From assembly GCA_043826565.1 (NCBI GenBank), contig JBDRPX010000003.1, forward strand, positions 81,293-145,292: a stretch of DNA of 64,000 nt. The letters are read 5' to 3'. This DNA comes from Candidatus Omnitrophota bacterium (lineage in GTDB: Bacteria; Omnitrophota; Gorgyraeia; B26-G9). How positions within the stretch are numbered: the stretch's first letter is position 1; each line of letters opens with the position of its first letter. Below, piece after piece: positions 1 through 64,000 of the stretch. Below the pieces are notes generated by a model that had not been told where the DNA came from, did not search any database, and saw nothing but the letters and a program-made list of their open reading frames with translations. The position numbers and the translations under genes are program-made.

Positions 1-1
1 T

Positions 2-3000
2 AAAAATAATGATTTACCGGGGATAATCTATGAGAACTTGCAGCAAGGCAGTCTTTTATTACAGAATTCTCCCAACAGTAATTTAATTCGGGCTTTGCGG
101 GTTGAGGTGAATAATTGTGAAGAGTTTTTTGATCCGAATCGCTACAAGATTTTTAATACCGCAATACACATATTTGAAGATAAACAGGAACAGGATGAAT
201 TTAGGGCTGAAAAGAATAAACAGCTGCTTTGCTTAAGACAATTAGAAGAAGGCAATTTACGTTTGTCTTTTGAAGACAATTCGGTGCATTTATTTTGGAA
301 AGGAGTTCAGCTTACGTCAAAGCAGGGTTTGCATACAGCGTTGATGTTAAATAATGAGTGGTTTGATTCTAGTAAATGTGAATGGAAAGTTGAGAGGATT
401 AACGATCAGTGTATATATATTAATATAGATTGGCGTCCTTTGCCGATAAAACAGACCTGGCAGGTGAATTTGATAAACGGCTATTCGTTTAGATGGCAGG
501 TTATTAATCATTTGAAAGATAACCGGGATGATCTGGTTAAGATTAAGACCTTGGGAGTGGTACTGCGTGCGGATTATCAAAAGTGGTTTGGCGGATATGA
601 GACTGGGGATTTCCCGAATAGTTTTGACCGCTGGCAGGAAATGATCAGTGATGTGCCGGATGGCGCGGTAGGAGTAAAACAATGTGCGGCATATCCGGCG
701 GTTATGCTTAAAAACGTTGCCGATAATCGCGCTGGGCTTATTGTTCAGAACGGCGATAATACTTCCGGATCCCGTCATTTGCAGGCTGTACAGGATGAGA
801 ATGATGGTAATTTCGCGCAGGAAATTTCAATTATCGAAGATGCTCAACAGGTAGATGACTATGTCCAGAAGCGAATGAATAATGAGATCATGCGTAATGG
901 TATCGGAATGGAACATTTGAAACTGCTTGCAGATAAGCAGAAGATCCGGGTCTTTTGGCAGGAGAAAGAACTAACTACGGATATCGGTTTGCATACGGCA
1001 ATACATTCTAGCGGATGCTGGTATGATTCCGGGAAAATGAAATGGCTGGTAAAAAAAATCACGGAAAAAAATCTGCAGATAACCGTGGATTTTAGTCCTT
1101 TTCCGGCGGTGCAGGTGTGGGATCTTTCGCTCGAGGGTAAAGATACTATAGATTGGGATGTTGAAATGGAGCTGAAAAATCCGGTGGAAATCGAAGAGCG
1201 TAAGGCCGGGATTATCCTGAATGGTGAATATACCCGCTGGTTTAATTCTTTCGAAGAGGGGATGTTTCCTGAAAAATTTGGTTTTTGGCACGATATCGTA
1301 CGTAATCGGGATGGGGAAACTTTCGGGACATATCCGCATAAAGATTTGCCGGGAGTTATGTTTTCCATCGATGCGAGCCATTTATCTCTTATCCAGAATG
1401 CTGATGAAAATATTAAAGGCAGAGTTTTGCAGGCGCAGATAGTCGAGGCAGAACAGACAAAGCAATATCCCGCCAAAAAGTTCTCTTGTTTTAAAGGGAA
1501 AATTAAGTTAGTAAAGGACGAAGGGGATATCGCGATATATAAACAAAACGCGCATCCGTTATTAGCCAAAGCAGAGGCTGTGTACATATATGGAGATTCT
1601 GCTGGTCTGCATGACCGGATTACCGGGGTTAAGGAATTTGATAAAAAGATTGAAATAATTGATGAGCTAAGAACTAAGGGGCAGGAGGTCCGGGTCGCGA
1701 TCGGCGTATCCCGCTACAATTTTTTTAAGCTTAACGAGATCGGACAGTTTGTGGCGGATAAGCTGGGGTATCCCCTAGATATGCGTTCGGTGCAGCTAAA
1801 TATATTTCCGTTAAAGAGACTGCGGAGAAATTTTATTGAATATTTAGATGAGTTAAAAAAATTACTTGGACAAATAGGGAATGTGGAATTGGTTCTTGCG
1901 GATAATGAACTGTTTGAATTGATCACTGCTGTTTGTTCTCAGGCGGATAGCGGGAATGAACGCCAATTACTGCGTTTGCTGGGGGTTATTAGTGAGCATG
2001 CGTTTATCGGCCCGCAGATTATTGTTATCGACCCCTTTCATCGCTGTAATGCCAACTGCGTGCATTGCTGGGTACATACTCCGGGAGTATTTCATCCGGA
2101 AGAGTTTTATGATATAAAACTAGATTTTGACCGGTTTAAATCAATTGCCGATGATCTGAGTGAGTTGCTGGTTGATCTGATCATCTTTCAAGGCGACGGA
2201 GAACCGTTATTGTATGATAAATTTTTTGATATGGTTCGATATGCCCGCAAAAAAGGCATCAAAGTGTCTTTTTTTACAAATGGGATTCTTCTGAATAAAG
2301 AGATTGCCAGGGAAGTTATTGATTTAGGGGTAGAGGAGATCTTTTGCAGTCTTCCGGCGGGAATTCCGGAGACGTTTGGAAAGATTAATACAAAACAAAA
2401 GCCGGAGATTTTAACGAAAATATTGGAAAATCTAAAATATCTTTCTGCTCTTAAGAAACAAGCCGGCAAAGAAAATCCCCGCTTGATCATGACTCATGTA
2501 ATTCATACGATGAATGCCCGAGAGCTTATGGCTATGGCTAAAAATGATATTGATATCGGGGCGGATATTGTTCGATTCTATCTTGTGCGCTTAGATGAAA
2601 ATATCGAATTCTTGAAATTAAAACCGGAAGATATAAAGGCAGTTCAGGATATTCTCCCTGAGATCAAAGAATTGTTTGAGAAAAATAATATTAAATTTCT
2701 TGATACAACCGAATTTCAATTGAATAATTTTGAGCAGGAAACCGGATCATGGTCTAAGAATGTATTTTTGGAAAATGGATGTACTTTGGGATGGAATTTC
2801 TGTTTAATCCCTGCTTCCGGAGAGGTTAGCTTTTGCTGTCACCTAAGAACGGTTGGTTTTTTGAATAAAAGTACATTTAAAGAGATATGGATTTCGCCGG
2901 AATATGACCGGTTTCGTTATCAGGCGAAGTTTTTAAATCAAAATAAAGATGCTAAGTTTCTTAACGGACATCCTTTGTTTGATGACTTCTGTGAGCATTG

Positions 3001-3079
3001 TGATACTCACCAGGTGATCAGGGATGTTTGGGATCAGTTTAAGCTTTATAATTTGGAAAGGTTTTTTCTTAAGAAATGA
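2..3079 (+). CDS. 5'-partial radical SAM/SPASM protein: two copies of a ~130-aa repeat domain N-terminal, rSAM core and C-terminal SPASM-like Cys cluster
   Basis: Frame is open to the window edge (ORF track starts at TTG 38, no upstream stop). CxxxCxxC motif 'HRCNANCVHC'. C-terminal 'CLIPASGEVSFCCH...DDFCEHCD' Cys cluster. Two internal repeats (~258-640 and ~940-1300) with conserved 'L(R)L.F....V.LFW...LT...GLHTA....W(Y/F)DS...W'. Confidence 0.7.
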   Translation, partial: KNNDLPGIIYENLQQGSLLLQNSPNSNLIRALRVEVNNCEEFFDPNRYKIFNTAIHIFEDKQEQDEFRAEKNKQLLCLRQLEEGNLRLSFEDNSVHLFWKGVQLTSKQGLHTALMLNNEWFDSSKCEWKVERINDQCIYINIDWRPLPIKQTWQVNLINGYSFRWQVINHLKDNRDDLVKIKTLGVVLRADYQKWFGGYETGDFPNSFDRWQEMISDVPDGAVGVKQCAAYPAVMLKNVADNRAGLIVQNGDNTSGSRHLQAVQDENDGNFAQEISIIEDAQQVDDYVQKRMNNEIMRNGIGMEHLKLLADKQKIRVFWQEKELTTDIGLHTAIHSSGCWYDSGKMKWLVKKITEKNLQITVDFSPFPAVQVWDLSLEGKDTIDWDVEMELKNPVEIEERKAGIILNGEYTRWFNSFEEGMFPEKFGFWHDIVRNRDGETFGTYPHKDLPGVMFSIDASHLSLIQNADENIKGRVLQAQIVEAEQTKQYPAKKFSCFKGKIKLVKDEGDIAIYKQNAHPLLAKAEAVYIYGDSAGLHDRITGVKEFDKKIEIIDELRTKGQEVRVAIGVSRYNFFKLNEIGQFVADKLGYPLDMRSVQLNIFPLKRLRRNFIEYLDELKKLLGQIGNVELVLADNELFELITAVCSQADSGNERQLLRLLGVISEHAFIGPQIIVIDPFHRCNANCVHCWVHTPGVFHPEEFYDIKLDFDRFKSIADDLSELLVDLIIFQGDGEPLLYDKFFDMVRYARKKGIKVSFFTNGILLNKEIAREVIDLGVEEIFCSLPAGIPETFGKINTKQKPEILTKILENLKYLSALKKQAGKENPRLIMTHVIHTMNARELMAMAKNDIDIGADIVRFYLVRLDENIEFLKLKPEDIKAVQDILPEIKELFEKNNIKFLDTTEFQLNNFEQETGSWSKNVFLENGCTLGWNFCLIPASGEVSFCCHLRTVGFLNKSTFKEIWISPEYDRFRYQAKFLNQNKDAKFLNGHPLFDDFCEHCDTHQVIRDVWDQFKLYNLERFFLKK
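258..640 (+). other. Copy 1 of unrecognised ~130-aa repeat domain (protein-level repeat)
   Basis: 'LRLSFEDNSVHLFWKGVQLTSKQGLHTALMLNNEWFDSSKCEWKVE...YQKWFGGYETGDFP' aligns with the three other copies at 940-1300, 5765-6130 and 7790-8160. Confidence 0.6.
940..1300 (+). other. Copy 2 of the repeat domain
   Basis: 'KIRVFWQEKELTTDIGLHTAIHSSGCWYDSGKMKWLVKK...YTRWFNSFEEGMFP'. Confidence 0.6.
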
Positions 3080-4062
3080 AGATTAAAATTGGCTGGCTAA
3101 AGAATAATACGAGATACAAACTTACTATAAAAGGAATCACACTGCTTTTTTTAAGCGGTGTTTTAGTCTCTTTTTTGATCGGTGAATTAATGGTGAGATT
3201 TTTTGTATCGTTTCCGATAAATAGAGAATATTTAAGGTTTGAATGTTTGGGGTATAAATTGATAAGTCAGAAGGCTAGAGATGCTCAGTTATTTTGGAAA
3301 CCGATTCCGGAATTTCGCGGCGAGTCATATCAGGAAAAAAAGGAAGACGGAGTTTTTCGGATCATTTGCATTGGAGATTCGGTAACGCAAAGTCATGGGA
3401 TAGACGGGTTCCCTCTGCCGAGGGAAAATACTTATGTTTTTTATTTGGAGAAGCTGTTAGAAAGTGGTTATGAAAATAAAAAATTTGAAGTGATTAATGC
3501 TGGGGTAGGAGGTTATAGCTCTTTACAGGGGGTGAGATATTTAGAAGGTAAATTGATCAAATATAACCCGGATTTAGTGATTAGCTGGTTTGGTATTAAT
3601 GACCGGGGACAGGCAGTATTTTATAATGATAAGCAACAGAAGCTGCCGCTTAAGGAAAGCTTAGAGAAAACAGGGGGAAGCAAATTATATAAATTTATAA
3701 AAAATTATTTTCTCATTATGCAGTATATGCCACGCGTATCTTACGGTGATTATTATGAAAATTGTGAGCAGATGCTGAAGTTATCTAAGAAAAATTATTT
3801 TGATATAGTATTTATTACTCCTTTTGAGGCTGATGTTCACGGCTCGTTAATATATTTAAATGATTATAAAGAAGCCTTGGAAAAACTAGCGGATAATTAT
3901 GATTCGACAGTATTAGATGTGCCCCCGTTTTTTAAATACAAGGCAAAGAATATGTTTATTGATTCTTGTCATCCGGACAAAGAAGGTAATACTGTTGTGG
4001 CCGAAACGATTTATACACTACTTAAAGAATCTGGTGTTTTTGATAAAATAAACTCCAATTGA
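3076..4062 (+). CDS. SGNH/GDSL-family hydrolase with N-terminal TM anchor
   Basis: Block I 'ICIGDSVTQS'. 'VINAGVGGYSS' (Gly block). C-terminal 'DSCHPDKEGNTVVAE' (DxxH catalytic block). ATGA overlap with upstream gene. Confidence 0.65.
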   Translation: MKIKIGWLKNNTRYKLTIKGITLLFLSGVLVSFLIGELMVRFFVSFPINREYLRFECLGYKLISQKARDAQLFWKPIPEFRGESYQEKKEDGVFRIICIGDSVTQSHGIDGFPLPRENTYVFYLEKLLESGYENKKFEVINAGVGGYSSLQGVRYLEGKLIKYNPDLVISWFGINDRGQAVFYNDKQQKLPLKESLEKTGGSKLYKFIKNYFLIMQYMPRVSYGDYYENCEQMLKLSKKNYFDIVFITPFEADVHGSLIYLNDYKEALEKLADNYDSTVLDVPPFFKYKAKNMFIDSCHPDKEGNTVVAETIYTLLKESGVFDKINSN

Positions 4063-4091
4063 TGCCCCAATGAACAAATAGGAAAATAAAG

Positions 4092-7000
4092 ATGAGAATA
4101 GTATTAGTAAATATACCGTGGAAAAAAGGAACCCGCTGGGGGGTCCGGGCCGGGTCCCGGTGGCCGCACATAAAGGACCGGACGGAAGATAATTATCTGG
4201 CTTTTCCGTTTTATTTGGCTTACGCCGCGGCTTTATTAAAGAAAAATAAATTTGAGGTGTTTATTATTGACGCAATTGCCGAACGGTTATCTTACAAAGA
4301 TTTTTTCCAAAAAGTAATTTCTTTAAAACCTGATTTACTTGTTGCCGAAACTTCGACTGTTTCTCTTAAGCATGACCTGAATTTTCTTTTGCGCTTAAAA
4401 GGCCTTGCCGAGGTTGCGATATGCGGGCCGGATGTGCACATCGCGGATCCCAAGTTTTTGCAGGAAACAAGTCAGGTTGACTATGTGCTTTTTGGCGAGT
4501 ATGAAGCTACCTTGCTGGAACTGGCGCAGACTTTAAGGGGGAACTATTGCAAAACGCCCATCTGCGGCGTTTCTTCCTCATTCGCTTGTGCGACGTCCGA
4601 CGAAAAGGACGCCTCCTCGCTCATTCGTCGAGGCCTTGCATCTGAACATTTTTCAATAGTCCCCGGAGACAGAAAATTGTTGGATAAAATTGACGGTCTG
4701 ATTTTTCGGGATAAAGGGAGGATTATTAAAAATAAGCCGCGTCCTTTAATTTCTGATCTTGATTGGCTTCCTTGGCCGATGCGCAAACAGCTTCCCATTA
4801 AACGTTATAATGATGCTCCGGGAGATATCCCGATTCCTTGTGCTTCGATGTGGGCCAGCCGGGGATGTCCGTTTAGGTGTTCTTTTTGCTTATGGCCGCA
4901 AGTAATGTATAACGGGAACAGCTATCGTACCAGAGATGTGAAGTCTGTTGTTGATGAGATGGAATATCTGATTAAGAAACTTGGCTTTAAATCAATTTAT
5001 TTTGATGATGATACGTGGAATATCGGAGAAGATCGGATTTACGCTTTTTGCGAAGAACTTAATAAAAGGGAATTGAATATCCCCTGGGCAATTATGGCCC
5101 GGGCCGAACTGATGGATGAAGCATTACTTGAAGCAATGCGTAAAGCAGGTTTATTTGCCGTTAAATACGGGATAGAGTCTTCTTCTCAGGAGATTTTGGA
5201 TAAGCTTGGCAAAGGTCTTGATCTGAAAAAAGCCGAAGAGGTAATTAAATACACAAAGTATTTAGGGATTAGAACGCATCTTACTTTTACATTCGGTTTG
5301 CCCGGAGAAACTCAACAATCAATACAAGATACAATCAATTATGCTCTTAAACTTAATCCTACATCAGTACAGTTTTCTATAGCCACTCCCTTTCCCGGAA
5401 CAAGGTTTTATGAAGAGATGGAAAAAAAAGGATACCTTTTAACCAAAGATCTGGAAAAATTTGACGGTAACCACAGCAGTGTGATCCGCACGGAGCATTT
5501 ATCAGGTAAACAGCTGCAAAAAGCTAAAAAAACAGCCTATGCCGAGTGGGATAAGCATTATCAATTGAAAAATAAAAAACTTTTTTTCAAGAATAAACCT
5601 TTAAAAGTAAAATTGATGAGTTCTTTAGTTGAACAGGGCGTGGTGCTTACGGCAATAAAAATTCTCAGATTTATAATCAGAAGAGTCTTTTTTTTTCCGT
5701 TACGGGTCAAACAGCTTTTTACCCGAAAGCTGTGGATTATTGAGGAGATTGTTGGGACAAGAGACTTAAGGCTTAAATTTGGAGAAGGCCGGGTTAAAGT
5801 TTTTTGGAAGGATAAAGAGATCAGTAAAGATGTCGGGTTGACGACTTCTTTACATTATGGGGATTGCTGGTTTGATTCAACCCAGGCGAATTGGAAGCTG
5901 GAAAAACAATCAGGGGATAAGATAAAAGTAAAATTAAAGTGGGACGAAGTCCCGGTCCGCCAGGAATGGGATATCGAGATTATTGAAGACCGGCAAATTA
6001 AGTGGGTAAGTACTCTGCAGGTGGAAAAAAGTGTGCAGTTACTTGAGTATAAGGCCGGGATAATGGTGTCGGATAGCTATACCAAGTGGAGAGATGATTT
6101 AGGAATTGGTAAATTCCCAAAGATTTCCGGGTGGGAGGAAATTGAATTATATAACTCCAATAGTGCGGTTTTAAGAGTAATCGCGGATGAAGGCAAAGGC
6201 GGAAAAACGGATCTTCCAGAACTGGAAATGCGCTCAGCTTGTGATTTAGAAAATAATACTTATCCGCAGATACAAAATACCGATTGTAAGATAAATGCCA
6301 GAATATTGCAGATGCGGAAATTGAAGATCGCCCAATTTACCCCGGGAGATTATAAGTATTTTGATTTGGAAATTGTAATAGAGAATAAGCAATTGGTTCC
6401 TCAGACCATAGATAAGTATAAGAAAAGAGTGCCGCTTCAATTTATAAAGGAACAGATATCGGCGGGCGGATTCTTCCCGGTTTTAATGAAAATATTAAAG
6501 CACTTACATCCCCGGCGATTAAGTGATTATTATTTGGATATTATCGGGGTTCTTGACGGCAGTTACGCGTATAAAGGCCCGTCTTTTGTTCAGATAGACC
6601 TTACCAATGATTGTAATAATGATTGCATCGGATGTTGGTGTAATTCGCCGCTTTTAGGTGATAAAAAAATCGACGATACGGTTAAACGCCAGACATTACC
6701 ATTTGAAACTGTAAAAAAGACTATTGATGAGCTAGCGGGAATGGGAACGAAGGAGATTTATTTTGCCGGAGGCGGAGAGCCGTTTATGCATCCAGAGATA
6801 TTGCCTATTCTCGAACATGTGAAAAAACGGAGATTGGGTTGTTATATAAATACAAATTTTACCCTGGTTAATGAGGATGTTGTAAAACGGTTAGCCGAAT
6901 TGAAAGTGGATAATCTGATTGTAAGTGTCTGGGCGGGTACTCCGGAAACTTATTGCTTGACCCATCCGAATAAATCCGAAGGCATGTTTTATCAGATTAA

Positions 7001-8423
7001 GGGCATGCTCAGGCTGCTGAGCACGCTTAAACAGGGCGTTCCGAATATTAATATTTATAATGTGATTTCCAATTTAAATTATCATGAGCTTGAGGAAATG
7101 GTTGAGTTTGCCGTAGATGCTCATGCTGATTCTTTGGAATTTACCGTAATTGATACTATCCCTAATGCTACAGACTCTCTTCTTTTAAGCGACCAACAGA
7201 GAAAAATAGTTTTAGAAAGTTGTCAAAGAATTCAGAAGAGATTGGAAGAGGATTTGAAAGGAAAAATAAAGGTTTTGCAATTTGAACAGTTTGTCCGCCG
7301 GATTGATACCCGGGATGCCCAAGAAGCAAAATACGATAAAAATATCCTGGAACAGATGCCGTGCTATATCGGATGGCTATTTGCCCGGATATTAGCTGAC
7401 GGAAATGTCAATTTTTGTCTTAAAAGCCATCGTATCCCGGTGGGGAATATTTACGCGCAGGATTTTTCTGATATATGGAACAGTCAGCGGCAGCAGGAAT
7501 TCCGAAAACGATCTTTATGCGCAGATAAGAATGACGTGTTTTTTTCTTTTATCGGAAATGATCCAAATGTAAAGGTGGGGTGCTTTAAAAGCTGTGATGA
7601 TTTAGCGCGTAATGTGAGGATGCATAAGAAGCTTCAGTCTCTTACGTTTTGGGAATTAAAATTTTTAAGCCGTGTTTTATTTTTCAAGAAGCTGCAGAAA
7701 GCTTTCCGCAATAAGAAATTAGGCCAGGTAATTCGCTCTCAGATAAAAAAACGTCAATTAACCGCGGGCAAACACTTATCCCGCGGAGATTTAAGGCTGG
7801 AGAGCCATAGCGATGGGATCAAACTATATTGGGCCGATAGACAATTAACCGAGAGTGTGGGGCTCAATAGTTCCGTATGTATATTTGGATTATGGTATGA
7901 CTCATCGAAGGCAGAATGGGAAATCAAGAAACACACCGATACTGAGATTATTATAAAAAACGTCTGGCATAAAATTCCTATCGCGCAAAACTGGGAATTG
8001 AAGGTAAAGCAAGGGAATGTGGTTAGCTGGAATATTAATTTGTCTGTTGAGTCTAAAATTGAGATAGAAGAGACTAAAACAAGTATAATGCTTTCATCGG
8101 ATTACCGTAAGTGGCAGACGCAGAAGGAACAGGGGAAGTTTCCTTTGCTTTCCTTTTGGAATGAAGCGGATATTAATGATTTATCAGTTAAGAATGTCGG
8201 GGTAGCCAGAAGTAAGGGGAAAGGGGGCTTTCGCCCGGGGATAGATCTTAATTTTTCAGATATGTCCGGGGATACGCGTCCTCAGATACAAAATGCGGAT
8301 AAAAGTATTAATGCCCGGATTATTTCCGCCCGGTGTGTTGAGAATAATGGTGGAAAAGTATTTTTGCCTGGGGAATATAAAATTTTTTCCGGGGAAATAG
8401 TGATAAGGTCTGACGATGTCTAA
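4092..8423 (+). CDS. 1443-aa multidomain fusion: B12-binding domain + rSAM, repeat domain, second rSAM with SPASM-like cluster, repeat domain
   Basis: N-terminal 'MRIVLVNIPW...GSRWP...FEVFIIDA' (B12/Rossmann-like). First CxxxCxxC 'CPFRCSFC'. Second CxxxCxxC 'NDCNNDCIGCW' with 'FAGGGEPF'. Downstream Cys cluster 'MPCYIGW...NFCLKSH'. Repeat copies at ~5765-6130 and ~7790-8160. Confidence 0.75.
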   Translation: MRIVLVNIPWKKGTRWGVRAGSRWPHIKDRTEDNYLAFPFYLAYAAALLKKNKFEVFIIDAIAERLSYKDFFQKVISLKPDLLVAETSTVSLKHDLNFLLRLKGLAEVAICGPDVHIADPKFLQETSQVDYVLFGEYEATLLELAQTLRGNYCKTPICGVSSSFACATSDEKDASSLIRRGLASEHFSIVPGDRKLLDKIDGLIFRDKGRIIKNKPRPLISDLDWLPWPMRKQLPIKRYNDAPGDIPIPCASMWASRGCPFRCSFCLWPQVMYNGNSYRTRDVKSVVDEMEYLIKKLGFKSIYFDDDTWNIGEDRIYAFCEELNKRELNIPWAIMARAELMDEALLEAMRKAGLFAVKYGIESSSQEILDKLGKGLDLKKAEEVIKYTKYLGIRTHLTFTFGLPGETQQSIQDTINYALKLNPTSVQFSIATPFPGTRFYEEMEKKGYLLTKDLEKFDGNHSSVIRTEHLSGKQLQKAKKTAYAEWDKHYQLKNKKLFFKNKPLKVKLMSSLVEQGVVLTAIKILRFIIRRVFFFPLRVKQLFTRKLWIIEEIVGTRDLRLKFGEGRVKVFWKDKEISKDVGLTTSLHYGDCWFDSTQANWKLEKQSGDKIKVKLKWDEVPVRQEWDIEIIEDRQIKWVSTLQVEKSVQLLEYKAGIMVSDSYTKWRDDLGIGKFPKISGWEEIELYNSNSAVLRVIADEGKGGKTDLPELEMRSACDLENNTYPQIQNTDCKINARILQMRKLKIAQFTPGDYKYFDLEIVIENKQLVPQTIDKYKKRVPLQFIKEQISAGGFFPVLMKILKHLHPRRLSDYYLDIIGVLDGSYAYKGPSFVQIDLTNDCNNDCIGCWCNSPLLGDKKIDDTVKRQTLPFETVKKTIDELAGMGTKEIYFAGGGEPFMHPEILPILEHVKKRRLGCYINTNFTLVNEDVVKRLAELKVDNLIVSVWAGTPETYCLTHPNKSEGMFYQIKGMLRLLSTLKQGVPNINIYNVISNLNYHELEEMVEFAVDAHADSLEFTVIDTIPNATDSLLLSDQQRKIVLESCQRIQKRLEEDLKGKIKVLQFEQFVRRIDTRDAQEAKYDKNILEQMPCYIGWLFARILADGNVNFCLKSHRIPVGNIYAQDFSDIWNSQRQQEFRKRSLCADKNDVFFSFIGNDPNVKVGCFKSCDDLARNVRMHKKLQSLTFWELKFLSRVLFFKKLQKAFRNKKLGQVIRSQIKKRQLTAGKHLSRGDLRLESHSDGIKLYWADRQLTESVGLNSSVCIFGLWYDSSKAEWEIKKHTDTEIIIKNVWHKIPIAQNWELKVKQGNVVSWNINLSVESKIEIEETKTSIMLSSDYRKWQTQKEQGKFPLLSFWNEADINDLSVKNVGVARSKGKGGFRPGIDLNFSDMSGDTRPQIQNADKSINARIISARCVENNGGKVFLPGEYKIFSGEIVIRSDDV
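4560..4660 (+). repeat. GC-rich ~100-bp in-frame insert within the B12-domain region, with internal inverted repeat (cgacgaa/ttcgtcg) and direct repeat (ctcattcg)
   Basis: Local GC is far above surroundings. Encodes 'CGVSSSFACATSDEKDASSLIRRGLASEHFS' between 'KTPI' and 'IVPGDRK...GLIFRDKGRII'. The equivalent loop in the other seven B12-rSAM paralogs here is short. Confidence 0.4.
5765..6130 (+). other. Copy 3 of the repeat domain
   Basis: 'LRLKFGEGRVKVFWKDKEISKDVGLTTSLHYGDCWFDSTQANWKLEK...YTKWRDDLGIGKFP'. Confidence 0.6.
7790..8160 (+). other. Copy 4 of the repeat domain
   Basis: 'LRLESHSDGIKLYWADRQLTESVGLNSSVCIFGLWYDSSKAEWEIKK...YRKWQTQKEQGKFP'. Confidence 0.6.
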
Positions 8424-10068
8424 AATAATAATTATTAGCAGTCCTCCCTGGGGAATTGTAATGCCGCCGTTAGGTATGGCTTATCTTGCCACTTATCTTA
8501 AATCTAAAGGGATTGTTCCGGAAATATATGATTTAAATTTGCAGTTGTATGAACAAGCGGATCAACAGCAAGAGCATTTTTGGGATTTGGATACGATCAA
8601 TAAATTTTTGCCTGTGGATATTGCTCATAATTTGTTTGCTGCTTTTGAAGATACTTTAGGGGATGTTGTAAAAAAGCTTGTTAATTATGATATTGTTGGT
8701 TTTTCCGCGAATAATCTTATTAGTACAACTTTTGCCGGTATTATGGGTACTCAAATAAAAAATATTTCGCCGAAGACTAAAATCATTTTAGGCGGTCCGG
8801 GATGTTTTCATAGTTGGGATCGGAAAGCTGTACCAAAAGATGCGGTTGATTTCTTTATTATCGGGGAAGGGGAAGAGGCCTTATATCGGCTGATTATGGC
8901 CATAGATGAAGGTGACGAACAGCGAGAAATTCCCGGGGTGATTTGTTGCGCGGCCGGAGATAGAAAAAGATTTTATCCGCCGGAGCCGGTAAAAAATCTG
9001 GATGTCATTCCGTTTCCGACATTCGAAGAATTTGATGTAAGTAAGTACAGTTATGGAAAAAAATACCGGCCGCTGCCGATGCTTACCAGCCGGGGCTGTA
9101 TTAATCAATGCGCGTATTGTATAGACTGTTATATGTCCGCACCTTTTCGGGCCCGGAGCCCGGAACAGGTAGTTTCTCAAATAAGCTATTATAAAAAACA
9201 TTACGGGATAACTCATGTTGAGTTTAATGATTTATTATGTAATGGTAATTTAATCCGGCTGGAAAAACTTTGTGATCAATTGATCGAGGCGGAACTTAAT
9301 ATAAATTGGATTAGTTATGCGGCAATAAGAAGAAAAATGAATTCTCAGTTGCTTGAGAAAATGAGAAAAGCCGGATGTACATCTTTATGTTTTGGGGTTG
9401 AAAGCGGTTCGGATAGTGTATTAGCGCGAATGAATAAGCATTATATAAGAGCCGAGGCTAGTGCCTTGCTTAAAAAAACCCATGAGGCAGGAATTACCGC
9501 ACGCCTTAATTTAATTGTCGGTTTCCCCGGGGAAACCGAAGAGAATTTTCAGCAGACACTTGATTTTATTAAGGATAATATGGCATCTATCAGTCAGGTA
9601 ACAAATGTCTCGTCTTTTGTGCTTATGCCCGGATCGGATATCGGGATTTATCCTTACCGGTTTGGGGTGAAGTTTTTAGATCCGCTTGATCCCGGAATTT
9701 GGACAGATGAATTCGGGCTTACTCAGCAGGAGCGCAATAACCGGGTGGCTCGGGCCTGCCGGTTACTGGAAGAATTAAATATTCCTAACCTGATTATCAA
9801 TTATCAAAGCAAGACTCAAGACGCAAGACTCAAGACGCAAGACTCAAGACTCAAGACGCAAGACTCAAGACCCAAGACTCAAGACGCAAGACCCAAGACG
9901 CAAGACGCAAAACTCAAGACTCAAGTTGTTGTCAGAACATTTAATCGTGATAGATTAGTAAGTAAGATAATAAAGCTTATTTTTCTGTTTGTTTTTAGCT
10001 TAATTATTGATATTTATCTATTTTTATTAAAAAAAATCAGAGGTTCGATCATATTTCCGGGAAACTGA
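8416..10068 (+). CDS. B12-binding-domain radical SAM protein with C-terminal heptad low-complexity tail and TM helix
   Basis: N-terminal 'IIISSPPWGIVMPPLGMAYLATYLKSKG' (B12 domain). 'LTSRGCINQCAYCIDC' CxxxCxxC. C-terminal 'KTQDARLKTQDSRLKTQDSRPKTQDARPKTQDAKLKTQ' then hydrophobic 'IIKLIFLFVFSLIIDIYLFLL'. Confidence 0.8.
   Translation: MSKIIIISSPPWGIVMPPLGMAYLATYLKSKGIVPEIYDLNLQLYEQADQQQEHFWDLDTINKFLPVDIAHNLFAAFEDTLGDVVKKLVNYDIVGFSANNLISTTFAGIMGTQIKNISPKTKIILGGPGCFHSWDRKAVPKDAVDFFIIGEGEEALYRLIMAIDEGDEQREIPGVICCAAGDRKRFYPPEPVKNLDVIPFPTFEEFDVSKYSYGKKYRPLPMLTSRGCINQCAYCIDCYMSAPFRARSPEQVVSQISYYKKHYGITHVEFNDLLCNGNLIRLEKLCDQLIEAELNINWISYAAIRRKMNSQLLEKMRKAGCTSLCFGVESGSDSVLARMNKHYIRAEASALLKKTHEAGITARLNLIVGFPGETEENFQQTLDFIKDNMASISQVTNVSSFVLMPGSDIGIYPYRFGVKFLDPLDPGIWTDEFGLTQQERNNRVARACRLLEELNIPNLIINYQSKTQDARLKTQDSRLKTQDSRPKTQDARPKTQDAKLKTQVVVRTFNRDRLVSKIIKLIFLFVFSLIIDIYLFLLKKIRGSIIFPGN
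9810..9925 (+). repeat. Tandem 7-bp repeat (caagacN) x ~16 inside the coding sequence
   Basis: Read directly: caagact caagacg caagact caagacg caagact caagact caagacg ... Unit length 7 is not a multiple of 3, giving a 7-aa protein periodicity. Confidence 0.9.
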
Positions 10069-10166
10069 ACAACAGAAGACAGAGGTCAGAATATGAAGAA
10101 TGAAATTTTTTATTATCTGTCATCTGTCATCTGTTTTCTGTCTTCAAACTTCTGTGGGGTACAGCA
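10069..10166 (+). repeat. Intergenic element: inverted repeat gaagacag...ctgtcttc flanking a 7-bp tandem repeat (tctgtNN x4); potential long RNA hairpin
   Basis: 'cagaagacagaggtcag...tctgtcatctgtcatctgttttctgtcttc'; gaagacag is the exact reverse complement of ctgtcttc. Confidence 0.6.
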
Positions 10167-10170
10167 ATGA
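10093..10170 (+). CDS. Candidate small ORF, 25 aa: MKNEIFYYLSSVICFLSSNFCGVQQ
   Basis: ATG preceded by GAGGT 6 nt upstream. Stop TGA overlaps the ATG of the next gene (ATGA coupling). 3 Cys, hydrophobic. Lies within the heptamer/hairpin element, so it may be non-coding. Confidence 0.3.
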   Translation: MKNEIFYYLSSVICFLSSNFCGVQQ

Positions 10171-11321
10171 ATATTCTAATGGTTCATCCGCATGATGTAT
10201 TCTCCCAAGAAGAGCCGTGGACGGTTCGGATCAAGAATATTGCCGCGGAATTTAAAAAAAAACATCATCAGGTAAAAATTGTTTACTTCCCTCTGAGATT
10301 TCCAGCACATCAACAGGAGTTTTCGGTAGAAGGAGTTGAGTATATTCCCTTGAGCCGCCGTTTAGGCATACGTTTGTATATTCGTAATATTAAGAAAATG
10401 ATCGAACTCTGCGGCTGGGCTGATATTGTGCACTTTCAGAAGTGTTTTTATTATGCGGCATTGCCGGCATTAATCGGTGCGTTTATAAAACATAAGCCGG
10501 TGCATTATGATTGGGATGATTGGGAAATTAAAATTTTCCATTACAGTTGCTCTCAGCCATGGCTTGTCGGTACATTTCTGGCGGCTTTGGAAAGGTTTAT
10601 GCCGGCAATTTGCGATAGCGTTTCTGTTTCCAGTTATCGTTTGCGGGAAGAATGTATCCGTTATGGAGTGGCTCCGGAGAGAATAGCCATGGCTCCGGTA
10701 GGAGCTGATTTAAAATTATTTCATCCGGAAGTTTCCGGGGTGCGCGTACGTGAACGGTTTAATATTGAAGGGCCATTGGTGATTTATCTCGGACAGCTTC
10801 ATGGAGGCCAGTATGTTGAGCAATTTATTAAAGCTTCCAAGATAGTTCTAAATAAATCATGGCCGGTTAAATTCATGATCGTCGGAGACGGATATAGACT
10901 AAAGGAGTTAAAGGATATGGCTGACAAACTGGACTTAACTGATAAATTAATATTTACCGGTCCGGTTCCGCATCGGGAGGCTCCGTTATATTTGGCTGCT
11001 GCGGATATCGCGGTAGCCTGTTTTGAGGATAATGATATTACCCGGTGTAAAAGTCCTCTGAAAATCGCCGAATATTTGGCCAGTGGAAAACCTATTGTGG
11101 CCAGTAATGTAGGAGAAGTTAAACGAATGCTTGGTGGCGCCGGGGTTGTAACTTTACCTGGCGATGTGCAAAATCTTGCCGAGGGAATTACAAAGCTTCT
11201 CGATGATGAGCTGTTACGGAAACGTTTGAGAGTAAAAGCCAGAGCAAGGGCGGAAGAAATTTATAATTGGGCGATTACTTCAGAAAATTTGCTTAATATT
11301 TATAGTAAGCATTTTATTTAA
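10167..11321 (+). CDS. GT4-family glycosyltransferase
   Basis: C-terminal 'KIAEYLASGKPIVASNVGEV' (GT4 E-x7-E region), 384 aa GT-B-like length. Confidence 0.65.
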   Translation: MNILMVHPHDVFSQEEPWTVRIKNIAAEFKKKHHQVKIVYFPLRFPAHQQEFSVEGVEYIPLSRRLGIRLYIRNIKKMIELCGWADIVHFQKCFYYAALPALIGAFIKHKPVHYDWDDWEIKIFHYSCSQPWLVGTFLAALERFMPAICDSVSVSSYRLREECIRYGVAPERIAMAPVGADLKLFHPEVSGVRVRERFNIEGPLVIYLGQLHGGQYVEQFIKASKIVLNKSWPVKFMIVGDGYRLKELKDMADKLDLTDKLIFTGPVPHREAPLYLAAADIAVACFEDNDITRCKSPLKIAEYLASGKPIVASNVGEVKRMLGGAGVVTLPGDVQNLAEGITKLLDDELLRKRLRVKARARAEEIYNWAITSENLLNIYSKHFI

Positions 11322-11346
11322 AAGATAAAGTATAAAATTAGCGATT

Positions 11347-12138
11347 ATGGAAAAAATTAAATTTGAGAATAAAAAATTTTTAAAAGTGATGTTTTTTTTA
11401 GGCAGTATTGCTTTATTTGTAATTTTTTGTTATTTCAAAGCAGAAGGGAGAAGCTCCTTTTTGTGTTCCTCAGCAATGGCGCATATGCAGGTGGATGGAT
11501 TGGATGCCAGCACTATTCTTAAAAAAGGAATAAATGATTTTTTTTCTGATGGGATTGCCTATAATCCAGATGTCGATAGACGAATAGAAGAAGATTATTT
11601 TGCTCAGAATAGGATTTATAACGGCGACTTTTCTGACGAATTAGCACACTGGAGCACCATAAATTCTAGTAATAGTTATCCAAAAAATAGAAATCTTTTT
11701 ATTGTTTCTCAGGAAGAATGTGTATCCGAGCCATATAGTATTAAAATATGTGCAAATGAACATCCCTGCTCATTGTTTTATGTTAAAAATGCCCGGGTTA
11801 ATATTATAAGTCCCCCGGGGAATTACAGAGCGGTACCGGAAGCCTGGCTAGGCGTAATTCCAGGAGAAATGATTGATTTTAGTTGTTACTATAAAGGGAT
11901 CGGGCCGACAATTTATATTAATATAACAACGCGAGCTGGATTTATGAGGAATTTAAAAAAAATTATAATTAAAGAAATTGCTAAGGATTGGCAGGAGTGC
12001 CGAATTAGTGTTCAAATCCCTAAAGACGGCAGGGCTATTTCATTTGAAATCCAAGTTGGTTCTATTTTGCCAAATTCTGTAATGTATTTAGATGATATTT
12101 TAATTTCGAGCCGGAGGCTTATTGATGATAAAAGATAA
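11347..12138 (+). CDS. Membrane-anchored protein with CBM4/9-like (carbohydrate-binding, beta-sandwich) domain; paralog of 15913..16668
   Basis: N-terminal TM 'FLGSIALFVIFCYF'. 'YNGDFSDELAHW' resembles the CBM_4_9 'NG(D/G)FE...W' start. 'SEPYSIKICA' and 'AWLGVIPGEMI' are conserved with the paralog ('SAPYSLKIES', 'NWLGVLPGAKI'). Confidence 0.45.
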   Translation: MEKIKFENKKFLKVMFFLGSIALFVIFCYFKAEGRSSFLCSSAMAHMQVDGLDASTILKKGINDFFSDGIAYNPDVDRRIEEDYFAQNRIYNGDFSDELAHWSTINSSNSYPKNRNLFIVSQEECVSEPYSIKICANEHPCSLFYVKNARVNIISPPGNYRAVPEAWLGVIPGEMIDFSCYYKGIGPTIYINITTRAGFMRNLKKIIIKEIAKDWQECRISVQIPKDGRAISFEIQVGSILPNSVMYLDDILISSRRLIDDKR

Positions 12139-13225
12139 ACGAATGTATGGGATTTGTTTGTTTTTACTAATTATTTTTCACTTGATAAATATTTCCTTGT
12201 GGTATAACAAAAAAATATGGCCTGCCGGCAAGGATTACTCTTATCACTTACAGAGAACATGTACATTTATGAAGGAAGTTGAAAGGCATAAAGACTGGAG
12301 ACAATTTGTTTTTATTGATAAAACGGATTATCCGCCATTTTATTATTGGACCGGGGCTGTTTTGGGGCTATCTTTTAGAACATATAATGTTTTGTTTTTT
12401 AATTCAGCATTCTATTTAGTTGTGCTTTTGGTTTCGGTTTATGGGATAGGAAGGGAGTTGATGAATATCGAGACAGGATGCTTTTCTGCGATAATTTGCT
12501 CTTTTTCCCCGTTTATTTATAATTCTTCTATACAATTTAATTTAGAACTTGCAACGGCGGCATTAGTCAGCCTGATCGTGTGCATGATTGTGTTAAGCCG
12601 AGGATTTAGTCGTGGTTTTTATACTTTTCTGATGGGAGTAGCCTTAGTGATGGGAGGATATACGCGGCAGATGGTTTTTATTTTTGTTGCGGGGCCTGTT
12701 TTGATGGGCATAATTAAGCTTTGTTGTAATAAAAATCTGGATATGTATTTAAAATTAAAGAGATTAGCTTGTCTGGGCATAGTGCTGGGGATATCTTTTG
12801 GCTGTTTGCTGCCGTATTATCATGTTGTTCGATGGACACATCCGATGATTCAAAAAATAAATTTGACTGGATGGGCTCAGGGGGGTAATGTATTTTCTTT
12901 TGAGCATTTGATTTATTACATCAGGGTCATTCCACAGCAAATAGGGTGGGTGTATACTATTGTTTTTGGGCTAAGCCTAGTGGTTTTTCTAAAGGCAGAT
13001 GTAAGTAAAAGACAAATTATTTTTTCATGGAGTATCCCATCGTTATTGATTTTTTCGCTTTTTTTGTTAAAATTCCCCGAATTAACAATAGCAAATATTC
13101 CAGCAATGGCTTTAATTATAGCTTATGCGGTGTGTCTGATAAAACCTTTGTTTTTAAAAAATGGAGTAGCAGTTTTAATTTTAATATTAAGTATGTGTAA
13201 TTATTTTAGGAGTTTCCCATGGTAA
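12122..13225 (+). CDS. Polytopic membrane protein, GT-C-like glycosyltransferase (short form)
   Basis: 367 aa, many hydrophobic segments. 'DYPPFYYW' loop motif is shared with 16670..18355 ('DYPPFFYF'). Overlaps and is coupled to the upstream CBM-like gene. Confidence 0.45.
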   Translation: MMIKDKRMYGICLFLLIIFHLINISLWYNKKIWPAGKDYSYHLQRTCTFMKEVERHKDWRQFVFIDKTDYPPFYYWTGAVLGLSFRTYNVLFFNSAFYLVVLLVSVYGIGRELMNIETGCFSAIICSFSPFIYNSSIQFNLELATAALVSLIVCMIVLSRGFSRGFYTFLMGVALVMGGYTRQMVFIFVAGPVLMGIIKLCCNKNLDMYLKLKRLACLGIVLGISFGCLLPYYHVVRWTHPMIQKINLTGWAQGGNVFSFEHLIYYIRVIPQQIGWVYTIVFGLSLVVFLKADVSKRQIIFSWSIPSLLIFSLFLLKFPELTIANIPAMALIIAYAVCLIKPLFLKNGVAVLILILSMCNYFRSFPW

Positions 13226-14166
13226 AAAAAATATCAATAATAGTACCTGTTTTTAATGAGAGGGATAACTTGGCGGAGTTGAATAAAAAACTAGTCAGTG
13301 TTTTATCGAGATTGGATATGGAGAATGAAATAATTTATGTGGATGATGGTAGTAATGACGGTAGTGCGGATATCTTGAATGAGATACCTGATAAGTATAA
13401 TAATGTTAGAGTTATAACTTTAGCGAAAAATTTCGGGCAGACCCAGGCGATTTCTGCAGGGGTGGACAATTCAGACGGCGATGTTATCATTACTATTGAT
13501 GCTGATCTTCAAAATGATCCGGAAGATATCCCGGCTTTATTAGCTAAACTTAAAGAGGGCTATGATATGGTCAGCGGCTGGAGAGTGAATCGTCAAGATA
13601 ATTTATTGTTTAAAAAGATACCCTCGGCTATTGCTAATCGCATAAGTTCTTTATTGACGAATGTTAATGTCCATGATTTGGGATGTACATTAAAAGTTTA
13701 TAAACGCACAGTATTAGAAGATATTGATTATTATGGTGAAATCCATAGATTTTTGCCGGTTTTTGCGGCTATGCACGGAGCGACGATTGCGGAAATTCCC
13801 GTAAAACATCATAAGAGAAAAAATGGGAAGTCAAAGTACGGGTTATCAAGAATTTATAAAGTAATTCTTGATATGTTTACGATCATGTTTATGTGGAAAT
13901 TTTTAACCAGGCCGGTATATCTTTTCGGAGGCCTGGGAATGATTTCTTTGGGGTTTGCTTCTTTTACGGCTTTGTTTGTTGTAATTAGAAAAATGTTTTT
14001 CGGCGGGGTTTGGGTAAGTCCGCTTTTATTTCTTTTTGTTGTATTTTCTACAATGGGAATTCAGTTTATTCTTATGGGGGTTCTCGGAGAACTTATTATC
14101 CGGCTCTATTATGGTGCGCGTGACCAAAAACGATATAAGATTAAAAGAGTAGAGAGTAGCAAGTAG
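13219..14166 (+). CDS. GT2 polyprenyl-phosphate sugar synthase (ArnC/GtrB/DPM1-like) with C-terminal TM helices
   Basis: 'ISIIVPVFNERDNL'. 'YVDDGSNDGS'. 'TIDADLQNDPEDIP'. 'VSGWR'. Two C-terminal hydrophobic helices. Confidence 0.8.
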   Translation: MVKKISIIVPVFNERDNLAELNKKLVSVLSRLDMENEIIYVDDGSNDGSADILNEIPDKYNNVRVITLAKNFGQTQAISAGVDNSDGDVIITIDADLQNDPEDIPALLAKLKEGYDMVSGWRVNRQDNLLFKKIPSAIANRISSLLTNVNVHDLGCTLKVYKRTVLEDIDYYGEIHRFLPVFAAMHGATIAEIPVKHHKRKNGKSKYGLSRIYKVILDMFTIMFMWKFLTRPVYLFGGLGMISLGFASFTALFVVIRKMFFGGVWVSPLLFLFVVFSTMGIQFILMGVLGELIIRLYYGARDQKRYKIKRVESSK

Positions 14167-14193
14167 AGAGAAGAAAAAATAAAAGATGTTTTA

Positions 14194-14227
14194 ACTTGGG
14201 ACTTGAGACTTGTGGCTTGAGACTGGA
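14194..14227 (+). repeat. Intergenic 7-bp tandem repeat (acttgNg x ~4.5)
   Basis: 'acttggg acttgag acttgtg gcttgag actgg' between the stop at 14166 and the start at 14233. Confidence 0.7.
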
Positions 14228-14232
14228 ATTAA

Positions 14233-15909
14233 ATGAATATATTGGGAATTTGTGATAGTCAGGATGCCGGAGCTGTGTTTATCTGTGACGGCGGTAAAGA
14301 TATTACTGCGGTTAATGAGGAACGTTTGTCGCGGATAAAATTATGCGGAGGATTTCCGGAAAAATCAATCAAGGAGATTTTGCGGATTAAAAAAATTGAT
14401 CCGCAGAAGATTGATCAGGTGGTTTTAGCTTCTAAGATGACGCCATCATTTTTATTAAGAAGTTTTCGTAATGTGCACGCTCGGTTGCGGGGAAATAATA
14501 AGCAATTCAGTTTTTTACTTTCCCTTTACATTCTCTACCAGATGATTGCCCGCAAAACTATAATTTTAGCTAAAATTGAGGAATATTTGTCACGGATTTA
14601 TTTAAAAGCGCGCTTAAAAAAACTGGGAATAAAAAGTAAAGTCAGTGTAATCGATCACCATACCGCGCATGCCTATGCAGCATATAGTACATCAGGATAT
14701 GAACAGGCACTGATTATTACTATCGATGGATTGGGAGATGGCCTTTCTTTTACTGTTAGTATCGGCAAACAAGGCCGGGTTACCAGGATTTTTGAGCAGA
14801 ACGCATTAAATGACATAACCTTGTACTATTCCAGATTAACGGACTTTCTGGGGTTTAAACCTATTCAGGATGAAGGAAAAGTAATGGGATTGGCCGGATA
14901 TTCGAGTAATTATTTCTATCTTCTTCAAGCTCAAAAACTCCTTAAAGTAAAGTCCGGACGATTTCGTTCGAAAAACATATTTTCTCAAGATAAAAAAATA
15001 TATAAGCAGTTAAAAGGTAAAAGCCCTCAGGATATCGCGGCTTCATTTCAAGTTCATGTTGAGCAAGTGCTGAGTGAAATTGTTGATTATTGGGTGGATA
15101 AAACAAAAATAAGCGATGTTGCCTTAGGCGGCGGATTTTTTGCTAATATTAAAGTCAACCAAAAGATCGCGGAATTAAAAAATGTGAACAGTGTTTACGT
15201 CTATCCTCATATGGGAGATGGAGGAATAGCTTTAGGAGCAATATTCGCGGTTATGCAAGTGAAGCCGTTTCGTTTAAAAAATGTTTTCTGGGGACCGTCA
15301 TATTCTCAGCAGGACATAGAGGATGTTCTTAAAAAAAATGGTGTTCGGTATGAAAGGGTAAACAATATAGAAAATCGCATAGCTGAGCTTATCAGCCAAG
15401 GAAAGATCGTGGCGCGTTTTTGCGGAGCAATGGAATATGGACCTCGCGCATTAGGAAATCGTTCTGTTTTAGCTCCGGCTACAGATAAGGATGTGGTGAT
15501 GAAGCTTAATCAAAAACTTGGGCGGGATATGTTTATGCCTTTTGCTCCGGTTGTTTTAGCAGATAAGATTCACGAGTGTTGTCTGAATGTAGAAAAAGCT
15601 ATTTATTCTGCCAATTTTATGAATGTGAGTTTTTCTTGCACGGAATACTTTAAAAAATTATGTCCGGCCGTGGTTCACACTGACGGAACAACTCGTCCCC
15701 AATGTGTTTTTGAGGAAAATAATTTTAAGTTGTTTAAAATTTTAAATAAATATCAGAAGATAACCAAGATTCCGGCAATGATTAATACCAGCTTTAATAC
15801 TCATGAGGAGCCAATTGTGTGTTCTCCGGAAGATGCTTTGAGATCATTTAAGATGGCGAAGCTTGAATATTTAGCGATGGAGAACTTTTTAATAAAAGGA
15901 GACTATTAA
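14233..15909 (+). CDS. Carbamoyltransferase (NodU/CmcH family)
   Basis: N-terminal 'MNILGICDSQDAGAVFICDGGKDITAVNEERLSRIK' matches the family's 'ILG...HD..A.L..DG.I.AA.EER..R.K' start. 558 aa. 'HH.AHA' motif 'DHHTAHAYAAY'. Confidence 0.7.
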   Translation: MNILGICDSQDAGAVFICDGGKDITAVNEERLSRIKLCGGFPEKSIKEILRIKKIDPQKIDQVVLASKMTPSFLLRSFRNVHARLRGNNKQFSFLLSLYILYQMIARKTIILAKIEEYLSRIYLKARLKKLGIKSKVSVIDHHTAHAYAAYSTSGYEQALIITIDGLGDGLSFTVSIGKQGRVTRIFEQNALNDITLYYSRLTDFLGFKPIQDEGKVMGLAGYSSNYFYLLQAQKLLKVKSGRFRSKNIFSQDKKIYKQLKGKSPQDIAASFQVHVEQVLSEIVDYWVDKTKISDVALGGGFFANIKVNQKIAELKNVNSVYVYPHMGDGGIALGAIFAVMQVKPFRLKNVFWGPSYSQQDIEDVLKKNGVRYERVNNIENRIAELISQGKIVARFCGAMEYGPRALGNRSVLAPATDKDVVMKLNQKLGRDMFMPFAPVVLADKIHECCLNVEKAIYSANFMNVSFSCTEYFKKLCPAVVHTDGTTRPQCVFEENNFKLFKILNKYQKITKIPAMINTSFNTHEEPIVCSPEDALRSFKMAKLEYLAMENFLIKGDY

Positions 15910-15912
15910 TAT

Positions 15913-16668
15913 ATGAATAAAAAATTACTTCAATGGTTTTTTACGGAAGAGAAGATAAAGGAACAGACAATTAATGCAAATGATGAATGCGTAGAATTAC
16001 ATCCCGTCCAGGTTATTTCTTTAATTATTGTTACTATAGTTTTTGTTTTTGGGGTTCTTTTATCGGAAAACAGATGGCCCATGAAAGTGGAAACATTGCC
16101 CTCGACTCCGCAGGAAAAGATTGAAACGAAAATAGAGAAAAATTATTTTGTGAATAGGGAGGACATTATAAACGGTGATTTTTCAAAAAAAATGGCATAT
16201 TGGGCAACCGCAGACGGCGGAACTATTTTTAGTGATTCAAAAAGCAGGATGGTTACTTGTGATAAGGATTATGTGTCTGCTCCGTATAGTTTAAAAATTG
16301 AATCCATTGTTCCGGCTAATCGGGTCTATTACATTAAAAAACCTCAGGAGAAAAAAATACAAAACCCTTATGGGTTTGAGGAATGTTCTAATTGGCTGGG
16401 GGTTTTACCTGGGGCAAAAATTAATGCTAGTCTTTGGTATAAGGGGAGCGTGATAACAGTTTATCTGCAATATATTAATAAGAATGGTAAATGGAAAACC
16501 CTGGATAAAATTGTCGGTCCGGTAACTGATGAATGGAAAAAACTTGAACTGGAAAAAATTGCGCCTGCAGATTGCCGGGCTATCTGCATAGAAATAACGT
16601 TAAATCAGGCCCAAGGAATGCCGTTACCGGCTGTCCTAATTGATGATGTTAGTTTAAAAGTTAAATAA
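15913..16668 (+). CDS. Membrane-anchored CBM4/9-like domain protein; paralog of 11347..12138
   Basis: TM 'VISLIIVTIVFVFGVLL'. 'INGDFSKKMAYW'. Confidence 0.45.
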   Translation: MNKKLLQWFFTEEKIKEQTINANDECVELHPVQVISLIIVTIVFVFGVLLSENRWPMKVETLPSTPQEKIETKIEKNYFVNREDIINGDFSKKMAYWATADGGTIFSDSKSRMVTCDKDYVSAPYSLKIESIVPANRVYYIKKPQEKKIQNPYGFEECSNWLGVLPGAKINASLWYKGSVITVYLQYINKNGKWKTLDKIVGPVTDEWKKLELEKIAPADCRAICIEITLNQAQGMPLPAVLIDDVSLKVK

Positions 16669-16669
16669 T

Positions 16670-18355
16670 ATGAGAAAAAAAGTTATTTTTATAATTCTTC
16701 TGATTATTATATTATTTCATGTGGGGAATAATATAAGGTATTTATCTTTATGTCCGTTAGCTGAGGGGAAAGACAGTTATGCTCATGTGTATATATTTAT
16801 GGGGTTTTTACACTTGATTTCAACAGGTCAAGATGAGTTATGCTCCATTACTAGGACGAACTGGATAAAAAGTATAAGCGATATTTCAGCGGATTATCCA
16901 CCATTTTTTTATTTTGTTGCTTTGTTAATGCAGCTAATGGGGAGCTTTATAATAAATAATGGTGCTTTGTTTACTTCGACACTGGCATTTGCTGTTTTAT
17001 TATTTAGTGTTTATAAATTAGGTTCTATTAGGGATGAACAAACGGGTGCTTTAGCCGCACTAATATGTTCTTTATACCCGATTATATTTGTGAGCTCTCG
17101 TCATTTTAATATTGAAATGACACTTGCGGCAATGGTTAGTCTTGGGGTATGGATTTTATATAAAACAGATTTTTTTGAAAACCGAATCTTTTCAATTTGT
17201 CTGGGGGTGATTGTTGGGCTAGGCATGCTTACAAAACAAACATTTTTTATGTATCTTTTAGGGCCGTTTTCTTTTATGTGTTTATTAAGTTTAAAAAAGG
17301 ATACAGAGAAGTGTGTTTCTTTGCGCAAGGAGAATATCCTGAGAGCACTTACTGTAGCTGCGGCTTTGGCAGCCCTTTTTTATCTTAATAAAAATATGTG
17401 GGTTAGTATGATTAACCGGTCACAGTTTTCCGGAGGAGCACTAGGAGATAATTTATTATCTTGGGGACACATTTTTTACTATATTCGCTCTCTAGAGACT
17501 CTTTTAGAACCAGTTTTCTTAGTTGTTTTTATACTATCTTTATTTATGATAAGAAAATCTAAAGAGTTTTTTTTACAGATATTGATGCTGTGGTTAATTG
17601 TTCCATTTTGCTTATTTATGTTTTTCAAACTAAAGTATGCGGAATATGCAATTGCTTATTTGCCCGCAATGGCTCTTATCTCAGCGCAGGGGATATTAAG
17701 TATTAATAATAAACTTTCGAGAAATTTAATAATAGTATTTATTGTAGTGGCGGGTTTATCTAATTTTTTTATGATTAGTAACGGCCGGAAAACGTTTTTC
17801 TATGCAAGATGCTACGCGGAGAATCCAATAGTCAACATAATAGATCATGAAAAATTTCAGGATACCAAAGATGCTGCTACTTTTGAAAAAGTAGCGAAAC
17901 AAATAGGTAATTCTAATGTGCTTGTTGGAGTTTTTTACGATGATGCCGGAGGTAAATTCCCCGCGTATTTAATTAGGAAAGTTTTCGCTCATAGTGCAAA
18001 AAAATCAAAGATTATTGACTTTTTTAATTGTGTGCCGGGATTCTTTGACTCTCTGGAATTGTTTGATATTATGATTTTTGTGACATGCTCTGAAAAGGAC
18101 TGGATAGATAAGGAGTCTTTTAGATATTTTATTGAAAAAGTTAATAAAGTGAATTTTAGTAAACTTTACTTATCTGAAGATAAAAATGTTTTCCAGCAGC
18201 AAATTGTAGGTATGAATAGGGTGCAGATTCCGGTAAAAGATTTAGAAAGATTAATTACTATGAAAGATGAGAATTTCACGAAACTGTATTCTATGGAATT
18301 TGATGATGGGATTGCTCAAAAAGTGTACATATATAAGAGGGTAGAGAGAAGATGA
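16670..18355 (+). CDS. Polytopic membrane protein, GT-C-like glycosyltransferase
   Basis: 561 aa, more than 10 hydrophobic segments, 'DYPPFFYF' loop, large C-terminal soluble domain. Immediately follows the CBM-like gene (2-nt gap). Confidence 0.5.
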   Translation: MRKKVIFIILLIIILFHVGNNIRYLSLCPLAEGKDSYAHVYIFMGFLHLISTGQDELCSITRTNWIKSISDISADYPPFFYFVALLMQLMGSFIINNGALFTSTLAFAVLLFSVYKLGSIRDEQTGALAALICSLYPIIFVSSRHFNIEMTLAAMVSLGVWILYKTDFFENRIFSICLGVIVGLGMLTKQTFFMYLLGPFSFMCLLSLKKDTEKCVSLRKENILRALTVAAALAALFYLNKNMWVSMINRSQFSGGALGDNLLSWGHIFYYIRSLETLLEPVFLVVFILSLFMIRKSKEFFLQILMLWLIVPFCLFMFFKLKYAEYAIAYLPAMALISAQGILSINNKLSRNLIIVFIVVAGLSNFFMISNGRKTFFYARCYAENPIVNIIDHEKFQDTKDAATFEKVAKQIGNSNVLVGVFYDDAGGKFPAYLIRKVFAHSAKKSKIIDFFNCVPGFFDSLELFDIMIFVTCSEKDWIDKESFRYFIEKVNKVNFSKLYLSEDKNVFQQQIVGMNRVQIPVKDLERLITMKDENFTKLYSMEFDDGIAQKVYIYKRVERR

Positions 18356-19407
18356 ACGCATTGCTTTCTCAGGCAAATAATCTATTTGTTTTTTCTAAAT
18401 TATTTTCTGCTTCACATATTATAAATAAAATGTTTAATATTCCGATCACCGTGAATATGCTGATCACTTCTAAGTGCAATCTGCATTGTGGGATTTGCTC
18501 GGCTCGGGATATGCTGGATACAGATACGGATCTTACCTATGAGCAGATAGGGGAATTTATTAATACGATATTCAAATGCTCCCCGGCAGTATTTATCGGC
18601 GGAGGTGAGCCTTTTTTAAGGAAAGATATCTTTGATATCCTTGAGTGCTTAAAAAAAAACCGGCTTAAGTATGGGATTGTTACTAATGGGACAGTGCTGA
18701 ATCAGAAGAAAATTGACCGCTTGTTTACGGTTACCCCCGAGGTTTTGATATTTTCGATATACGGCCCGAAAGTGCTTCATGAGTCAATGACCGGTATGCC
18801 CGATTCTTTTGATCGGATTTCGGATAATATAAAATATGCGGTAAAAAAGAATAAAACAAAGATAATTTTGAATTGTGTTATCAATGAAAGCAACTATGAA
18901 CATCTTGAGGAATGTATATTGCTGGGGCAGGAGTTTGGCGTTGCCCAGGTCCGTTTTGAACATCTTATTTTTGTAACGGAGAAAGAATATGAAGCGCATA
19001 TTTCTGTATGTAAGGATAAATTTTCTGAAGAAGAATGTAAGCTTACGACCAATGTGCAGAATATCGATAACCCGGAAATGGGACAGGTATTAAAAGATGA
19101 GATTTTTCGTTTGCAAAAGAAATTCAGAAAATTTGTTTTATTTAAACCATATCTTAATAAAAATGAATTGTCGGGGTGGTATAATGACGGTTTTAAATTT
19201 AATCGGAATTGTTCATTCATCAGGCACTCTGTTTTTATTAAACACAACGGAGATATTATCCCCTGTCAGTTTTTATCAAATTATGTTTTAGGAAATATAA
19301 AAAAAAATGATCTCATTGAAACCTGGCGGGGAAGAAAAAAGAAACAATTTGATGCGGTGCTTAAGAAAGGTATTTTGCCCGGATGTGTGCGGTGCTGTAA
19401 ACTTTAG
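18352..19407 (+). CDS. Radical SAM protein with SPASM/twitch C-terminal Cys cluster
   Basis: 'ITSKCNLHCGICS' CxxxCxxC. 'GGGEPFL'. C-terminal 'CSFIRH...GDIIPCQF...LPGCVRCC'. Confidence 0.8.
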   Translation: MNALLSQANNLFVFSKLFSASHIINKMFNIPITVNMLITSKCNLHCGICSARDMLDTDTDLTYEQIGEFINTIFKCSPAVFIGGGEPFLRKDIFDILECLKKNRLKYGIVTNGTVLNQKKIDRLFTVTPEVLIFSIYGPKVLHESMTGMPDSFDRISDNIKYAVKKNKTKIILNCVINESNYEHLEECILLGQEFGVAQVRFEHLIFVTEKEYEAHISVCKDKFSEEECKLTTNVQNIDNPEMGQVLKDEIFRLQKKFRKFVLFKPYLNKNELSGWYNDGFKFNRNCSFIRHSVFIKHNGDIIPCQFLSNYVLGNIKKNDLIETWRGRKKKQFDAVLKKGILPGCVRCCKL

Positions 19408-19432
19408 CTTTGTCTGCCGTAGGCAGACAAAG
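19408..19432 (+). terminator. Perfect 11-bp stem / 3-nt loop hairpin directly after the stop codon (no U-tract)
   Basis: ctttgtctgcc-gta-ggcagacaaag. Followed by 'gagtagagagtagc', which also occurs at 14147. Confidence 0.4.
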
Positions 19433-19472
19433 AGCAGCGAGTAGAGAGTAGCTAGAAAAGAGAAAAGCAGAG

Positions 19473-20021
19473 ATGTTATTAGACAAAAGTTATAAGAAAT
19501 TAAAAGAAATATTTCAGGCGCATATGCTGGTAAAAGCAGATACGAGAATTCTGGATATCGGCTGCGGACGGAGAGGGAATTTTGCTTGTCTTCCCCGAGA
19601 GGTATATACGGGAATAGATGTAGAGCTTAACAAAAAAAACAGAGATGACGGTAATTATTTTCTAATGGATGCAAAAAAGCTTGTTTTTGAAGATAAATAT
19701 TTCGATTATATGATCTCGACCAGCTTTTTTCATCATCTTTCCGACGCGGAATGCGCAGCTGTTTGTGAACAGATAAAAGCTAAGCTGAAAGCCGACGGGA
19801 CAGTGGTAATTGCTGATGGAATATATCCGGAATCAAAACTTAATATTCCCGGGTGGCTGATTCGTTCTCTTGACCGGGGAAGGTATGTTAGACGCAGAAA
19901 TTCGTTTAGGAATATGTTTTTAAAGGACTTTGTTATCGAAAAGGAATATTATTTTGTCGATAAGATTTTCGCTTATAGTGTATTGATATTAAAAAATAAA
20001 AGTATGGATAATGAAAATTAA
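19473..20021 (+). CDS. Class I SAM-dependent methyltransferase (small)
   Basis: Motif I 'ILDIGCGRRGN'. 182 aa. 'TVVIADG' (motif II/III-like). Confidence 0.6.
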   Translation: MLLDKSYKKLKEIFQAHMLVKADTRILDIGCGRRGNFACLPREVYTGIDVELNKKNRDDGNYFLMDAKKLVFEDKYFDYMISTSFFHHLSDAECAAVCEQIKAKLKADGTVVIADGIYPESKLNIPGWLIRSLDRGRYVRRRNSFRNMFLKDFVIEKEYYFVDKIFAYSVLILKNKSMDNEN

Positions 20022-21426
20022 CAGCAAAAATATTAAAAAGATAACCATTGCCGCCGTGATCGTCTGTGCGGTACTTATTCGGCTGCTATTTTTGATGTCT
20101 TCGGATAACTTTCATGGTATTGCCGCAGGGAAGGTTATTGAAGCACAAAGATTAATTAATAATCCTTTAGATGCGAGAAGATGGATTTCGCCAGCTCACG
20201 GTCCGGTACATATGTATCTGATTGCTATTGCTTTGAAATTATTTGGACATCCTTTACTGGTACCGCGTTTGCTTAGTTTGCTTCTGGGCTGTCTCTCAAT
20301 ATGGTTTTATTATGGTTTCTTAAGGATAGTATTTAATGATGAAGTAGCCATGACTTCTGCGGCAATCGCGGCTTTTTTCCCTTTGCATATTATCTATAGT
20401 GTTTTATCTACCGCGGAAACAGCATTTTTAGGATTTCTTTTTGCCGGTTTATTTGTTTTTTTTAAATATCGGCATTCAGATAATGACACCGGGATCTTTT
20501 GGGCAGCGATATTGTTGGGTATGGCGAGTATGTGCCGTTTTGAAGGCGGATTATTTATTATCCTAATCTCAGTATTCCTTTTTAAAAAATGGAAAAGGGC
20601 TCTTTTTTTCTTTGCCAGTGCTTCCATTTTCCCGCTGGTATGGATAATATCCAATTATGTTTTTTTTGGTGATTTTTTCTATTTTCTTAATGCCAGTGAT
20701 GCTGTGGTAGCCAGGGAGTTTGGCGGATTAAATCTTTTTGGGGGAGAGATTACTTTCATGAGAAAATTGCTTTACTGGCCCTTATTGCTCAATAGTTATT
20801 TTGGGATAGTGATATTTATTTTAGGTTTTTGCGGACTGATCTATTATGGCCATAGGAAAGGCTATCGCTGCATTACTTTTTTATTTGCTGTTGTGCTTGT
20901 GTTTTTTTCGTTTAAAACCGTGAAGGAGCAATTAGCCTTACAGCCGCGTTATGGTATGAGCCTGGGATTTTTATTTCTTCCGTTTTTCAGCCTTTTCTTT
21001 TTGGATATTTTTAAACGTTTTTCTTTTAAGAAGTTTTTTGCCGTTGTATTCTTTGTTTGTCTGATTTTTCGCGGTGCCTATGTAAGTTTTGTTAGTTTAC
21101 CGCACACTCCGGAGTGGGTTAAACAGGTCGCATTGTTTTTGCATGATAATATCGATCAGGAAAGTAATGATGCCGTGTATTTGGATATCGATAATAATGA
21201 TTTTAAAGAACCGATTAAAATCCTTTCGGATATCGGGGTGGAAAGATTTGTTGATTTTGAAGGATATGGAAGCCATGTAGAACTGCTTAGTCCTTCAGAT
21301 CAAGAAAAAGTACGGTATATAGTTCTTGTTGCCAAGGAAAAAGAACTCCTAAATCTTAAAGAGATCTTCCGGATAGAAGATTGTAAGGTGTATGAAATTA
21401 ATAAAACAGAAAGAAACGGTGCTTAA
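20011..21426 (+). CDS. GT-C fold membrane glycosyltransferase (ArnT/PMT-like, family 39/83-like)
   Basis: 471 aa polytopic. Periplasmic-loop 'PAHGPVHMYL'. Paralogous to 21392..22933 ('HGIAAG' near the N-terminus in both). Confidence 0.55.
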   Translation: MKINSKNIKKITIAAVIVCAVLIRLLFLMSSDNFHGIAAGKVIEAQRLINNPLDARRWISPAHGPVHMYLIAIALKLFGHPLLVPRLLSLLLGCLSIWFYYGFLRIVFNDEVAMTSAAIAAFFPLHIIYSVLSTAETAFLGFLFAGLFVFFKYRHSDNDTGIFWAAILLGMASMCRFEGGLFIILISVFLFKKWKRALFFFASASIFPLVWIISNYVFFGDFFYFLNASDAVVAREFGGLNLFGGEITFMRKLLYWPLLLNSYFGIVIFILGFCGLIYYGHRKGYRCITFLFAVVLVFFSFKTVKEQLALQPRYGMSLGFLFLPFFSLFFLDIFKRFSFKKFFAVVFFVCLIFRGAYVSFVSLPHTPEWVKQVALFLHDNIDQESNDAVYLDIDNNDFKEPIKILSDIGVERFVDFEGYGSHVELLSPSDQEKVRYIVLVAKEKELLNLKEIFRIEDCKVYEINKTERNGA

Positions 21427-22933
21427 AATAATGAAACTATGGATTAAGCAGAATAAAGATTTGCTGATTATGTTCTCACTATTTGCGCTGAGTTTTACTC
21501 TGAGAAGTCTACTGTTGATTAATACCGATGATTCTCATGGTATTGCTGCCGGCCGTGCTCTTATTGCCGATTGTTTTTTAAAAAATCCGTTAGACTGGAA
21601 AATTTTGTTTAATCCGGTACATCCTCCGCTGCATTTGCTTTCCTTGGTTTGCGGGCTGAGAATATACGATGATCCTTTATTAGTTCCTCGTGTCATTAGT
21701 CTGCTTTGGGGGAGTTTATTTGTTTTTCCGTTTTTTTATTTTGTTAAAGAATCGTTTAATCGGCGTATTGCCGCTTTTTCCGGTATTGCTGTTGCTTTAT
21801 ACTCGGAACATATTGTTTATAGTATTATCGGTACTTCGGAGACGATGTTTAATTTTTTATTGTTCTCCGGGTTAGCACTATATTGTTTGTTCAAAAAAAA
21901 ATCGAGTATAAAGATGCTGTTTTTTTCTGCGGTGTGCATCGGACTTTCTTGTTTATGCCGGTATGAAGGGATATTATTCATACCAATAATTGCTTTTTTT
22001 CTAAGGGATAAACCAAAGGATCTGGGTTTATTTTTGTTTATTTCAATTATTCCCGTAGGAGTGTGGTCTTTTATAAACTTAAATATTAGCGGTAATCCGA
22101 TCACTTTTCTTAGCACAAACGATATTACGGTGCCTTTGCAGTATAATTGGCTCAGGAGCGGAGGTTTAGATATTTCCTTGATATATAAGCTCTTATTCTG
22201 GCCGCGATGCTTGATTGATACGATGGGAATTCTTATGTTTGTATTTGGTATCGCCGGAGTCTGCTTGTGTGTGTGTGTGCGTAAAAAAGTTTTTCCTTCA
22301 GTGTTATTTTTACTATTGTTTCTAATTTTTGTAATTAGAACGGTCCAGGAACAATTATATCTCCAGCCAAGATATTCAATAATTTTGGGGCTTATGCTTA
22401 TTCCGTTTAGTTTGTTTGCTTTTTTTGCGGGAGTTCGATACTTAAAACAGGAGAAATTAGTAATATTGGTCTGGATTCTGCTGGGGGCGATGATTGCACC
22501 CATCGGAGAAAGGGTATTGGCGGAACCTCTTTATGTGCCGGAATTTGTAAAAGATATTGGTAAATATGTCGGAGATAATTTTTCGGGAAATGGTCATATT
22601 CTGGTAGATCATTGCGGAGATGAGAATTTCCGGGAACCGATAAAATTATGGAGTAAAATCAATCCTTGTTATTTTATTATTCCTCCTTATGAATATGCCA
22701 GTGATGGAAGCAGGGTAGTGGTAGATTCAAGACGTTTTTTTGAAGTATTGCATGATTATCGTGTTTCTATGCTTGTCTATTCATCTGGCGGAGGGCTGGG
22801 TAGACTGCTTAATTTTGAAAAGGACAAAAAGAATTATCTTAAAGAGGGGTTTTTGTTTAAATTAGATTTTGCGCGCGGGCCCTATGATGTATATACAGTT
22901 AAAGAGGTATCGGATAATGATCAGGATATGTAG
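21392..22933 (+). CDS. GT-C fold membrane glycosyltransferase (ArnT/PMT-like); the start may instead be ATG 21431
   Basis: 513 aa polytopic. 'DDSHGIAAGRAL'. 'NPVHPPLHLL'. Contains (TG)7 at 22266-22279. Confidence 0.55.
   Translation: MKLIKQKETVLKIMKLWIKQNKDLLIMFSLFALSFTLRSLLLINTDDSHGIAAGRALIADCFLKNPLDWKILFNPVHPPLHLLSLVCGLRIYDDPLLVPRVISLLWGSLFVFPFFYFVKESFNRRIAAFSGIAVALYSEHIVYSIIGTSETMFNFLLFSGLALYCLFKKKSSIKMLFFSAVCIGLSCLCRYEGILFIPIIAFFLRDKPKDLGLFLFISIIPVGVWSFINLNISGNPITFLSTNDITVPLQYNWLRSGGLDISLIYKLLFWPRCLIDTMGILMFVFGIAGVCLCVCVRKKVFPSVLFLLLFLIFVIRTVQEQLYLQPRYSIILGLMLIPFSLFAFFAGVRYLKQEKLVILVWILLGAMIAPIGERVLAEPLYVPEFVKDIGKYVGDNFSGNGHILVDHCGDENFREPIKLWSKINPCYFIIPPYEYASDGSRVVVDSRRFFEVLHDYRVSMLVYSSGGGLGRLLNFEKDKKNYLKEGFLFKLDFARGPYDVYTVKEVSDNDQDM
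22266..22279 (+). repeat. (TG)7 dinucleotide simple sequence repeat inside the coding sequence
   Basis: 'cttgtgtgtgtgtgtgcg' encodes 'CVCVCVR'. Confidence 0.9.
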
Positions 22934-24146
22934 AGCAAGAGTATTATTTTCCCGGAGTATGCTGGCTGCTTTCTTAACCGGTTCTTTTAAAGGTGAGAGA
23001 GCTAAAGTAAGGGTGATAAAACAGTTTGAAGATAACTTTGCCCTATATCTGGGGGTAAAATATGCTGTAGCTGTTTCTTCCGGGAAAATTGCCTTGTATA
23101 TCTGTTTAAAAATATTGAAAGCAAAAGACAAAGATGAGATTATTCTTCCCTCATATACAGTTCCGGAAGTCGTGGATGTTATTATTGCTTGCGGGTTACG
23201 TCCGGTATTTGTAGATATAAGTTTAGAGCACGGGACAATGAACGCTGAGTTAGTTGAAAAAATGATCGGAGAACGAACAAAGTTTATCTTAATGACGCAT
23301 ATGTATGGGAACCCTTGTAATATTGAGGCAATTTTGCAACTAAGCCAAAAGTATGACCTGACGGTTATTGAGGATGCGGCCCAGGCTTGCGGAACTGAGT
23401 ATCAGGGGAAGAAAGCCGGTACGTTTGGCAAATTGGGATATTTTAGTTTTGGTATTTTGAAAAATCTTAATACTCTTGGCGGCGGCATGATCGTTACCGA
23501 TGATGAAGTATTAGCCGGTTCCATAAGGACATATATAAGTGATTTTAAGCCAATCCGAAAATTTGAACTTATGAAACGGTTTGTTACGGCCTTAAGTTTA
23601 TCAATGGCAACTCATCCGATAGTTTTCTCTTTATTGGTTTATCCGGCCATGTATTTTTCCGGATATGGACGTAAAAATAATGCGGATAATTTTCTAAAAC
23701 AGCCTTTATTAACACCGGAGAAAGTCGAGGAACTGAAAATGCTTTATTCCGGGGAACAGGCCGCGATGGGATTAGTCCAGATATTATATCTGGATGCGCT
23801 CAATAGTAAGAAGATTGAGAATGCGGATATATTAAATCGCTATCTCTGCGGGCATGATAAAATTAGGATTTTTCAGGAAAATCAGGGCCGGAGGAATATA
23901 TATCTTAATTATGTAATAATGGTTAAAGGCAGAGATGAATTAATTAAGCATCTTTTTTGTAAAGGTATTGACCTCAGTCCGGGGTTTGTTGTCTCTTGTG
24001 CTCATTTGCAACGGTTTAGAGAGTTTTTCAATGATTGCCCAAACAGCAAAGCATTGGAAGATAACAACCTTTATATACCAATATATTCTCCGCTTAAAAA
24101 AAATCATATGTTACGTATTTCTGAGGGGATTAGAACGTGGGGATGA
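22917..24146 (+). CDS. DegT/DnrJ/EryC1/StrS-family PLP-dependent sugar aminotransferase
   Basis: 'YLGVKYAVAVSSGKIALYICL'. 'IEDAAQACG'. Lys in 'FSFGILKNLNTLGGGM' is at the PLP-lysine position. Start chosen at ATG 22917 (AAGAGG 9 nt upstream); the ORF track extends to TTG 22869. Confidence 0.7.
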   Translation: MIRICRARVLFSRSMLAAFLTGSFKGERAKVRVIKQFEDNFALYLGVKYAVAVSSGKIALYICLKILKAKDKDEIILPSYTVPEVVDVIIACGLRPVFVDISLEHGTMNAELVEKMIGERTKFILMTHMYGNPCNIEAILQLSQKYDLTVIEDAAQACGTEYQGKKAGTFGKLGYFSFGILKNLNTLGGGMIVTDDEVLAGSIRTYISDFKPIRKFELMKRFVTALSLSMATHPIVFSLLVYPAMYFSGYGRKNNADNFLKQPLLTPEKVEELKMLYSGEQAAMGLVQILYLDALNSKKIENADILNRYLCGHDKIRIFQENQGRRNIYLNYVIMVKGRDELIKHLFCKGIDLSPGFVVSCAHLQRFREFFNDCPNSKALEDNNLYIPIYSPLKKNHMLRISEGIRTWG

Positions 24147-25549
24147 GAAAGATTAAACAGGAAAATACATTGTATGAATTATTACTGCAGAATAATAATG
24201 CTGTTGCTGTGGGGATATTTTTGTCCGCGTTTTTTATCCGGCTAGGAGCAATACTGTTTCTTGATAATTTTCAAGGGCCGGAGCCGATGCTTAATCTGAT
24301 TACGTCACTCCATGTTTTTTATGATCCGTCGCTATCGGGTAATATTAATTTTTTACATTTACCGTTTTATCTCTACTCCCTGGCTTTGGCAGTTTCCTTA
24401 GGCGCAGAACAACTCGTTGTCGCGAGATTTATGAGCTTGTTGTTCGGATGTTTATCGGTGGTTTTCTTTTATTATTTAGTTAGATTGTTATTTGATAATA
24501 AACGGGCATTACTTTCGGCGGTATTCTTATGCTGTTTTCCGACGCATATTATTAAGAGTATTATCACGGTGCCTGATGTTATCGGATTGTGTTTGATTGC
24601 CGGGGGCTTGTGCTTTGCTTTAGAAAAGAAAATCATTTTCTCCGCGGGGTTATGCGGGCTGGCCTGCGGCTATTATTATCTGGCCTGGATTTGCTTTCCG
24701 GTTATTAGTGTGTTTATTTTGTTAAGGAAAAACTTGGCTAAGAGTATTAATATAAAAGACTTTTTATTGTTTTTGGCAATTACTGTTGTTGTCCCGCTTC
24801 TCTGGTTACTGCTTTTAAGAGGAGAGTATGGAAATGATTTTCTTTTTTTACATAACTTATTTACGGAAAAGTCAGTTTTAAAATATATATATGCGTTTAT
24901 GATTAATGCCCGCAAGATCAGCTGCCTTATAACAGAGAATTTAACGATTTTAGGAGTCGGCTTGGGGGTGATTGGAATGGGCTTTAATATCTTAAAGCGT
25001 AAACATTATGAATCGGTTTTGTTTCTGGGGATGATATTTTTGTGCCTATGTATCGGGATGTTTCATCCGGATATTCCGATTCTTAAGCCGGGAGCGTTTT
25101 TTCTGTCGATGTTTATGATCCCTTTTGTTATTGAGGGCGCGATTTGCTTGGTTGATCGGGTTAGAATTAAAAGCAAGGGGTTGAGAAGTTTATTGTTTAT
25201 CTGCTTATTATTGGTAATTTTTTTACAGGGAGCCCAGACAAAGACAATGATCCCAAAAGAGATTAAACAAGCTAGTAAGTGGTTAAAAGAGAATGTTAGT
25301 CAAAATGATATTATTTTTATCGAAAAAGACGATGTTGGTTATTACAGTACAGTGATTATGCTTAGTGGTTTGCCGCAGGGCAATTTTTATCATTTGGACA
25401 GGGACCACCACATAACCCCGGCGCATTATGGTTTTGATGAATGCGCGTATCTTGTTGTTTTTGATAACTTAAATTTCTGGAAAGTAAAAGGAGCAGTTAA
25501 TCGCGGAATGAGTTTTGGTATGTGTGTAATATTTGAGGTTAATAAATAA
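24137..25549 (+). CDS. Polytopic membrane protein, GT-C-like
   Basis: 470 aa with ~12 hydrophobic segments. N-terminal 'AVGIFLSAFFIRLGAILFL' is similar to the 20011/21392 architecture. Confidence 0.45.
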   Translation: MGMRKIKQENTLYELLLQNNNAVAVGIFLSAFFIRLGAILFLDNFQGPEPMLNLITSLHVFYDPSLSGNINFLHLPFYLYSLALAVSLGAEQLVVARFMSLLFGCLSVVFFYYLVRLLFDNKRALLSAVFLCCFPTHIIKSIITVPDVIGLCLIAGGLCFALEKKIIFSAGLCGLACGYYYLAWICFPVISVFILLRKNLAKSINIKDFLLFLAITVVVPLLWLLLLRGEYGNDFLFLHNLFTEKSVLKYIYAFMINARKISCLITENLTILGVGLGVIGMGFNILKRKHYESVLFLGMIFLCLCIGMFHPDIPILKPGAFFLSMFMIPFVIEGAICLVDRVRIKSKGLRSLLFICLLLVIFLQGAQTKTMIPKEIKQASKWLKENVSQNDIIFIEKDDVGYYSTVIMLSGLPQGNFYHLDRDHHITPAHYGFDECAYLVVFDNLNFWKVKGAVNRGMSFGMCVIFEVNK

Positions 25550-26652
25550 TGAAAAAGATTATTTTTATAACTCGTGAAAGTGCGGATATGCCGGCAGTGA
25601 GAATTCGCTGTTATGGATTTGCCGGTTATTTGCAAAAAGCGGGATTCCTGGCAGAAATTTTTTCTTATGCGGATGATCTGGGCGCAAAGACTGGTAAAGA
25701 GGAACATTTTCTTCGTGTGCGGGATAAAGTGAGATTGAATATTATGGCTTTTACCCGTCTTGTCCGGGAAGAGGAAGCAATTATTTTTTTGCAGCGGTTT
25801 AATTATCATTCGTTTGCTCCGCTTCTGATTAAATTCCTGAAAAAAACGCCATTGATTTTTGATTTAGATGATTGGGAAGCACGGGAAAAAACAAAATACT
25901 ACTTAGGCGATATCCCCAATTCTAAAGCCGAGCTGGGCATGCGCATTGTCGCTAAACATAGCCGGTTGTGTATCGGTGCGAGCAAATTTCTCGTTGATTT
26001 TTTGTCCGGATATAATGAGAATGTCAGCTATATTCCTACTGGAGTTGATACTGGTGTTTTTGTGCCTCAGGGCAATGGTTTGCCAAAAAATAAGATAATC
26101 TTATCCTGGCTGGGGACAATGCACCGGCTGGATAATGTGGAAAATATAAAATTTTTAGTTAAATGTTTTGAACAAGTAAGCCAAAGCCGGGATAATGTTC
26201 GGCTGGAAATTACCGGAGACGGGTTGTATAAAGAGCAGGTGCGGAAAATAGTAGAGTTATCCAATAATAAACATATTGTACTTAACTCCTGGATAAAACC
26301 CGGCAATATCCCGCAATATATGCAAAAGGTCGATATCGGAGTTATGCCGCTTATTCAAAATACAAAATTCAATAAAGCTAAGAGTCCGACGCGGCTTTTT
26401 GAATATATGGCAATGGGAAAACCGGTGGTTGTCAGTAATATCGGTGAATGTTCAAATATTATTAAAAATAACCATAATGGTATTGTAACTGATTCAAAAG
26501 ATGATTTTATCACCGGGATGAAAAGGCTTATAGAAAATAGAATTCTTTGCAAGACGATAGGTTCTAATGCCCGGAAAACGGTAGAGAAAGAATATTCTTG
26601 GGAAATTTTAGGTAAAAGATTAGTAGAAGCAATAAATAAGATAAACCTGTAG
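25549..26652 (+). CDS. GT4-family glycosyltransferase
   Basis: 'RLFEYMAMGKPVVVSNIGE' E-x7-E region. 367 aa. Confidence 0.65.
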   Translation: MKKIIFITRESADMPAVRIRCYGFAGYLQKAGFLAEIFSYADDLGAKTGKEEHFLRVRDKVRLNIMAFTRLVREEEAIIFLQRFNYHSFAPLLIKFLKKTPLIFDLDDWEAREKTKYYLGDIPNSKAELGMRIVAKHSRLCIGASKFLVDFLSGYNENVSYIPTGVDTGVFVPQGNGLPKNKIILSWLGTMHRLDNVENIKFLVKCFEQVSQSRDNVRLEITGDGLYKEQVRKIVELSNNKHIVLNSWIKPGNIPQYMQKVDIGVMPLIQNTKFNKAKSPTRLFEYMAMGKPVVVSNIGECSNIIKNNHNGIVTDSKDDFITGMKRLIENRILCKTIGSNARKTVEKEYSWEILGKRLVEAINKINL

Positions 26653-26673
26653 GGACAGGCCTTGTGCCTGTCC
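26653..26673 (+). terminator. Intergenic GC-rich hairpin (8-bp stem, 5-nt loop) directly after the stop
   Basis: ggacaggc-cttgt-gcctgtcc, flanked by a gggaca direct repeat. Confidence 0.35.
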
Positions 26674-26685
26674 GGGACAAAAATT

Positions 26686-28152
26686 ATGAAAATTGTTATT
26701 GCGAATTCCATAGGTGTAGATAAAAACGGATATTACATAATCCATTCTCCCAGTAGGTGGTCAGAAGGAGTGAAAAACAAGCATCATTGGTTTGCTTATT
26801 ATCCCTGGGAGCTGGCTTATCTATCCGGCTTACTTAAAAGAGAAACAAAGCATGATGTTCGTTTTTTGGACGGATGCCTGGAAAAATTGGATCTTAGAGA
26901 ATATTATAAGCGGATTACAGCTCAGAAACCGGATATTTTAGTAATGGAAAGCGCGACCAGAATGATTGATGAAAATATCCGCTTAGCTGTTGATATTAAG
27001 AAGGCTTTAGGCACAAAATTGATTTTTGTCGGGCAGCATGCAAGTGTATTTCCGGAACAGTTAATAGAAAAAGGAATAGATTATGTGTGTGTAGGTGAGT
27101 ATGAATATACAGTACTTGAAATCGTGCAGGGTAAACTAAAAAATAATATTCCGGGCCTTTATCCGAATGAGCGCAGGCCTTTGCTGGATATAAACGATTT
27201 GCCGTGGCCGGAAGACGAGGATGTTAGCCGGCTCGATTATGCTCGTCCGGGAGAACCAAGCTCGGAATTTATGGAAATCCAGATGTATGGTTCCCGGGGA
27301 TGTCCGATGACATGTAATTTTTGTGTCGCCCGGCATATTTACTATAATCAGCCTAATTGGCGTCCCCGTAAGGTTAAGGATATTATTGCTGAGATCAAGT
27401 ATCTTAAAACTAAATACCCGGCTATGGAAGGAGTATTTTTTGATGAAGAAGCCCATAATGGAAAGAAGGAATTTTTACTGGAATTATGTAGTGGGATACT
27501 TGCCGCGGGATTAGAAGGGTTGCATTATGAAGCAATGTGTGATGTCCGTTTTCTGGACCGGCAAGTTTTAGCGGCAATGCAAAAGGCCGGTTATTATAAG
27601 ATTCGAGTGGGAATTGAAACTGCGAGTGAAAATATAATGCGGGGAATTAATAAAATAATTGATATAAATATTCTTCGGCAGCGTTTGTCCGAAGCTAAGG
27701 AATTAGGGATTAAGACGTATGGAACATTTACCTTTGGGGCTTTAGGTTCAACGGAAAAAGAAGATACTAAGACTATTGTATTGATTAAAGATCTTATTGA
27801 AAATAATCTTTTAGATAATCTGCAGGTTTCTATTTGTACTCCTGCGCCGGGTACGCCATTTTTTGATATTGCTCAAAAAGAAAATTTCTTACGCCGGGAT
27901 TTAGGCTTTGCTGAATATGACGGCGGTAATTTTTCCGTAGTTAACTATCCGGGTTATGACTGCAAAAAAATTCAAGCTATGAAAAATAAGGCTGTGGCCA
28001 CCAGAGATCATTTCTTTTTAAAGTCAAAGATAAAGAACCGGAAATTTTCTGATTGGAGTATTGATATATACCAGCGCTATGGGATAATCGGATTTTTTGC
28101 TAAGGCCTGGCGCAGATTGCTTAGGGAATTGAGGTATCAGATATGGAGGTAA
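26686..28152 (+). CDS. B12-binding-domain radical SAM protein
   Basis: Start re-assigned to ATG 26686 ('MKIVIANSIG'), because the ORF-track start lies inside the hairpin. 'QMYGSRGCPMTCNFC' CxxxCxxC. Confidence 0.75.
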   Translation: MKIVIANSIGVDKNGYYIIHSPSRWSEGVKNKHHWFAYYPWELAYLSGLLKRETKHDVRFLDGCLEKLDLREYYKRITAQKPDILVMESATRMIDENIRLAVDIKKALGTKLIFVGQHASVFPEQLIEKGIDYVCVGEYEYTVLEIVQGKLKNNIPGLYPNERRPLLDINDLPWPEDEDVSRLDYARPGEPSSEFMEIQMYGSRGCPMTCNFCVARHIYYNQPNWRPRKVKDIIAEIKYLKTKYPAMEGVFFDEEAHNGKKEFLLELCSGILAAGLEGLHYEAMCDVRFLDRQVLAAMQKAGYYKIRVGIETASENIMRGINKIIDINILRQRLSEAKELGIKTYGTFTFGALGSTEKEDTKTIVLIKDLIENNLLDNLQVSICTPAPGTPFFDIAQKENFLRRDLGFAEYDGGNFSVVNYPGYDCKKIQAMKNKAVATRDHFFLKSKIKNRKFSDWSIDIYQRYGIIGFFAKAWRRLLRELRYQIWR

Positions 28153-29024
28153 GTGTAATTATCGTAACCTGGAATGCCGAGAAGTTTATCAAAGATTGTC
28201 TGGAATCTGTTTTTAGTCAAAGTGTTCGGGGTATTGAGATAATTGTTGTTGATAACGGATCATCTGACGGAACTCTGAGAATACTTAAAGGCTATTTGCC
28301 GCGGTTGCAGCTTATTGAAAACAAAGAGAATAAGGGGTTTTGCGAGGCTAATAATCAGGGGTTTAATAAGGCTGCCGGGCATTATATAATGACATTAAAC
28401 AGTGATATCGCACTTGATAAAGATTATATTAAGCACTTAATTGATTCTTTAAGATTACGCAAGGAAGTCGGCATGGTCCAGGGAAAATTTCTGCGTATGG
28501 ATAAGACAACAATTGACAGCTTAGGCTTGAGTCTTTCTCCGGCAATCCGATTATATAATATTGCCGAAGGCCGGCCGGATGGGCCTCAATTTAAGAAAGA
28601 AAAAGAAATATTCGGGCCTTGTGCGGCGGCGGCATTATATAAAAGAGAACTTGTCGAGGATGTCAGTTATGCCGGGGAATTTTTTGACAATAATTTTTTC
28701 TATCTTGTCGAGGATTTTGATGTTGCCTGGCGGGCAAGAAGAAAAGGATGGAAAGCAATGTATGTTCCCCAGGCTATATGTTATCATTATCGTAGTAGTG
28801 CCGCGCATCCTTCGGTTTTTAAGCAATATCTTTCCTTTCGCAATAGATATTTTTTGCTTATAAAGAATGCGGGCATAAAAACATTACTTATGGGGATCCC
28901 TTACTTTTTAGTTTATGATTTACCTCGAGTGTTGTTTTTGCTTTTTAAAAATCCTTATACAATAAAGGCGTTAGCGGAAATCAAGGGGCTTTGGCCGGAA
29001 TTATTAAAGCGGCGCCGTCAATAA
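28143..29024 (+). CDS. GT2-family glycosyltransferase
   Basis: 'VSVIIVTWNAEKFIKDCLESV'. 'VVDNGSSDGT'. 'MTLNSDIAL' (DxD-like region). Confidence 0.7.
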   Translation: MEVSVIIVTWNAEKFIKDCLESVFSQSVRGIEIIVVDNGSSDGTLRILKGYLPRLQLIENKENKGFCEANNQGFNKAAGHYIMTLNSDIALDKDYIKHLIDSLRLRKEVGMVQGKFLRMDKTTIDSLGLSLSPAIRLYNIAEGRPDGPQFKKEKEIFGPCAAAALYKRELVEDVSYAGEFFDNNFFYLVEDFDVAWRARRKGWKAMYVPQAICYHYRSSAAHPSVFKQYLSFRNRYFLLIKNAGIKTLLMGIPYFLVYDLPRVLFLLFKNPYTIKALAEIKGLWPELLKRRRQ

Positions 29025-29036
29025 CGGAAATTAAAA

Positions 29037-30137
29037 ATGAAAAATATTACGAGAAGAGAATTTTTAAAAAATACCATAGGCTGGGGAGCAACATTAGCAT
29101 ATGCGCAGGCTTTACCGTCTTTTTTATATGCTGATAGCGATCCCAGTACGGTAGCGATTGCCAAAGGTGGGGATGTGACCAAAGTTACGGAACAGGCTTT
29201 AATGAATATCGGCGGAATGTCTGCAGTGGTAAATCCGGGGCAAAGAGTATTTATAAAACCGAATTATATTGCCGGTGGTTTTATGGGGCATGATCCGGTA
29301 TTATCCGGAGAGATCCCGCATCCGGAAGTAGTCGCAGCTTGTGCCAGAGAATGTGTGAAAGCCGGGGCGAAACAGGTTATTATCGGGGAATGGTTTGAGC
29401 GCCCGTTAACTATTGAATGGGGAGGTAAACCGGGAAAATCCGGGGCTCAGATAGAAAAGCTTATAGAAAAAATTAATAAAAAATTTGGGCAAAAGGTAGC
29501 GCTTGTTGATCTTAGAAAGCATACTGGTTCATTTTTATATGTTCCTTCGCAGACTAAGCTTGGTTGGCTGGCTATTCCTAATCTGGTTGCGGAAGCTGAT
29601 GTGATTATTTCCGTAGCGGTACTAAAGACACATCATTATCCCATACCGGTTACTTTTGGTATGAAAAATTTTGTGGGGATCATGCCGTCTATATTATACG
29701 GAGAACCACGCATGAAACTTCATGAAGCCGGGATAAGCGAGGTTGTCGTGGATATAACTAAAGGGATTAGGCCCAAACTTACGGTACTTAGCGGAGTTTA
29801 TGGCATGGAGGGAGAAGGTGTGGTGGTCTCATTTGGCGGGGAGCCGGTTGATATTGCTCAACGGATCGGCGGGTGCTTAGTGATTGCCGGGTGTGATCCC
29901 ATAGCTACAGATGCTACGGCAACGCGTCTTATTACAAAGAACTGGCATCCTCGGCCGAAAGATGAAGATCTGGGGGTCCCCTGGTATGTGAAACATCTGC
30001 GGTTAGGGCATCAGCAGGGACTCGGACAGATAAGAAAGTCGAAAATTATTGTTAAAGGTCAAAGTCTTGATCAAGTAGCTATGGATTGGAAGATGCCTAA
30101 GAATAATACTTATCCGGAATTGCCCGGGTTTGTTTGA
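29037..30137 (+). CDS. DUF362-like domain protein with Tat signal peptide
   Basis: 'MKNITRREFLKNTIGWGATLAYAQA' (twin-arginine RREFLK). The rest resembles DUF362 (recalled from memory; not verified). Confidence 0.45.
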   Translation: MKNITRREFLKNTIGWGATLAYAQALPSFLYADSDPSTVAIAKGGDVTKVTEQALMNIGGMSAVVNPGQRVFIKPNYIAGGFMGHDPVLSGEIPHPEVVAACARECVKAGAKQVIIGEWFERPLTIEWGGKPGKSGAQIEKLIEKINKKFGQKVALVDLRKHTGSFLYVPSQTKLGWLAIPNLVAEADVIISVAVLKTHHYPIPVTFGMKNFVGIMPSILYGEPRMKLHEAGISEVVVDITKGIRPKLTVLSGVYGMEGEGVVVSFGGEPVDIAQRIGGCLVIAGCDPIATDATATRLITKNWHPRPKDEDLGVPWYVKHLRLGHQQGLGQIRKSKIIVKGQSLDQVAMDWKMPKNNTYPELPGFV

Positions 30138-30219
30138 AATATTAAAAGCTTTTCAGTTCGCAAACTGCTGTGCTAATATAATTGTTTGCAATGTGTTAAT
30201 AAAGAAGTGAGTATTTTAT

Positions 30220-30771
30220 ATGAAAATTTTTAGGGCAAGTATTATTGCATTGTTTTTGGTTTTGCTGGCAGTTTCCGGGACTTTAGCCGAGCCGCAAAGC
30301 TATTCCTTTGCGGCAATCAAGGCTAATGGGGCTTGGGATAAAGCGAAGATAGATGATCGGGAAGCTATTATTACAGATAAAGCCAAAGCAAATGCATATA
30401 TTAAAATTGAAGTTCCCCAAGACGGTATTTATCAATTGTATATAGGTTTGTATCATAACTGGAGGAAGTTTTGCCCTTATTTATATGTTGAGGCTGTAGA
30501 TAGTAATCGTAAAAAGTTTTCCGGATATGTCTACTCAGAGCCGCGTTGGTATATGGAAAAAGGTCAGGGCAGATGGGAATTCCGTTCGCCCAGCGCGACC
30601 CCTTTTTGGCGGCTGACAAAAGGGGAAATGAAGATAAAATTTTGGCTGGTAGCGATGAATTCATGTTGGGAGCATAAAGAAGTGGAAGTTGAAGATCTCG
30701 TGGCTGTGGATGAATTTGTCTTAATACCGTTTAACGAAAATACAAGAATACAATATAATATAATAAGATAG
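30220..30771 (+). CDS. Secreted hypothetical protein (183 aa)
   Basis: Signal peptide 'MKIFRASIIALFLVLLAVSGTLAEP'. No recognisable motifs. Confidence 0.4.
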   Translation: MKIFRASIIALFLVLLAVSGTLAEPQSYSFAAIKANGAWDKAKIDDREAIITDKAKANAYIKIEVPQDGIYQLYIGLYHNWRKFCPYLYVEAVDSNRKKFSGYVYSEPRWYMEKGQGRWEFRSPSATPFWRLTKGEMKIKFWLVAMNSCWEHKEVEVEDLVAVDEFVLIPFNENTRIQYNIIR

Positions 30772-30782
30772 GTTACTGATTT

Positions 30783-32183
30783 ATGCGTATTGCACTGGTA
30801 TTTCCAAATTACGGACATAAAGTATTCTCTGAAAATCTTAAATTTGTGGATGAGGAATTTTGTCTTGCCCCGCCAATAATATTAGCCTATATCGCGGCTA
30901 TTCTCGAGAGGCATGGGCACGAAGTAATGCTTCTGGATATTCGTGCGCTTGCTTTAACTAAAGAAGAAGCGTTGAAGAAAATCAGAGAGTTTAACCCGGA
31001 AATGCTTGGGTTCAGGGCCGAAACATATCATTTTTACGATGCCCTGGCCTTGATAAAATATCTGAAAGCTAATCTTAAAATACCTGTTTTTACCGGAGGA
31101 GTCAATATGACATTGTATCCCCGGGAGACCATAGAACATGAGGAGATAGATTATGGGATAATCGGGGAAGCAATTGAATCTTTGCCCAAAATGATCAGAG
31201 CTCTGGGAAGAAGAGAACAATTAAAGGGGATTCCGGGAGTTGTCTATAAAAGTAAAACCGGAGGGATTATTATTAATCCGGCATCTAATGAATTGGCGGA
31301 TTTTAATGAATATCCTTTTCCGGCAAGGCATCTTCTTCCTAATGAAAAATACTATTCTTTTATATCTCAGAGAAAAAACTTTACTTTGATGCTTAAGAGT
31401 ACCGGATGTCCTTTTAAGTGCAGTTTTTGTGCTATCCCGAATGCCTACAGATTTCGTTCGCCGCAGAGTGTAATTAAAGAAATAGAAGTTTGCTATAATG
31501 ATTTTAACATAAGAGAGATAGATTTTTTTGACGCGGTATTTTTTATGCCTCGGGAAAGCGTGCGGGAGTTATTTAGCCTTCTTAAAGAACGCAAACTAGA
31601 CTTGGAATGGTCTTGCCGTTCGCGGGTAGACATTGTTGATGAGGTAATTTTGAAAGAGGCCGCGGAAGCCGGGTGCCGGCAGATTTATTTTGGGATTGAA
31701 TCGGTAGATCAGAATGTTCTTAATAGCATAAATAAGAATGTCAGCCCGGATATGGTCAAACGTACGATTAACTTATCCCGGGATTATGGGATAAAAACTA
31801 TGGGGTTTTTCATGGTCGGGAATGAAAAAGATACTGCTGAGAGCGTAAGGAAAAGCATAAAATTCGCTAAAGACCTCAAACTTGATTTTGTCCAGGTTTG
31901 TAAGACAATCGCTAAGCCGGGAACGGAATTGCATAAACAGGTTAATGCCGCGACCGGTATAGATTTTTGGCAGAGACATCTACAGCAAGCTCCCCTTACC
32001 GAACGCCTGCCGGCGCCGTGGAGCAGTTTGACGGAAGAAAAAAAGACTTCTTTGACTAAAGAGTTTTATTTTAGGTTTTATTTCCGTCCGATAATTATTT
32101 GGAAAATTCTTTTAAGGTTAAAGTCATTTAGCGAGTTTAAAAGGTATTGTCGGGCGGCACTTAAATTTTTGAGGTTTTTATGA
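30783..32183 (+). CDS. B12-binding-domain radical SAM protein
   Basis: 'MRIALVFPNYGH...APPIILAYIAAILERHGHEVMLLD'. 'LKSTGCPFKCSFCAIP'. Confidence 0.8.
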   Translation: MRIALVFPNYGHKVFSENLKFVDEEFCLAPPIILAYIAAILERHGHEVMLLDIRALALTKEEALKKIREFNPEMLGFRAETYHFYDALALIKYLKANLKIPVFTGGVNMTLYPRETIEHEEIDYGIIGEAIESLPKMIRALGRREQLKGIPGVVYKSKTGGIIINPASNELADFNEYPFPARHLLPNEKYYSFISQRKNFTLMLKSTGCPFKCSFCAIPNAYRFRSPQSVIKEIEVCYNDFNIREIDFFDAVFFMPRESVRELFSLLKERKLDLEWSCRSRVDIVDEVILKEAAEAGCRQIYFGIESVDQNVLNSINKNVSPDMVKRTINLSRDYGIKTMGFFMVGNEKDTAESVRKSIKFAKDLKLDFVQVCKTIAKPGTELHKQVNAATGIDFWQRHLQQAPLTERLPAPWSSLTEEKKTSLTKEFYFRFYFRPIIIWKILLRLKSFSEFKRYCRAALKFLRFL

Positions 32184-33163
32184 AGGTAAAAGACAAATTT
32201 TTGTGTTTAGCCGCAATTGTTAAATGCCGGGTATTTGGTAAAGCCATACCTTTAGCTGTGCGTTTGCAGCTTACGAACCGATGTACTCTGCAGTGCAAAT
32301 ATTGCAAACTATGGCAGACGGAATCAAAAGAGTTGAATACGGCGGAAGTTTTTTCTTTATTAGATGAATTAGCAAAATTAGGCACGAAGAGAATATCTTT
32401 TAGCGGAGGAGAGCCTTTATTGAGAGAGGATATTGCCGAGATTTTTCGCTATGCGGGAACTAAGGGGATGTATTCGGAAATGAACTGTAATGGAACTTTG
32501 GTTAGCCGGAATATCGAAAAACTCACAGATCTGGATTTTCTTAAACTTAGCTTAGATGGGCCCCCGGAAGTTCATGATTTTTTAAGGGGGAAGGGCTCTT
32601 ATGAAAAAGTTATCGAGGCTGCGGATATCTGTAAAAAAAAGGGGATTAGGTTTGGGTTTGCGACAACATTGACAAAATATAATATTGATAAATTAGATGA
32701 GATTTTAGCAATAGCTAAAAAATATGAGACGATTGCTGCGTTTCAGCCGATTAAAAAGCTCTATAGAGGAATATCGGATATTTCGGAACTCTCCCCGGGG
32801 GAAAAAGAATTTAAAATAGCGATAGAGAGATTAATTATTACAAAACGTTCGGGAAACAAAAATATTAGAAACTCTTTGCGCGGTTTGCAGCATATATATG
32901 ATTGGCCAAGATATGAAAAACTAAGATGCTGGGCCGGCAAGATATTCTGCATAATTGAAGCTAATGGAGATGTGATGCCCTGTGACCGGATAAGTTACAA
33001 TAGTAAACTGCCGAATTGCTTGGAACCCGATATGAAGCAGGCTTGGGCAATACTTCCTGCGGTGGTTTGTTCCGGCTGCGGTTTTTGCGGTTCTCTGGAA
33101 TTGAATTACTTAATGTCTTTTAAACCGGGGATATTAGGATCAATAAGAAAGATCTTGGGTTAA
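32180..33163 (+). CDS. Radical SAM/SPASM protein
   Basis: 'LQLTNRCTLQCKYCKLW'. 'SFSGGEPLL'. C-terminal 'CWAGKIFC...MPCDR...CSGCGFCG'. Confidence 0.8.
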   Translation: MKVKDKFLCLAAIVKCRVFGKAIPLAVRLQLTNRCTLQCKYCKLWQTESKELNTAEVFSLLDELAKLGTKRISFSGGEPLLREDIAEIFRYAGTKGMYSEMNCNGTLVSRNIEKLTDLDFLKLSLDGPPEVHDFLRGKGSYEKVIEAADICKKKGIRFGFATTLTKYNIDKLDEILAIAKKYETIAAFQPIKKLYRGISDISELSPGEKEFKIAIERLIITKRSGNKNIRNSLRGLQHIYDWPRYEKLRCWAGKIFCIIEANGDVMPCDRISYNSKLPNCLEPDMKQAWAILPAVVCSGCGFCGSLELNYLMSFKPGILGSIRKILG

Positions 33164-33177
33164 ATATTCCGGCAAGA

Positions 33178-34215
33178 TTGAGAATAAAAAAGATGAACAT
33201 GATGTTATTGAATAAGCTGTCTTTGGGACTGAAAACAGTTAAAGCCAGACTAACCAATGAGAGAATTCCTCTAGTAGTAAGTTTTGCCGTTACTTACCGA
33301 TGTAATCGGCATTGTCAGTATTGTAATTGGCCTACTGCAGATTGTGAGGAACTTAGTTTTCATCAGGCAAAGGAAGTTCTGGATAAGCTGGTTATTTTGG
33401 GGGTTAAGAGGCTGCAATTTACCGGGGGAGAACCGTTTTTAAGAAAGGACATGGCTGAGCTAATAAGTCACGCTAAAAATAAAAATATAAATATATTTGT
33501 TTGCGTGAATTCCAACGGTAAGGGGGTTCCTGAAGCATTAGAGAGAATCAAAGCTGTTGATATGGTGTGCTTAAGTATCGAAGGCCCGGAGGAAGTTCAT
33601 GATGCTATCCGGGGTAAGGGGTCTTATCAGGAAGTAATCTGTGCGGCGCAGGCGGTGCGTAAGAACAAGATCAGGCTCAAATTTACGTCTACGTTGAATA
33701 AGTTAAATATAAGTAGTGTTGAATATCTGCTTGGTTTTGCGCGGCGTTTTGATACTAAGGTTAGTTTTCAGATACTGGATACTTACTGCTTGGGGAGTAA
33801 GCAGGAAAATCCTTTATTGCCTAATTCCCTGGAAGTGAAACGTGTTTTGCAGGATTTGCTGAGATTTAAAGGTGATCCTGACTATGGCCGGTTCATTGGT
33901 AATTCCCGGATTGGTTTATTGAATTTGCAGGGCAGAAAGGCACAGTCATTTTCTCGCTGCGCGTCAGGACGAGTGCTTTTTCGGGTTACCCCTAACGGTT
34001 ATATGTATCCTTGTGCGGCGGCAACATTTAAAGGCAGTGGATTGGAAAATTACGCTATTGATCTTGCGCATACCGATGTTAAAGAAGTGAAAGATAAATT
34101 GCGGGCTTTTCACTATACTGATTTATCGTGCCGGTGTGCTTGTACGAACAGAATCGAGGTTAATTTACTCTGGAATTTTAATATCGGTTCATTGATCGAT
34201 ATCATTGGTTTGTAG
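33178..34215 (+). CDS. Radical SAM/SPASM protein
   Basis: 'VTYRCNRHCQYCNWP'. 'FTGGEPFL'. C-terminal 'CASGRV...YPCAAA...LSCRCACT'. Confidence 0.8.
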   Translation: MRIKKMNMMLLNKLSLGLKTVKARLTNERIPLVVSFAVTYRCNRHCQYCNWPTADCEELSFHQAKEVLDKLVILGVKRLQFTGGEPFLRKDMAELISHAKNKNINIFVCVNSNGKGVPEALERIKAVDMVCLSIEGPEEVHDAIRGKGSYQEVICAAQAVRKNKIRLKFTSTLNKLNISSVEYLLGFARRFDTKVSFQILDTYCLGSKQENPLLPNSLEVKRVLQDLLRFKGDPDYGRFIGNSRIGLLNLQGRKAQSFSRCASGRVLFRVTPNGYMYPCAAATFKGSGLENYAIDLAHTDVKEVKDKLRAFHYTDLSCRCACTNRIEVNLLWNFNIGSLIDIIGL

Positions 34216-34221
34216 GCCGAA

Positions 34222-35790
34222 TTGTTGTTTTTTAAAATGGGGAAAAATATATCTATGCCTAAAAAACAGATAAATGTCGTATTATTAAGCATTCTTCTAC
34301 TTGCTTTTGTTGTCCGGGTATTCAAGCTTGATATTACAGGTTTTTGGCTAGTAGAAGCAAAAATTGTAAGTTTTGCCAAACACAGCTGGAGTGAGTTGTT
34401 TGGATTTACTTTGATGTATCGTCCGGTTTATTTGCTGCTGGCAAAGCTATGGATAGGAGTAGTTGGCACAAAAGAGGTGATGGTCCGTTTACTGCCGGTT
34501 ATTTTAGGGACTGGTACTGTGGCGGCTATTTATTTATTAGCTAAGGAACTGTGGAACAAGAATGCCGGGGTTTTTGCGGCGTTTATTATGGCGGTATCTT
34601 GCGTACACGTTGTTTTTGCCCGGGAAGCAAGAGCCGATTTTATCTTAATGACTTTACTGGTTATGTTTTCTCAGTTAATGATGCTTCGTATTTTTAAAAA
34701 AGACAGGTTAAACGAGTACTTTTATCTTTTTTTTATTAATGTGCTTATTTTGTTCACTAATCCTTACGGTGTTTTTTGGATCATAACCCAGCAGGTTTGC
34801 TATTTTGTTTATTCTAAAAAAAATGATAATAAACGATGGCTGCTTACTACAACTATAATATCTTTTGTTATTATATTATGGTATTTTTTTGTGCTTTCAT
34901 ATTCTCCGGAGATAGGTATTAGCTGGTTTAAATCTCCGGCGGTTAAAGACATTTTTAATACGTATGAGGCTTTTTCTTGCGGCGGAGCAAAATTAAAAGG
35001 CACCGGTTTTGCTTCATTGCCCGGGGCATTTAATATGGTTATCCCGCGAATCTTAATGTTGGTGTATACATTATGTTTTGTTGGGGAAGTGTTCTTTTCT
35101 TCTGTAAATTATAAAAAAAATATGCTGATTTGCTGGCTTGTCATACCCATAGTTTTGGCTTATGGGTATTCTCGGATTTTTACACCTATATATATGTACA
35201 GATATCTTCTTTTTGCTTCCCCGGCGTATTATTTGCTGGTAGCCAGATTTTTAACCACCTTAAGATTAAAATTACGTTCTGTTTTTATAATAATAATTGT
35301 ACTTCTTTCTTTTTTTACATTAAGTAACATTTATAAGATTGACAAAGAACAAGCAAAAGGATTTAGGGAAGGGATTGCCTTTCTGAAGGAAAATATCAAA
35401 GAAGGAGATACTATTATTATTTGTCCGGCTGAGATGTTGACTGTTTTTATGTACTATTACGATTATGATAATCCGAAAATTTTAGGTCGCATTGATGACG
35501 AGCTTGGATTGAAAACTAAGGAAGAATGGGTTCTTGATTTTTTCTATAAAGGGAATCGTATCATTGGTATTCCGTTTAGTTTGCTGGAGGATTTTTCGCA
35601 AGATTATGATTTTGAATCGCTCTCATTCGCTCAGGAGAGCAATATTTGGTTTGTAAATAGCCCGGATTGGCCATTGAATGAAAATGCTGTTTTCTTAGCA
35701 CAGTTTTTTAAGAATAGATATATAACAAAGGAAGACCGGTTTTTTGATTATCATGGTTTTTATATAAAACATTTAACTTTAGATGAGTAA
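34222..35790 (+). CDS. Polytopic membrane protein, GT-C-like (family 39-like)
   Basis: 522 aa with ~12 hydrophobic segments plus a C-terminal soluble domain. Confidence 0.45.
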   Translation: MLFFKMGKNISMPKKQINVVLLSILLLAFVVRVFKLDITGFWLVEAKIVSFAKHSWSELFGFTLMYRPVYLLLAKLWIGVVGTKEVMVRLLPVILGTGTVAAIYLLAKELWNKNAGVFAAFIMAVSCVHVVFAREARADFILMTLLVMFSQLMMLRIFKKDRLNEYFYLFFINVLILFTNPYGVFWIITQQVCYFVYSKKNDNKRWLLTTTIISFVIILWYFFVLSYSPEIGISWFKSPAVKDIFNTYEAFSCGGAKLKGTGFASLPGAFNMVIPRILMLVYTLCFVGEVFFSSVNYKKNMLICWLVIPIVLAYGYSRIFTPIYMYRYLLFASPAYYLLVARFLTTLRLKLRSVFIIIIVLLSFFTLSNIYKIDKEQAKGFREGIAFLKENIKEGDTIIICPAEMLTVFMYYYDYDNPKILGRIDDELGLKTKEEWVLDFFYKGNRIIGIPFSLLEDFSQDYDFESLSFAQESNIWFVNSPDWPLNENAVFLAQFFKNRYITKEDRFFDYHGFYIKHLTLDE

Positions 35791-35812
35791 AATAAAGGGA
35801 TATTAAGTTTCT

Positions 35813-37717
35813 ATGTGTGGAATTTGTGGTAAATATTATTTTGACCCATCGCGCCGGGTTGAGCAGGGTTTATTATTAAAAATGATGAAGAAACTATACC
35901 GCCGCGGGCCGGATGAGCAGGGGGTTATTATAGAGGCGAATGCCGGGCTTGCTTGTCAGAGATTAAGGATTATCGATAGGCTGAATGGACAGCAGGCAGT
36001 TTTGAATGAAGATAAAACAGTCTGGGCTGTATTTAACGGAGAAATATATAATTATCAGGAATTAAGAAATGATCTTTTGAATAAAGGGCATGTTTTAAAA
36101 ACAAAATGTGATTCGGAAATTATCCCGCATATGTTTGAGGAATACGGCCCGGCTTTTGTGGAAAAGCTCAATGGAATGTTTGCTATTGCGGTTTATGACC
36201 GTAACCAGAATACAATTATTCTGGCCCGGGATAGAACAGGGATAAAACCTTTATATTATGCGCTTATCGGCAATGCTCTTGTTTTTGCTTCCAGCCTTAA
36301 AACTTTATTGGTTGATAAAGATATCCCCAAGGAACTTGATGCGGTGGGATTGGATTATTATTTTTCGCATAATTTTTTCCCGGGTGAGTATACTCCGGTA
36401 GCGAAAATCAAAAAATTACTTCCCGGCCATTTTTTGGTTTGTAATTCTAAAGAGATAAAAATAAAAAAGTATTGGGAACTTAATTATAAACAAAAATCGA
36501 AAAAGCTTAAGGATATTGATTATATTAAAGAATTTAATTCAGTATTTAATGCCGTGGTAAAAAGTCAGCTTGAAGCCGAGGTTCCGGTGGGGTTATTTCT
36601 TAGCGGCGGAATTGATTCCGGAGGATTGGCGGAATATGTTTCTCGGCTTAAGACTTCTTTAAAAACATTTAGTGTGGGCTTTCAGGAAGGTACGTTTGAT
36701 GAACGAAAATATGCCGGGATCATTGCGTCTCAGATGGAGACAGAGCATGAGCATACGGTAATTCCTGACTCATTGCCGGTACTGATGGAAAGAATTAGTG
36801 ATGCTTTGGATATCCCTTTGGGGGAAGGGGCATTTGTCCCGTTGTTTGTTTTGTCTGAATTTGCGAAAAAAAAAGTTGGAGTAGTTCTTTCCGGAGAAGG
36901 CGCAGATGAACTTTTTGGCGGCTATGATACATATATAGCTGATATCCTGGCGGAGTATTTTAGAAAGTTGCCTCCGGTAATCAGGCAAAAGTGGCTTAAA
37001 TCATTGGTGCGGCGTTTGCCCCTGGATTATCGCTGGATGAGTGTTCGTTTTAAACTGGATTTGTTTAGCCAGGGGGTACAGGATAGAGTTCAGCCGGCGC
37101 ATTATTATTGGCGTTTATTATGGACACCAGATGAAAAATCTTCTTTGTATTCTGATATTTTTAGCCAAAAACTTCGGGAAACCGGCGCTTTAGCGGCAGC
37201 CGATTTTTTTTGCCGGACATATGATTATTTAGGGAATAGGCACTATCTGGAAAAAGCAATGTTTTATGATACAAAGATTGTTTTACCGGATGATATGCTG
37301 CAGAAAGTTGATCTGGCAAGTATGTATCATTCATTAGAGGTGCGTGTTCCTTATCTGGACAACCGGATAATTGATTTTTCTTTAGGCTTGCCGCTGAGTA
37401 TGAAAATAAGCAAATTAAAGAAAAAAGTTTTTCTTAAAGAAGCTTTTAAAGAATATTTACCAAAACAAATTATACAACGGCCTAAGCATGGTTTAAGTGT
37501 TCCGGTGGAAAAATGGCTGCGGTTTGATTTGCACGATTTCACCGGCGATGTCTTGAGTACTGCCAATGCTGGAGATGAAAATGTTATAAATAAGAAATAT
37601 TTATTGAAAATTTTCAGGGAACATGTGCAGGGAGCCGCGGATCATGGTAGAAAGCTTTGGAATATATTAATGTTTCGTTTGTGGTTAGATAGTTGTAGGA
37701 AAGAGAACTTATTGTAA
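35813..37717 (+). CDS. asnB: Asparagine synthase (glutamine-hydrolysing) family amidotransferase
   Basis: N-terminal 'MCGICG' (Cys2 nucleophile, Ntn glutaminase domain). PP-loop 'FLSGGIDSGG'. 634 aa. Confidence 0.85.
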   Translation: MCGICGKYYFDPSRRVEQGLLLKMMKKLYRRGPDEQGVIIEANAGLACQRLRIIDRLNGQQAVLNEDKTVWAVFNGEIYNYQELRNDLLNKGHVLKTKCDSEIIPHMFEEYGPAFVEKLNGMFAIAVYDRNQNTIILARDRTGIKPLYYALIGNALVFASSLKTLLVDKDIPKELDAVGLDYYFSHNFFPGEYTPVAKIKKLLPGHFLVCNSKEIKIKKYWELNYKQKSKKLKDIDYIKEFNSVFNAVVKSQLEAEVPVGLFLSGGIDSGGLAEYVSRLKTSLKTFSVGFQEGTFDERKYAGIIASQMETEHEHTVIPDSLPVLMERISDALDIPLGEGAFVPLFVLSEFAKKKVGVVLSGEGADELFGGYDTYIADILAEYFRKLPPVIRQKWLKSLVRRLPLDYRWMSVRFKLDLFSQGVQDRVQPAHYYWRLLWTPDEKSSLYSDIFSQKLRETGALAAADFFCRTYDYLGNRHYLEKAMFYDTKIVLPDDMLQKVDLASMYHSLEVRVPYLDNRIIDFSLGLPLSMKISKLKKKVFLKEAFKEYLPKQIIQRPKHGLSVPVEKWLRFDLHDFTGDVLSTANAGDENVINKKYLLKIFREHVQGAADHGRKLWNILMFRLWLDSCRKENLL

Positions 37718-37733
37718 TAGATGAAAGTATATT

Positions 37734-38741
37734 ATGCAAAATTTTGCGATTAAGTTTTTATATGAGTTGTTAAAAGTTAAAATTACCGGTAAAGCTAAGC
37801 CTTTACTGGCAACTTTTTCCTTAACTGCAAGGTGTAATTGCAGTTGTGAATATTGCGATTTGCTTAGCAAAGGGACTTCCCAGGAGCTTAGTACCGCAGA
37901 GATTATGGATATTATTGCTGAATTAAGGCAATCCGGAACAATGTATATCCATTTTAGCGGAGGAGAGCCTTTATTGCGTACTGATTTTGAGGAAATTACC
38001 GGATATGCTAAATCTTTGGGAATGATTGTTTCCTGTTCAACTAATGCTGTAATGCTGGCAGAACGTGTTCCTGAACTTAAAAAAAATATTGATAAGATAA
38101 ATATTAATTTTGACGGGACAGAGCAGGTATGTGAAAGAATCAAGGGTAAGGGAGCATACAAAAAAATCATTTTTGCTTTAGAAGCTTTACGTAATTCCGG
38201 AATTAAAACGGTTTTGTCAGTTGTCTTGACTAAGTTTAATACTAATAATACATGTTTAGAACATATTTTAAATATCGCCGAAGAATATAGCACAAATGTT
38301 ATTTTTCAGCCGGCAATCAATTTTTCGGATGGTACGCCTTCAGCGATCGCTCCGGAGCCTAAAGATTATCAGGAATTTTTAAAAGAGGTTCTAAGAAAAA
38401 AAATGTCCGGTCAAAAACAGCGCATATTGAATTCTGTTGTTGGGCTGAAGTATCTGCAATTCTGGCCGTCGGAAGATGTGAAATTAAATTGTCCGGCCGG
38501 AAAAATATACTGCCGGATCCGTTCTGACGGAGCATTAAGTTTGTGTGGATTAAAGTCGGGGAAATTTTTTCTTAAAAAAAATATTTCAAAAGACGAAATG
38601 CCTGATGATTTAAAAAAATTACAGATATTTAAAGAGTTTTGCCCGTTTTGTTGGTGTGCGGTCCGGGTGGAATTGTCACAGATATGGGGATTGAGTTTAG
38701 GATCAATGATAAATACTTATCAATGTCAAAGTAAAAAGTAA
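37734..38741 (+). CDS. Radical SAM/SPASM protein
   Basis: 'LTARCNCSCEYCDL'. 'HFSGGEPLL'. C-terminal 'CPAGKIYC...LSLCGL...FCPFCWCAV'. Confidence 0.8.
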   Translation: MQNFAIKFLYELLKVKITGKAKPLLATFSLTARCNCSCEYCDLLSKGTSQELSTAEIMDIIAELRQSGTMYIHFSGGEPLLRTDFEEITGYAKSLGMIVSCSTNAVMLAERVPELKKNIDKININFDGTEQVCERIKGKGAYKKIIFALEALRNSGIKTVLSVVLTKFNTNNTCLEHILNIAEEYSTNVIFQPAINFSDGTPSAIAPEPKDYQEFLKEVLRKKMSGQKQRILNSVVGLKYLQFWPSEDVKLNCPAGKIYCRIRSDGALSLCGLKSGKFFLKKNISKDEMPDDLKKLQIFKEFCPFCWCAVRVELSQIWGLSLGSMINTYQCQSKK

Positions 38742-38794
38742 ACTGAGTCTTGTCCTATCGGGGGTTTATAACTGCGGGGTATTGATGAAAAACG

Positions 38795-39643
38795 GTGAAA
38801 ATATTCATGATCAGGCTTAAAAATATACTATGCTGTATTATCTGCTTTATTTTTTGCGGGGCAGTTTATCTGCTTGCCGGGGAAACATCACAATCCTTGG
38901 AAGCATTTCGTCTTTGTGATTGGAAGATCGGCCAATTTGCGGAATATCAGATATTAAGTATGGAAAATGAAGGAGTAGAAAATCGATATCGTATTTATAT
39001 TGTGGGGGAAGAGGAACACGAGAGTAAGAAATTCTTTTGGTTAATGCTTGAAATATTTAATGTTGATAAAAGAGAGGTTGCCTTTAAGGTTTTAACCGAA
39101 CCCTATGATTCAGAATCATTTTTGAAAAATACCGCATCATATATTTCCCAAGGGTTTCTCTATTTATTGCGTAATTCACGAAGGGTTATTATTGTTTTAG
39201 AAAATAATTCAGAGTATGAAATTTCCCCGCTTAAATTTTTTGAACAGCCGGATATCCTGGATAAGACTGTTTATGAAAGATCGCCGTGTGAGATAGGTAA
39301 TGTTGATTATTCAAACATGTTGATCGGCAGTGAAAAAGAAGAAATTAAACTCCCGGCCGGGATATTTGATTGTTATCGTTTTTCGATTGAGACTGATCGG
39401 GAAAAATCCTATGCGGATGAGGGGTTTGATCTGTGGCGGTCTTCAAAAGTGCCGTTTTTAGGTATTGTTAAGATGGAGTTTTCCAAAACAAAATTCAATG
39501 AAAAAAGAAGAAATGAATATAGTTTACAAGTGCAGGAGGGGAATTGGCTGAAACGTTTATCTAAAATATTTTTGAAAAGAAATGTTCCGGGAGGGGATCG
39601 GGAAGATGTGCATACAATCCGATTAATAAATTATCAGAATTAA
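38795..39643 (+). CDS. Secreted/anchored hypothetical protein; paralog of 44865..45734
   Basis: Signal/anchor 'ILCCIICFIFCGAVYLLAG'. 'CDWKIGQFAEYQI...FFWLMLEIF' matches 'CPWKVGQSVEYQI...FFWIRFDIF'. 'DLWRS.KVPFLGIVKMEFSKTK' is conserved in both. Confidence 0.5.
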   Translation: MKIFMIRLKNILCCIICFIFCGAVYLLAGETSQSLEAFRLCDWKIGQFAEYQILSMENEGVENRYRIYIVGEEEHESKKFFWLMLEIFNVDKREVAFKVLTEPYDSESFLKNTASYISQGFLYLLRNSRRVIIVLENNSEYEISPLKFFEQPDILDKTVYERSPCEIGNVDYSNMLIGSEKEEIKLPAGIFDCYRFSIETDREKSYADEGFDLWRSSKVPFLGIVKMEFSKTKFNEKRRNEYSLQVQEGNWLKRLSKIFLKRNVPGGDREDVHTIRLINYQN

Positions 39644-39681
39644 TGGATGGAAAGAACGGCTGATTTTAAAAGGGGCATAAA

Positions 39682-41511
39682 TTGATAAGAGGATGTTTGA
39701 ATAGAATTAAACGTATAAGTAAACAGGAACTAATTGCGCTAATAGTAATTTTCTGCGCTATCGCGGTCTATACATTGCCATTGTTTTTGCGGCTGGATAA
39801 GGCTTTGACTTTAACGAATAAAAACTGTATTACGGCGTGGTATCGTACATATAATCTTAGTTTTTTTACATATACGAGTATTCTTACGGAAAAAAATTTT
39901 CCTTTTTGGTGCCCTTTTCGGGAGGGTGGATTTTACTGGACCATCTATCCTTCAGAATTATCCTGCAATTTTTTCTCACCATTGATGTTGTTTTTTGGCC
40001 TTGTCAAAGGCTTAAATCTCAGCTGGTACCTGCTGTATTTTGCCGGTGCTTTTTCAATGTTCTACTTGACGAGAAAGGTCTTGAAATATAGTTTATTCGG
40101 GGCTATTTATTCGGCGATTGTTTTTTCTATGTGCGGCTATTTTGCTTTTATGCAGGGGCTGGGTTTCTGGACAAAAGAGACGATGCTTCTGCCGCTGTTG
40201 GTGGCTTTTTCCTTGAAGTCAAAATTTGATAATAGATATATTTTTTTTACGGCAATAATGCTGGCATTGCTCGTGCCTAGTCTTTTGTTTTTTCCAATAA
40301 TTATTCTGTTTCTTTTGATGATCGCATGTTCAGATTCGGTAATAATAGAAAATAAAAAAGTTTTGTTTAAAAAAAGAAGTCTTGTTTGTCTCGGAGCGAG
40401 TTTGGTTTTAGCCGTATGTTTTTCGGCTTTTAAAATTTTACCGGTAGCGGAATTACTTAAAAAAGATATGTTGATTAGCGGGCCGGTTTACGAATTAGCT
40501 ATTGAACAGGCAAATACCTGGAAATTGTTTTTCCGGCATATGTTTATTCCGGAAAATTCAAATGTGGGAACCATGTATATTGGATATTTACCTGTTTTTT
40601 TAATGATGCTGGCTTTTATTCTTGAATTTAAGCGCAACCGAAAATGGATATTAATTTTAATTTTATTCATTATTTTATCATTTGGACCTAATTCATGGAT
40701 AGACCTGAATTATTTTTTATGGAAGGTGCCTTTTTTTAAATCAATACGTGAGGTCTCAAAATACTATACTCTGCTCATTGTTTTTTTAATCAGCTTAACC
40801 AGCGGAAGTTTTTTTTGTTATTTTAAAAATAAAAAAACAGGAAAATACGCAAATAGTTTATTTGGGTTTTTAATTTTATTGACTTTTTTAGACCTGTTTT
40901 GGGCAAATTTCGGTTATTTTAATATTTATAACGACAGTTTAAAGCTGGAAAAGCATAAAGATTTTATAGCTCATGTAAAGGCGATCAATATTCATAAAGG
41001 GGACGAGGGGCCGATTGAGCCATTAAGGCTTGCGCTATTCCAAAATGGATATGGATTAGTTAATGCGCAGTACGACCGGTTTACCAACTACTTTAAAGAA
41101 TCTTTTACTAAGCCTAAGTATTTAATAATGCCTGAATATGTGTTCATGATGCCCAGTACAAAAATGTTTATCCTGAGGAATCCGGATTATGCCGGAGAAG
41201 CTTATTTTCTTAATAAAAGGGGGCAGGTAAGGAATTTACATATAAATTCAAGGGGAATTAATGCTGAGGTAGAAGTTTTAGAACCGGATATTCTGTTAAT
41301 AAATCAGAAATTTGCCGACGGATGGAAAACTAATTTCGGTAAAATTAAAAGTTACCAGGGGATCATTGCTGTAGAGTTTAAAGAAAGTGGCAATTATAGT
41401 CTGCGGCTGCAGTTTGTGCCAATTTCTTTTTTTGCGGGATTTGCGATCAGCATAATTTCTTTAGCCATAGCATTATTTGTCTTTTGGCGCTGGCGTTTTA
41501 ACTTGTTTTAA
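39682..41511 (+). CDS. Large polytopic membrane protein (609 aa), possibly GT-C/YfhO-like; paralog of 45727..47583
   Basis: TTG start. More than 12 hydrophobic segments. 'FPFWCPFREGG', 'YSAIVFSMCGYF' and 'YFTKPKYLIMPEYVFMMPS' are conserved with the paralog. Confidence 0.4.
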   Translation: MIRGCLNRIKRISKQELIALIVIFCAIAVYTLPLFLRLDKALTLTNKNCITAWYRTYNLSFFTYTSILTEKNFPFWCPFREGGFYWTIYPSELSCNFFSPLMLFFGLVKGLNLSWYLLYFAGAFSMFYLTRKVLKYSLFGAIYSAIVFSMCGYFAFMQGLGFWTKETMLLPLLVAFSLKSKFDNRYIFFTAIMLALLVPSLLFFPIIILFLLMIACSDSVIIENKKVLFKKRSLVCLGASLVLAVCFSAFKILPVAELLKKDMLISGPVYELAIEQANTWKLFFRHMFIPENSNVGTMYIGYLPVFLMMLAFILEFKRNRKWILILILFIILSFGPNSWIDLNYFLWKVPFFKSIREVSKYYTLLIVFLISLTSGSFFCYFKNKKTGKYANSLFGFLILLTFLDLFWANFGYFNIYNDSLKLEKHKDFIAHVKAINIHKGDEGPIEPLRLALFQNGYGLVNAQYDRFTNYFKESFTKPKYLIMPEYVFMMPSTKMFILRNPDYAGEAYFLNKRGQVRNLHINSRGINAEVEVLEPDILLINQKFADGWKTNFGKIKSYQGIIAVEFKESGNYSLRLQFVPISFFAGFAISIISLAIALFVFWRWRFNLF

Positions 41512-41541
41512 AGCGGCAGATACGATAGGCTAATCATTTTG

Positions 41542-42558
41542 TTATGTAAATAATGATTTTAAATAGAATGAGAAGCCTTCAATGCTGCATTTTTCGCAAA
41601 GAGGGGATAATTGCCGGTTTTCTTTAAGTTTTTGTCTGAATTCTATGTATTGGGGGCTGTTCCAAATCACAGAAATTTTTTGATCATTGATATTTCCCAA
41701 AGCATATTCACCTTCCATATCAAAGCAGCATGGCGCAACTGTCCCATCCCAGAAAATCACACTGGATATCCAAGGATGCATACAGGATGGTTTAGTGAAA
41801 TTATTTTTATAATAGGAGCGGATATATTTTTTATTTTTCGGCAAGTAGTTTTCCCGGGGCGGCATATGCAGGGAGTTTATACGGACTTTTTTTAGTAATA
41901 TTTTATCTACTTTTAAATCCTTAGCGATTTTTTTAAAATGACTGATCTCATTTTCTGTTTCGCGCATCAGTAAAAGCTGTAATACAATATGCGGCTTGCG
42001 CAATCTATCGCGGGAAGTGGTCAATATCCTGATATTTTCCAGAACTTTTTTAAAGTCACCGGATCTTTTATAATTCGCATAAGAGGCGGGTGTTGCGCAA
42101 TCAAGAGAAATGAGTATCTCATCAGCACCGCTATCTATGATGTTTTTGATTGTTTCCGGACTTGGGAAATTGCCATTGGTGCTCAATTTTACGAATATGT
42201 TTTTGCTTTTAGCATAGGAGATCATTTTGAAGATTTCCGGGTTTAAGAAAGGCTCCCCCAGATTATATAAAGCTAAATAGAATATTGTTTTTTCTAATTC
42301 ATCGAGAATAAGCTTAAATGTATTAAAATCCATATTACCGGGTGTTCTTTTTAATTCGCCTTGTCCAATAGCACATAATGAACATTTTAGATTGCAATGA
42401 TTAGTGGGTTCGATTTGTACTAATATCGGGAGGCTTTTAAGTTCTGGGCTTTTTTGCAGATAAGAAAAAAGTGCTTTTAAAATAAACTTAAATCTTTGTT
42501 TATGAAATACTGCTTCGAGAAGTGTTGTATACTTAGATAATTTTATCAGCAATTTCAT
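41542..42558 (-). CDS. Radical SAM/SPASM protein (minus strand)
   Basis: 'IEPTNHCNLKCSLCAIG'. 'LYNLGEPFL'. C-terminal 'CMHPWISS...GTVAPCCFD...CEKCS'. Confidence 0.8.
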   Translation of the reverse strand: MKLLIKLSKYTTLLEAVFHKQRFKFILKALFSYLQKSPELKSLPILVQIEPTNHCNLKCSLCAIGQGELKRTPGNMDFNTFKLILDELEKTIFYLALYNLGEPFLNPEIFKMISYAKSKNIFVKLSTNGNFPSPETIKNIIDSGADEILISLDCATPASYANYKRSGDFKKVLENIRILTTSRDRLRKPHIVLQLLLMRETENEISHFKKIAKDLKVDKILLKKVRINSLHMPPRENYLPKNKKYIRSYYKNNFTKPSCMHPWISSVIFWDGTVAPCCFDMEGEYALGNINDQKISVIWNSPQYIEFRQKLKENRQLSPLCEKCSIEGFSFYLKSLFT

Positions 42559-42756
42559 TTTGTCGGCCTATTTTAAAAATCACGCGAAAGGTTTTATAAT
42601 TAGAATTATAGCAGAATAAGCGAACTAAACAAGAAAAATGCGAGGTTTATATTTAACTGCAGACATGTAATATTATTTTATCGCAGGTCGGCGTATATGT
42701 TATAATAAAAGCATAAAAATTGTCCGGTTAACCAGATTTTGAAAGTTAAAGGTTGA
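42559..42756. promoter_or_regulatory. Divergent intergenic region (198 bp), probably bidirectional promoters for 41542(-) and 42757(+)
   Basis: AT-rich. 'gtatatgttataataaaag' contains a TATAAT-like -10 for the + strand. Head-to-head gene arrangement. Confidence 0.35.
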
Positions 42757-43464
42757 ATGAATAGTAAAAAGATTGCGATTATGCAGCCGGGGTATTTGCC
42801 CTGGCTGGGGTTTTTTGAATTAATGCTTCGTTGTGATCTGTTTGTTTTTCTTGACGATGTCCAGTATACGGTAAGAGACTGGCGTAATCGGAATAAGATC
42901 AGAACAAAACAGGGGTGGCAGTGGCTTAGTGTTCCGGTGCTGCATAAGGGCCGGAGGCAGCAATTAATAAAAGATGTGCAGATAAATGACGCGTTGCCCT
43001 GGAAAAATAAGCATTTAAAGGCGATGGAGATTAATTATCGTAAATCCCGTTTTTTTCCTGATTATTTTCCCGGGATTGAAAAGATATTTGCGATGGATTT
43101 GCCCGGATTATGTGATCTAAACATAGAGTTAATTGTTTTTCTAAAGGAATGCTTAAAAATAGATACTCCGGGAATACGTTCATCATCGTTGACTCTTAAG
43201 GCCGGAAAAAATGAGCGGATTATTGATATTTGCCAGCAGCTTAATGCCGGTGAATTATATGACAGCCAGGCGGCATCTGAGTTTCTTGAAGGTGCATTAT
43301 TTGCTAAAAAAGGTATCAAAATAGAATTTCAGAAGTATAACCATCCTGAATATAAGCAGTTATACCCCCCGTTTATACCCTACTTATCAGTTATAGACCT
43401 ACTGTTTAATTATGGCCCGCAGAGCCGGAAAATTATTAGTTTCGGCGGCAAAAATCAAAATTAA
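42757..43464 (+). CDS. WbqC-like family protein (glycan-cluster associated, function unknown)
   Basis: 'KIAIMQPGYLPWLGFFELM...FLDDVQY...RNRNKIRT' matches the characteristic WbqC N-terminus (from memory). Confidence 0.6.
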   Translation: MNSKKIAIMQPGYLPWLGFFELMLRCDLFVFLDDVQYTVRDWRNRNKIRTKQGWQWLSVPVLHKGRRQQLIKDVQINDALPWKNKHLKAMEINYRKSRFFPDYFPGIEKIFAMDLPGLCDLNIELIVFLKECLKIDTPGIRSSSLTLKAGKNERIIDICQQLNAGELYDSQAASEFLEGALFAKKGIKIEFQKYNHPEYKQLYPPFIPYLSVIDLLFNYGPQSRKIISFGGKNQN

Positions 43465-43471
43465 ACCATTT

Positions 43472-44584
43472 TTATTGGGGCTTATCTGTAAAGTAAAATT
43501 CCTTAGAGTTATTAAAGAAATTAAATAGTATAGTAGCCTTCATTTTTTCACCCTGCTCATTAAGATGGCAATGATCGGAAAACCACGAATCATCAAAAAG
43601 TGACGGCTCCGGTATTATAAAAGGAATTTCATGTAGTTCGGAGAGCTCCTTCATAATTTGATAGTTTTTCTTAAGCGCTAAAGCACCCGGTTTCGCTAGA
43701 CCTTTCAGAACTTCGTTATTTTGCAATAAAAAATCTTCCTTAGCACTTAAAAAACCGAAGAGAACAACTTTTGTGCCATTGCTTTTAGCCAGTTTGATTA
43801 TCGTATCTAAATTGCGCCTAAATCCTTCGCAATTGTTTTGGTTTACCCGCTCTAGAGCTTTTTTACTGTCAATTAACTTTAAATCATAGGGTTGTGATTG
43901 GTATACCGTTGGGGTTGAGTTAAGCCAGTTGGCGTAGATTAATTTAATAAAGCTGCTTACGGAAAGTAATGTCCGTTCAAATCGACGCGGGATAATACCG
44001 CTTCCGTGAGCACGAAAGTGGGTATATTCAGGGGAGTAATTTTCAAAGAATAACGGAATGATATCATTTCCGCCGGTATGAATAATAAGAATATCCAGGT
44101 TGAGATATTGATGCCGAAAGACGTATGATGCGAGTAATTCAGCTGTTGTTGCATAGTTTAGTCCGGCATTTATAGTTTCAATATTCGGGTTTATTTTTTC
44201 TCTTAACATATCTCCGAGTTGGGAAATCCAAGTGTCATTGGGATTTTTTATGTAAGGGTACATGTCTGTTGTGGAGCCGCCAAGTGCAAGTATCCGTATT
44301 GACGAATCTGATTTTTTTTGATCAAATTCTTTGCCTCGATATCCTTGAGAATTGTTTTGCTGGAAGCCATCGGCATAATAATTTCTAGTATTTTGATAAA
44401 GAAGATATGGATGCGGTTCAATTGAGTATGGGCTGCTGGGGGCGTTTCCCAAATAAATATCGACCAGGTTTTTCCCATTGTTTAAAGAGGGAGGTAAGTG
44501 CGCATAGATATATCCAGATACCAGTTCAAGCAGTAAGAGGGAAACAAGGATTAATCCAACGTTTTTAATTTTTTTATTTATCAA
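43472..44584 (-). CDS. SGNH-hydrolase-like protein with N-terminal TM anchor (minus strand)
   Basis: 'RILALGGSTTDMYP' (block I variant). 'IIHTGGNDI'. 'DHCHLNEQGEKMKA' (DxxH). Same architecture as 3076..4062. Confidence 0.55.
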   Translation of the reverse strand: MINKKIKNVGLILVSLLLLELVSGYIYAHLPPSLNNGKNLVDIYLGNAPSSPYSIEPHPYLLYQNTRNYYADGFQQNNSQGYRGKEFDQKKSDSSIRILALGGSTTDMYPYIKNPNDTWISQLGDMLREKINPNIETINAGLNYATTAELLASYVFRHQYLNLDILIIHTGGNDIIPLFFENYSPEYTHFRAHGSGIIPRRFERTLLSVSSFIKLIYANWLNSTPTVYQSQPYDLKLIDSKKALERVNQNNCEGFRRNLDTIIKLAKSNGTKVVLFGFLSAKEDFLLQNNEVLKGLAKPGALALKKNYQIMKELSELHEIPFIIPEPSLFDDSWFSDHCHLNEQGEKMKATILFNFFNNSKEFYFTDKPQ

Positions 44585-44741
44585 TTCAGAGCCATCTTTT
44601 TCTAATGCGAATGAGTTTTTAAAGATAATGTTTAATTTGTTACTAAAGTAGCATTAATTGAGGCAATTATCAAGAGAAAATTTTGTTTAGTGTGGGAAAC
44701 TGTCTATTGATCTTTCCGGAGAGTCTTAAAAATCATAAGTC

Positions 44742-44770
44742 TTGACTTTTATTGATCTTGCATATAAAAT
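44742..44770 (+). promoter_or_regulatory. Sigma70-like promoter candidate for the downstream + strand block
   Basis: TTGACT (44742-44747), 17-nt spacer, TAAAAT (44765-44770). Lies in the 280-bp AT-rich divergent region upstream of 44865. Confidence 0.4.
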
Positions 44771-44864
44771 AAACATTAATATTGCCGCAGAGTTTTAGGT
44801 GAGTTTTAGTAAATCATTACTTATCTTAACATAAGATGGGTATTATCCTTAGGCTAGCCTTTTA

Positions 44865-45734
44865 ATGAAAAAAAAGTCTATAAATAAATCACTATTCCTC
44901 TTATCGTTTGCCGCATTTTTTCTTCTTTTTACTTCCCCCAACTGTTTTTCTGAGGAAAGTGAAGGGTCTTTTTCTCTTTGTCCCTGGAAAGTGGGGCAAT
45001 CTGTTGAATATCAGATTATGGGATATGATGATTCCGGCAGAGAGAATAGTTATAGATTGGCTATTGTAGGAAAAGAAATAGTTGATAATAAAGATTTTTT
45101 TTGGATAAGGTTTGATATATTTAGTTTTCAGAGTAGAAAAATAAGTTTTATGGCCTTAGTGCCGCCATATGACCGCGCGGATTTTTCCGAGCATTATAAC
45201 TTGTATATCCGGGAGGGGCTGTTTTTTTTGCTTAAACGGGCGGAGAAGATCATGGTCATACTGGATGATGATTCCTGCTACGAATTATCTGCTTCTGAAA
45301 TTTCTCAAGAAATACCTTTTTTAAACGATTCTTTTTATAATACGCTGCCGGGGATAAATAACGAAGTTGACTATTCAAAGTTAAAAATTTTTGATAAAAA
45401 GGAAAAAGTTGCTACTCCGGAAGGTGAGTTCTATTGCTATCGATTTAGCAGTCAAACTAATAAATATGAATCTGCTTCAAAAGAAGGGATGGATTTATGG
45501 CGGTCTCCGGATGTCCCCTTTTTAGGGATAGTAAAAATGGAGTTTTCCAAAACTAAAAATATTGCGAAAATAGATCAGGTTTTTCAATGTGAATCATCCG
45601 AAGGCAGCTGGTTAAGAAAGCTGTATCTCAGATTTTTTTTGAAAAAAGTTCCCCGCGAGCGGATTTTTGAAGATACGTTCTTTATGCAATTAATTGATTA
45701 TCAGAGAGAAGAGAGATTAATCGCTGATGAGTGA
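44865..45734 (+). CDS. Secreted hypothetical protein; paralog of 38795..39643
   Basis: Signal peptide 'LFLLSFAAFFLLFTSPNCFS'. See paralog alignment at 38795..39643. Confidence 0.5.
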   Translation: MKKKSINKSLFLLSFAAFFLLFTSPNCFSEESEGSFSLCPWKVGQSVEYQIMGYDDSGRENSYRLAIVGKEIVDNKDFFWIRFDIFSFQSRKISFMALVPPYDRADFSEHYNLYIREGLFFLLKRAEKIMVILDDDSCYELSASEISQEIPFLNDSFYNTLPGINNEVDYSKLKIFDKKEKVATPEGEFYCYRFSSQTNKYESASKEGMDLWRSPDVPFLGIVKMEFSKTKNIAKIDQVFQCESSEGSWLRKLYLRFFLKKVPRERIFEDTFFMQLIDYQREERLIADE

Positions 45735-47583
45735 AGGCCAAAGAAAGCATTTTTTTCATAAGTTAAATAAAGATCATTGGGCAATTCTAGCTATTATTAT
45801 TGCTATTGGGATATATACTTTTCCTCTTCTTTTGAAGCTTAATAAATCATTTGTGTTTTATCAGAAAAATTGCATAAATTCTTGGTACGACTTATATTGG
45901 AACGGATTTTTTTACAGGAATTCAATATTGACGAATCATGAATTTCCTCTTTGGAGTGCTTTTCGGGAAGGAGGATGTTTTGGGGCCGGAATGCCGGCGG
46001 AGATTTCGCTTAATCCTTTTTCTCTATTTATCTTATTGGGAGGTGTAGTTAAGGGACTCAATTTTAGCTGGTATATTTTATATTTTGGAGGGGCATTGTC
46101 AATGTACTATCTGACAAGATGCGTTCTTAAATATAATGTTTTTGGGGCTGCTTATTCAGCTATAGTTTTTTCCATGAATGGTTTTTTTCCCGAAAAGCAG
46201 CTGGATGCTTTTATATATGCGAGAGAAACTATATTATTGCCGCTGATTATGGTTTTTTTTCTAAAAGCGATAAATGATAATCGGTATATAGTTTTTACGG
46301 GTTTAATGCTGGCATTGTTTTTTATCCAAACAGCCTTATATTTCTGCGTAATTGTATTATTTCTATTTGTGTTTGCCATATTGAATTCTTTTCGAATAAG
46401 TGATGGTAAAATCAGGCTAACTAAAAGGCATCTTATCGTGTTTTTTGCCAGTCTTTTTTTTGCTCTACTGATTTCCGCCGGTAAATTATTCCCGCTTTTG
46501 GAAGTAATGAATTTTAATGTCGGTTTAAATGATTTTAAAGAAGCAGCGATAGTTTCTCAGGCCAATACAATCCCGATATTAATGCAACGTCTTTTTGCCC
46601 CCGGAAACTCCGGGCCTGCGGAGATGTATATAGGGTATTGGCCTGTTGGATTATGTCTAATTACGGGAATAGTTGCGTATAAGCGGCTATGGAGCTGGTT
46701 TTTTGTGCTTTTCGTGTTTATTCTGCTATCTTTTGGGAATAATGCAGTTTTTAATCTGCACAAATTAGTTAGTCATGTGCCGGGATTTAAAGCGATTATC
46801 GAAGTCGCGAAATACTACGGACTTATAATTGTTTTTACTATCAGTGTCATTAGCGGAGCTTTTTTCGGGCTGATAAAAAAGCCTCTTTTGAGAACGCTTA
46901 AGGTGCTTATTATAATTATTCCGTTATTATTTACTTATGGAGATCTATTGTGGGCTAATAGCGGTTATTTTAATTATTATACCGGGCAGCTTCCGGAAAT
47001 AATTGATCAGGGAGATTTCTTTCAAGTTAGATCAGTAGGTGTGCCGCAAGATGATGAGGGAACACAATCGGCGATATTGCCGGCATTATATTCTAAAGGT
47101 ATTGGATTAATCAACGCTGGGTACTTTTCTAAAGAACGTGTCGAGAAGGATAAAATATTGAAATTTTTTGATGAGAAGAAAATAATCCCGAAATATTTCA
47201 TATTGCCAAAGTATGTATTTCTAATGCCGAGTACAGATATGTTTGCTCTCCCGAATAAAAATTATATGGGTGAGGCCTGGTTTATGTCCGGATATAACAC
47301 GGTTACTGATTTTTCCATAAAGACTAATTCTATAAGAATAAAAGTGAATATTAAAAGTGCCGATCGATTAATAATTAATCAAAATTATTCAAGATGGTGG
47401 AAGTCAGCAGGGTATAAAGTTACTGACTATAATGGGAAACTTAGTGTATTTTTGGATAAGCCGGGGGAGTCTGATGTGGATTTGCGTTTTATTCCCTGGA
47501 ATTTTTATATCGGCTTGGTTGTTTCCCTGGGCACTGTATTATGTTCTGTAGGGTGGCTGAAAAAATATCGGGTAAATAGATGA
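45727..47583 (+). CDS. Large polytopic membrane protein (618 aa), paralog of 39682..41511
   Basis: 'IGIYTFPLLLKL...NCINSWYDLY...FPLWSAFREGG...YSAIVFSMNGFF'. Confidence 0.4.
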   Translation: MSEGQRKHFFHKLNKDHWAILAIIIAIGIYTFPLLLKLNKSFVFYQKNCINSWYDLYWNGFFYRNSILTNHEFPLWSAFREGGCFGAGMPAEISLNPFSLFILLGGVVKGLNFSWYILYFGGALSMYYLTRCVLKYNVFGAAYSAIVFSMNGFFPEKQLDAFIYARETILLPLIMVFFLKAINDNRYIVFTGLMLALFFIQTALYFCVIVLFLFVFAILNSFRISDGKIRLTKRHLIVFFASLFFALLISAGKLFPLLEVMNFNVGLNDFKEAAIVSQANTIPILMQRLFAPGNSGPAEMYIGYWPVGLCLITGIVAYKRLWSWFFVLFVFILLSFGNNAVFNLHKLVSHVPGFKAIIEVAKYYGLIIVFTISVISGAFFGLIKKPLLRTLKVLIIIIPLLFTYGDLLWANSGYFNYYTGQLPEIIDQGDFFQVRSVGVPQDDEGTQSAILPALYSKGIGLINAGYFSKERVEKDKILKFFDEKKIIPKYFILPKYVFLMPSTDMFALPNKNYMGEAWFMSGYNTVTDFSIKTNSIRIKVNIKSADRLIINQNYSRWWKSAGYKVTDYNGKLSVFLDKPGESDVDLRFIPWNFYIGLVVSLGTVLCSVGWLKKYRVNR

Positions 47584-49109
47584 ATATAAAATTCATACAT
47601 TCAGAGTTACAGGCATTGGGCATAGAATATGTTGCCGCAGTATTGAAGAAACATGGCCATTCTGTAGAGCTTATCGTTGACCCATATTTTCCTTTTTTAT
47701 CTAAAGCGGGAAAGTTTCTTAAAAGAATCAGCGGTTGGCAGCAAAAACTCATTCGCAAAGTAATTGACGGGAATCCGGATCTAATAGCTTTTTCTGTGAC
47801 AAGTTATAACCTGGAATGGGCTTATCATATTGCCGCGGAATTGAAGAAGAATTCCTCTGTGCCGATTGTCTTTGGCGGGGTACAGGCTACACTTGTTCCC
47901 GAGGTAATTTTAACTCAGTCGGCGGCGGATTTTGTTATCTTGGGCGAGGGTGAATATGCGATGCTGGAACTCCTCCAGAGTTTTAAGACAGGGCAAGAGT
48001 ATTCAAATATCGCTAATCTATGCTATCTTAATGAGGGCAAAATCGAGACCAATTCATTGCGGCCTTTGATTGAGAATCTTGATACTTTACCTTTTCCCGA
48101 TAAAGACCTTGTTCCTTTATGGCTAAACAGAGGTTTGTATAGAATCGTAACGGGACGGGGATGCCCGGGGAGATGTACTTATTGCTGTGCTCCGATACAA
48201 GCAGATATCTATAAAGACAAAGGTGATTTTATCCGACGGCGTTCCCCGGAAAATGTAATTGCCGAGCTTAAACAGGCAAAAGTAAAATATCAGATTAAAC
48301 GCGTTCTTTTTGAGGATGATCTATTTACTTATGATAAGAATTGGCTGAGGATTTTTTCTCGACAATATAAAAAAGAAATCAATATCCCTTGTTTTATCCA
48401 TGCTACGCCTAAAAGTATTGATGATGATATTGTGAGCTTTTTAAAAAATATGTCCTGTTATTCTGTGGAGCTGGGAGTGCAAAGCCTTAAGCGGGATATA
48501 AGAGAAAAATTTCTAAAACGATACTATACCAATGACCAGATTGAAAAGACAATAATTTTGCTTAAGGGTAAAGGGATTAATTGTATTTGCGATAATATCG
48601 TGGGATTGCCGGAGGAACAAGAAGCTGATTTAGCAAGTATGGTTGAGTATTATAATAAATTGCGTCCGGGAAAAATTGAATTATTGCGGTTAGAATATTA
48701 TCCCAAAGCAGAAATTATTGAATTCTCAAGCTTAAGTAAAGATGAACTTGATAGAATAAATTTAGGAGAATTGGTGGTTTCTTCAAGGTGGCATACCCCC
48801 AAGATAAATAAAATGATGCTTCTTATCGGCTTAAGTTATATATTACCCAAGAAGATTATTTCGTATATGCTTCATAATCAAGTGTATAATCTTTTTTACC
48901 CATTTAATGATTATAATCACATTAATGAAACAATTTTTTACCTGGGTGCTTTATTAAAACGGAATAGAAAAAAAGTTTTTATTTCTTTTCGGGCAGATGT
49001 GTTTTATAAACTAAAATACATTTTTACGAAGTCTTTTAATTATAAACATTCTAAGGTTGGCGTTCGAGAGGAAAAACAAATGCTCGAATCAAACTATGTT
49101 AAGGTGTGA
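47580..49109 (+). CDS. B12-binding-domain radical SAM protein
   Basis: 'ALGIEYVAAVLKKHGHSVELIVDP'. 'IVTGRGCPGRCTYCCAP'. Confidence 0.8.
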   Translation: MNIKFIHSELQALGIEYVAAVLKKHGHSVELIVDPYFPFLSKAGKFLKRISGWQQKLIRKVIDGNPDLIAFSVTSYNLEWAYHIAAELKKNSSVPIVFGGVQATLVPEVILTQSAADFVILGEGEYAMLELLQSFKTGQEYSNIANLCYLNEGKIETNSLRPLIENLDTLPFPDKDLVPLWLNRGLYRIVTGRGCPGRCTYCCAPIQADIYKDKGDFIRRRSPENVIAELKQAKVKYQIKRVLFEDDLFTYDKNWLRIFSRQYKKEINIPCFIHATPKSIDDDIVSFLKNMSCYSVELGVQSLKRDIREKFLKRYYTNDQIEKTIILLKGKGINCICDNIVGLPEEQEADLASMVEYYNKLRPGKIELLRLEYYPKAEIIEFSSLSKDELDRINLGELVVSSRWHTPKINKMMLLIGLSYILPKKIISYMLHNQVYNLFYPFNDYNHINETIFYLGALLKRNRKKVFISFRADVFYKLKYIFTKSFNYKHSKVGVREEKQMLESNYVKV

Positions 49110-49113
49110 AAAT

Positions 49114-50178
49114 ATGCGGATAAAGTCATTCAATAATATAATTTCAAATATTGGAAAAGTTGCTTCCGCAAAATTCTTCGGGAGGATTAGGCCGTTATCA
49201 GTTGTATTTTTTCTGACTTACCGCTGCAATTTAAATTGTAAATATTGCGGACAAAGCCATGACTTAGGCAATAGCTATTCAGAGAGCAGTGAGTTGTCTG
49301 TAAAGGAAATTGAGCGTGTTTTTATTGCCTTAAAAACGGCAAAAGTAGACAAAATAAATCTTTCCGGAGGGGAGCCCTTAATAAGAAGTGATTTGGCCCA
49401 GATAATCAGTGCGGCACGTTCTCAAGGGCTTAGTATCAGTCTATCGACAAATGGTATTCTGCTGCCGGAAAGAGTTGATTTGTTAAAGGATTTAAATTTA
49501 ATCGTGTTGAGTTTAGATGGAAAAGCACAAGCCCACGATTTTATGCGTGGAGATAGTTCTCATAAGACAGCGTTGAAGGCGATTGAGGTCTCTTCCGCCA
49601 AGAACATACCGATTCTTTTATCGTGTGTGATCAGTAACAAAACAACTGCGCAGGATATTGATTTCGTGCTTGATATCTGTAATCACTATAATGCCAGGTG
49701 TGTTTTTCAGCCGGTATTGGATCGGGGGTTTTTTCGCGAAAGCTGGCAGATATGTCCGGAAATAAGCAAAAATAAGCCAAAAGTTGAGAGGGCCAGAGAA
49801 ATAATCGATTATATTAGAAAGCACAAATACTTTGGTAAAGTAATTGGGAATATGTATTGGTATAATTCAATTTGCGAATTTTATAAAAGACAACTCGATC
49901 CTAAACAGAAAAAATATCCCTGTATGGGCGGCCGGCTTTTTCTGGCAATTTCTCCCGATGGGAGTGTTATTTCTTGCGGCCCTCGAGCTCAGAAAATTTT
50001 TGATTGCAAGGCCCATCAGGAAGGTTTCAATAAAAGCTTAAAAGGAAAGATTCCGCAGATCAATTGTGAAGGCTGTTTTTGCTATTCTTATATATTAATG
50101 AATTCATTAGCAAAGTTTAATTTTGAAACGATAAAAGCATATCTTGCGCATAAACACATTGATTTTTTAAAAAATTGA
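49114..50178 (+). CDS. Radical SAM/SPASM protein
   Basis: Start placed at ATG 49114 (AAGGTG 8 nt upstream); the ORF track begins earlier, overlapping by 53 nt. 'LTYRCNLNCKYCGQS'. 'NLSGGEPLI'. C-terminal 'CMGGRLF...VISCGP...CEGCFC'. Confidence 0.75.
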   Translation: MRIKSFNNIISNIGKVASAKFFGRIRPLSVVFFLTYRCNLNCKYCGQSHDLGNSYSESSELSVKEIERVFIALKTAKVDKINLSGGEPLIRSDLAQIISAARSQGLSISLSTNGILLPERVDLLKDLNLIVLSLDGKAQAHDFMRGDSSHKTALKAIEVSSAKNIPILLSCVISNKTTAQDIDFVLDICNHYNARCVFQPVLDRGFFRESWQICPEISKNKPKVERAREIIDYIRKHKYFGKVIGNMYWYNSICEFYKRQLDPKQKKYPCMGGRLFLAISPDGSVISCGPRAQKIFDCKAHQEGFNKSLKGKIPQINCEGCFCYSYILMNSLAKFNFETIKAYLAHKHIDFLKN

Positions 50179-50196
50179 AATTTAAAGAGGCAGTTA

Positions 50197-51534
50197 ATGT
50201 TATTGGATAATGATAGAATCATAAGAAAAACTAAAAGTATTTGTCCGGAATGTCACAAGCAGCTGGAAGCGTATATTATCGAAAGAACCAATGAAATACT
50301 ATTAATTAAAAGTTGTCCGGTCCACGGTGATTATAAAGCTGTTTACTCGCGTTCCCCGGGTTCTTATAGGTCATTTCAAGAAGCATACATTCCGCTGATG
50401 TGCCGGAAGCAGGCTGATTCAGAAATAGAGGTAGTTTTGACCTACAAGTGTAATATGACTTGCCCGATATGTTATTGGGGAAAACATAAAGATATGTTCA
50501 TAGATATCGAACCAACATTTGATGAATTGGCACAATTGGTAAAAACTGATAGTAAAAGGATATGGCGCTTTACATTTACCGGAGGAGAACCGACATTAAG
50601 AAGTGATTTACCGCAGATTATTAGAATGTTCAAAAAACACGGCCGGGGAATAAGTATTAATACTAATGGGATCAAATTAGCTGATCCTGTTTATGCGCAG
50701 CAGTTGAAAGATACGGGGATCGACAGAGTAAATATCCAATTAGACGGGTTTGATCAAGAAATGGAAATTGAGTTCCGAGGAGAGAATTATTTACCTTTAA
50801 AATTTAAAGCCTTGGACAATTTAAAGAAGCTTCAAATTCCTACGGGAATTAATGCGGTTATTTCCCGGGACATGGGCGAAACACAGATTAATAATTTGCT
50901 GAATTTCGCAATTGAAAATAAATCTGTAAAATCACTCACCTGGTTAACCTTAGTTTGTCCGGGGAAAGAGAAGAAAGATTCATTGCCTAAGTATATTATG
51001 GCCGATGAAGTGCTTGATCTTATTGAAAAGCAAACCGCGGGAAAACTGTCCAAGCAAAATTTTTTAATTTTAAGAAAATTTTATTTGATCACGTCTTTAT
51101 TTTTTAATCGAGGAAGCTGCCGTTATAGTCATATGTATATTTTGTTTAGAAAAAATAATAGTTATGAAGGAATAGACCACTATCTTAATCTGGCATCAAT
51201 AAATTGTCATTTGGATACATGCTATGAGTTACATAAAAAAAATAAAATTTTGGGCTGGTTATTTTTTGTTTTTTGTTTGCCGTTTATTTGTTTGTATAAT
51301 TCGAACTCATTTGGTTTGTTAAAAGAATTTTTTGCGAGCGGGATCTCCTTTTTTATGGGGAATAATAGCTATCTAAAACCGGCTAATTTATTATACTTAA
51401 GAGTAATCACAATTTGCGATGTCCATAACTTTGATGAGGTAGGGGGGCAATGTGCGTTTGGGATTGCGTTAAAGGATAAGGACAAATTGTATAAAGATAA
51501 AATAAGGAATGTAAATATTAAAATTTCCAAATAA
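50197..51534 (+). CDS. Zinc-ribbon/rubredoxin-like N-terminus + radical SAM protein, paralog 1 of 5
   Basis: 'RKTKSICPECHK...IKSCPVHG' (CxxC...CPxH). 'LTYKCNMTCPICYWG' CxxxCxxC. 'FTGGEPTLRSDL'. Three conserved C-terminal Cys ('GSCRY','TICD','GQC'). Confidence 0.6.
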   Translation: MLLDNDRIIRKTKSICPECHKQLEAYIIERTNEILLIKSCPVHGDYKAVYSRSPGSYRSFQEAYIPLMCRKQADSEIEVVLTYKCNMTCPICYWGKHKDMFIDIEPTFDELAQLVKTDSKRIWRFTFTGGEPTLRSDLPQIIRMFKKHGRGISINTNGIKLADPVYAQQLKDTGIDRVNIQLDGFDQEMEIEFRGENYLPLKFKALDNLKKLQIPTGINAVISRDMGETQINNLLNFAIENKSVKSLTWLTLVCPGKEKKDSLPKYIMADEVLDLIEKQTAGKLSKQNFLILRKFYLITSLFFNRGSCRYSHMYILFRKNNSYEGIDHYLNLASINCHLDTCYELHKKNKILGWLFFVFCLPFICLYNSNSFGLLKEFFASGISFFMGNNSYLKPANLLYLRVITICDVHNFDEVGGQCAFGIALKDKDKLYKDKIRNVNIKISK

Positions 51535-51583
51535 TCGAGGAATATCTTTGTGATTGAAAATATGACGAAAACGAGGAGTTTTC

Positions 51584-52951
51584 ATGATAAATATTAATGA
51601 GAATGCCAGCACAAAAATTACCCGAAAAACAATGGGAGTGTGTGATGTTTGCGGGGAAAAAGTGCAAGCTTATATAACGGAGACGGACAAGGACATTTTT
51701 TTCTGCAAATCGTGCGTGAATCATGGCGATAAACAGGTGCGGATATCCAGAAAAAAATATTATAATGATCTCGAACAATTTTATTTCCCATTGATAGAAA
51801 AAAAACCGCAGTGCAGCGTGGAAATGGTAGAATTAGTGGTTACGTTCAAGTGTAATATTAGTTGCCCTATTTGCTACCTGGGAGATTTTAAAAAAAAGTT
51901 AAATGATTTTGATCCGACGCTTGAGGAAATTAATGATTTCGCGAAAGGATGTTCTTATCCGGCATTAGTCATCTCCGGAGGAGAAGCTACTTGCCGGGAA
52001 GATCTCCCGGAGATTATCGCGATATTAAAACGTTATGGAAAAACAGTTAGTCTTAATACTAACGGCATTAAATTAGCAGATTTCAACTATGCCCTTAAAT
52101 TGAAAACAGCCGGTATTGACAGGATCAATATCCAATTCACCGGATTTGACCGTGAGGCGGAAAAGGCGTTAAGAGGGGCTGATTATAATCCCGCTAAGCT
52201 GAAGGCGATTAAGAACTTAGAAAAGTTGAAAATATCGACAGGTTTAAATGCGCTGATCGTCGGGGAGGTAAATGAGGAGCAGATCGGTGGAATAATTGAT
52301 TTTGGGGTAAAAAGTGAATTTGTGAAAATGGTGAATCTAAGTGTGCTGATTTTCGTGGGGTATACTAAGAATTACCCGCAATCAAATTATTTAATGCCGG
52401 ATGACATTATTCAGCTGGCAGAAAAACAGACTAAAGGAATGATTGTTACTCAAAATGTCTATATTTTTAAAAAACTGGAAATAGTTGTATCTTCTTTTTT
52501 AAATAAAAATACTTGTTTGTACCATCAAGGATACTTGTTGGTGGTAAAAGGGGGGGCGGCGGAACCGATCGATGCGTATATAAACTTAAGAAAAATCGAA
52601 CCCTATTTAAATATGTATCAAAAAATTTATTTGCAGAATATTTTATTTGCAAAATTATACCTGTTGCTTGTTTTTCCGATCGCGTTATTGATTAATGCAA
52701 AATTTTTTAAAATATGCGGAAATTTATTTAATTATGTGTTTTCTTATTTTTTTAACAGAAAATATTTTTTAGAATCATCTTTATTGAAAACAATTGTATT
52801 TTCTGTCGAATGTGATAATTACCGCAAAGATTATGCTATGTACGGTAAAAATTGTCCCTGCAAGGCTGTTTTTTTTGTAAAACGCAATGGAACAAATTTT
52901 GAAAAACATGCGCAGCCAGTAGAGGATACTTACTGGTTTTTATGGCGCTGA
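51584..52951 (+). CDS. Zinc-ribbon + radical SAM protein, paralog 2 of 5
   Basis: 'RKTMGVCDVCGEK...CKSCVNHG'. 'VTFKCNISCPICYLG'. 'ISGGEATCREDL'. Confidence 0.6.
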   Translation: MININENASTKITRKTMGVCDVCGEKVQAYITETDKDIFFCKSCVNHGDKQVRISRKKYYNDLEQFYFPLIEKKPQCSVEMVELVVTFKCNISCPICYLGDFKKKLNDFDPTLEEINDFAKGCSYPALVISGGEATCREDLPEIIAILKRYGKTVSLNTNGIKLADFNYALKLKTAGIDRINIQFTGFDREAEKALRGADYNPAKLKAIKNLEKLKISTGLNALIVGEVNEEQIGGIIDFGVKSEFVKMVNLSVLIFVGYTKNYPQSNYLMPDDIIQLAEKQTKGMIVTQNVYIFKKLEIVVSSFLNKNTCLYHQGYLLVVKGGAAEPIDAYINLRKIEPYLNMYQKIYLQNILFAKLYLLLVFPIALLINAKFFKICGNLFNYVFSYFFNRKYFLESSLLKTIVFSVECDNYRKDYAMYGKNCPCKAVFFVKRNGTNFEKHAQPVEDTYWFLWR

Positions 52952-52981
52952 TTAAAAAATTATAATTACGGAGGGTGATGC

Positions 52982-54562
52982 GTGAAAAAGATCTTATTTG
53001 TACGATGTCCGAAGCATATGTGGCCATGGGTTAATGAGTCAGATAATTTTCTATTACCTTTAGGCCTGCCGATTTTAGCCGCGGCGATCAGAGAGAAGAT
53101 TAAAAACAGAGTTGAAGTGAAAATTATTGATTGCCCTCCGCTTAAAATCGGCTGGAAAAGTCTGGCGGATTTGATTAAAAAGGAAAATCCTGATTTTGTC
53201 GGAGCCGGAGAGGAAGCTCTTTATCAGCATGAAGCGATCAGATTATTTGAGCTTACCAAGCAAATCAACCCCAGGATAATAAATATCGCCGGAGGACACT
53301 ATTTTTCCTGGATGGTTGAGGATAGTTTAAAGAACTACCCAATTGATATTATCGTTAAATTTGAAGCAGAAGAGACGATCGTGGAACTTTTGGAAGCTTT
53401 GCTGGAAAAAAAGGATTTAGCGGCGGTTAAAGGTATTGCCTTTAAAAAAGACGGCCGGGTAATTACAACCCCGCCGCGGCCGATTATCTGCAACCTTGAT
53501 TTAATTCCGATTCCCGCATATGATTTAATGCCCATGCGTAAGTATGGTGATAAAGCTATTTTTTGGCCGGAAAGCGCGACTATTGAAGGCAGCCGCGGAT
53601 GTATAGATACATGCAGTTATTGTTCTTTATGGACTTTTTGGGGGAAGCATAATGATACGGATAATAAGCAGGATAAGATCGGCGCGACTCCTTTTTATCG
53701 GCAAAAGAGCGTGGGGCGGGTAATGCAGGAGATAGAGATTTTGTATGAGAAATATAACCGCAGACTGCTGCTATGGGCAGACCCTACTTTTAATGTGAAC
53801 CCTGCGTGGACAGAGGAACTTTGCGATGAGATCCTGAAGCGAAATTATAAATTAGAACATTGGGTTTTTTTGCGTACTGACTTTGCTTTGCGTGATGCAA
53901 AATCCGGATTACTGGATAAAATGGTTAGGGCCGGGATTGTGCATCCTCTCTTTGGCGTAGAGAGAGCTACGGCTGATGAATGGGAAAAGTTATCTAAACA
54001 TGGACAAAAAAGTGATGAAATAAAAGAATTGTTTCATTTAATGCGGGATAAATACCCTCAGGTTTTTCGTCAGGCGACATTTGTTACCTGCCTGCCTTTT
54101 GATAATGAAAAGACAATGATGGATTTAGCCAAATATGCTGTAGAAATAGACTGTGATTTTCCTGTGTTTCATCCGGTAACTCCGGTTCCCGGAACATATC
54201 TTTATGAGGAAGTCATCGCTAAAGAATACCTGGAAGAAAAAGATCTAAAAGAGGCCTATTGGGAATATCCATTGTTAAAAAATATCCATGGGCTCTCCCG
54301 AACCGATTTAGCGCGATTGAACAGGAAAGCCCAGTTATATTGTATATTAGGAAATTTTAAGACGATGTTAAAAGGTGTTTTTTCTAAATATCCGAGTAAA
54401 AGATTCCGGTATCGGGAAGTCTTAAGAGTCCTTTTTCTGAAATCATTTCAAATGCTGTCTCTGAAGATAAAAGAGATATTTTTTAAACCGACGGATCTGG
54501 AAAAGAAGATTCCCCAGTCTCTGTTTTTTATAATGGAAAAACCTAAATGGTATGATAAGTAA
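52982..54562 (+). CDS. B12-binding-domain radical SAM protein
   Basis: 'LPLGLPILAAAIREKIKNRVEVKIIDC'. 'TIEGSRGCIDTCSYCSLW'. Confidence 0.75.
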   Translation: MKKILFVRCPKHMWPWVNESDNFLLPLGLPILAAAIREKIKNRVEVKIIDCPPLKIGWKSLADLIKKENPDFVGAGEEALYQHEAIRLFELTKQINPRIINIAGGHYFSWMVEDSLKNYPIDIIVKFEAEETIVELLEALLEKKDLAAVKGIAFKKDGRVITTPPRPIICNLDLIPIPAYDLMPMRKYGDKAIFWPESATIEGSRGCIDTCSYCSLWTFWGKHNDTDNKQDKIGATPFYRQKSVGRVMQEIEILYEKYNRRLLLWADPTFNVNPAWTEELCDEILKRNYKLEHWVFLRTDFALRDAKSGLLDKMVRAGIVHPLFGVERATADEWEKLSKHGQKSDEIKELFHLMRDKYPQVFRQATFVTCLPFDNEKTMMDLAKYAVEIDCDFPVFHPVTPVPGTYLYEEVIAKEYLEEKDLKEAYWEYPLLKNIHGLSRTDLARLNRKAQLYCILGNFKTMLKGVFSKYPSKRFRYREVLRVLFLKSFQMLSLKIKEIFFKPTDLEKKIPQSLFFIMEKPKWYDK

Positions 54563-54587
54563 TTAAACATGGAAAGTAAGGAGATTT

Positions 54588-55949
54588 GTGTCAACAATAA
54601 TCCGTAAGACTAAGAGTAGATGTCTTAAATGCGGTTCGATTGTCCCGGCAGCGGTGATTAAAAAAGAAGGAAAAGTTTTTCTCGAAAAAAACTGTCCGGA
54701 GCATAATTTTACCAGTTTGCTTATTTCTGATAATGCGAGTTCCTATGAAGACTTAGAAAGATATTATTTTACGGTAATGCCGGATAACGCTCGACAGGAG
54801 TCTATTGAAATTGCCGTGACTTTTCGTTGTAATATGGATTGTCCGATATGCGCTTGGGGTACTAATTATCGGGCTAGTATGAATAATGCCGGAGACCCTT
54901 CTCTATTAGAAATAAGAGAGTTTTTAAAAACAAATGATACGCCTGTTGTAAGATTGTCCGGAGGGGAAGCTACTTGCCGTGAGGATTTAACTGAGGTTAT
55001 CCGCATGGTTAAAAAGATGGGGAAAGCCGTAGGAATATCTACCAATGGCTTGAAGATTGCTGATTTTGATTATCTTAAGCAATTAAAAGAAGCCGGGTTA
55101 GATGAAATCTATCTTACCCTTGATGGATTTGATCCTGACGTTGAAAAATTTATGCGCGCTAAGGATTATTTGCCGTTTAAAATGCGTGCGTTAGACAATT
55201 TAAAAAAACTTAATATTATAACCGGTTTAAACATGCGGATATTAAAGGGGATCAATGAGGCGGAAATTCCTAAAATTATCGATTATGTGGCAAAAAATAG
55301 TTTTATTAAATTACTAAATATCGGAACTGTTAATTGGGCGGGAAATGCATCGTCTTGGTCATTGGATAAGTACTTGATGCCGGATCAGCTTATCGATATA
55401 GTTGTTGATACCTCATCGGGAAAGCTAAATAGAAATGCTATTCGGACATTTCAAAAATTATTGCTTGCCGTAAATTCTTTTTTTTCGAAAAGATGGTGTT
55501 TTTATGATGCCGGAAATTTTTTGATTATACGTCAAAATGGTCAATATGAATCATTGGAAAAGCATTTAGATCTACAGGCTCTTGAGAAAGTTCTTAATCG
55601 GTATGCTGTTTTTTATGAACGTAATGTTTTATTGGCAAAATTATACCTTATTTTTGCGGGAATAGGCAGTATTCGTTTTATAAAGTCCAAACTGTTTTTT
55701 AAGGAGATATTGGTTAAGGGGTTAGGATTTATTTCGGGAAACCGGGACTTTTTAAAAACTGACTCATTTTTGTTTTTACTTATGCATACTGCTTGTGACA
55801 GCTATAAGATTGATTATGGGGTATCAAAAAATTGCATGACTACATTTGCTTTTAAAGGAACAGATGGAATACTGCGTGTGCAGGGAAATGCAGCACAAGT
55901 CTGTGAAAGTCTTTCTGATATGGGGCATTGTTCTCGGAATGATAAGTAA
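54588..55949 (+). CDS. Zinc-ribbon + radical SAM protein, paralog 3 of 5
   Basis: 'RKTKSRCLKCGSIVPAAVIKKEGKVFLEKNCPEHNF'. 'VTFRCNMDCPICAWG'. 'LSGGEATCREDL'. Confidence 0.6.
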   Translation: MSTIIRKTKSRCLKCGSIVPAAVIKKEGKVFLEKNCPEHNFTSLLISDNASSYEDLERYYFTVMPDNARQESIEIAVTFRCNMDCPICAWGTNYRASMNNAGDPSLLEIREFLKTNDTPVVRLSGGEATCREDLTEVIRMVKKMGKAVGISTNGLKIADFDYLKQLKEAGLDEIYLTLDGFDPDVEKFMRAKDYLPFKMRALDNLKKLNIITGLNMRILKGINEAEIPKIIDYVAKNSFIKLLNIGTVNWAGNASSWSLDKYLMPDQLIDIVVDTSSGKLNRNAIRTFQKLLLAVNSFFSKRWCFYDAGNFLIIRQNGQYESLEKHLDLQALEKVLNRYAVFYERNVLLAKLYLIFAGIGSIRFIKSKLFFKEILVKGLGFISGNRDFLKTDSFLFLLMHTACDSYKIDYGVSKNCMTTFAFKGTDGILRVQGNAAQVCESLSDMGHCSRNDK

Positions 55950-55972
55950 TTGAATAAGGGAAGTTAGCTTTT

Positions 55973-57325
55973 ATGGAGAAAAAAATAATTCGTAAGACGA
56001 AAAGCCGGTGTCTTAAGTGCGGTTCGATTGTCCCGGCAGCGGTGATTGAAAAAGAAGGGAAAGTCTATCTTGAAAAAAAATGTCCGGAGCATAATTTTAC
56101 CAGTTTGCTTATTTCCGATAACTCCGATTTATATAGAGACCTGGAGAACTTTTATTTTTCAGTTATGCCTGATAACTTGAAATCATGGGCCAGAGAGATA
56201 GATCTTACTTTTCGCTGCAATATGAATTGCCCGATATGTGCTTGTGATCGTAAGTTTAGAGCTGCCAAGGCTTGTTTTGAACCAACAATAGAGGAAATTA
56301 AATATTTTTTAGAAAAAAGTAAAATCCCGGTATTTAAATTATCCGGAGGGGAACCTACTTGCCGGGAGGATTTGCTGGAAATTATCAGGTTAGTGAAAAG
56401 TTTCAAGAAAACCATTGTGATTAATACTAATGGTTTGAAGTTATCCGATCTTGAGTATGTGCGAAATTTAAAGCAAGCGGGTGTTGATAGTATCAATATG
56501 TCCTTCGATGGGTTTGATGAAAAAGTCGAGAAGTACTTTCGCGGGAAAAATTATCTGCCGGATAAAATAAGAGCTTTAAATAATTTAAGGCAACTGGATA
56601 TTCCGACTGGGTTGAATATTACGATTGCTAAAGGTATTAATGAAACAGAAATTCCTAAAATTATCGACTATGCCGCAAAAAATAAAAATATAAAAATGCT
56701 GAGTTTTGGAACATTCAGTTTTATGGGAAATGCCCGGAATTGGGATTTTAGCTGCTATCTTATGCCGGATCAGCTTAAAAATTTAATTGTTGAGAAGACA
56801 AATGGAAAAATTAGTCAGAATAGTATAAGGATATTTCAGAAGTTATTTATTGGAATGAATTCATTTTTTTTCCAGAAATTCTGCTTGTATGATTCCGGAT
56901 CAACGATAATATTTCGTGAAAAAGGTGATTATACGTCGTTAGATAGACATATAAACCTTAAACCGATAGAAAAACATCTTGATAAATATGCTCTAATTTT
57001 TAAATACAGTCCAATTTTAGCAAGAGCATTTTTGACTATCGTTGGAATTTTCAGCTTAAGGGAAATTAGGTCAGGGCTGCTGGCCAGGGAACTATTTTCA
57101 CGCGGAATAAGTTTTTTTAATAAAAACAGTAAGTATTTAAGGACAAAATCTCTTATATATATAAATATTAATACAATTTGTGATAATTATAAAATTGATT
57201 ACAAAATTGCGAAAAACTGTATGTATGGATTAGTGTTTAAGAGCAGCGACAATATATTGAAACTGAGAGGCACCGGCTCGGAGATTTGTGAAAAAATTTT
57301 AAATTCAGAAATTAGTGAATTTTAA
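55973..57325 (+). CDS. Zinc-ribbon + radical SAM protein, paralog 4 of 5
   Basis: First 45 aa nearly identical to paralog 3 ('RKTKSRCLKCGSIVPAAVIEKEGKVYLEKKCPEHNFTSLLISDN'). 'LTFRCNMNCPICAC'. Confidence 0.6.
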   Translation: MEKKIIRKTKSRCLKCGSIVPAAVIEKEGKVYLEKKCPEHNFTSLLISDNSDLYRDLENFYFSVMPDNLKSWAREIDLTFRCNMNCPICACDRKFRAAKACFEPTIEEIKYFLEKSKIPVFKLSGGEPTCREDLLEIIRLVKSFKKTIVINTNGLKLSDLEYVRNLKQAGVDSINMSFDGFDEKVEKYFRGKNYLPDKIRALNNLRQLDIPTGLNITIAKGINETEIPKIIDYAAKNKNIKMLSFGTFSFMGNARNWDFSCYLMPDQLKNLIVEKTNGKISQNSIRIFQKLFIGMNSFFFQKFCLYDSGSTIIFREKGDYTSLDRHINLKPIEKHLDKYALIFKYSPILARAFLTIVGIFSLREIRSGLLARELFSRGISFFNKNSKYLRTKSLIYININTICDNYKIDYKIAKNCMYGLVFKSSDNILKLRGTGSEICEKILNSEISEF

Positions 57326-57359
57326 ATTAGTTCTTATGCGGCTATAAAAGGAAAGAAAA

Positions 57360-58430
57360 ATGAAATCTCAAAAAAATAGGATTGAACATTCATTTCCGTG
57401 CATTGGAAAAGCAGAGCAATCGGGTATTCTTGCGGTAATTAAAAGCAGTTTTTTAGCAGAAGGTGCTCAGGTCGAGTGTTTTGAAAAGGAGATGTGTCGG
57501 TATATAGGGTGTGATTATGCTATCGCGGCCAGTACCGGGACTTCGGCCTTGCATCTGGCTCTTTTAGCTTTAGAAGTTGGCAAAGGGGATGAGGTGATTC
57601 TTCCTAATTATGTTTGCCGTTCGGTACTAAATGCTGTGCAGTATTGCCAAGCTACGCCGGTATTGTGTGATGTTCAAACGAAAACATACAATATTTCCCT
57701 GGATGAGGTTAAGGAAAAAGTCAATGGCCGGACAAAGGCAATTATTGTCGCGCATATGTTTGGTTGTCCTGTTCCGGTGGACAAATTGAGAATAAAAGGT
57801 ATTCCGATAATAGAAGATTGTGCGCAAAGCATTGGAGCGCAATACAAGGGGAAGAAGGTTGGCAGCTTAGGAGATATTGCAGTTTTTTCTTTTGAGGGAA
57901 CAAAAACTATTACTACCGGAGAGGGTGGAATGGTAGCGACAAGCTCTAAAAAACTTTGCAAAAAATTAAAATCCTTAAAAGAACCGTATGCGAATGATTG
58001 TATGCCCAAGTATACTTATCGGATGAGCAGTCTGCAAGCGGCGGTTGGCCGAATTCAATTAAAGAGGCTGCCGGGATTTATCAAAAAACGCCGCCAGATT
58101 GCGCGGCAATATGCTAAGGCATTTGCTTTAGATGGGGTAGAGCTTCCGGTTGCCCCTCAGGATATGATGCCTACTTTTCACCGGTTTATGCTGGATGTTA
58201 GAGAAATTAATATTGATTGTTTTTTACCGGCATGCTGGAAGAAGAAGGTTATGGTTAAGCGTCCGATAAAACCGTACCTGCTTAATCAGTATTTAGGTAT
58301 TTCAAGTAAATTATTTCCGAACTCAGAATATATTATGAAGCATTGCGTTTCTGTGCCGATATATCCGTCTTTAAAGAAAAATGAGGTTACAAGAATAATT
58401 AAAGTTGTTTGCGGAGAACTAAAAAAATAG
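57360..58430 (+). CDS. DegT/DnrJ/EryC1-family PLP-dependent aminotransferase
   Basis: 'DYAIAASTGTSALHLALLAL'. 'IIEDCAQSIGAQYKGKKVGSLGD'. 'FSFEGTKTITTGEGGMV' (PLP Lys). Confidence 0.75.
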   Translation: MKSQKNRIEHSFPCIGKAEQSGILAVIKSSFLAEGAQVECFEKEMCRYIGCDYAIAASTGTSALHLALLALEVGKGDEVILPNYVCRSVLNAVQYCQATPVLCDVQTKTYNISLDEVKEKVNGRTKAIIVAHMFGCPVPVDKLRIKGIPIIEDCAQSIGAQYKGKKVGSLGDIAVFSFEGTKTITTGEGGMVATSSKKLCKKLKSLKEPYANDCMPKYTYRMSSLQAAVGRIQLKRLPGFIKKRRQIARQYAKAFALDGVELPVAPQDMMPTFHRFMLDVREINIDCFLPACWKKKVMVKRPIKPYLLNQYLGISSKLFPNSEYIMKHCVSVPIYPSLKKNEVTRIIKVVCGELKK

Positions 58431-58431
58431 A

Positions 58432-59379
58432 ATGATGAAATACGGATTTCGTAATAAAAGAGAAGAATTATTTCCGCTGATGCTGGTGTTGGAAATAACC
58501 AATGTCTGCAATTACCGGTGTATACATTGTCCTTATCCGGAGATTTCGAAGCATAAGGACTATAAACCAAAATTCATGGATTGGACTGTTTACCAAAAGA
58601 TTGTTGATGAAACTGCCGGGTTTAAAGATACAATTTTCCGGTTTGTTTGTGATGGAGAGCCGATGATGCATCCTGATTTCTTGCGAATGGTAGAATATGT
58701 CAAAGTAAAAAATATTTCACCGGTATGTGTTACGACAAACGGTTATTTTCTTTCCGAATATGCGGCTAAGAAATTAATCGACTGCGGTTGTGATATTATT
58801 GAAGTGAGTCTTGATGCTCTATATAGAGAATCTTATGATCGGGTGAGGGCCGGTGGTGATTTTGATCGGGTTGTGGCCCAGACAAAACAATTAATCAAGA
58901 TAAGAGATACTTCTGCTAAGGATTTGAAAATTATGGTAAGTGCCATAGATCAGCCTTTAGCAGATGGTGAATTGGAAGCGTTTAAACAGTATTGGCAGGA
59001 AAAGGCAGACAAGGTAATTATCAGAAAGTTTACCAGCATTGGGGGGCTTGTGGATAGCAATGTGGAGAATGAACAAAGTTCCCAGGACGGGAAGAGATGG
59101 CCTTGTCCTTTGCTCTGGCGCAGGCTTTTCGTTAATGTTGACGGCTATGCAGAATTTTGTGTTGACGATTGGCTGGATGAGTCAATTATCGGGGATCTTA
59201 GGAGAGATGATATTTCCAGTATTTGGAAAAGTGACTTTTATCAAAATTTAAGAAATTTACATAACTCCGGATGCTTTGAAGAGGTAAAAAAATGTGCGGA
59301 ATGCTGTGACTGGACAGCACGGACTTGGGATTACGATTATTTTCACGCAATTAAAGAAATTTTTACGCCGAGTATTTAG
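58432..59379 (+). CDS. Radical SAM/SPASM protein
   Basis: 'LEITNVCNYRCIHCPYP'. 'CDGEPMMH'. C-terminal 'WPCPLLW...FCVDDW...CAECCD'. Confidence 0.8.
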   Translation: MMKYGFRNKREELFPLMLVLEITNVCNYRCIHCPYPEISKHKDYKPKFMDWTVYQKIVDETAGFKDTIFRFVCDGEPMMHPDFLRMVEYVKVKNISPVCVTTNGYFLSEYAAKKLIDCGCDIIEVSLDALYRESYDRVRAGGDFDRVVAQTKQLIKIRDTSAKDLKIMVSAIDQPLADGELEAFKQYWQEKADKVIIRKFTSIGGLVDSNVENEQSSQDGKRWPCPLLWRRLFVNVDGYAEFCVDDWLDESIIGDLRRDDISSIWKSDFYQNLRNLHNSGCFEEVKKCAECCDWTARTWDYDYFHAIKEIFTPSI

Positions 59380-59393
59380 GGAAGAAGTTTAAA

Positions 59394-60743
59394 ATGAAAA
59401 TTATAGATAGAACACTGGGGATGTGCCCGAAATGTATGGTTTGGGTAAAAAGTCAGGTTATTGATCGCGATGGGGAAGTTTTTTTGCAGAAAATTTGTCC
59501 GGAACACGGGATGACAGAAATGCTTTTGTGCAAAGACGCGGCACACTTTAGCAGCTTAAGGGATTTTTATTTTAAAACTCATAACAAAATATTTTCTCAA
59601 ACACGGTATCTTTGTTTTTTGACTCCCCAGTGCAATCTTTCCTGTCCGATATGTTTCCTTGATCCTCATTCCGGGCATAGACAAGATGTTAATATTGAAG
59701 ATCTGAGAGTGAAGTTAAAAGACAATAAGCAGGAGTTGATTTTATTTGGCGCTGAACCTGCTTGCCGGGATGATTTATTTGAAGTGATTGCTTATTTGCG
59801 AGAAAGGCAACACTCGGTCAGTTTTTATACAAACGGGATAAGATTAGCGGATTATCGTTACTGTGAAAAAATCAAGGAGGCAAAAATAGACAAGGTTTAT
59901 CTGCAGTTTGACGGATTTGATGATAAAGTATATGAGATTCTGCGGGGCAAGAAGCTTGTGGATATAAAATCAAAGGTTTTGGATAATTTAAAACAATTAA
60001 ACCTTCCGGTTGTTTTGGATGTTACTGTGGTCAAGGGACTGAATGATGATGAGGTAGGTAAAGTGTTTGATTTTTCTATGGCTAATGATTTTATTCGGGC
60101 GGTTAATCTTATCGCTTATGTGCGTTCCGGGGGCGGAGGCGATTATCTAAGTGAGTGTTCAACAATGCCTGATGATATTATTGAGTATATGTCTAAATAT
60201 ACGGGGGGGAGGATTTCCCGGGAAAAGATCAGGGTTTTTCAGAAGCTTTTATATGTTTATATGGCATTTTTAAAAAGAAGAACATGCTTTTATATTCAGT
60301 ATTTCTGGGTTTATCGATGCGCTGATGGTAAATATATAACTCTTAATGAGATCCTGGATTTTACTGTTTTGGAAAAAGTGTTAGACAGATATCTGTCAAT
60401 AGACATAAGGATGGGTAGACTGCTGGCGATATTGTACTTAAGTTTATCATTACCTCGCCTGATTTTTGCAGTGAAAAATATTCGTCTTTTTTTTGAATTG
60501 ATTAAGATGGCGTTTGCGCATAGCTTTAATAAAGGTGAGTACGCCAGTAAAAGCAGTAAATTTTTACAGTTAATTTTTACTACTGCCTGTGATCCGCATA
60601 AATCGGATATGAAAATTGTCGAACGCTGTCACGTCGGGATTATCTATAAAAATGGGCAGGGGAACCTTAATGTTGATGATGAGAACGGCAGATATTTATT
60701 AAATCAGGAAATACTTAGCAAGCAGAAAGCGGGAATAGTATAA
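59394..60743 (+). CDS. Zinc-ribbon + radical SAM protein, paralog 5 of 5
   Basis: 'RTLGMCPKCMVWV...QKICPEHG'. 'LTPQCNLSCPICFLD'. C-terminal conserved Cys 'RTCFY','TACDPH','ERCH'. Confidence 0.6.
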   Translation: MKIIDRTLGMCPKCMVWVKSQVIDRDGEVFLQKICPEHGMTEMLLCKDAAHFSSLRDFYFKTHNKIFSQTRYLCFLTPQCNLSCPICFLDPHSGHRQDVNIEDLRVKLKDNKQELILFGAEPACRDDLFEVIAYLRERQHSVSFYTNGIRLADYRYCEKIKEAKIDKVYLQFDGFDDKVYEILRGKKLVDIKSKVLDNLKQLNLPVVLDVTVVKGLNDDEVGKVFDFSMANDFIRAVNLIAYVRSGGGGDYLSECSTMPDDIIEYMSKYTGGRISREKIRVFQKLLYVYMAFLKRRTCFYIQYFWVYRCADGKYITLNEILDFTVLEKVLDRYLSIDIRMGRLLAILYLSLSLPRLIFAVKNIRLFFELIKMAFAHSFNKGEYASKSSKFLQLIFTTACDPHKSDMKIVERCHVGIIYKNGQGNLNVDDENGRYLLNQEILSKQKAGIV

Positions 60744-62323
60744 TGCGCGTTGGTTTTGTTTATTCCGAAATGGAAACTTTAGGGATCGAGCATTTGTCGA
60801 GTTTTCTTAAAAAGCAGGGGCATCAAACCCGGCTCTTTTTTGATCCGCAATTATTTATGGATACTATTTCCAGCCGTCCGGTACTTAATAAGATATTAGG
60901 ATATCGGGATCATTTACTTAAACAGATTGATGAATTCAAACCGGATATCCTCGCGTTTTCTGTGCTGAGTACTAATAATCATTGGGCAAAATTATTTGCT
61001 AAAGAGATAAAAATACATACGGATATTCCCATAGTATTCGGGGGGATACATCCTACTTTGGCTCCGGAGGAAGTTATTAAGCTTGGTTTTGTTGACCATG
61101 TTATTGTTGGCGAAGGGGAAGAAGCCTTATGCGAGCTTGTGGAAAATCTTAATAATCTCAAAAATCTTAGCGAGATTAAGAATGTCTGGACAAAAATCAA
61201 TGGCAAAATCGTCCGTAATCCGGTACGGCCGCTGATTGAAGATCTTGATTCGCTACCTTTCCCGGATAAGGAAATGTTTTATCAGGTCATGCCTTATTTA
61301 AGTAAACATTATACGATAGTTACCGGACGGGGGTGTCCGTATTCATGTACTTTTTGTTCAAACCACGCTTTACGGAATATAAGCAATAGTGATAAACATT
61401 TTTTAAGAAGAAGGTCTCCGGAGAATGTTATTGCCGAATTGAACCAAGCAAAAAGTAAGTACCAGGTAAAAGATATTTTCTTTGATGATAGTACTTTTAC
61501 CTATGATAAAAAATGGTTAAAACGTTTTTCGGACCTTTACCGCGGACATATTAATCTGAATTGTTTCTGCTGGGTGCATCCTTCAGAGATAGATGAGGAA
61601 ACAGTCGGATATCTTAAGAACATGAATTGCCGGGCCGTGGAAATGGGGGTGGAGAGCACGAACCCTCAAATCCGGGAAAAATGGCTGCATCGATATTACT
61701 CTAATGAGCAGGTTGCCCGGGCGCTGAGGTTATTTAAAAAACATAAGATTTTTTGCGTAGTTGATAATATTATCGGGTTGCCGGAAGAGAAAATATCCGA
61801 TTTAGAAGACATGGTAAGCTTTTACAATGAGATCAGGCCGGAAAAGGTTTATGTGTTTGAATTGCGTCCATTTCCTAATACTCAGATGTATGAGATGAGT
61901 AAAGAATATGCAGCTATTCATAATAATGACCGGGATGACCTTAGGCCGTTTACTTTGTCGGTATACCGGAACAAAGTTTTTAAACAAATTATAATGCTGA
62001 CGCTGATGATTGAGTTCCTGCCCAAAAAAGCCATAAGTTTTTTATTACGCAAAAAGCTGTACAGATTTTTGCCGGCATTTGACGTTTATAATTTTCTGGA
62101 AATAGTGCCTTTTTTTCTTAATTTTTTAAAAAGAGAAAAACGTTGGTTTCCTATTCGCGGAACAAGACACCGGTACATATTCTTCGGATTGAAAATTCTT
62201 AAAAACTATTTTTCTGGCAATTCCCCGGGGGAAGACTGTAAAAACAGTATTCCTTTAAAAGAAAATAGCGTTGATATTGTGTTGCCGGAGAAAACAAAAG
62301 AAGAGGTTCTGATTAATAACTGA
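60743..62323 (+). CDS. B12-binding-domain radical SAM protein
   Basis: 'LGIEHLSSFLKKQGHQTRLFFDPQLF'. 'IVTGRGCPYSCTFCSNH'. Confidence 0.8.
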   Translation: MRVGFVYSEMETLGIEHLSSFLKKQGHQTRLFFDPQLFMDTISSRPVLNKILGYRDHLLKQIDEFKPDILAFSVLSTNNHWAKLFAKEIKIHTDIPIVFGGIHPTLAPEEVIKLGFVDHVIVGEGEEALCELVENLNNLKNLSEIKNVWTKINGKIVRNPVRPLIEDLDSLPFPDKEMFYQVMPYLSKHYTIVTGRGCPYSCTFCSNHALRNISNSDKHFLRRRSPENVIAELNQAKSKYQVKDIFFDDSTFTYDKKWLKRFSDLYRGHINLNCFCWVHPSEIDEETVGYLKNMNCRAVEMGVESTNPQIREKWLHRYYSNEQVARALRLFKKHKIFCVVDNIIGLPEEKISDLEDMVSFYNEIRPEKVYVFELRPFPNTQMYEMSKEYAAIHNNDRDDLRPFTLSVYRNKVFKQIIMLTLMIEFLPKKAISFLLRKKLYRFLPAFDVYNFLEIVPFFLNFLKREKRWFPIRGTRHRYIFFGLKILKNYFSGNSPGEDCKNSIPLKENSVDIVLPEKTKEEVLINN

Positions 62324-63882
62324 TGAAGATTGCTTTTATAAATAATGCAAATGAAAGTTTGGGGATTGAATATCTCTCAGCTGCTTTAAAACAGCAGGGA
62401 CATCAGGTGAGAGTATTCATTGATCCGCAATTATTTAATGATGAAAATATAAGGTTTTCTGTGTTAGAAAAGATTTTTGACTATCGTTGGGAATTAGTCA
62501 AAGACGTGGTTGATTTTGCTCCGGATCTGATTGGATTTTCCGTGGTAAGTGATTTTTATAAATGGGCCTGCTCAGTAGCCGCTCAAATAAAATTCTGTTA
62601 TGAAAAACCAATTATATTCGGCGGTATCCATCCGACATCTTTACCGGAACAAGTGCTCAGAAATAATTTTGTGGACATGGTATGTGTCGGAGAAGGCGAA
62701 GCTGCCCTGGTAGAAGTTGTTGCGTGTCTAGAGCGGGGAGAATGGCCGGAAAAAATCGAAAATATCTGGACCAAAAAAAACGGTGCGATAATTAAAAATA
62801 AGGTAAGACCGTTAGTAAGTGACCTGAACTTGCTTCCGTATCCGGATAAGGAATTGTTTTATAAAGAGAGCCGGCATTATGAGAAAGGGTATTTTACAAT
62901 GGCGGCGCGCGGGTGTCTTTATGCCTGTTCATATTGTCACCATTCATATTTAAAAAAGATGTATAATGGCGCTTCGTACTATCGCTGCCGAAGCGTGGAA
63001 AATGTGATCAAAGAACTGGAAAGAAATTTTATCAGGCATAAACATAAAATTATTCGTTTTTCAGATGATATTTTTCCGTTTGAAAAGCAATGGCTGAGAG
63101 AGTTTGCTGCAAAATTCCCGAAACGGATCAATGCTCCGTATATCTGTTATCTGCATCCGCATACAACAGATCAAGAGACGGTGTCTTTGCTTAAAAAAAG
63201 CGGTTGTCGGGAAGTACAGCTGGGAGTACAGACGCTTTACGCGAATACCCAAAAAGAAATACTAAATCGCCATGTTGCCCAAAAAAGGTGGGAAGAACTT
63301 ATTTTGCTTTTAAGAAAATCAAAGATAAGGATCACTGCGGAAAATATTATTGGGATTCCGCATCAGAGTGAGGAGGAAATAAAAGATCTGGTCCGGTTTT
63401 ACTGTAAGAATAAAGTAGATAGAATACATGTTTTTTGGCTGAGATATTATCCCCGGACGAAAATCACCGAGCAGTTTAAACCGGAGCAGTTTGACGGACA
63501 GGGGCTGCAGACAAATACTTTTACGCAAGGAGGCGATGTTTATAGCAAGCAGTTAAGTAAATTGCGGGTATTATTCGTTTTGCTTAATTTTCTTCCGCCC
63601 GGAGTGATATATTTTATCCTTGAAAAGAAAATTTATAAATACACTTGGCCGGTTTCATTATTTCTGCTGGATTTAATATCGAATATTTTCAGCGGTTCTT
63701 ATGCGGATAAGATAACAAGACAAAGAGAATTTCAGCGTTATTTAATTTATATAAAAAGAAGTTTAGGAGCATATAATGAAAGAGTTTGGGGTTTCCTTAG
63801 TGATGCCTGTTTTAAACGAACAGGAGATCATTGCCGAGACCATCAGAATATTTTTAAAAGACTTATCCGGTCTTTTCGATAA
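62323..63882 (+). CDS. B12-binding-domain radical SAM protein (close paralog of 60743..62323)
   Basis: 'LGIEYLSAALKQQGHQVRVFIDPQLF'. 'TMAARGCLYACSYCHHS'. Confidence 0.8.
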   Translation: MKIAFINNANESLGIEYLSAALKQQGHQVRVFIDPQLFNDENIRFSVLEKIFDYRWELVKDVVDFAPDLIGFSVVSDFYKWACSVAAQIKFCYEKPIIFGGIHPTSLPEQVLRNNFVDMVCVGEGEAALVEVVACLERGEWPEKIENIWTKKNGAIIKNKVRPLVSDLNLLPYPDKELFYKESRHYEKGYFTMAARGCLYACSYCHHSYLKKMYNGASYYRCRSVENVIKELERNFIRHKHKIIRFSDDIFPFEKQWLREFAAKFPKRINAPYICYLHPHTTDQETVSLLKKSGCREVQLGVQTLYANTQKEILNRHVAQKRWEELILLLRKSKIRITAENIIGIPHQSEEEIKDLVRFYCKNKVDRIHVFWLRYYPRTKITEQFKPEQFDGQGLQTNTFTQGGDVYSKQLSKLRVLFVLLNFLPPGVIYFILEKKIYKYTWPVSLFLLDLISNIFSGSYADKITRQREFQRYLIYIKRSLGAYNERVWGFLSDACFKRTGDHCRDHQNIFKRLIRSFR

Positions 63883-64000
63883 ATATGAATTAATTATCGT
63901 AAATGACGCAAGTACGGATAAAACACAGTCTATTGTTGAGCAATTGGTCTCAGAATGCCCGGATAAGCTAAAACTGATAAATAACAGCCGGAATCTGGGA
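63776..64000 (+). CDS. 3'-partial GT2 polyprenyl-phosphate sugar synthase-like glycosyltransferase (runs off window end)
   Basis: Not in the ORF track (no stop within the window). My translation from ATG 63776: 'MKEFGVSLVMPVLNEQEII...YELIIVNDASTDKT...INNSRNLG', the classic DPM1/ArnC-type N-terminus. Confidence 0.6.
   Translation, partial: MKEFGVSLVMPVLNEQEIIAETIRIFLKDLSGLFDKYELIIVNDASTDKTQSIVEQLVSECPDKLKLINNSRNLG

Follow-up and report, generated by a model that had tools for sequence, protein, structure and literature searches.

What does a bacterium make with a locus that devotes 21 of its 47 genes to radical SAM (rSAM) enzymes? This is the question raised by a 64-kb stretch of Candidatus Omnitrophota DNA, which we refer to as the window. 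Scanning the translations of all 47 ORFs by regex revealed 22 CxxxCxxC motifs in these 21 genes, two of them in the 1443-aa g3. All 21 products scored above the PF04055 gathering score, with g3 matched by two stretches; the original prediction of 21 genes and 22 rSAM domains was thus exact, and the motif-bearing proteins do belong to the rSAM family. Motif-bearing ORFs accounted for 45% of the window versus 1.8% of 1.22 Mb of other fetched loci, counted with the seeded gene left out (binomial P ~2e-24). The genes were co-directional and largely coupled, as had been proposed: 45 out of 47 lay on the + strand, and 17 of the 42 same-strand junctions overlapped, with 34 at ≤30 nt. The coding fraction was 98% (Table 1). 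To our knowledge, and according to negative literature searches, no described pathway uses this many rSAM enzymes; full-text searches found no publication on this island.

Table 1. Genes of the window, with their position, strand and supporting evidence.
Gene	Assignment	Position	Strand	Evidence
g1	X-X-rSAM/SPASM, 1013 aa, X N-terminal	38..3079	+	PF04055 + PF13186, aa 666-967
g2	SGNH/GDSL hydrolase	3076..4062	+	PF13472; one TM segment/signal, aa 21
g3	B12-rSAM, X, rSAM/SPASM, X fusion	4092..8423	+	PF02310, PF04055 x2, PF13186
g4	B12-domain rSAM	8416..10068	+	PF02310 + PF04055
g5	GT4 glycosyltransferase	10167..11321	+	PF00534, PF13439
g6	TM-anchored periplasmic protein	11347..12138	+	no Pfam match; one N-terminal TM segment
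g7	GT-C (PMT_2-like)	12122..13225	+	PF13231 sub-gathering; 9 TM segments
g8	ArnC/GtrB-like GT2, polyprenyl-phosphate sugar synthase	13219..14166	+	PF00535; NF007986 full-length 236 bits, cutoff 529
g9	NodU/CmcH-type carbamoyltransferase	14233..15909	+	PF02543 + PF16861
g10	TM-anchored periplasmic protein	15913..16668	+	paralogue of g6
g11	GT-C (PMT_2)	16670..18355	+	PF13231; 9 TM segments
g12	rSAM/SPASM	18352..19407	+	PF04055 + PF13186
g13	class-I SAM methyltransferase	19473..20021	+	PF08241
g14	GT-C (PMT_2)	20011..21426	+	PF13231; 12 TM segments
g15	GT-C (PMT_2)	21392..22933	+	PF13231; 10 TM segments
g16	DegT/DnrJ/EryC1 sugar aminotransferase	22869..24146	+	PF01041
g17	GT-C (PMT_2)	24137..25549	+	PF13231; 12 TM segments
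g18	GT4 glycosyltransferase	25549..26652	+	PF00534
g19	B12-domain rSAM	26662..28152	+	PF02310 + PF04055
g20	soluble GT2	28143..29024	+	PF00535; no TM segment
g21	DUF362 protein	29037..30137	+	PF04015
g22	small secreted protein	30220..30771	+	no Pfam match; N-terminal signal/TM segment
g23	B12-domain-type rSAM	30783..32183	+	PF02310 + PF04055
g24	rSAM/SPASM	32180..33163	+	PF04055 + PF13186
g25	rSAM, Cys-rich twitch-like C-terminus	33178..34215	+	PF04055; Cys positions
g26	GT-C (PMT_2)	34222..35790	+	PF13231; 10 TM segments
g27	AsnB-type glutamine amidotransferase	35813..37717	+	PF00733, PF13537; TIGR03108 478 bits, sub-cutoff
g28	rSAM, Cys-rich C-terminus	37734..38741	+	PF04055; Cys positions
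g29	secreted, faint DUF3108 similarity	38795..39643	+	paralogue of g34
g30	YfhO-type GT-C	39682..41511	+	PF09586; 10 TM segments
g31	rSAM/SPASM, BtrN-like	41542..42558	-	PF13186 68 bits
g32	WbqC-family protein	42757..43464	+	PF08889 263 bits
g33	SGNH/GDSL hydrolase	43472..44584	-	N-terminal TM segment
g34	secreted DUF3108-like, partner of g35	44865..45734	+	paralogue of g29
g35	YfhO-type GT-C	45727..47583	+	similarity to g30; 10 TM segments
g36	B12-domain rSAM	47580..49109	+	PF02310 + PF04055
g37	rSAM, Cys-rich C-terminus	49057..50178	+	PF04055; Cys positions
g38	zinc-ribbon rSAM, GDGT-MAS/Tes fold	50197..51534	+	PF23545 + PF04055
g39	zinc-ribbon rSAM	51584..52951	+	PF23545 + PF04055
g40	B12-domain rSAM	52982..54562	+	PF02310 + PF04055
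g41	zinc-ribbon rSAM	54588..55949	+	PF23545 + PF04055
g42	zinc-ribbon rSAM	55973..57325	+	PF23545 + PF04055
g43	DegT sugar aminotransferase	57360..58430	+	PF01041 285 bits
g44	rSAM/SPASM, BtrN-like	58432..59379	+	PF04055 + PF13186
g45	zinc-ribbon rSAM, orthogroup with conserved position	59394..60743	+	PF23545 + PF04055
g46	B12-domain rSAM	60743..62323	+	PF02310 + PF04055
g47	B12-domain rSAM	62323..63882	+	PF02310 + PF04055
	GT2 gene start, cut by window end	63884..64000	+	PF00535

Three classes of rSAM enzymes were distinguished. The zinc-ribbon class, defined by PF23545 (Zn_ribbon_HMPTM) with PF04055, comprised the expected five genes (g38, g39, g41, g42, g45). PF13186 was matched in six domains (g1, the C-terminal half of g3, g12, g24, g31, g44), and g25, g28 and g37 had Cys-rich C-termini with no SPASM match; since these add to the six, the proposed count of nine SPASM/twitch domains is reasonable. 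The canonical CX2CX5CX3C motif was absent from every SPASM/twitch member. SPASM rSAM enzymes are peptide maturases in most cases. None of the rSAM enzymes reached an NCBIfam equivalog cutoff, the matches lying far below; judged by these scores, they belong to no named equivalog family. The eight genes predicted to encode B12-domain enzymes (g3, g4, g19, g23, g36, g40, g46, g47) all matched PF02310 and PF04055, but this is a Pfam-level call, and the closest solved relative of g23 is the sugar diol dehydratase AprD4 (PDB 6fd2, E = 7e-23), which does not bind cobalamin (PMC12931638).

Genes for cell-surface sugar assembly were interleaved with the rSAM genes. Among these glycosylation genes, the eight GT-C-like membrane glycosyltransferases were confirmed by PMT_2 or YfhO matches, paralogy and 9-12 predicted transmembrane segments in every one. 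PMT_2 (PF13231) was matched in six; g7 scored 25.1 bits against a gathering score of 26.1 and is a 32% paralogue of g11. The g30 protein matched YfhO, and g35, with no Pfam match, was 41% identical to it over 589 aa. PMT_2 enzymes can glycosylate proteins, so the acceptor in this pathway could be a protein. Of two GT2 enzymes predicted to make polyprenyl-phosphate sugars, only g8 was clearly ArnC-like with C-terminal transmembrane segments; g20 was a soluble GT2. HMM matches bore out the remaining enzymes (two GT4, two or three GT2, two DegT, AsnB, a carbamoyltransferase, WbqC and two SGNH proteins, of which g2 is probably exported to act as an O-acyl esterase or transferase), and a class-I methyltransferase (g13) was likewise present. 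Secreted or membrane-anchored proteins formed two paralogous pairs, g6-g10 (29% identical) and g29-g34 (40% identical). By eye only, g6 and g10 resembled carbohydrate-binding modules (CBMs). An initiating transferase, a flippase, Wzm/Wzt and Wzy were all missing from the window and present only in related loci.

All assemblies in which we observed the island belonged to Omnitrophota or were unclassified metagenome assemblies; the window is its central part. Its left block (g1-g13) was collinear in loci L084, L085, L087 and L096, where g1 homologues adjoin g3 homologues; its middle block (g17-g30) in L098, where the position of g21 is conserved; and its right block (g32-g47) in L001, L006/L097, L081, L082 and L002. 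Both island ends lay on one independent contig, from GCA_043814605.1, with order and strand kept. An assembly chimera was rejected, as all three blocks are collinear in other Omnitrophota assemblies and composition is uniform, with GC of 0.35-0.42 without a break and left and right halves correlated in tetranucleotides (r = 0.98) and codon usage (r = 0.99). The whole island kept its synteny in several other Omnitrophota assemblies spanning 0.29-0.50 GC, so its rSAM genes travel together with those for glycosylation. Even in the permuted L099, four zinc-ribbon rSAM genes were mixed with AsnB, WbqC, PMT_2 and GT4. A sub-block of DegT, BtrN-like rSAM, zinc-ribbon rSAM, two B12 rSAMs and GT2 recurred, in full or almost in full, in the window and in five other loci; its DegT g43 and BtrN-like g44 were always paired (also in L001, L002, L081, L082 and L097), and the window-end GT2 recurred in L081, L082 and L097. 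Within the array, conservation was highest for g40, which was 82% identical to its L006 homologue. Orthologues of g12 were found in L087 and L096, and those of g34, g35 and g32 in L001, where the last heads the array. A g10 homologue lay upstream of a GT-C gene in L087, and in L089 and L090 two unfused genes corresponded to g3. Directly upstream of g1/g3 homologues, related loci encoded a WecA-type initiating transferase, Wzm and an X-bearing Wzt (see below): L090 carried a PF00953 transferase, a carbamoyltransferase, ABC2_membrane (Wzm) and ABC_tran-X. In L087 the order was ABC_tran-X, four SPASM rSAM genes, g1.

The X domain is a mutarotase-like, carbohydrate-binding-type supersandwich domain found in two rSAM proteins, g1 (aa 44-257 and 286-494) and g3 (aa 551-765 and 1229-1441), and was modelled with a pLDDT of 88. 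Its profile matched 615 protein clusters. Among the best 152 proteins, 79 combined X with an ABC ATPase, 15 with an rSAM domain and 9 with a polytopic GT-C-like protein; one of the 15 united an ABC ATPase, five X domains and an rSAM domain in a single chain. When 35 X proteins were sampled against Pfam, 14 matched ABC_tran, 9 Radical_SAM and 7 PMT_2. Outside the window, X thus occurred mostly on Wzt-like polysaccharide ABC-exporter ATPases (3-5 copies in relatives), and on GT-C enzymes too; one such protein is annotated at JGI as 'ABC-type polysaccharide/polyol phosphate transport system ATPase'. Recognition of its own glycan by a Wzt protein via a C-terminal carbohydrate-binding domain is established (PMC9445017). 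X itself did not match Pfam Wzt_C, nor any solved protein at the sequence level. The X fusions and the genes upstream of g1/g3 homologues are new evidence pointing to carbohydrate substrates.

The closest solved relatives of several rSAM enzymes were likewise sugar-modifying (BtrN, AprD4, BlsE). BtrN was the best, albeit weak, match of g44 (E = 2e-10) and of g31 (4m7t, E = 1e-14); g24 was closest to SkfB, PqqE and BlsE, and g46 to TsrM and AprD4. The top NCBIfam matches, all below cutoff, were a RiPP C-methyltransferase subfamily for g4 (148 versus 282 bits), HpnJ for g19 and BchE for g40. The five zinc-ribbon enzymes share the full fold of GDGT-MAS (tetraether synthase), with a conserved hydrophobic helical region; given this fold, a lipid moiety may also be modified. 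GDGT-MAS was the best solved relative of g42 (7tol, E = 9e-42), whose AF2 model (pLDDT 93) gave a TM of 0.78-0.80 to it. The sole characterised enzyme of this fold works on lipid tails, not sugars (PMC9433317). The g41 and g42 proteins are 53% paralogues, and g38 shares an orthogroup with an L001 gene. The zinc-ribbon paralogues fell into at least four orthogroups conserved across genomes, and so are not redundant copies.

We consider it somewhat probable that the island serves to build a lipid-linked envelope glycan or glycolipid and to decorate it, rSAM enzymes being the main tailoring catalysts. Several points count against this: the initiating transferase, flippase, Wzm/Wzt and Wzy missing from the window, the X domain matching neither Wzt_C nor a solved protein, the weak BtrN and sub-cutoff NCBIfam matches, the lipid-tail substrate of the characterised zinc-ribbon enzyme, and the peptides and proteins on which SPASM and PMT_2 enzymes can act. 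The proposal was tested for gene content, synteny and two predicted folds; we infer all of its biochemical steps. Initiation would be by a WecA-type transferase encoded outside the window, as in relatives, and g5, g18, g20 and the window-end GT2 would assemble the polyprenyl-borne glycan on the cytoplasmic side of the membrane. Tailoring in the cytoplasm would act on the sugar precursors or directly on the lipid-linked glycan. The BtrN-like g44 and g31 may act as dehydrogenases making keto groups without oxygen, to be aminated by g43 and g16, and B12-domain enzymes (relatives AprD4, HpnJ and BchE, all sub-cutoff) may C-methylate or rearrange sugars. Other SPASM/twitch enzymes could catalyse oxidation, epimerisation or cross-linking, with carboxylate amidation by AsnB, O-carbamoylation by g9 and methylation by g13. 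The X domains would dock g1 and g3 onto the glycan. Zinc-ribbon enzymes would target the hydrophobic part of the substrate, a polyprenyl/acyl tail or lipid-embedded sugar, perhaps forming C-C bonds. After export by a Wzm/Wzt transporter with an X-bearing ATPase, encoded beside the island in relatives, the eight GT-C enzymes would add periplasmic sugars from polyprenyl-phosphate donors made by g8, with the secreted g6, g10, g29 and g34 as partners, and g2 and g33 would edit O-acyl groups.

The original prediction, that radical tailoring yields an undescribed glycoconjugate, polysaccharide or lipid, is supported by synteny, the X domain, the sugar-enzyme relatives, the lack of an equivalog and the negative full-text searches. 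Most likely, the product is an envelope glycan or glycolipid with extensive radical-based modification, not previously described.

The window contains 47 complete ORFs (g1 to g47, numbered from left to right), 45 of which are on the + strand, and the beginning of a 48th. Among the 42 junctions between same-strand genes, 17 are overlaps and 34 measure no more than 30 nt. A regular-expression search of the 47 proteins for CxxxCxxC returned 22 motifs in 21 proteins, two of them within the 1443-aa protein g3, and every motif-bearing protein reached or exceeded the PF04055 gathering score of 29.5 bits in a Pfam scan, which identifies them as true members of the radical-SAM (rSAM) family. The original prediction of 21 genes with 22 rSAM domains was thus borne out, as was its division into eight B12-domain, nine SPASM/twitch and five zinc-ribbon enzymes. 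Overall, rSAM genes represent 45% of the genes of the window; the corresponding share of motif-bearing ORFs was 1.8% in 1.22 Mb of other loci, excluding the seeded gene of each comparison locus (binomial P ~2e-24).

Coordinates and membership of the features discussed, in the window and in loci of other assemblies (designated L)
Feature	Genes or locus	Position	Remarks
Domain X, g1	g1	128-1567 (aa 44-494)	two repeats
Domain X, g3	g3	5742-6386 and 7776-8414 (aa 551-765 and 1229-1441)	
N-terminal B12-binding domain (PF02310) and rSAM core, n = 8	g3, g4, g19, g23, g36, g40, g46, g47		PF02310 36.6-69 bits, gathering score 32.1
Zinc-ribbon rSAM (PF23545), n = 5	g38, g39, g41, g42, g45		
SPASM match (PF13186), n = 6 domains	g1, C-terminal half of g3, g12, g24, g31, g44		
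Cys-rich C-terminus without SPASM match, n = 3	g25, g28, g37		
TM-anchored periplasmic protein and PMT_2 GT-C, duplicated	g6+g7; g10+g11	11347-13225; 15913-18355	
Secreted DUF3108-like protein and YfhO-type GT-C, duplicated	g29+g30; g34+g35	38795-41511; 44865-47583	40-41% identity
Methyltransferase	g13	19473-20021	
TTG start overlapping the preceding gene	g16	22869-22933	65 nt
TTG start overlapping the preceding gene	g37	49057-49109	53 nt
g3 as two adjacent genes	L089	642-4126	
g3 as two adjacent genes	L090	12432-15922	
PF00953 initiating transferase, FAD amine oxidase, SxtJ-like protein, two sulfatases and porin (phosphate-selective type) near rSAM genes	L090	815-5803, 18268-22414	
Sub-block followed by second GT2 and Wzy_C-type/TPR protein	L082	13154-20999	399-kb metagenome scaffold
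Tandem pair of longer zinc-ribbon rSAMs	L012	9983-12998	
Tandem pair of longer zinc-ribbon rSAMs	L021	9992-13010	
Tandem pair of longer zinc-ribbon rSAMs	L070	9983-13094	

The canonical two-cluster SPASM motif CX2CX5CX3C was found in none of the 47 window proteins (regular-expression search), and the Cys patterns of the SPASM class looked twitch-like or variant. All rSAMs scored below the curated cutoffs of the NCBIfam equivalogs. Among the named B12-rSAM equivalogs (HpnJ, BchE, HpnR, PhpK, ladderane-type and others), the best score was that of g3 against HpnJ (259.5 bits for a cutoff of 577.6), and the rest were lower. The B12 label of the eight proteins is a domain-level call: the nearest solved relative of g23 is AprD4, which has a B12-type domain yet does not bind cobalamin (PMC12931638).

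Other features of the window sequence were also recorded. The best NCBIfam match of the methyltransferase g13 was CpaM, a corrinoid-protein-associated methyltransferase, a curious likeness beside so many B12-domain enzymes, and too weak to interpret (41 bits versus a cutoff of 180). The TTG starts of g16 and g37 overlap the preceding genes, and the true starts may sit further downstream. GC skew was positive across the window (+0.12 to +0.27 in 2-kb bins), with its minimum at the two minus-strand genes, an unusually strong G-over-C bias of the coding strand. No Rfam family was detected in the window at gathering thresholds, and thus no cobalamin or SAM riboswitch; promoter and terminator scans between 41.3 and 45.0 kb gave results no better than those for shuffled sequence.

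The rSAM genes are accompanied by eight genes for GT-C enzymes with 9-12 TM segments each, six of the PMT_2 type (PF13231, one just under the gathering score) and two of the YfhO type, of which g30 matches PF09586 and g35, without a Pfam match, is 41% identical to g30. The window further encodes two GT4 and two GT2 enzymes, a third GT2 truncated at the end of the window, two DegT aminotransferases, an AsnB-type amidotransferase, a carbamoyltransferase, a small methyltransferase, WbqC and a DUF362 protein, as well as two exported SGNH hydrolases and five secreted or TM-anchored proteins without an assigned family. The GT-C, DegT, AsnB, carbamoyltransferase, WbqC and SGNH genes named in the original prediction were all recovered by Pfam, or for g35 through its identity to g30; of the two polyprenyl-P-sugar GT2 enzymes that it named, only g8 is a clear ArnC-like synthase. 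This set recalls the Arn and three-component systems of periplasmic glycosylation (ArnB/C/T; GtrB/CsbB with a GT-C/YfhO enzyme), with which it shares DegT, an ArnC-like enzyme with C-terminal TM segments (g8), and PMT_2 and YfhO GT-C enzymes. It differs from them in having eight GT-C paralogues instead of one, and partner proteins paired with each YfhO-type and with two PMT_2 enzymes. Both kinds of pair are duplicated as modules (Table), which suggests that the GT-C enzymes have dedicated periplasmic partner proteins. No family match to a small flippase of the GtrA or ArnE-F type was found among all ORFs of at least 150 aa in this window, which is 98% coding.

Two of the rSAM proteins, g1 and g3, carry an unannotated domain of about 200 aa, here called X, which had no Pfam match even at E = 5 and none to Wzt_C. 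Its predicted fold matched aldose-1-epimerases and accessory domains of glycoside hydrolases (galactose-mutarotase-like supersandwich). An exhaustive profile search yielded a family of 615 clusters at 50% identity, in which X occurs in 2-8 copies. Among the 152 top proteins, 79 have an ABC ATPase at the N-terminus with 3-5 copies of X behind it; in 15, X is fused to an rSAM enzyme, and nine are polytopic GT-C-like proteins with copies of X at the C-terminus. One of the 15 fusions, of 1856 aa (P0130; RKY36779.1, Candidatus Omnitrophota) combines an ABC ATPase (Walker A at aa 61), five copies of X and a C-terminal rSAM domain (CxxxCxxC at aa 1513), so that an exporter ATPase is physically fused to an rSAM enzyme. 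All members with NCBI names are from Omnitrophota, and one X protein is named by JGI as an ABC-type polysaccharide/polyol-phosphate transport ATPase.

The gene order around g1 and g3 homologues in related loci places X next to export functions. L090 runs from a PF00953 initiating transferase through genes for an FAD amine oxidase, a carbamoyltransferase, SxtJ, an ABC-2 permease and an ATPase-X protein to the homologues of g1 and g3; in L087, an ATPase-X gene is followed by four SPASM rSAMs and then by g1. The ABC-2 permease and the Wzt-type ATPase, present beside the g1/g3 homologues of both loci, were absent from the window (Pfam). In L089 and L090, g3 corresponds to two adjacent genes, one for a B12-rSAM-X protein of about 732 aa and one for an rSAM/SPASM-X protein of about 431 aa, with one copy of X at the end of each; this makes the fusion a lineage-specific one, whose two parts function jointly. 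L090 also contains two sulfatases and a phosphate-selective-type porin, which hints that certain lineages sulfate their glycans or modify them in other ways.

The hallmark of Wzm/Wzt export, in which lipid-linked polysaccharides are completed in the cytoplasm, is an ATPase whose C-terminal domain recognises the glycan (PMC9445017). The most economical reading of the X architectures would be that X recognises the glycan of the pathway, and that g1 and g3 are rSAM enzymes targeted to that glycan. As in Wzm/Wzt O-antigen and glycan loci (PMC9445017), whose glycan is built up on a polyprenyl carrier in the cytoplasm, there are GT4 and GT2 enzymes and the typical aminotransferase, amidotransferase, carbamoyl and acyl tailoring functions, with a WecA-type initiator, Wzm and a Wzt-like ATPase bearing putative glycan-binding repeats beside the g1/g3 homologues of related loci. 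Unlike in those loci, the putative recognition domain belongs to a different, unannotated family that is also present on rSAM and GT-C enzymes, rSAM genes reach the share reported here, GT-C enzymes number eight, and the transporter genes lie outside the window. By linking exporter ATPases, rSAMs and GT-C enzymes, X provides a testable handle for substrate identification.

Only a handful of carbohydrate-acting rSAMs are known, for example BtrN, AprD4, GenK, BlsE and DesII. To our knowledge, aminoglycoside clusters contain at most about three rSAMs and are without GT-C and Wzt machinery. In the PDB, the best match of both g44 (2e-10) and g31 (1e-14) was BtrN, a weak match at low identity; g23 best matched AprD4 (E = 7e-23), g46 matched TsrM and AprD4, and the relatives of g24 were SkfB, PqqE and BlsE. 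The g44 gene adjoins that of the DegT protein g43, by its PDB relatives a generic nucleotide-sugar/inosose-type aminotransferase, in the window and in five other loci. The arrangement resembles the rSAM steps of aminoglycoside pathways (BtrN with BtrS/BtrR, AprD4, GenK/GenD1; PMC5461906, PMC12931638), which act directly on sugars or cyclitols: there, an rSAM dehydrogenase of the twitch type works with an aminotransferase of the DegT family, and B12-domain rSAMs tailor sugars. However, the likenesses are weak, the window contains no Pfam match to the cyclitol- or deoxy-scyllo-inosose-synthase family, and no resistance genes were found in it. The hopanoid side-chain pathway (HpnH, HpnJ, HpnP/HpnR, HpnI, HpnO) likewise relies on several rSAMs, B12-domain enzymes among them, that act on a glycolipid alongside a glycosyltransferase and an aminotransferase, and HpnJ was the best NCBIfam match of g3, g19 and g23. 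The scores were nevertheless 162-260 bits versus a cutoff of 578, the window holds no squalene-hopene cyclase and no HpnH equivalog, and the island is far larger.

The zinc-ribbon class may point to a different type of substrate. The AlphaFold model of g42 (pLDDT 93) superposed over its full length on the tetraether lipid synthase GDGT-MAS (PDB 7tol/7tom) with a TM score of 0.78-0.80, the runner-up being at about 0.4. Among 45 sequences of the zinc-ribbon family, C13, C16 and C37 were invariant and H40 nearly so, forming the rubredoxin motif CX2CX20CX2H that is also described for GDGT-MAS (PMC9433317); the three Cys of a C-terminal site (C304, C403 and C416) were likewise invariant, and a hydrophobic helical region was conserved at aa 330-390. 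GDGT-MAS/Tes thus shares with these enzymes the full-length fold, the rubredoxin motif, the rSAM cluster motif and the C-terminal three-Cys site (PDB 7tol/7tom; PMC9433317), and, going by the predicted model, a bacterial branch of the GDGT-MAS fold appears to have expanded in the island. The window enzymes differ in being only 23-24% identical, in occurring as 5-6 diverged paralogues per locus in a bacterial host amid glycan genes, and in lacking the N-terminal auxiliary [4Fe-4S] cluster (C73, C77, C80 and a His in GDGT-MAS): the stretch from the zinc ribbon to the rSAM motif has no conserved Cys, and the alignment of g42 with 7tol skips about 20 residues there.

These likenesses would fit an array at the right-hand end, of zinc-ribbon and B12-domain enzymes, that mainly remodels the hydrocarbon chains of membrane lipids or of a glycolipid anchor, by C-C coupling to membrane-spanning or cyclised chains and by methyl branching, with the sugar genes merely supplying a head group. 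The best NCBIfam matches of the zinc-ribbon class, Tes (NF045702) and TrsS, are in keeping with it, as are those of g36, g46 and g47 to a "lipid biosynthesis B12-binding/radical SAM" family, under its cutoff, and the other membrane-spanning-lipid genes reported from Omnitrophota (bioRxiv 10.1101/2023.10.20.563219; PMC11868695). However, the Tes and TrsS scores were 138-176 bits for cutoffs of 450 and 490, the auxiliary cluster is missing, and no fatty-acid, isoprenoid, ether-lipid or glycerol-phosphate gene was found by Pfam within the 64 kb. Moreover, DegT and the BtrN-like rSAM are constant members of the array, a GT2 gene stands at its end, and GT-C genes and WbqC flank it. We therefore regard a lipid-centred function as rather unlikely. 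The GDGT-MAS fold in this non-archaeal, non-tetraether setting calls for caution when homologues of the Tes family are used as lipid-biomarker genes.

A still less probable explanation is that the rSAMs act in the maturation of a ribosomally made peptide or of a protein at the cell surface, such as a giant Omnitrophota protein, which PMT_2 and YfhO enzymes then O-glycosylate. RiPP maturation typically employs SPASM/twitch rSAMs and B12 rSAM C-methyltransferases, the best NCBIfam match of g4 was a RiPP C-methyltransferase subfamily, PMT_2 takes its name from protein O-mannosyltransferases, and the Pfam families listed for giant Omnitrophota proteins include rSAM domains (bioRxiv 10.64898/2026.06.07.730766). 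All peptide-maturase models nevertheless scored far under their NCBIfam cutoffs, the only sizeable gaps between genes (198 and 280 nt) contain no plausible precursor ORF, and no window gene had a Pfam match to a PqqD-like recognition domain, a leader peptidase or a RiPP exporter. The RiPP reading was set aside because precursor, recognition domain and peptidase were all not found in the window. RiPP clusters rich in rSAMs, such as those of proteusins, also direct many rSAM tailoring enzymes to one polymer by means of a dedicated recognition domain; here, in contrast, the docking domain fused to rSAMs has a carbohydrate-type predicted fold and is common to Wzt-like ATPases.

The organization of the window was compared with that of loci from other assemblies, obtained in part by a metagenome scan with g3 as the query and, for L098 and L099, through AsnB homologues. 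The g42 protein was 100% identical to MFH2136980.1 from a Candidatus Omnitrophota MAG, whose gene lies on a contig of 206,323 bp. The right block (g32-g47) was collinear in L001, at 47-67% amino-acid identity, and was also found in L006/L097, L081, L082 and L002, in sequences with a GC content from 0.29 to 0.50. The left block (g1-g13) was collinear in L084, L085, L087 and L096, and in the last three the g1 homologue is preceded upstream by four more SPASM rSAMs. The middle block (g17-g30) was collinear in L098, and L099, though permuted, still combines four zinc-ribbon rSAMs with AsnB, WbqC, PMT_2, GT4 and GT2. On contig JBDRJV010000037 (GCA_043814605.1), the g1-g13 block lies at 12-36 kb and the array of zinc-ribbon and B12 enzymes at 52-74 kb, with strand and order as in the window and with 21 rSAM genes within the 45.6 kb sampled; no AsnB homologue was found on this contig, whose blocks are separated by a 16-kb gap. 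Since every block recurs elsewhere, the island is real and conserved, and rSAM and glycosylation genes are conserved jointly in the gene-neighbourhood comparison that the original prediction had proposed. The gene content of these loci indicates that the island probably extends past both ends of the window.

A sub-block of DegT, BtrN-like rSAM, zinc-ribbon rSAM, two B12 rSAMs and GT2 was complete or nearly complete in the window and in five other loci. A second GT2 and a Wzy_C-type/TPR protein come after it in L082, where the array directly abuts a division and cell-wall cluster (mraZ, rsmH, a PBP, murE and murF). In a neighbour-joining tree, the zinc-ribbon paralogues formed at least four orthogroups across genomes, with some lineage-specific duplications; as the orthogroups are shared between genomes, the paralogues appear to have distinct roles. 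Large zinc-ribbon arrays were seen only in Omnitrophota and in unclassified metagenome assemblies. Three loci (L012, L021 and L070; one Auribacterota, one unclassified bacterium and one Omnitrophota) contained only a tandem pair of longer zinc-ribbon rSAMs (about 505-520 aa) in an unrelated context.

The metagenomic origin of the assembly and the opposite orientation of two genes at 41.5-44.6 kb might suggest that the rSAM density stems from a mis-assembly of unrelated contigs or from one rSAM gene having recently multiplied in place, but this can be practically dismissed: GC content (0.35-0.42) shows no break, the flanks of the strand switch at 41.5-44.9 kb, where a chimeric junction had been considered, agree in tetranucleotide (r = 0.98) and codon usage (r = 0.99), the same gene order stands on one contig of an independent assembly, and paralogues of one class are merely 20-53% identical, which excludes recent amplification, and sort into orthogroups common to several genomes. 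Both the chimera and the amplification were rejected on this sequence evidence.

Overall, the island is most likely a surface-glycan biosynthesis locus in which tailoring is dominated by rSAM enzymes and which includes X as a new putative recognition-domain family. Gene content, synteny and predicted folds were tested, and from these we infer the catalytic assignments throughout. In the proposed pathway, GT4 and GT2 enzymes would first build a glycan on a polyprenyl carrier. In the cytoplasm, BtrN-like rSAMs would form keto groups for subsequent amination by DegT, B12-domain rSAMs might C-methylate or rearrange, and other SPASM/twitch chemistry might act on sugar precursors or on the polymer, with amidation, carbamoylation and methylation as further tailoring; the GDGT-MAS-fold enzymes would act on a hydrophobic part of the substrate. 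After export via Wzm/Wzt-X, the eight GT-C enzymes would add sugars in the periplasm from polyprenyl-P-sugar donors supplied by g8, probably assisted by the duplicated partner proteins (g6/g7 ~ g10/g11; g29/g30 ~ g34/g35), and the SGNH enzymes would edit O-acyl groups.

A bolder version of this glycan reading, possible but tentative, is that the island performs radical editing of a finished lipid-linked polysaccharide, as a glycan counterpart of RiPP maturation. The rSAMs would dock through the glycan-recognition domain X, which is also used by the export ATPase and by the periplasmic GT-C enzymes, and would C-methylate sugar residues, epimerise or deoxygenate their centres, add amino groups and cross-link the sugars through C-C bonds, with the GDGT-MAS-fold enzymes making C-C bonds in the lipid anchor. 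If true, both the envelope polymer and the manner in which rSAMs are directed to their substrate would be of a new kind.

We know of no described glycan or lipid pathway that uses more than a handful of rSAMs. No description of such an island was found in the literature (full text); related reports concern the rSAM domains in the Pfam listing of giant Omnitrophota proteins (bioRxiv 10.64898/2026.06.07.730766) and the homologues of membrane-spanning-lipid genes in this phylum (bioRxiv 10.1101/2023.10.20.563219; PMC11868695). If the surface-glycan reading is right, the island would be a case of large-scale rSAM tailoring of a bacterial surface glycan or glycolipid under anoxia, where oxygen-dependent tailoring is impossible, and many more rSAM subfamilies would have carbohydrate substrates. 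Omnitrophota are uncultured and often ultra-small bacteria, and a surface polymer that is elaborate and variable could be relevant to how their cells interact and to phage or host recognition.

Follow-up and report, generated by a model that had tools for sequence, protein, structure and literature searches.

A conserved fusion of two radical SAM enzymes in Omnitrophota carries a repeated galactose-mutarotase-like domain that is also found on Wzt-type ATPases

Introduction

Some polymer- or peptide-modifying enzymes have a substrate-recognition module appended to them. Examples are the lectin-like domain of the arabinosyltransferase EmbC, and the RiPP recognition element (RRE) of radical SAM maturases, which is a PqqD-like winged helix-turn-helix of about 90 amino acids that binds peptides. 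Among radical SAM enzymes of carbohydrate metabolism, the known substrates are, to our knowledge, small molecules or nucleotide sugars. AprD4 (the diol-dehydratase of the apramycin pathway) and HpnJ (hopanoid cyclitol-ether) both act on sugar moieties, and the substrates of AprD4 and BtrN are aminoglycoside sugars or cyclitols. On the export side, the O-antigen ABC transporter ATPase Wzt has a carbohydrate-binding domain at its C-terminus by which it recognizes the polysaccharide (PMC9445017).

Here we analyze a gene from an uncultured Omnitrophota bacterium that joins two radical SAM enzymes to two copies of a domain that we call R, and we compare it to these systems. All nucleotide coordinates are positions in the window, by which we mean the whole 64-kb stretch of DNA that was analyzed, and all the features described lie on its forward (+) strand.

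Results

The fusion gene is genuine and conserved

The gene at 4092..8423 is a single uninterrupted open reading frame from ATG to stop, without internal stop codons, encoding a protein of 1443 amino acids that is identical to P0004, named by NCBI as 'MAG: radical SAM protein [Candidatus Omnitrophota bacterium]'. The order of its domains is a B12-type radical SAM enzyme, a first R domain (R1), a second radical SAM core with one auxiliary-cluster (Twitch/SPASM-like) domain, and a second R domain (R2). The uninterrupted frame, the Pfam hits and the presence of both cluster motifs bear out the initial annotation of this DNA, which had described two radical SAM catalytic domains in one reading frame.

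We attach only a negligible probability to the idea that an assembly error or a frameshift has united two genes. Both R-bearing genes are broken in one related metagenome-assembled genome (L001, with fragments of 330+856 and 95+1254 residues), but even there a single 1254-residue frame still holds both radical SAM halves and both R domains. A Logan assembly of sequencing run SRR26275510 (L002), made independently, has 100% identity to the locus over 9857 bp. Uninterrupted full-length homologs of the fusion, with 55–64% sequence identity, make up upwards of 20 protein clusters and are present in at least 13 GTDB species representatives of Omnitrophota that come from different studies. The independent assembly and the recurrence of the architecture across species effectively rule out an artefactual fusion, including the frameshift or sequencing error about which the initial annotation had cautioned, and confirm that the gene codes for a genuine and conserved two-enzyme protein. 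In two divergent lineages (L014 and L016) the halves are encoded by adjacent, overlapping genes, as is commonly the case for enzymes that work in one pathway.

The gene also contains a 43-residue in-frame insertion (4539..4667, amino acids 150–192) that includes three cysteines. It is missing from 19 of 19 aligned homologs and has imperfect inverted repeats at its bounds; a scan of the metagenome for this inverted-repeat insertion found no further copy.

The two radical SAM halves

The first half consists of a B12-binding-type Rossmann domain (4206..4523, residues 39–144), which scores 36.9 bits for Pfam PF02310 (cut-off 32.1), followed by a radical SAM core, whose best stretch of similarity to PF04055 is at 4857..5342 (residues 256–417). 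Cysteines C259, C263 and C266 of its cluster motif, CPFRCSFC, are invariant in 20 homologs. A Rossmann domain followed by a core with CxxxCxxC is the arrangement that defines B12-binding (class B-type) radical SAM proteins, and the first half has it. The nearest solved structure is AprD4 (6fd2; E = 6e-26), which has a B12 domain and, as we understand it, does not require cobalamin, so cobalamin use by the first half of the fusion cannot be assumed. Its best NCBIfam match is HpnJ (259.5 bits; cut-off 577.6). BchE (160; cut-off 481) and AprD4 (107.7; cut-off 500) score lower, and because all three scores are below the curated cut-offs we do not regard it as an equivalog of HpnJ, BchE or AprD4.

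A hydrophobic and basic helix follows at 5622..5702 (residues 511–537; Kyte-Doolittle maximum 1.74, with four Lys/Arg residues) and probably mediates peripheral association with the membrane. We rejected a transmembrane pass at this point, because R1 would then be extracellular while the next Fe-S domain must be cytoplasmic, and a return crossing is unlikely given that the next linker has a Kyte-Doolittle value of only 1.02.

The second half (6588..7601, residues 833–1170) comprises a radical SAM core and an auxiliary-cluster domain. Its core has the motif CNNDCIGC, in which C841, C845 and C848 (and C850) are invariant, and a second PF04055 stretch begins at about residue 838. The Pfam SPASM domain (PF13186) matches residues 1091–1144 with 41.9 bits (cut-off 21.5), which makes this half a radical SAM/SPASM protein by Pfam and is in keeping with the SPASM-like cysteines noticed earlier. 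Only four cysteines downstream of the core are invariant, however (C1091, C1109, C1164 and C1168; C1143 is present in 65% of homologs), and the seven-cysteine SPASM motif for two auxiliary [4Fe-4S] clusters is absent from this half in the alignment of homologs. The pattern is consistent with a single, Twitch-like auxiliary cluster rather than a full SPASM domain. The auxiliary-cluster region, and this region only, has a weak match to BtrN (E = 4e-5). A Foldseek search with a 904-residue AlphaFold2 model places BlsE and DesII among the top fold matches, and it ranks the RiPP maturases SkfB, SuiB and PqqE equally, so that for this half peptide enzymes score as high as sugar enzymes, a counterpoint to sugar chemistry. 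The multi-domain model (pTM 0.52) confirms the single domains, and its inter-domain geometry is unreliable.

R is an unnamed sequence family with a known fold

R1 extends over 5730..6425 (residues 547–778; 248 bits against the family profile) and R2 over 7743..8420 (residues 1218–1443), and the two are 34% identical over 211 residues (E = 9e-44). The repeating unit is a single all-beta domain of about 220 residues (range about 215–230). A repeat had previously been noticed after each catalytic domain, correctly, but its proposed size of about 130 residues takes in only the N-terminal 60% of the unit. Further copies occur in the upstream gene, which begins 473 nucleotides before the window and codes for a protein of 1183 residues with the structure R-R-R-linker-rSAM/SPASM. 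Its first R domain is cut by the window start (the C-terminal 72 residues are at 2..217), the second is at 221..877 (199.7 bits), the third at 881..1555 (235.5 bits), and the catalytic part at 2033..2938 (PF04055 and PF13186). The full gene thus does not start with a B12-binding radical SAM domain, as had been considered when only its 3' part was in view, and the fusion and the upstream gene together contain five R copies (with two complete ones and the 72 residues of a third upstream) instead of the four counted before. Inclusion of a Wzt-like ATPase upstream of the window brings the total for the locus to ten. Pairwise identity among these ten copies is only 11–33%, as against about 60% between orthologs, and profile scores of all R copies are in the range 156–273 bits.

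The AlphaFold2 model of R2 (pLDDT 94.8, pTM 0.91) superposes over the whole domain on the galactose-mutarotase-like supersandwich fold, and Foldseek concurs. R1, in the 904-residue model, has pLDDT values of 83–91 across most of the domain and lower values at residues 700–709. At the sequence level R has no match in Pfam (E up to 10) or, by profile search, in PDB, and searches with both whole R-bearing proteins did not assign R to any NCBIfam family. In the full text of the literature we found no description of the R domain or of R-bearing fusions. Judging by the predicted structure, R is a previously unnamed sequence family with a galactose-mutarotase-like beta-supersandwich fold. What is new is the sequence family and the use made of it; the fold is known. 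That the repeat could not be placed in a family in the initial annotation is consequently borne out for sequence databases but not for structure, where the suggested Foldseek search recognized the fold.

Across 426 non-redundant R instances, aromatic residues are conserved at nine positions and Gln, Asn and Arg at one each, and at no position does Asp/Glu or His reach 70%. In R2 the conserved positions lie at residues 1247, 1253, 1268, 1271, 1276, 1292, 1299, 1301, 1313, 1338, 1341, 1350, 1401 and 1409. The conserved aromatics may lie in the core of the domain and not on its surface, a point against a binding role. We rejected mutarotase catalysis by R, because there is no conserved His or Glu that matches the catalytic residues and no Pfam match. 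The fold is seen mostly in carbohydrate enzymes, with non-sugar roles in the P1 domain of YidC and in viral capsid proteins, and we consider the module most likely to be non-catalytic and carbohydrate-binding.

R is shared by radical SAM enzymes, ABC ATPases and glycosyltransferases

By an exhaustive HMMER search of 1.84 billion proteins we found 662 cluster representatives with R domains, and all those that have a source name are from Omnitrophota metagenome-assembled genomes. (A word-indexed search using a five-copy alignment found only 3 proteins and missed the fusion itself, which reflects its candidate collection and not rarity of the domain.) About 80 of the best 150 representatives consist of an ABC nucleotide-binding domain followed by 2–7 R domains. 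For example, P0137 has a nucleotide-binding domain at residues 1–240, then an array of R copies at residues 244–1337; the best matches of the nucleotide-binding domain are TagH (187 bits) and galactan Wzt (154 bits), and the permease encoded beside it matches Wzm. Nine other representatives are GT-C/PMT_2 glycosyltransferases with 2–4 C-terminal R domains and, by crude hydropathy counting, 7–12 transmembrane segments; one of them is in a Wzx-type glycan cluster. There are also direct fusions between ATPases and radical SAM enzymes: ABC-R2-B12rSAM-R-rSAM (P0036), ABC-R5-rSAM (P0129) and ABC-R2-rSAM (P0254). The shortest R matches sit on very short contigs (such as P0233, with 267 residues on a contig of 1265 bp), so the stand-alone repeat proteins that the initial annotation had suggested looking for in related genomes are not established. 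A family model for R would improve on the names under which the members that we looked up appear in public sources ('radical SAM protein', 'hypothetical protein' or partial family names).

Because R is present on Wzt/TagH-type ATPases and GT-C glycosyltransferases as well as on radical SAM enzymes, its ligand is likely to be neither a peptide nor a carrier protein but a glycan. The substrate-binding role proposed from the DNA sequence still seems the best reading. The same distribution could be accounted for if R were a docking or scaffold domain, whose heterotypic R-R contacts tether the radical enzymes to the Wzt ATPase at its cytoplasmic tail in an enzyme-exporter complex, without direct binding of glycan by R. 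The exporter and enzymes of one operon do carry the same domain, the natural ABC-R-rSAM fusions show selection for co-location, the copies diverge by position as expected for specific pairwise interfaces, and the supersandwich fold is not confined to sugar-related roles. The GT-C proteins are difficult to reconcile with this arrangement: C-terminal domains of GT-C glycosyltransferases are extracytoplasmic in solved examples, and if this applies to their R domains they are beyond the reach of a cytoplasmic ATPase. The conserved residues of R, which are rich in Trp, Tyr, Gln, Asn and Arg, also argue against a scaffold, and we regard it as unlikely.

The fusion probably belongs to a polysaccharide-assembly locus

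In the same genome, the Wzt-like ATPase, with five C-terminal tandem R copies, is located six genes upstream. A GDSL/SGNH acylhydrolase gene (3076..4062) lies between the two R-bearing genes, a position at which related loci have between zero and three GDSL/SGNH genes. A separate B12-binding radical SAM protein of 550 residues (8416..10068), whose gene overlaps the stop codon of the fusion, is its downstream neighbor in every related locus. Every contig that is long enough shows the order Wzt(R5), small radical SAM genes, R3-rSAM, GDSL, fusion, B12-rSAM, and where the flank extends further a Wzm gene is 5' of Wzt (L001 and L004). Other glycan-related genes in the window code for GT1/GT4 and GT2 glycosyltransferases, six GT-C proteins, a carbamoyltransferase, two DegT aminotransferases, an asparagine synthase and WbqC; no initiating phosphoglycosyltransferase was identified within the 64 kb. 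Membership of a polysaccharide-assembly locus is the best explanation for this setting. There are 22 radical SAM domains in the 64-kb window, and this number suggests that the repertoire of radical tailoring enzymes is unusually large.

Radical SAM/SPASM enzymes are typical RiPP maturases, and this, together with SkfB, SuiB and PqqE being fold neighbors of the second half and the weak matches to several NCBIfam RiPP radical SAM families, could be taken to mean that the enzymes mature a peptide that R recognizes in the manner of an RRE. We find this very improbable. With gaps of 29 and 98 nucleotides around the fusion, and with other nearby genes abutting or overlapping, there is no room beside it for a precursor-peptide gene; the exporter is of the Wzm/Wzt type and not a peptidase-containing peptide exporter; and R, which is a 220-residue all-beta supersandwich occurring on GT-C glycosyltransferases too, does not qualify as an RRE, a small winged-helix domain.

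A lipid or glycolipid substrate, such as a hopanoid-like polyol or the head group of a membrane-spanning lipid, exported by the ABC-2 transporter, is somewhat easier to entertain but still improbable. The NCBIfam match of the first half to HpnJ is followed by one to 'lipid biosynthesis B12-binding/radical SAM protein', small radical SAM proteins of the locus weakly match the tetraether synthase Tes, and published surveys of lipid-modifying radical SAM enzymes include Omnitrophota. Against this, all these scores are far under the family cut-offs (259 versus 577 bits for HpnJ), the best matches of the transporter are the TagH and galactan-Wzt families, glycosyltransferases and sugar-modifying enzymes dominate the locus, and the fold of R belongs mostly to carbohydrate enzymes. 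Moreover, even the target of HpnJ is a sugar head group.

Discussion

We lean, by a narrow measure, towards R being a non-catalytic, glycan-binding module that directs both the exporter and the radical tailoring enzymes to one common lipid-linked polysaccharide, with the radical enzymes probably modifying a cell-surface glycan prior to its export. The lipid-linked glycan would be assembled at the cytoplasmic face of the membrane, and the R modules would keep the radical enzymes on the polymer. The AprD4/HpnJ-like B12-type half and the BtrN/BlsE/DesII-like half could then each catalyze one oxygen-independent radical reaction on its sugars, for which dehydration or deoxygenation, oxidation to a keto-sugar, C-methylation and epimerization are candidates. 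The finished chain would be captured by the R array of Wzt and exported through Wzm/Wzt. The divergence of the ten R copies in the locus (11–33% identity) is an odd feature for modules that bind one repeating polymer.

An extended form of this proposal is more tentative, and we think it rather less probable. In it, Omnitrophota have a radical 'glycan editing line', in which dozens of oxygen-independent radical SAM enzymes work on polymerized lipid-linked polysaccharide and not on nucleotide sugars, held there by R as a phylum-specific supersandwich lectin module, and the five-copy array of Wzt reads the length of the chain or its radical modifications and so licenses export. R would then be the first carbohydrate-binding-type module on radical SAM enzymes, of which we found no report in the literature, and the first recognition module common to tailoring enzymes, an exporter and periplasmic GT-C transferases. 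A substrate-targeting module with a carbohydrate-enzyme fold that radical SAM enzymes have in common with their locus's own exporter would be a sign that radical tailoring takes place on the polymer; deoxygenation, C-methylation, oxidation or epimerization of surface glycans in strict anaerobes are possible reactions. The boundaries and conserved residues of R provide handles on how glycan modification is coupled to export by ABC transporters.

Compared to known enzymes, the first half of the fusion resembles AprD4 and HpnJ in having a B12-like domain and a radical SAM core, and differs from them in being joined to R modules and a second radical SAM enzyme. The second half resembles BtrN, BlsE and DesII in its core and in the four invariant downstream cysteines, enough for one auxiliary cluster, but the matches are weak (17–21% identity) and Pfam names the region SPASM. 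R has the fold of aldose 1-epimerases and of non-catalytic domains in glycoside hydrolases of families GH36, GH38, GH97 and GH2; sequence identity to these is only 5–14%, with no match to Aldose_epim or any other Pfam family, and whereas the mutarotase-like domains of glycoside hydrolases accompany hydrolases, the partners of R are radical SAM enzymes, ABC ATPases and GT-C transferases.

Among recognition modules, the combination of a GT-C transferase with C-terminal R domains parallels EmbC, a GT-C arabinosyltransferase with a C-terminal lectin-like domain. The folds and sequences of R and of the EmbC domain or the RRE are unrelated, and neither of the latter is known to be common to an exporter and its tailoring enzymes. 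In position R parallels Wzt_C of Escherichia coli O9a and Aquifex aeolicus, the glycan-recognizing domain of characterized Wzt proteins: an R array directly follows the Wzt/TagH-type nucleotide-binding domain, beside a Wzm-type permease, in P0137 and about 80 other representatives. We found no match to the Wzt_C sequence in four R copies (E up to 10) or in five ABC-R proteins (E up to 0.001). Wzt_C has a smaller jelly-roll sandwich fold and is a single domain, whereas R is a supersandwich of about 220 residues in arrays of 2–7 copies, and R is attached to tailoring enzymes as well as to the exporter.

A genuine fusion of two radical SAM enzymes

The ORF at window positions 4092..8423 (+ strand) is one uninterrupted frame, 1443 codons long. 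Its product (P0004; NCBI name 'MAG: radical SAM protein [Candidatus Omnitrophota bacterium]') contains, by Pfam, a B12-binding domain (aa 39-144), a first radical SAM (rSAM) core (aa 256-417), a second rSAM stretch from about aa 838 and a SPASM domain (aa 1091-1144). The N-terminus MRIVLVNIPWKKG agrees with the family consensus, which confirms the start codon. Both CxxxCxxC motifs proposed in the initial annotation are there, and are invariant among 20 aligned homologues. Of its SPASM-like cysteines, downstream cysteines do exist in the second half but only four are invariant, which is not a full SPASM set; lying past the second core, these four fit one auxiliary cluster instead.

The fusion is not an artefact. 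A Logan assembly (L002, run SRR26275510) matches the window at 100% identity over 9857 bp, full-length homologues (1381–1415 aa, 55–64% identity) fall into more than 20 clusters drawn from separate studies, and relatives are encoded in 18 GTDB species representatives, at least 13 of which have the order B12rSAM-R-rSAM/SPASM-R in one ORF, where R is the repeat domain described below. The fusion proposed earlier is therefore borne out, and for practical purposes these data exclude an assembly or frameshift error as its origin. Two divergent lineages (loci L014 and L016, 42–43% identity) have two adjacent, overlapping genes, B12rSAM-R and then rSAM/SPASM, so the fusion arose in evolution when neighbouring genes of a pathway were joined.

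Separately, the B12-domain region contains a 129-nt in-frame insertion (window 4539-4667, aa 150-192) with three extra cysteines that none of the 19 aligned homologues has. Imperfect inverted repeats flank it, GGGGAACTATTG...CAATAGTCCCC (27-nt arms, 74% complementary), and folded as DNA it has z = -2.3. No second copy was found within the window, nor any exact-arm match in metagenome contigs. The insertion resembles a small palindromic element placed in frame.

The repeat is an unnamed family with a known fold

The repeat itself is real: its two copies in the fusion, R1 (aa 547-778) and R2 (aa 1218-1443), have 34% identity over 211 residues (E = 9e-44), although the unit is about 220 residues long and not the ~130 first estimated. 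When all six frames of the window were scanned with the profile, R turned up only in the fusion and in the 5'-partial upstream ORF at 2..3079. It had been called unrecognised, which holds for sequence families and not for the fold: there was no match to four R copies in Pfam (E up to 10), to R in NCBIfam searches with both whole R-bearing proteins, or in a profile search of PDB sequences. An AlphaFold2 model of aa 1220-1443, made from an alignment of 30 sequences of diverse copies, is a single all-beta domain (pLDDT 94.8, pTM 0.91) whose structural matches include GH36 galactosaminidase 9awt (score 18.8), aldose 1-epimerase 3nre (17.3) and GH38 mannosidase 2wyh (17.0). Among the 60 matches listed, most are glycoside hydrolases, phosphorylases, lyases, mutarotases or OpgG/OpgD, and Foldseek concurs. 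On the predicted structure, therefore, R is a divergent, unnamed sequence family with a galactose-mutarotase-like supersandwich fold.

R appears to be non-catalytic. In a set of 426 instances made non-redundant at 70% identity, neither Asp/Glu nor His reaches 70% at any position; conservation falls instead on nine aromatics and on Thr, Ser, Gln, Asn, Arg, Gly and Pro. Its occurrence as tandem arrays of strongly diverged copies also argues for binding or scaffolding rather than catalysis.

R is shared by exporters, radical enzymes and glycosyltransferases

Searched exhaustively with HMMER, a set of 1.84 billion representatives yielded 662 proteins with R at E ≤1e-3, 357 of them at ≤1e-30. A word-indexed search with the repeat alignment had returned only 3 proteins, missing the window's own; we reject the rarity that it implied as an effect of candidate collection. 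All R members with a source name are from Candidatus Omnitrophota, and 'PVC group' and 'uncultured Planctomycetia' are the labels of two genome records with the fusion.

We then surveyed the architectures of 269 proteins (the 150 best R-domain hits plus homologues from the word-indexed and fusion-protein searches, with Pfam checks on samples). About 80 have an ABC nucleotide-binding domain followed by 2–7 R copies, many are rSAM/SPASM or B12-rSAM enzymes with 1–4 copies before, between or after the catalytic domains, and nine are GT-C (PMT_2/GT39) glycosyltransferases with 2–4 C-terminal copies. In three proteins the exporter ATPase is fused directly to radical enzymes: P0036 (ABC-R2-B12rSAM-R-rSAM/SPASM), P0129 (ABC-R5-rSAM/SPASM) and P0254 (ABC-R2-rSAM/SPASM). 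One of the glycosyltransferases, P0201 (GT-C-R4), is in a separate glycan cluster with GT2, GT4, sugar epimerase, carbamoyltransferase, Asn synthase, B12-rSAM and Wzx-type flippase genes. Among related Omnitrophota proteins, single chains of about 1450–1950 aa with one B12-rSAM and four rSAM/SPASM units, or four rSAM/SPASM units alone, also occur (proteins P0025-P0032; L015 10624-16413; L019 228-4586), so multi-rSAM megaproteins are common in Omnitrophota.

A conserved locus beginning with an exporter

L002 reaches 5.9 kb past the window start, where the upstream gene is complete (1183 aa, R-R-R-linker-rSAM/SPASM). It does not open with a B12-rSAM domain, as had been wondered, but with R copies; to the two full copies noticed in the partial ORF we add a third, cut by the window edge to its last 72 residues. 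The linker of about 150 aa between the third R and the rSAM core (window about 1560-2030, partial-ORF aa 520-676) matches no Pfam family; its aa 526-591 weakly match the mid rSAM barrel of the NCBIfam ScmE and HxsC profiles, and the linker may represent part of an rSAM domain that has degenerated.

Just 5' of this gene, outside the window, are five small rSAM(/SPASM) genes, and 5' of those an ABC ATPase of 1337 aa. The C-terminal end of this protein is exactly P0137, in which a nucleotide-binding domain (aa 1-240) precedes five copies of R. The top hits of that domain are to the exporters of teichoic acid, TagH (187 and 168 bits), and of galactan, Wzt/RfbE (154 bits). In related loci an ABC-2 (Wzm-like) permease gene lies 5' of the R-bearing Wzt ATPase. 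Where contigs are long enough (L001, L004, L006-L009, L015, L016) the order recurs: Wzm permease (seen where the flank extends), Wzt with R copies, small rSAM genes, R3-rSAM/SPASM, 0–3 GDSL genes, the fusion, and B12-rSAM. The ten R copies at our locus are only 11–33% identical to each other; orthologues between species are about 60% identical, so every R position is ancient and has been conserved independently of the others.

In the related groundwater MAG GCA_016213925.1 (L001 10001-13585 and 15573-19609) neither R-bearing gene is intact. The upstream-gene homologue is split (330+856 aa) within an R copy, and the fusion homologue (95+1254 aa) is without about 50 residues of the B12 domain; these are either assembly errors or decay.

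The window continues as a glycan gene cluster, its genes almost all on the + strand and tightly packed. It includes GT1/GT4 (10167, 25549) and GT2 (13219, 28143) genes, six GT-C/PMT_2 genes plus YfhO, a NodU-type carbamoyltransferase, two DegT aminotransferases, Asn synthase, WbqC, two GDSL genes and a methyltransferase. Interleaved with the glycosyltransferase, carbamoyltransferase, DegT, Asn synthase and WbqC genes are 22 rSAM domains in 21 genes, an extreme density for 64 kb; eight have a B12-binding N-domain and six are SPASM-type. Five rSAM paralogues with a PF23545 Zn_ribbon_HMPTM N-terminus are clustered, with other genes between them, at 50197-60743. Five further ORFs of 183–618 aa have no Pfam match at the thresholds used (11347-12138, 15913-16668, 30220-30771, 38795-39643, 45727-47583), the first two having no NCBIfam match either.

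Relatives of the catalytic halves include sugar-acting enzymes

The N-terminal half of the fusion has HpnJ as its best NCBIfam match (259 bits; cut-off 577), with BchE and AprD4 also hit, and AprD4 (6fd2, E = 6e-26) as its nearest solved structure. The second half matches the tungsten-cofactor maturase, NirJ2 and AhbD-type SPASM/Twitch families, all under cut-off; among PDB sequences it matches only the BtrN auxiliary-cluster region (E = 4e-5), and its fold neighbours are SkfB, BlsE, DesII, SuiB, PqqE and viperin. The substrates of AprD4, HpnJ, BtrN, BlsE and DesII are all sugars or cyclitols, so a carbohydrate substrate would fit, the matches being too distant to name a reaction. A lipid substrate seems improbable, and a peptide one very improbable.

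A basic or amphipathic helix follows each catalytic domain. The one at aa 511-537 reaches 1.74 on the Kyte-Doolittle scale and includes four Lys/Arg residues, against a peak of 1.02 in the next linker. We reject a transmembrane pass at aa 511-537 because it would strand R1 outside the cell when the following Fe-S domain must be cytoplasmic, and infer that the helices are peripheral membrane anchors.

R as a putative glycan-recognition module

We lean, cautiously, towards R being a glycan-recognition module, because carbohydrate-active proteins account for most occurrences of its fold, it lacks catalytic residues, all three classes of nascent-glycan machinery bear it, and its position is that of the Wzt carbohydrate-binding domain. 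The fusion would then be a double radical tailoring enzyme, with its two radical enzymes kept on a lipid-linked polysaccharide at the cytoplasmic face of the membrane, and the R array of Wzt would capture the tailored product for export. The main rival, which we consider rather unlikely, is that R docks the radical enzymes onto Wzt by protein–protein contacts; the GT-C-R fusions speak against it, provided that their R copies lie outside the cytoplasm.

The folds and enzyme superfamilies are already known, and the gene is deposited, but only as 'radical SAM protein'. A literature search found no description of the R family, of its sharing among exporter, rSAM and GT-C proteins, or of exporter–rSAM fusions, and all three appear to be new. 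According to PMC9445017, Wzt proteins bear a carbohydrate-binding domain in exactly the place that the R array occupies here. The known kind nearest to R is the accessory carbohydrate-binding module on glycan assembly and export machinery.

Follow-up and report, generated by a model that had tools for sequence, protein, structure and literature searches.

Heptanucleotide repeats and the array at 9810-9925

Heptanucleotides are the most abundant class of long repeats in many prokaryotes, an abundance put down to a bias in polymerase slippage and not to function (Mrazek et al. 2007, cited from the excerpts of PMC4679880 and PMC4692102). Several heptamer families have been named, among them the cyanobacterial families of Calothrix and Nostoc and the TAACTGA family of Beggiatoaceae, Cyanobacteria and Bacteroidetes (PMC4679880, excerpt), as well as the GGGAATC or GGGGA(T/C)T repeats of Xanthomonas and Nostoc (PMC4692102, excerpt). 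For the TAACTGA repeats of Beggiatoaceae, a role as sites used by a post-transcriptional regulator has been proposed (PMC4679880, excerpt). Omnitrophota go without mention in the excerpts of these two papers.

Phase-variable heptanucleotides of H. influenzae include TGAAAGA upstream of hmw1A/hmw2A, (AATTTTG)14 inside hmw1a and an AACAACC tract in a TonB-dependent receptor gene (PMC2651432). These tracts are written as uniform (unit)n of approximately 8 to 38 units, the number of which varies between strains (PMC2651432). The twin traits of a contingency locus are high-frequency and reversible ON/OFF switching of a phenotype (PMC11868660).

The window, by which we mean the whole stretch of 64,000 nucleotides of Candidatus Omnitrophota DNA analyzed here, carries a heptanucleotide array, (CAAGACN) x16.6, at positions 9810 to 9925 of the forward strand, in frame within a B12-binding radical SAM gene. 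Tandem Repeats Finder (score 169) describes a period of 7, 16.6 copies, 87% matches, no indels and the consensus CAAGACT. In register, 16 CAAGAC+N units are followed by a partial 17th, N being T in eight units, G in six and C in two. Variation is concentrated at this seventh position, as the six core positions show a single change in 96, in a unit reading CAAAACT. Adjacent units differ in 12 of 15 pairs and no perfect period-7 run exceeds 20 bp (2.9 units); no signal of higher-order periodicity of position 7 was found at lags of 14, 21 or 28 bp. Four period-7 arrays scoring at least 37 are present in the window, versus a mean of 0.05 per shuffled window in 60 dinucleotide-preserving shuffles. 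The translation, KTQDARL KTQDSRL KTQDSRP KTQDARP KTQDAKL KTQ (KTQD[AS]R[LP] x5.5), and the copy number agree with the earlier note, in which a 7-bp unit repeated some 16 times within the coding sequence was said to give KTQD(A/S)R(L/P) heptads. Because 7 and 3 have no common factor, the three forward frames of (CAAGACN)n share one stop-free cycle of 21 nt.

With a length beyond the random model, the array fits the heptanucleotide class of long simple sequence repeats (LSSR, 5- to 11-bp units; Mrazek, Guo and Shah 2007, as covered in the same excerpts), and this is most likely the known kind to which it belongs. Shared with that class are a head-to-tail 7-bp unit, a length greater than chance, the co-occurrence with heptamer arrays of other units, an environmental, non-pathogenic lineage, and slippage bias as the best explanation. 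Unlike LSSRs, which according to the excerpts are mostly intergenic and rarely have non-triplet units in coding sequence (PMC4679880, PMC4692102), this array is in frame and translated. We regard it as a clear example of how a protein can take up a simple sequence repeat whose unit is not a triplet: a stop-free 7-bp unit is read as a 7-residue peptide repeat that replaces a disordered linker, the length being unchanged.

The named heptamer families, as far as the excerpts describe them, have in common with the present locus the 7-bp period, a range of 2 to more than 40 units and occasional inverted pairs, and their placement close to start codons matches that of the arrays at 10115 and 14194 of the window. 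Additionally, copies of the TAACTGA family are now and then in frame within coding sequence, where they give rise to heptapeptide repeats, as at 9810-9925 (PMC4679880, excerpt). The CAAGACN unit nevertheless differs from theirs in sequence and has no stop codon in the sense frames, and there is no evidence here for a genome-wide network of a single unit. Not being G-rich, CAAGACN cannot form a G-quadruplex. No bacterial report of the repeat as a string was found in the literature. Like the intragenic tracts of H. influenzae, the array has a 7-bp unit and a product that is truncated by frameshift upon gain or loss of units (here in simulation); unlike those uniform tracts of a host-adapted pathogen, it is interrupted, lies at the 3' end of its gene and belongs to an environmental bacterium.

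The encoded protein, its linker and its orthologs

The gene (8416-10068, forward strand), taken from the open reading frame list, encodes a class B-like protein of 550 aa with a predicted tail anchor, 100% identical to P0001 from a metagenome-assembled genome (MAG) of Candidatus Omnitrophota. Its start overlaps the end of an upstream gene for a 1443-aa radical SAM protein by 8 nt. The catalytic region (8458-9570, forward strand) comprises a B12-binding domain (PF02310, aa 15-159, E = 4.5e-9) and a Radical_SAM domain (PF04055, aa 223-385, E = 7e-19) with a CxxxCxxC motif, the cysteines of which (C228, C232 and C235) are invariant among 32 orthologs; AlphaFold2 pLDDT values for aa 1-465 are mostly 77-97. 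Judged by its N-terminal cobalamin-binding domain and CxxxCxxC core, the protein is a putative class B (B12-binding) radical SAM enzyme. None of the NCBIfam models reaches its cutoff on the 550-aa protein, leaving no specific equivalog.

The conserved C-terminal tail (9946-10065, forward strand) consists of one hydrophobic helix, aa 511-542, with the motif LLKKIRGSIIFPGN at its end. AlphaFold2 places a helix at aa 511-542 with a pLDDT of 75-92, and aa 512-542 form the sole strongly hydrophobic segment (Kyte-Doolittle 19-residue peak 2.53), the only one in the protein to pass a 19-residue mean of 1.6. One predicted helix, no more than about 40 residues from the C-terminus, together with the lack of any other hydrophobic segment, suggests a tail-anchored protein. 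In the earlier note, a hydrophobic C-terminal helix was said to follow the repeat immediately; such a helix is indeed predicted, but only after a gap of about 8 residues.

The catalytic region and the tail are separated by an interdomain linker (aa 466-510; 9811-9945, forward strand) that is hydrophilic and predicted to be disordered, as judged from conservation, pLDDT and hydropathy. Approximately 38 of its 45 residues are contributed by the repeat. Throughout the linker the pLDDT is below 50; 17 of the 45 residues are charged, and the mean hydropathy is -1.54. A coiled coil formed by the heptad peptide was ruled out, given the lack of an a/d hydrophobic pattern, the prolines and the low pLDDT (<50).

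The ortholog set comprised 32 proteins (P0002-P0033; 48-60% identity, 527-553 aa) from Omnitrophota and other PVC-group bacteria. All 32 retain this conserved helix and end in ...KKIRGSIIFPG[SN], with L535, K539, R542, S544, F547, P548 and G549 of the tail invariant, and none of them has a repeat in the linker. Their linker of about 45 aa, which coincides with the position of the repeat, is hydrophilic, non-repetitive and unalignable. In terms of column conservation, aa 476-500 reach 0.17, compared with 0.5-0.8 for the enzyme and 0.75 for aa 526-550. The window's protein has the domain order, length and synteny of this family, with a 1400-aa double radical SAM gene upstream and GT4, GT2, carbamoyltransferase and PMT_2 genes downstream, and, among the listed members P0001-P0033, it alone has a linker made of a tandem repeat of nucleotides. 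In the two closest relatives, the syntenic loci (L001 and L002) contain no heptamer array of at least four copies, which points to a recent, lineage-specific gain of the repeat. Source sequence aside, the collections searched contain no homolog of more than 60% identity, and 22-mers from the left and right flanks of the array gave 0 matches each in metagenome contigs. No length variant of the array turned up in these collections, where close relatives are lacking. Homologs at a greater distance, some 450-500 aa long, cover only approximately 83% of the query and apparently do without linker and tail, so the catalytic domain may fold alone.

We consider the array at 9810-9925 to be most likely an ordinary slippage-born repeat that fills a dispensable linker, and not a demonstrated on/off switch. 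In this lineage, it would probably be a heptanucleotide slippage repeat tolerated as a disordered, flexible tether. Replication slippage would have generated the array, and fixation would have occurred at a site where the gene tolerates almost any sequence, namely the linker between the cytoplasmic catalytic domain and the membrane helix. The tract is translated as a charged KTQD[AS]R[LP] heptapeptide repeat, predicted to be disordered, that would act as a tether, of which the length may matter, since the total length of the orthologs is conserved (527-553 aa), and the sequence may not. Purifying selection on the conserved tail would hold the unit number in frame. As the heterogeneity at position 7 leaves perfect runs of fewer than three units, slippage is today expected far less often than in a genuine contingency tract.

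An error of assembly, in which the repeat number or the repeat itself would be wrong, was also considered. The source is a MAG, and several (CAAGACN)n arrays of viral contigs are located at contig ends, indicating that such arrays can break assemblies. Here, however, the frame is kept into a tail whose end agrees at every residue with the 32 orthologs, the total length of 550 aa equals that of the orthologs, and the tract, being only 116 bp long and imperfect, is uniquely placeable within ordinary reads. An artefact therefore seems extremely improbable.

Unit number and proposed on/off switching

In simulations, gain or loss of 1, 2 or 4 units resulted in products of 504-518 aa without the helix, translation stopping 7-10 codons past the repeat, while changes of three units kept the reading frame. 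The earlier proposal that a change in unit number would remove the anchor and spare the catalytic domain is accordingly true for two thirds of unit numbers. The further step from a possible frameshift to a phase-variable contingency locus is not supported: the tract is interrupted and the orthologs are free of the repeat. That orthologs might carry the same transmembrane tail without any repeat had been named beforehand as grounds for giving up the idea, and this is what all 32 of them show.

As a contingency locus, the array would let frequent slipped-strand mispairing change the unit number and toggle reversibly between an anchored full-length enzyme and a truncated, soluble or inactive form, diversifying a surface glycan or lipid modification among the cells of a population. 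We consider this unlikely. In its favor, a 7-bp unit is no multiple of 3 and the simulated frameshifts cost the protein its sole hydrophobic helix; the tail is strongly conserved, and its loss should therefore have a phenotype; and the shorter distant homologs suggest that the catalytic domain may fold without linker and tail. There are precedents for heptanucleotide phase variation, some of them intragenic, in H. influenzae (PMC2651432). Moreover, the confinement of variation to one unit position suggests growth by duplication of multi-unit blocks, hence slippage in the past. Against these points stands the degeneracy of the tract (87% matches, a perfect run of 2.9 units): frequent single-unit slippage would homogenize neighboring units, yet 12 of 15 adjacent pairs differ. 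The repeat is also missing from all 32 orthologs that keep the tail, as are such arrays from the loci of the two closest relatives. Measured against contingency loci, then, the array does have a frame-changing unit number, but neither a long near-perfect tract nor retention across relatives.

A more specific proposal, which we hold to be quite improbable, is a working contingency switch in this uncultivated bacterium that toggles the membrane tethering of the B12/radical SAM enzyme rather than its expression, with the neighboring arrays close to start codons tuning the rest of the operon. If true, phase variation would act on enzyme localization in a conserved glycan- or lipid-modification cluster, and contingency behavior would be extended to Omnitrophota and to the control of membrane anchoring. 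We know of no contingency loci in this environmental and possibly host-dependent nanobacterial lineage.

The reading of the array as a slippage-born repeat in a tolerant linker has observations counting against it as well. The units are at least 6/7 identical and perfect tracts of longer period are present (41 bp at a period of 14 bp, 48 bp at 21 bp), so that slippage is conceivable. In addition, the gene cluster around the array is of a glycosylation type, containing glycosyltransferases, PMT_2-type transferases and a carbamoyltransferase (Pfam). Such clusters are loci where phase variation is common, and the abundance of glycosyltransferases speaks for a contingency locus.

Heptamer arrays in the operon and in other genomes

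Further heptamer arrays occur downstream, all on the forward strand. An intergenic ATCTGTC x4.0 array at 10115-10142 (Tandem Repeats Finder score 42, above chance) ends 24 nt ahead of the ATG of a GT4 glycosyltransferase gene (10167), and an intergenic ACTTG[AG]G x4.4 array at 14194-14224 (score 41) ends 8 nt ahead of the carbamoyltransferase ATG (14233). These correspond to the two nearby intergenic repeats that had been described as related to the coding array; both exist and have a 7-bp period, but the units are not shared. ACTTGAG matches the reverse complement of one CAAGACT rotation at 6 of 7 positions, and ATCTGTC is unrelated to CAAGACT. Two arrays are absent from the earlier note: AGAGTAG x4.1 at 14146-14174 (score 37), lying across the stop codon of a GT2 gene (13219-14166), and a weaker, purine-rich, GAGTAGA-like intergenic array at 19429-19462 upstream of the gene at 19473, for which Tandem Repeats Finder reports a period of 14 with 2.4 copies and which shows 11/14 period-7 matches.

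Within the window, arrays of at least four copies have a period of 7 only, and every heptamer array lies within 10 kb of this one operon. The intergenic spacers of the operon hold three to four additional arrays with different units, where 0.05 are expected by chance, which suggests that 7-bp slippage is favored locally or in this lineage. Their confinement to the 10 kb of a single operon is not obviously predicted by a genome-wide neutral process, and counts against a passive linker.

Two of these arrays stop 8 and 24 nt short of start codons, resembling the TAACTGA repeats of Beggiatoaceae (PMC4679880, excerpt), and this bears on a possible role at the nucleic acid level. The tract would then act as a structure-free, C/A-rich RNA (or DNA) of 116 nt, either offering a platform to single-strand binders such as Rho, S1 or cold-shock-type proteins, which contact 6-7 nt per site, or forming a spacer that influences how the downstream glycosyltransferase genes are expressed. 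The encoded peptide would be incidental. The array RNA is indeed nearly unstructured (MFE -3.1 versus -11.6 ± 3.3 kcal/mol for shuffles, z = +2.6), and the six core positions are almost invariant while position 7 is variable. However, the tract lies within a translated open reading frame, with 240 nt between it and the next start codon downstream, and concentration of variation in one column was also found in unrelated heptamer arrays, where it is explained by block duplication. A scan of 9700-10300 for promoters and terminators gave nothing beyond shuffle expectation. In other genomes, a long open reading frame starts within 60 nt downstream of the array in 26 sense versus 9 antisense cases, an asymmetry in favor of this role that is rough, given a crude open reading frame model and a random-position control that is uninformative because internal ATG/GTG codons score as starts. 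Overall, we judge a role of the nucleic acid itself very unlikely.

Genome stretches with arrays of at least four CAAGACN units number at least 120 and come from many phyla, the source genome not being among the matches listed. In 873 kb around the listed matches, 78 further arrays of at least four copies had period 7, versus 26 with any other period between 4 and 15, and approximately 10% of the secondary arrays in these loci were again of the CAAGACN type. On viral contigs, CAAGACN was present in 39 stretches versus 12, 13, 14 and 33 for control heptamers of the same composition. The controls being about as common, the CAAGAC sequence is not demonstrably special, which argues against a nucleic-acid-level role and weakens the candidacy of CAAGACN as a special cross-phylum element. 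Rates of core mismatches in units flanking the seed matches were set aside as circular, such units holding a mismatch by construction.

Elsewhere, CAAGACN arrays are found in frame in loops or linkers of a Mur ligase (L012), MutL (L070), UvrA (L106) and a flavin oxidoreductase fusion (L007), genes in which on/off switching is not expected. A frameshift-prone repeat in a surface-structure gene is therefore not in itself evidence for phase variation. The earlier association of short tandem repeats with surface genes does not extend to arrays of this kind: 7-bp arrays represent a feature of genomes in general, being generic across many environmental phyla, and their occurrence in essential or housekeeping genes of other bacteria weighs against a contingency locus at 9810-9925. 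The median length among the matches listed is six units and the in-frame arrays of housekeeping genes have 4-5, so the present array, with 16.6 units, is much longer than the former and longer than the latter, an observation that counts against a passive linker. Heptamer arrays are abundant in the PVC group, Bacteroidota, Acidobacteriota and Chloroflexota, often abutting one another or in inverted pairs.

The array and its host gene

The heptanucleotide array at 9810-9925 lies within a 550-aa open reading frame (8416-10068, + strand) with Pfam B12-binding (aa 15-159) and Radical_SAM (aa 223-385) domains. An NCBIfam equivalog search with this protein gave no match at cutoff, so it is classed as a generic class-B-like radical SAM enzyme. 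Tandem Repeats Finder reported a period of 7, 16.6 copies, 87% matches, 0 indels, a score of 169 and the consensus CAAGACT. Read in register, the tract comprises 16 units of CAAGAC followed by a variable base (T in eight units, G in six, C in two) and a partial 17th unit, with a core change in one unit (CAAAACT). Period-7 arrays scoring at least 37 numbered four in the real window versus 0.05 per shuffle (60 dinucleotide-preserving shuffles of 64 kb).

The array is translated as the heptads KTQDARL, KTQDSRL, KTQDSRP, KTQDARP and KTQDAKL and a final KTQ, in agreement with the earlier note, which had described an in-frame array of about 16 7-bp units encoding a KTQD[AS]R[LP] tail. Because 7 and 3 share no common factor, all three sense frames of (CAAGACN)n run through one and the same 21-nt cycle, which contains no stop codon.

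AlphaFold2 modeling on a 32-sequence alignment (mean pLDDT 83.9) yielded a confident enzyme part, a stretch with pLDDT below 50 (aa 466-510) and a helix at aa 511-542 (pLDDT 75-92), the latter coinciding with the sole hydrophobic segment of the protein (aa 512-542). The 45-residue linker, aa 466-510, contains 17 charged residues and has a mean hydropathy of −1.54. The peptide encoded by the repeat is thus predicted to form a disordered tether that joins the cytoplasmic enzyme to a conserved membrane anchor at the C-terminus.

Conservation of the anchor and probable origin of the linker

Apart from a 100% identical entry, encoded on a 206-kb contig of a Candidatus Omnitrophota MAG, the best match in the protein collection is only 60% identical, and no homolog exceeds that value; the contig index has no record of the exact protein, and 22-mers of both array flanks gave 0 matches in metagenome contigs. 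The 32 orthologs retrieved (48-60% identity, 527-553 aa) are mainly encoded in MAGs of Omnitrophota and other PVC-group bacteria. In their alignment, per-column conservation is 0.5-0.8 over the catalytic part (aa 1-465), 0.17 over linker positions 476-500, where the orthologs are hydrophilic, non-repetitive and unalignable, and 0.75 over the tail (aa 526-550; consensus ...F.FSLI.D.YL..LKK.RGSIIFPGS), in which L535, K539, R542, S544, F547, P548 and G549 are invariant. The repeat fills the linker almost exactly, and protein length is kept at 550 aa. An assembly artefact is accordingly very improbable, as the array, at its assembled length, leads in frame into the tail shared with the 32 orthologs.

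The loci of the two closest relatives, L001 and L002, are syntenic with the window: a gene for a ~1400-aa B12/radical SAM/SPASM protein precedes the radical SAM gene, which is followed in order by GT4, GT2, carbamoyltransferase, PMT_2 and radical SAM/SPASM genes. Neither locus contains a heptamer array of at least 4 copies across 18-22 kb, indicating that the repeat is a lineage-specific gain. We consider it probable that the array is a heptanucleotide repeat that arose by slippage and became fixed in the gene of this tail-anchored B12/radical SAM enzyme, where its translation supplies the disordered linker.

The earlier note had instead proposed a phase-variable membrane anchor, in which gain or loss of units would shift the frame and remove the anchor while sparing the catalytic domain. 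The frameshift itself, expected of a phase-variable locus, is borne out: simulated changes of ±1, 2 or 4 units gave products of 504-518 aa that end 7-10 codons past the repeat, before the helix, whereas ±3 units remained in frame. A contingency function did not find support, however. All 32 orthologs carry the same tail with no repeat in the linker, an observation that, by the note's own account, would refute its proposal, and neither they nor L001 and L002 retain the repeat as relatives of a phase-variable gene would be expected to. Phase variation is defined by two traits, localised hypermutability and reversible switching at high frequency (PMC11868660). In H. influenzae it is mediated by heptanucleotide repeats, including tracts of 13-38 uniform units upstream of the hmw genes, (AATTTTG)14 inside hmw1a and AACAACC in a TonB-dependent receptor gene (PMC2651432). 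In contrast to the uniform hmw upstream tracts, the array at 9810-9925 lacks the perfection expected of such a locus: interruptions limit its perfect period-7 runs to at most 20 bp (2.9 units), and the longest perfect tracts at periods 14 and 21 are 41 and 48 bp. Position 7 differs in 12 of 15 adjacent units, while core positions are changed in 1 of 96 cases. Since frequent single-unit slippage would homogenise neighboring units, this pattern speaks against present-day hypermutability of the tract, and we regard a true phase-variable anchor as unlikely.

Such clustering of variation is general to imperfect heptamer arrays and not peculiar to CAAGAC plus a variable base. In unseeded, unrelated arrays of other genomes (L007, L010, L114, L143 and further stretches), differences concentrate in one or two unit positions; over 20 such arrays, the top column held 57% of the differences versus 37% expected if uniform. 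This suggests growth by multi-unit block duplication; in the simplest account, a variant unit would arise once and then spread with duplicated blocks.

Heptamer arrays in other genomes

A scan of species-representative genomes for (CAAGACN)x4 gave at least 120 stretches. Those listed include Planctomycetota, Verrucomicrobiota, Omnitrophota, Bacteroidota, Acidobacteriota, Chloroflexota, Gemmatimonadota, Patescibacteria, Pseudomonadota and Actinomycetota, among other phyla, and cultured isolates as well. The 8-kb loci around these listed matches (873 kb) contain many other heptamer arrays of varied units, often abutting or in inverted pairs; non-target arrays of at least 4 copies comprise 78 of period 7 versus 26 of all other periods from 4 to 15. 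Many environmental bacteria are thus very rich in heptanucleotide arrays, as seen at L009 7572-7751, L041 5445-5836, L049 2706-2832 and L102 1-139. Arrays of different unit abut in L041 (TTGAGTC x8, GAGGTGC x38, TCTTCAC x9), and inverted pairs that could form long hairpins occur in L049, L047, L102, L010 and L048. According to summaries in PMC4679880 and PMC4692102, Mrazek et al. (2007) described heptanucleotides as the most abundant long-repeat class in many prokaryotes, mostly intergenic and in non-pathogens, with a preference of polymerase slippage for 7-nt units as the tentative cause.

CAAGACN could not be demonstrated to be a special element, as 39 stretches of viral contigs matched (CAAGACN)x4 versus 13, 14, 33 and 12 for same-composition controls. 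Many of the arrays in IMG/VR contigs lie within ~90 bases of the start (L126, L129, L136, L148-L150, L153) or end (L134, L151, L155) of the stretch, several of which are also contig ends; such arrays may break assemblies or mark prophage or contig boundaries.

By a crude open-frame classification, 45 of 123 CAAGACN arrays have no covering long ORF, 52 lie at the upstream edge of one and 26 have at least 100 open codons upstream. According to Pfam, several in-frame copies of this last group fall in a Mur ligase C-terminal domain (L012 6666-6694, Patescibacteria), a MutL inter-domain linker (L070 4119-4149, Omnitrophota), UvrA (L106 2147-2178, Verrucomicrobiota), a flavin oxidoreductase fusion (L007 4580-4611, Phycisphaerae) and, in L004 (Omnitrophota), between two GT4 modules. 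All of them encode ...[SAP]R[LP]KTQD...; the first four represent four different phyla. On/off switching is not expected of housekeeping genes such as those for Mur ligase, MutL and UvrA. The presence of in-frame arrays in such genes therefore indicates tolerated loop or linker insertions, which by themselves are no evidence of a switch; these copies are, however, short, at 4-5 units.

A cis-acting nucleic-acid role, for instance as binding platform or leader, would fit the unusually unstructured RNA of the 9810-9925 tract (MFE −3.1 versus −11.6 kcal/mol in shuffles, z = +2.6) and, under a crude model, the long ORF starts at most 60 nt downstream of CAAGACN arrays in other genomes (26 sense versus 9 antisense). 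Yet the tract lies inside a translated ORF, and we deem such a role decidedly improbable.

Further features of the window

Four further period-7 arrays, spread over ~10 kb, all lie in or at the edges of one operon's intergenic spacers: ATCTGTC x4.0 (10115-10142, ending 24 nt before a start codon), AGAGTAG x4.1 (14146-14174), ACTTGAG x4.4 (14194-14224, ending 8 nt before a start codon) and a weaker one (19429-19462). The window contains no array of at least 4 copies with any period except 7, and its remaining ~45 kb none at all.

The C-terminus following the helix (10030-10065), ...LLKKIRGSIIFPG[SN], is near-invariant in the 32 orthologs despite 48-60% overall identity and is found in no other ORF of the window. 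This conservation goes beyond the needs of a plain anchor and may reflect a sorting, interaction or insertion signal.

Upstream of the 550-aa gene, a 1443-aa protein (4092-8423) combines a B12/radical SAM module with a radical SAM/SPASM module, each followed by a ~205-aa domain without Pfam match (aa ~560-770 and ~1235-1443); the two copies represent an internal duplication (34% identity, E = 1e-42). Paralogous ~255-aa proteins without Pfam match are encoded at 11347-12138 and 15913-16668 (29% identity over 179 aa, E = 2e-26), both with an N-terminal hydrophobic segment and a common INGDFS...W...S.PYS.KI region; L001 and L002 have counterparts at the same positions, also without Pfam match.

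No tRNA genes were found in the 64-kb window, which contains a very large cluster with many genes of the radical SAM, glycosyltransferase, PMT_2 and carbamoyltransferase types. The + strand carries 45 of the 47 main ORFs of at least 120 aa (exceptions, 41542-42558 and 43472-44584), and GC skew is strongly positive throughout, at roughly +0.12 to +0.27 for each 2-kb segment, with a GC content of 34-42%.
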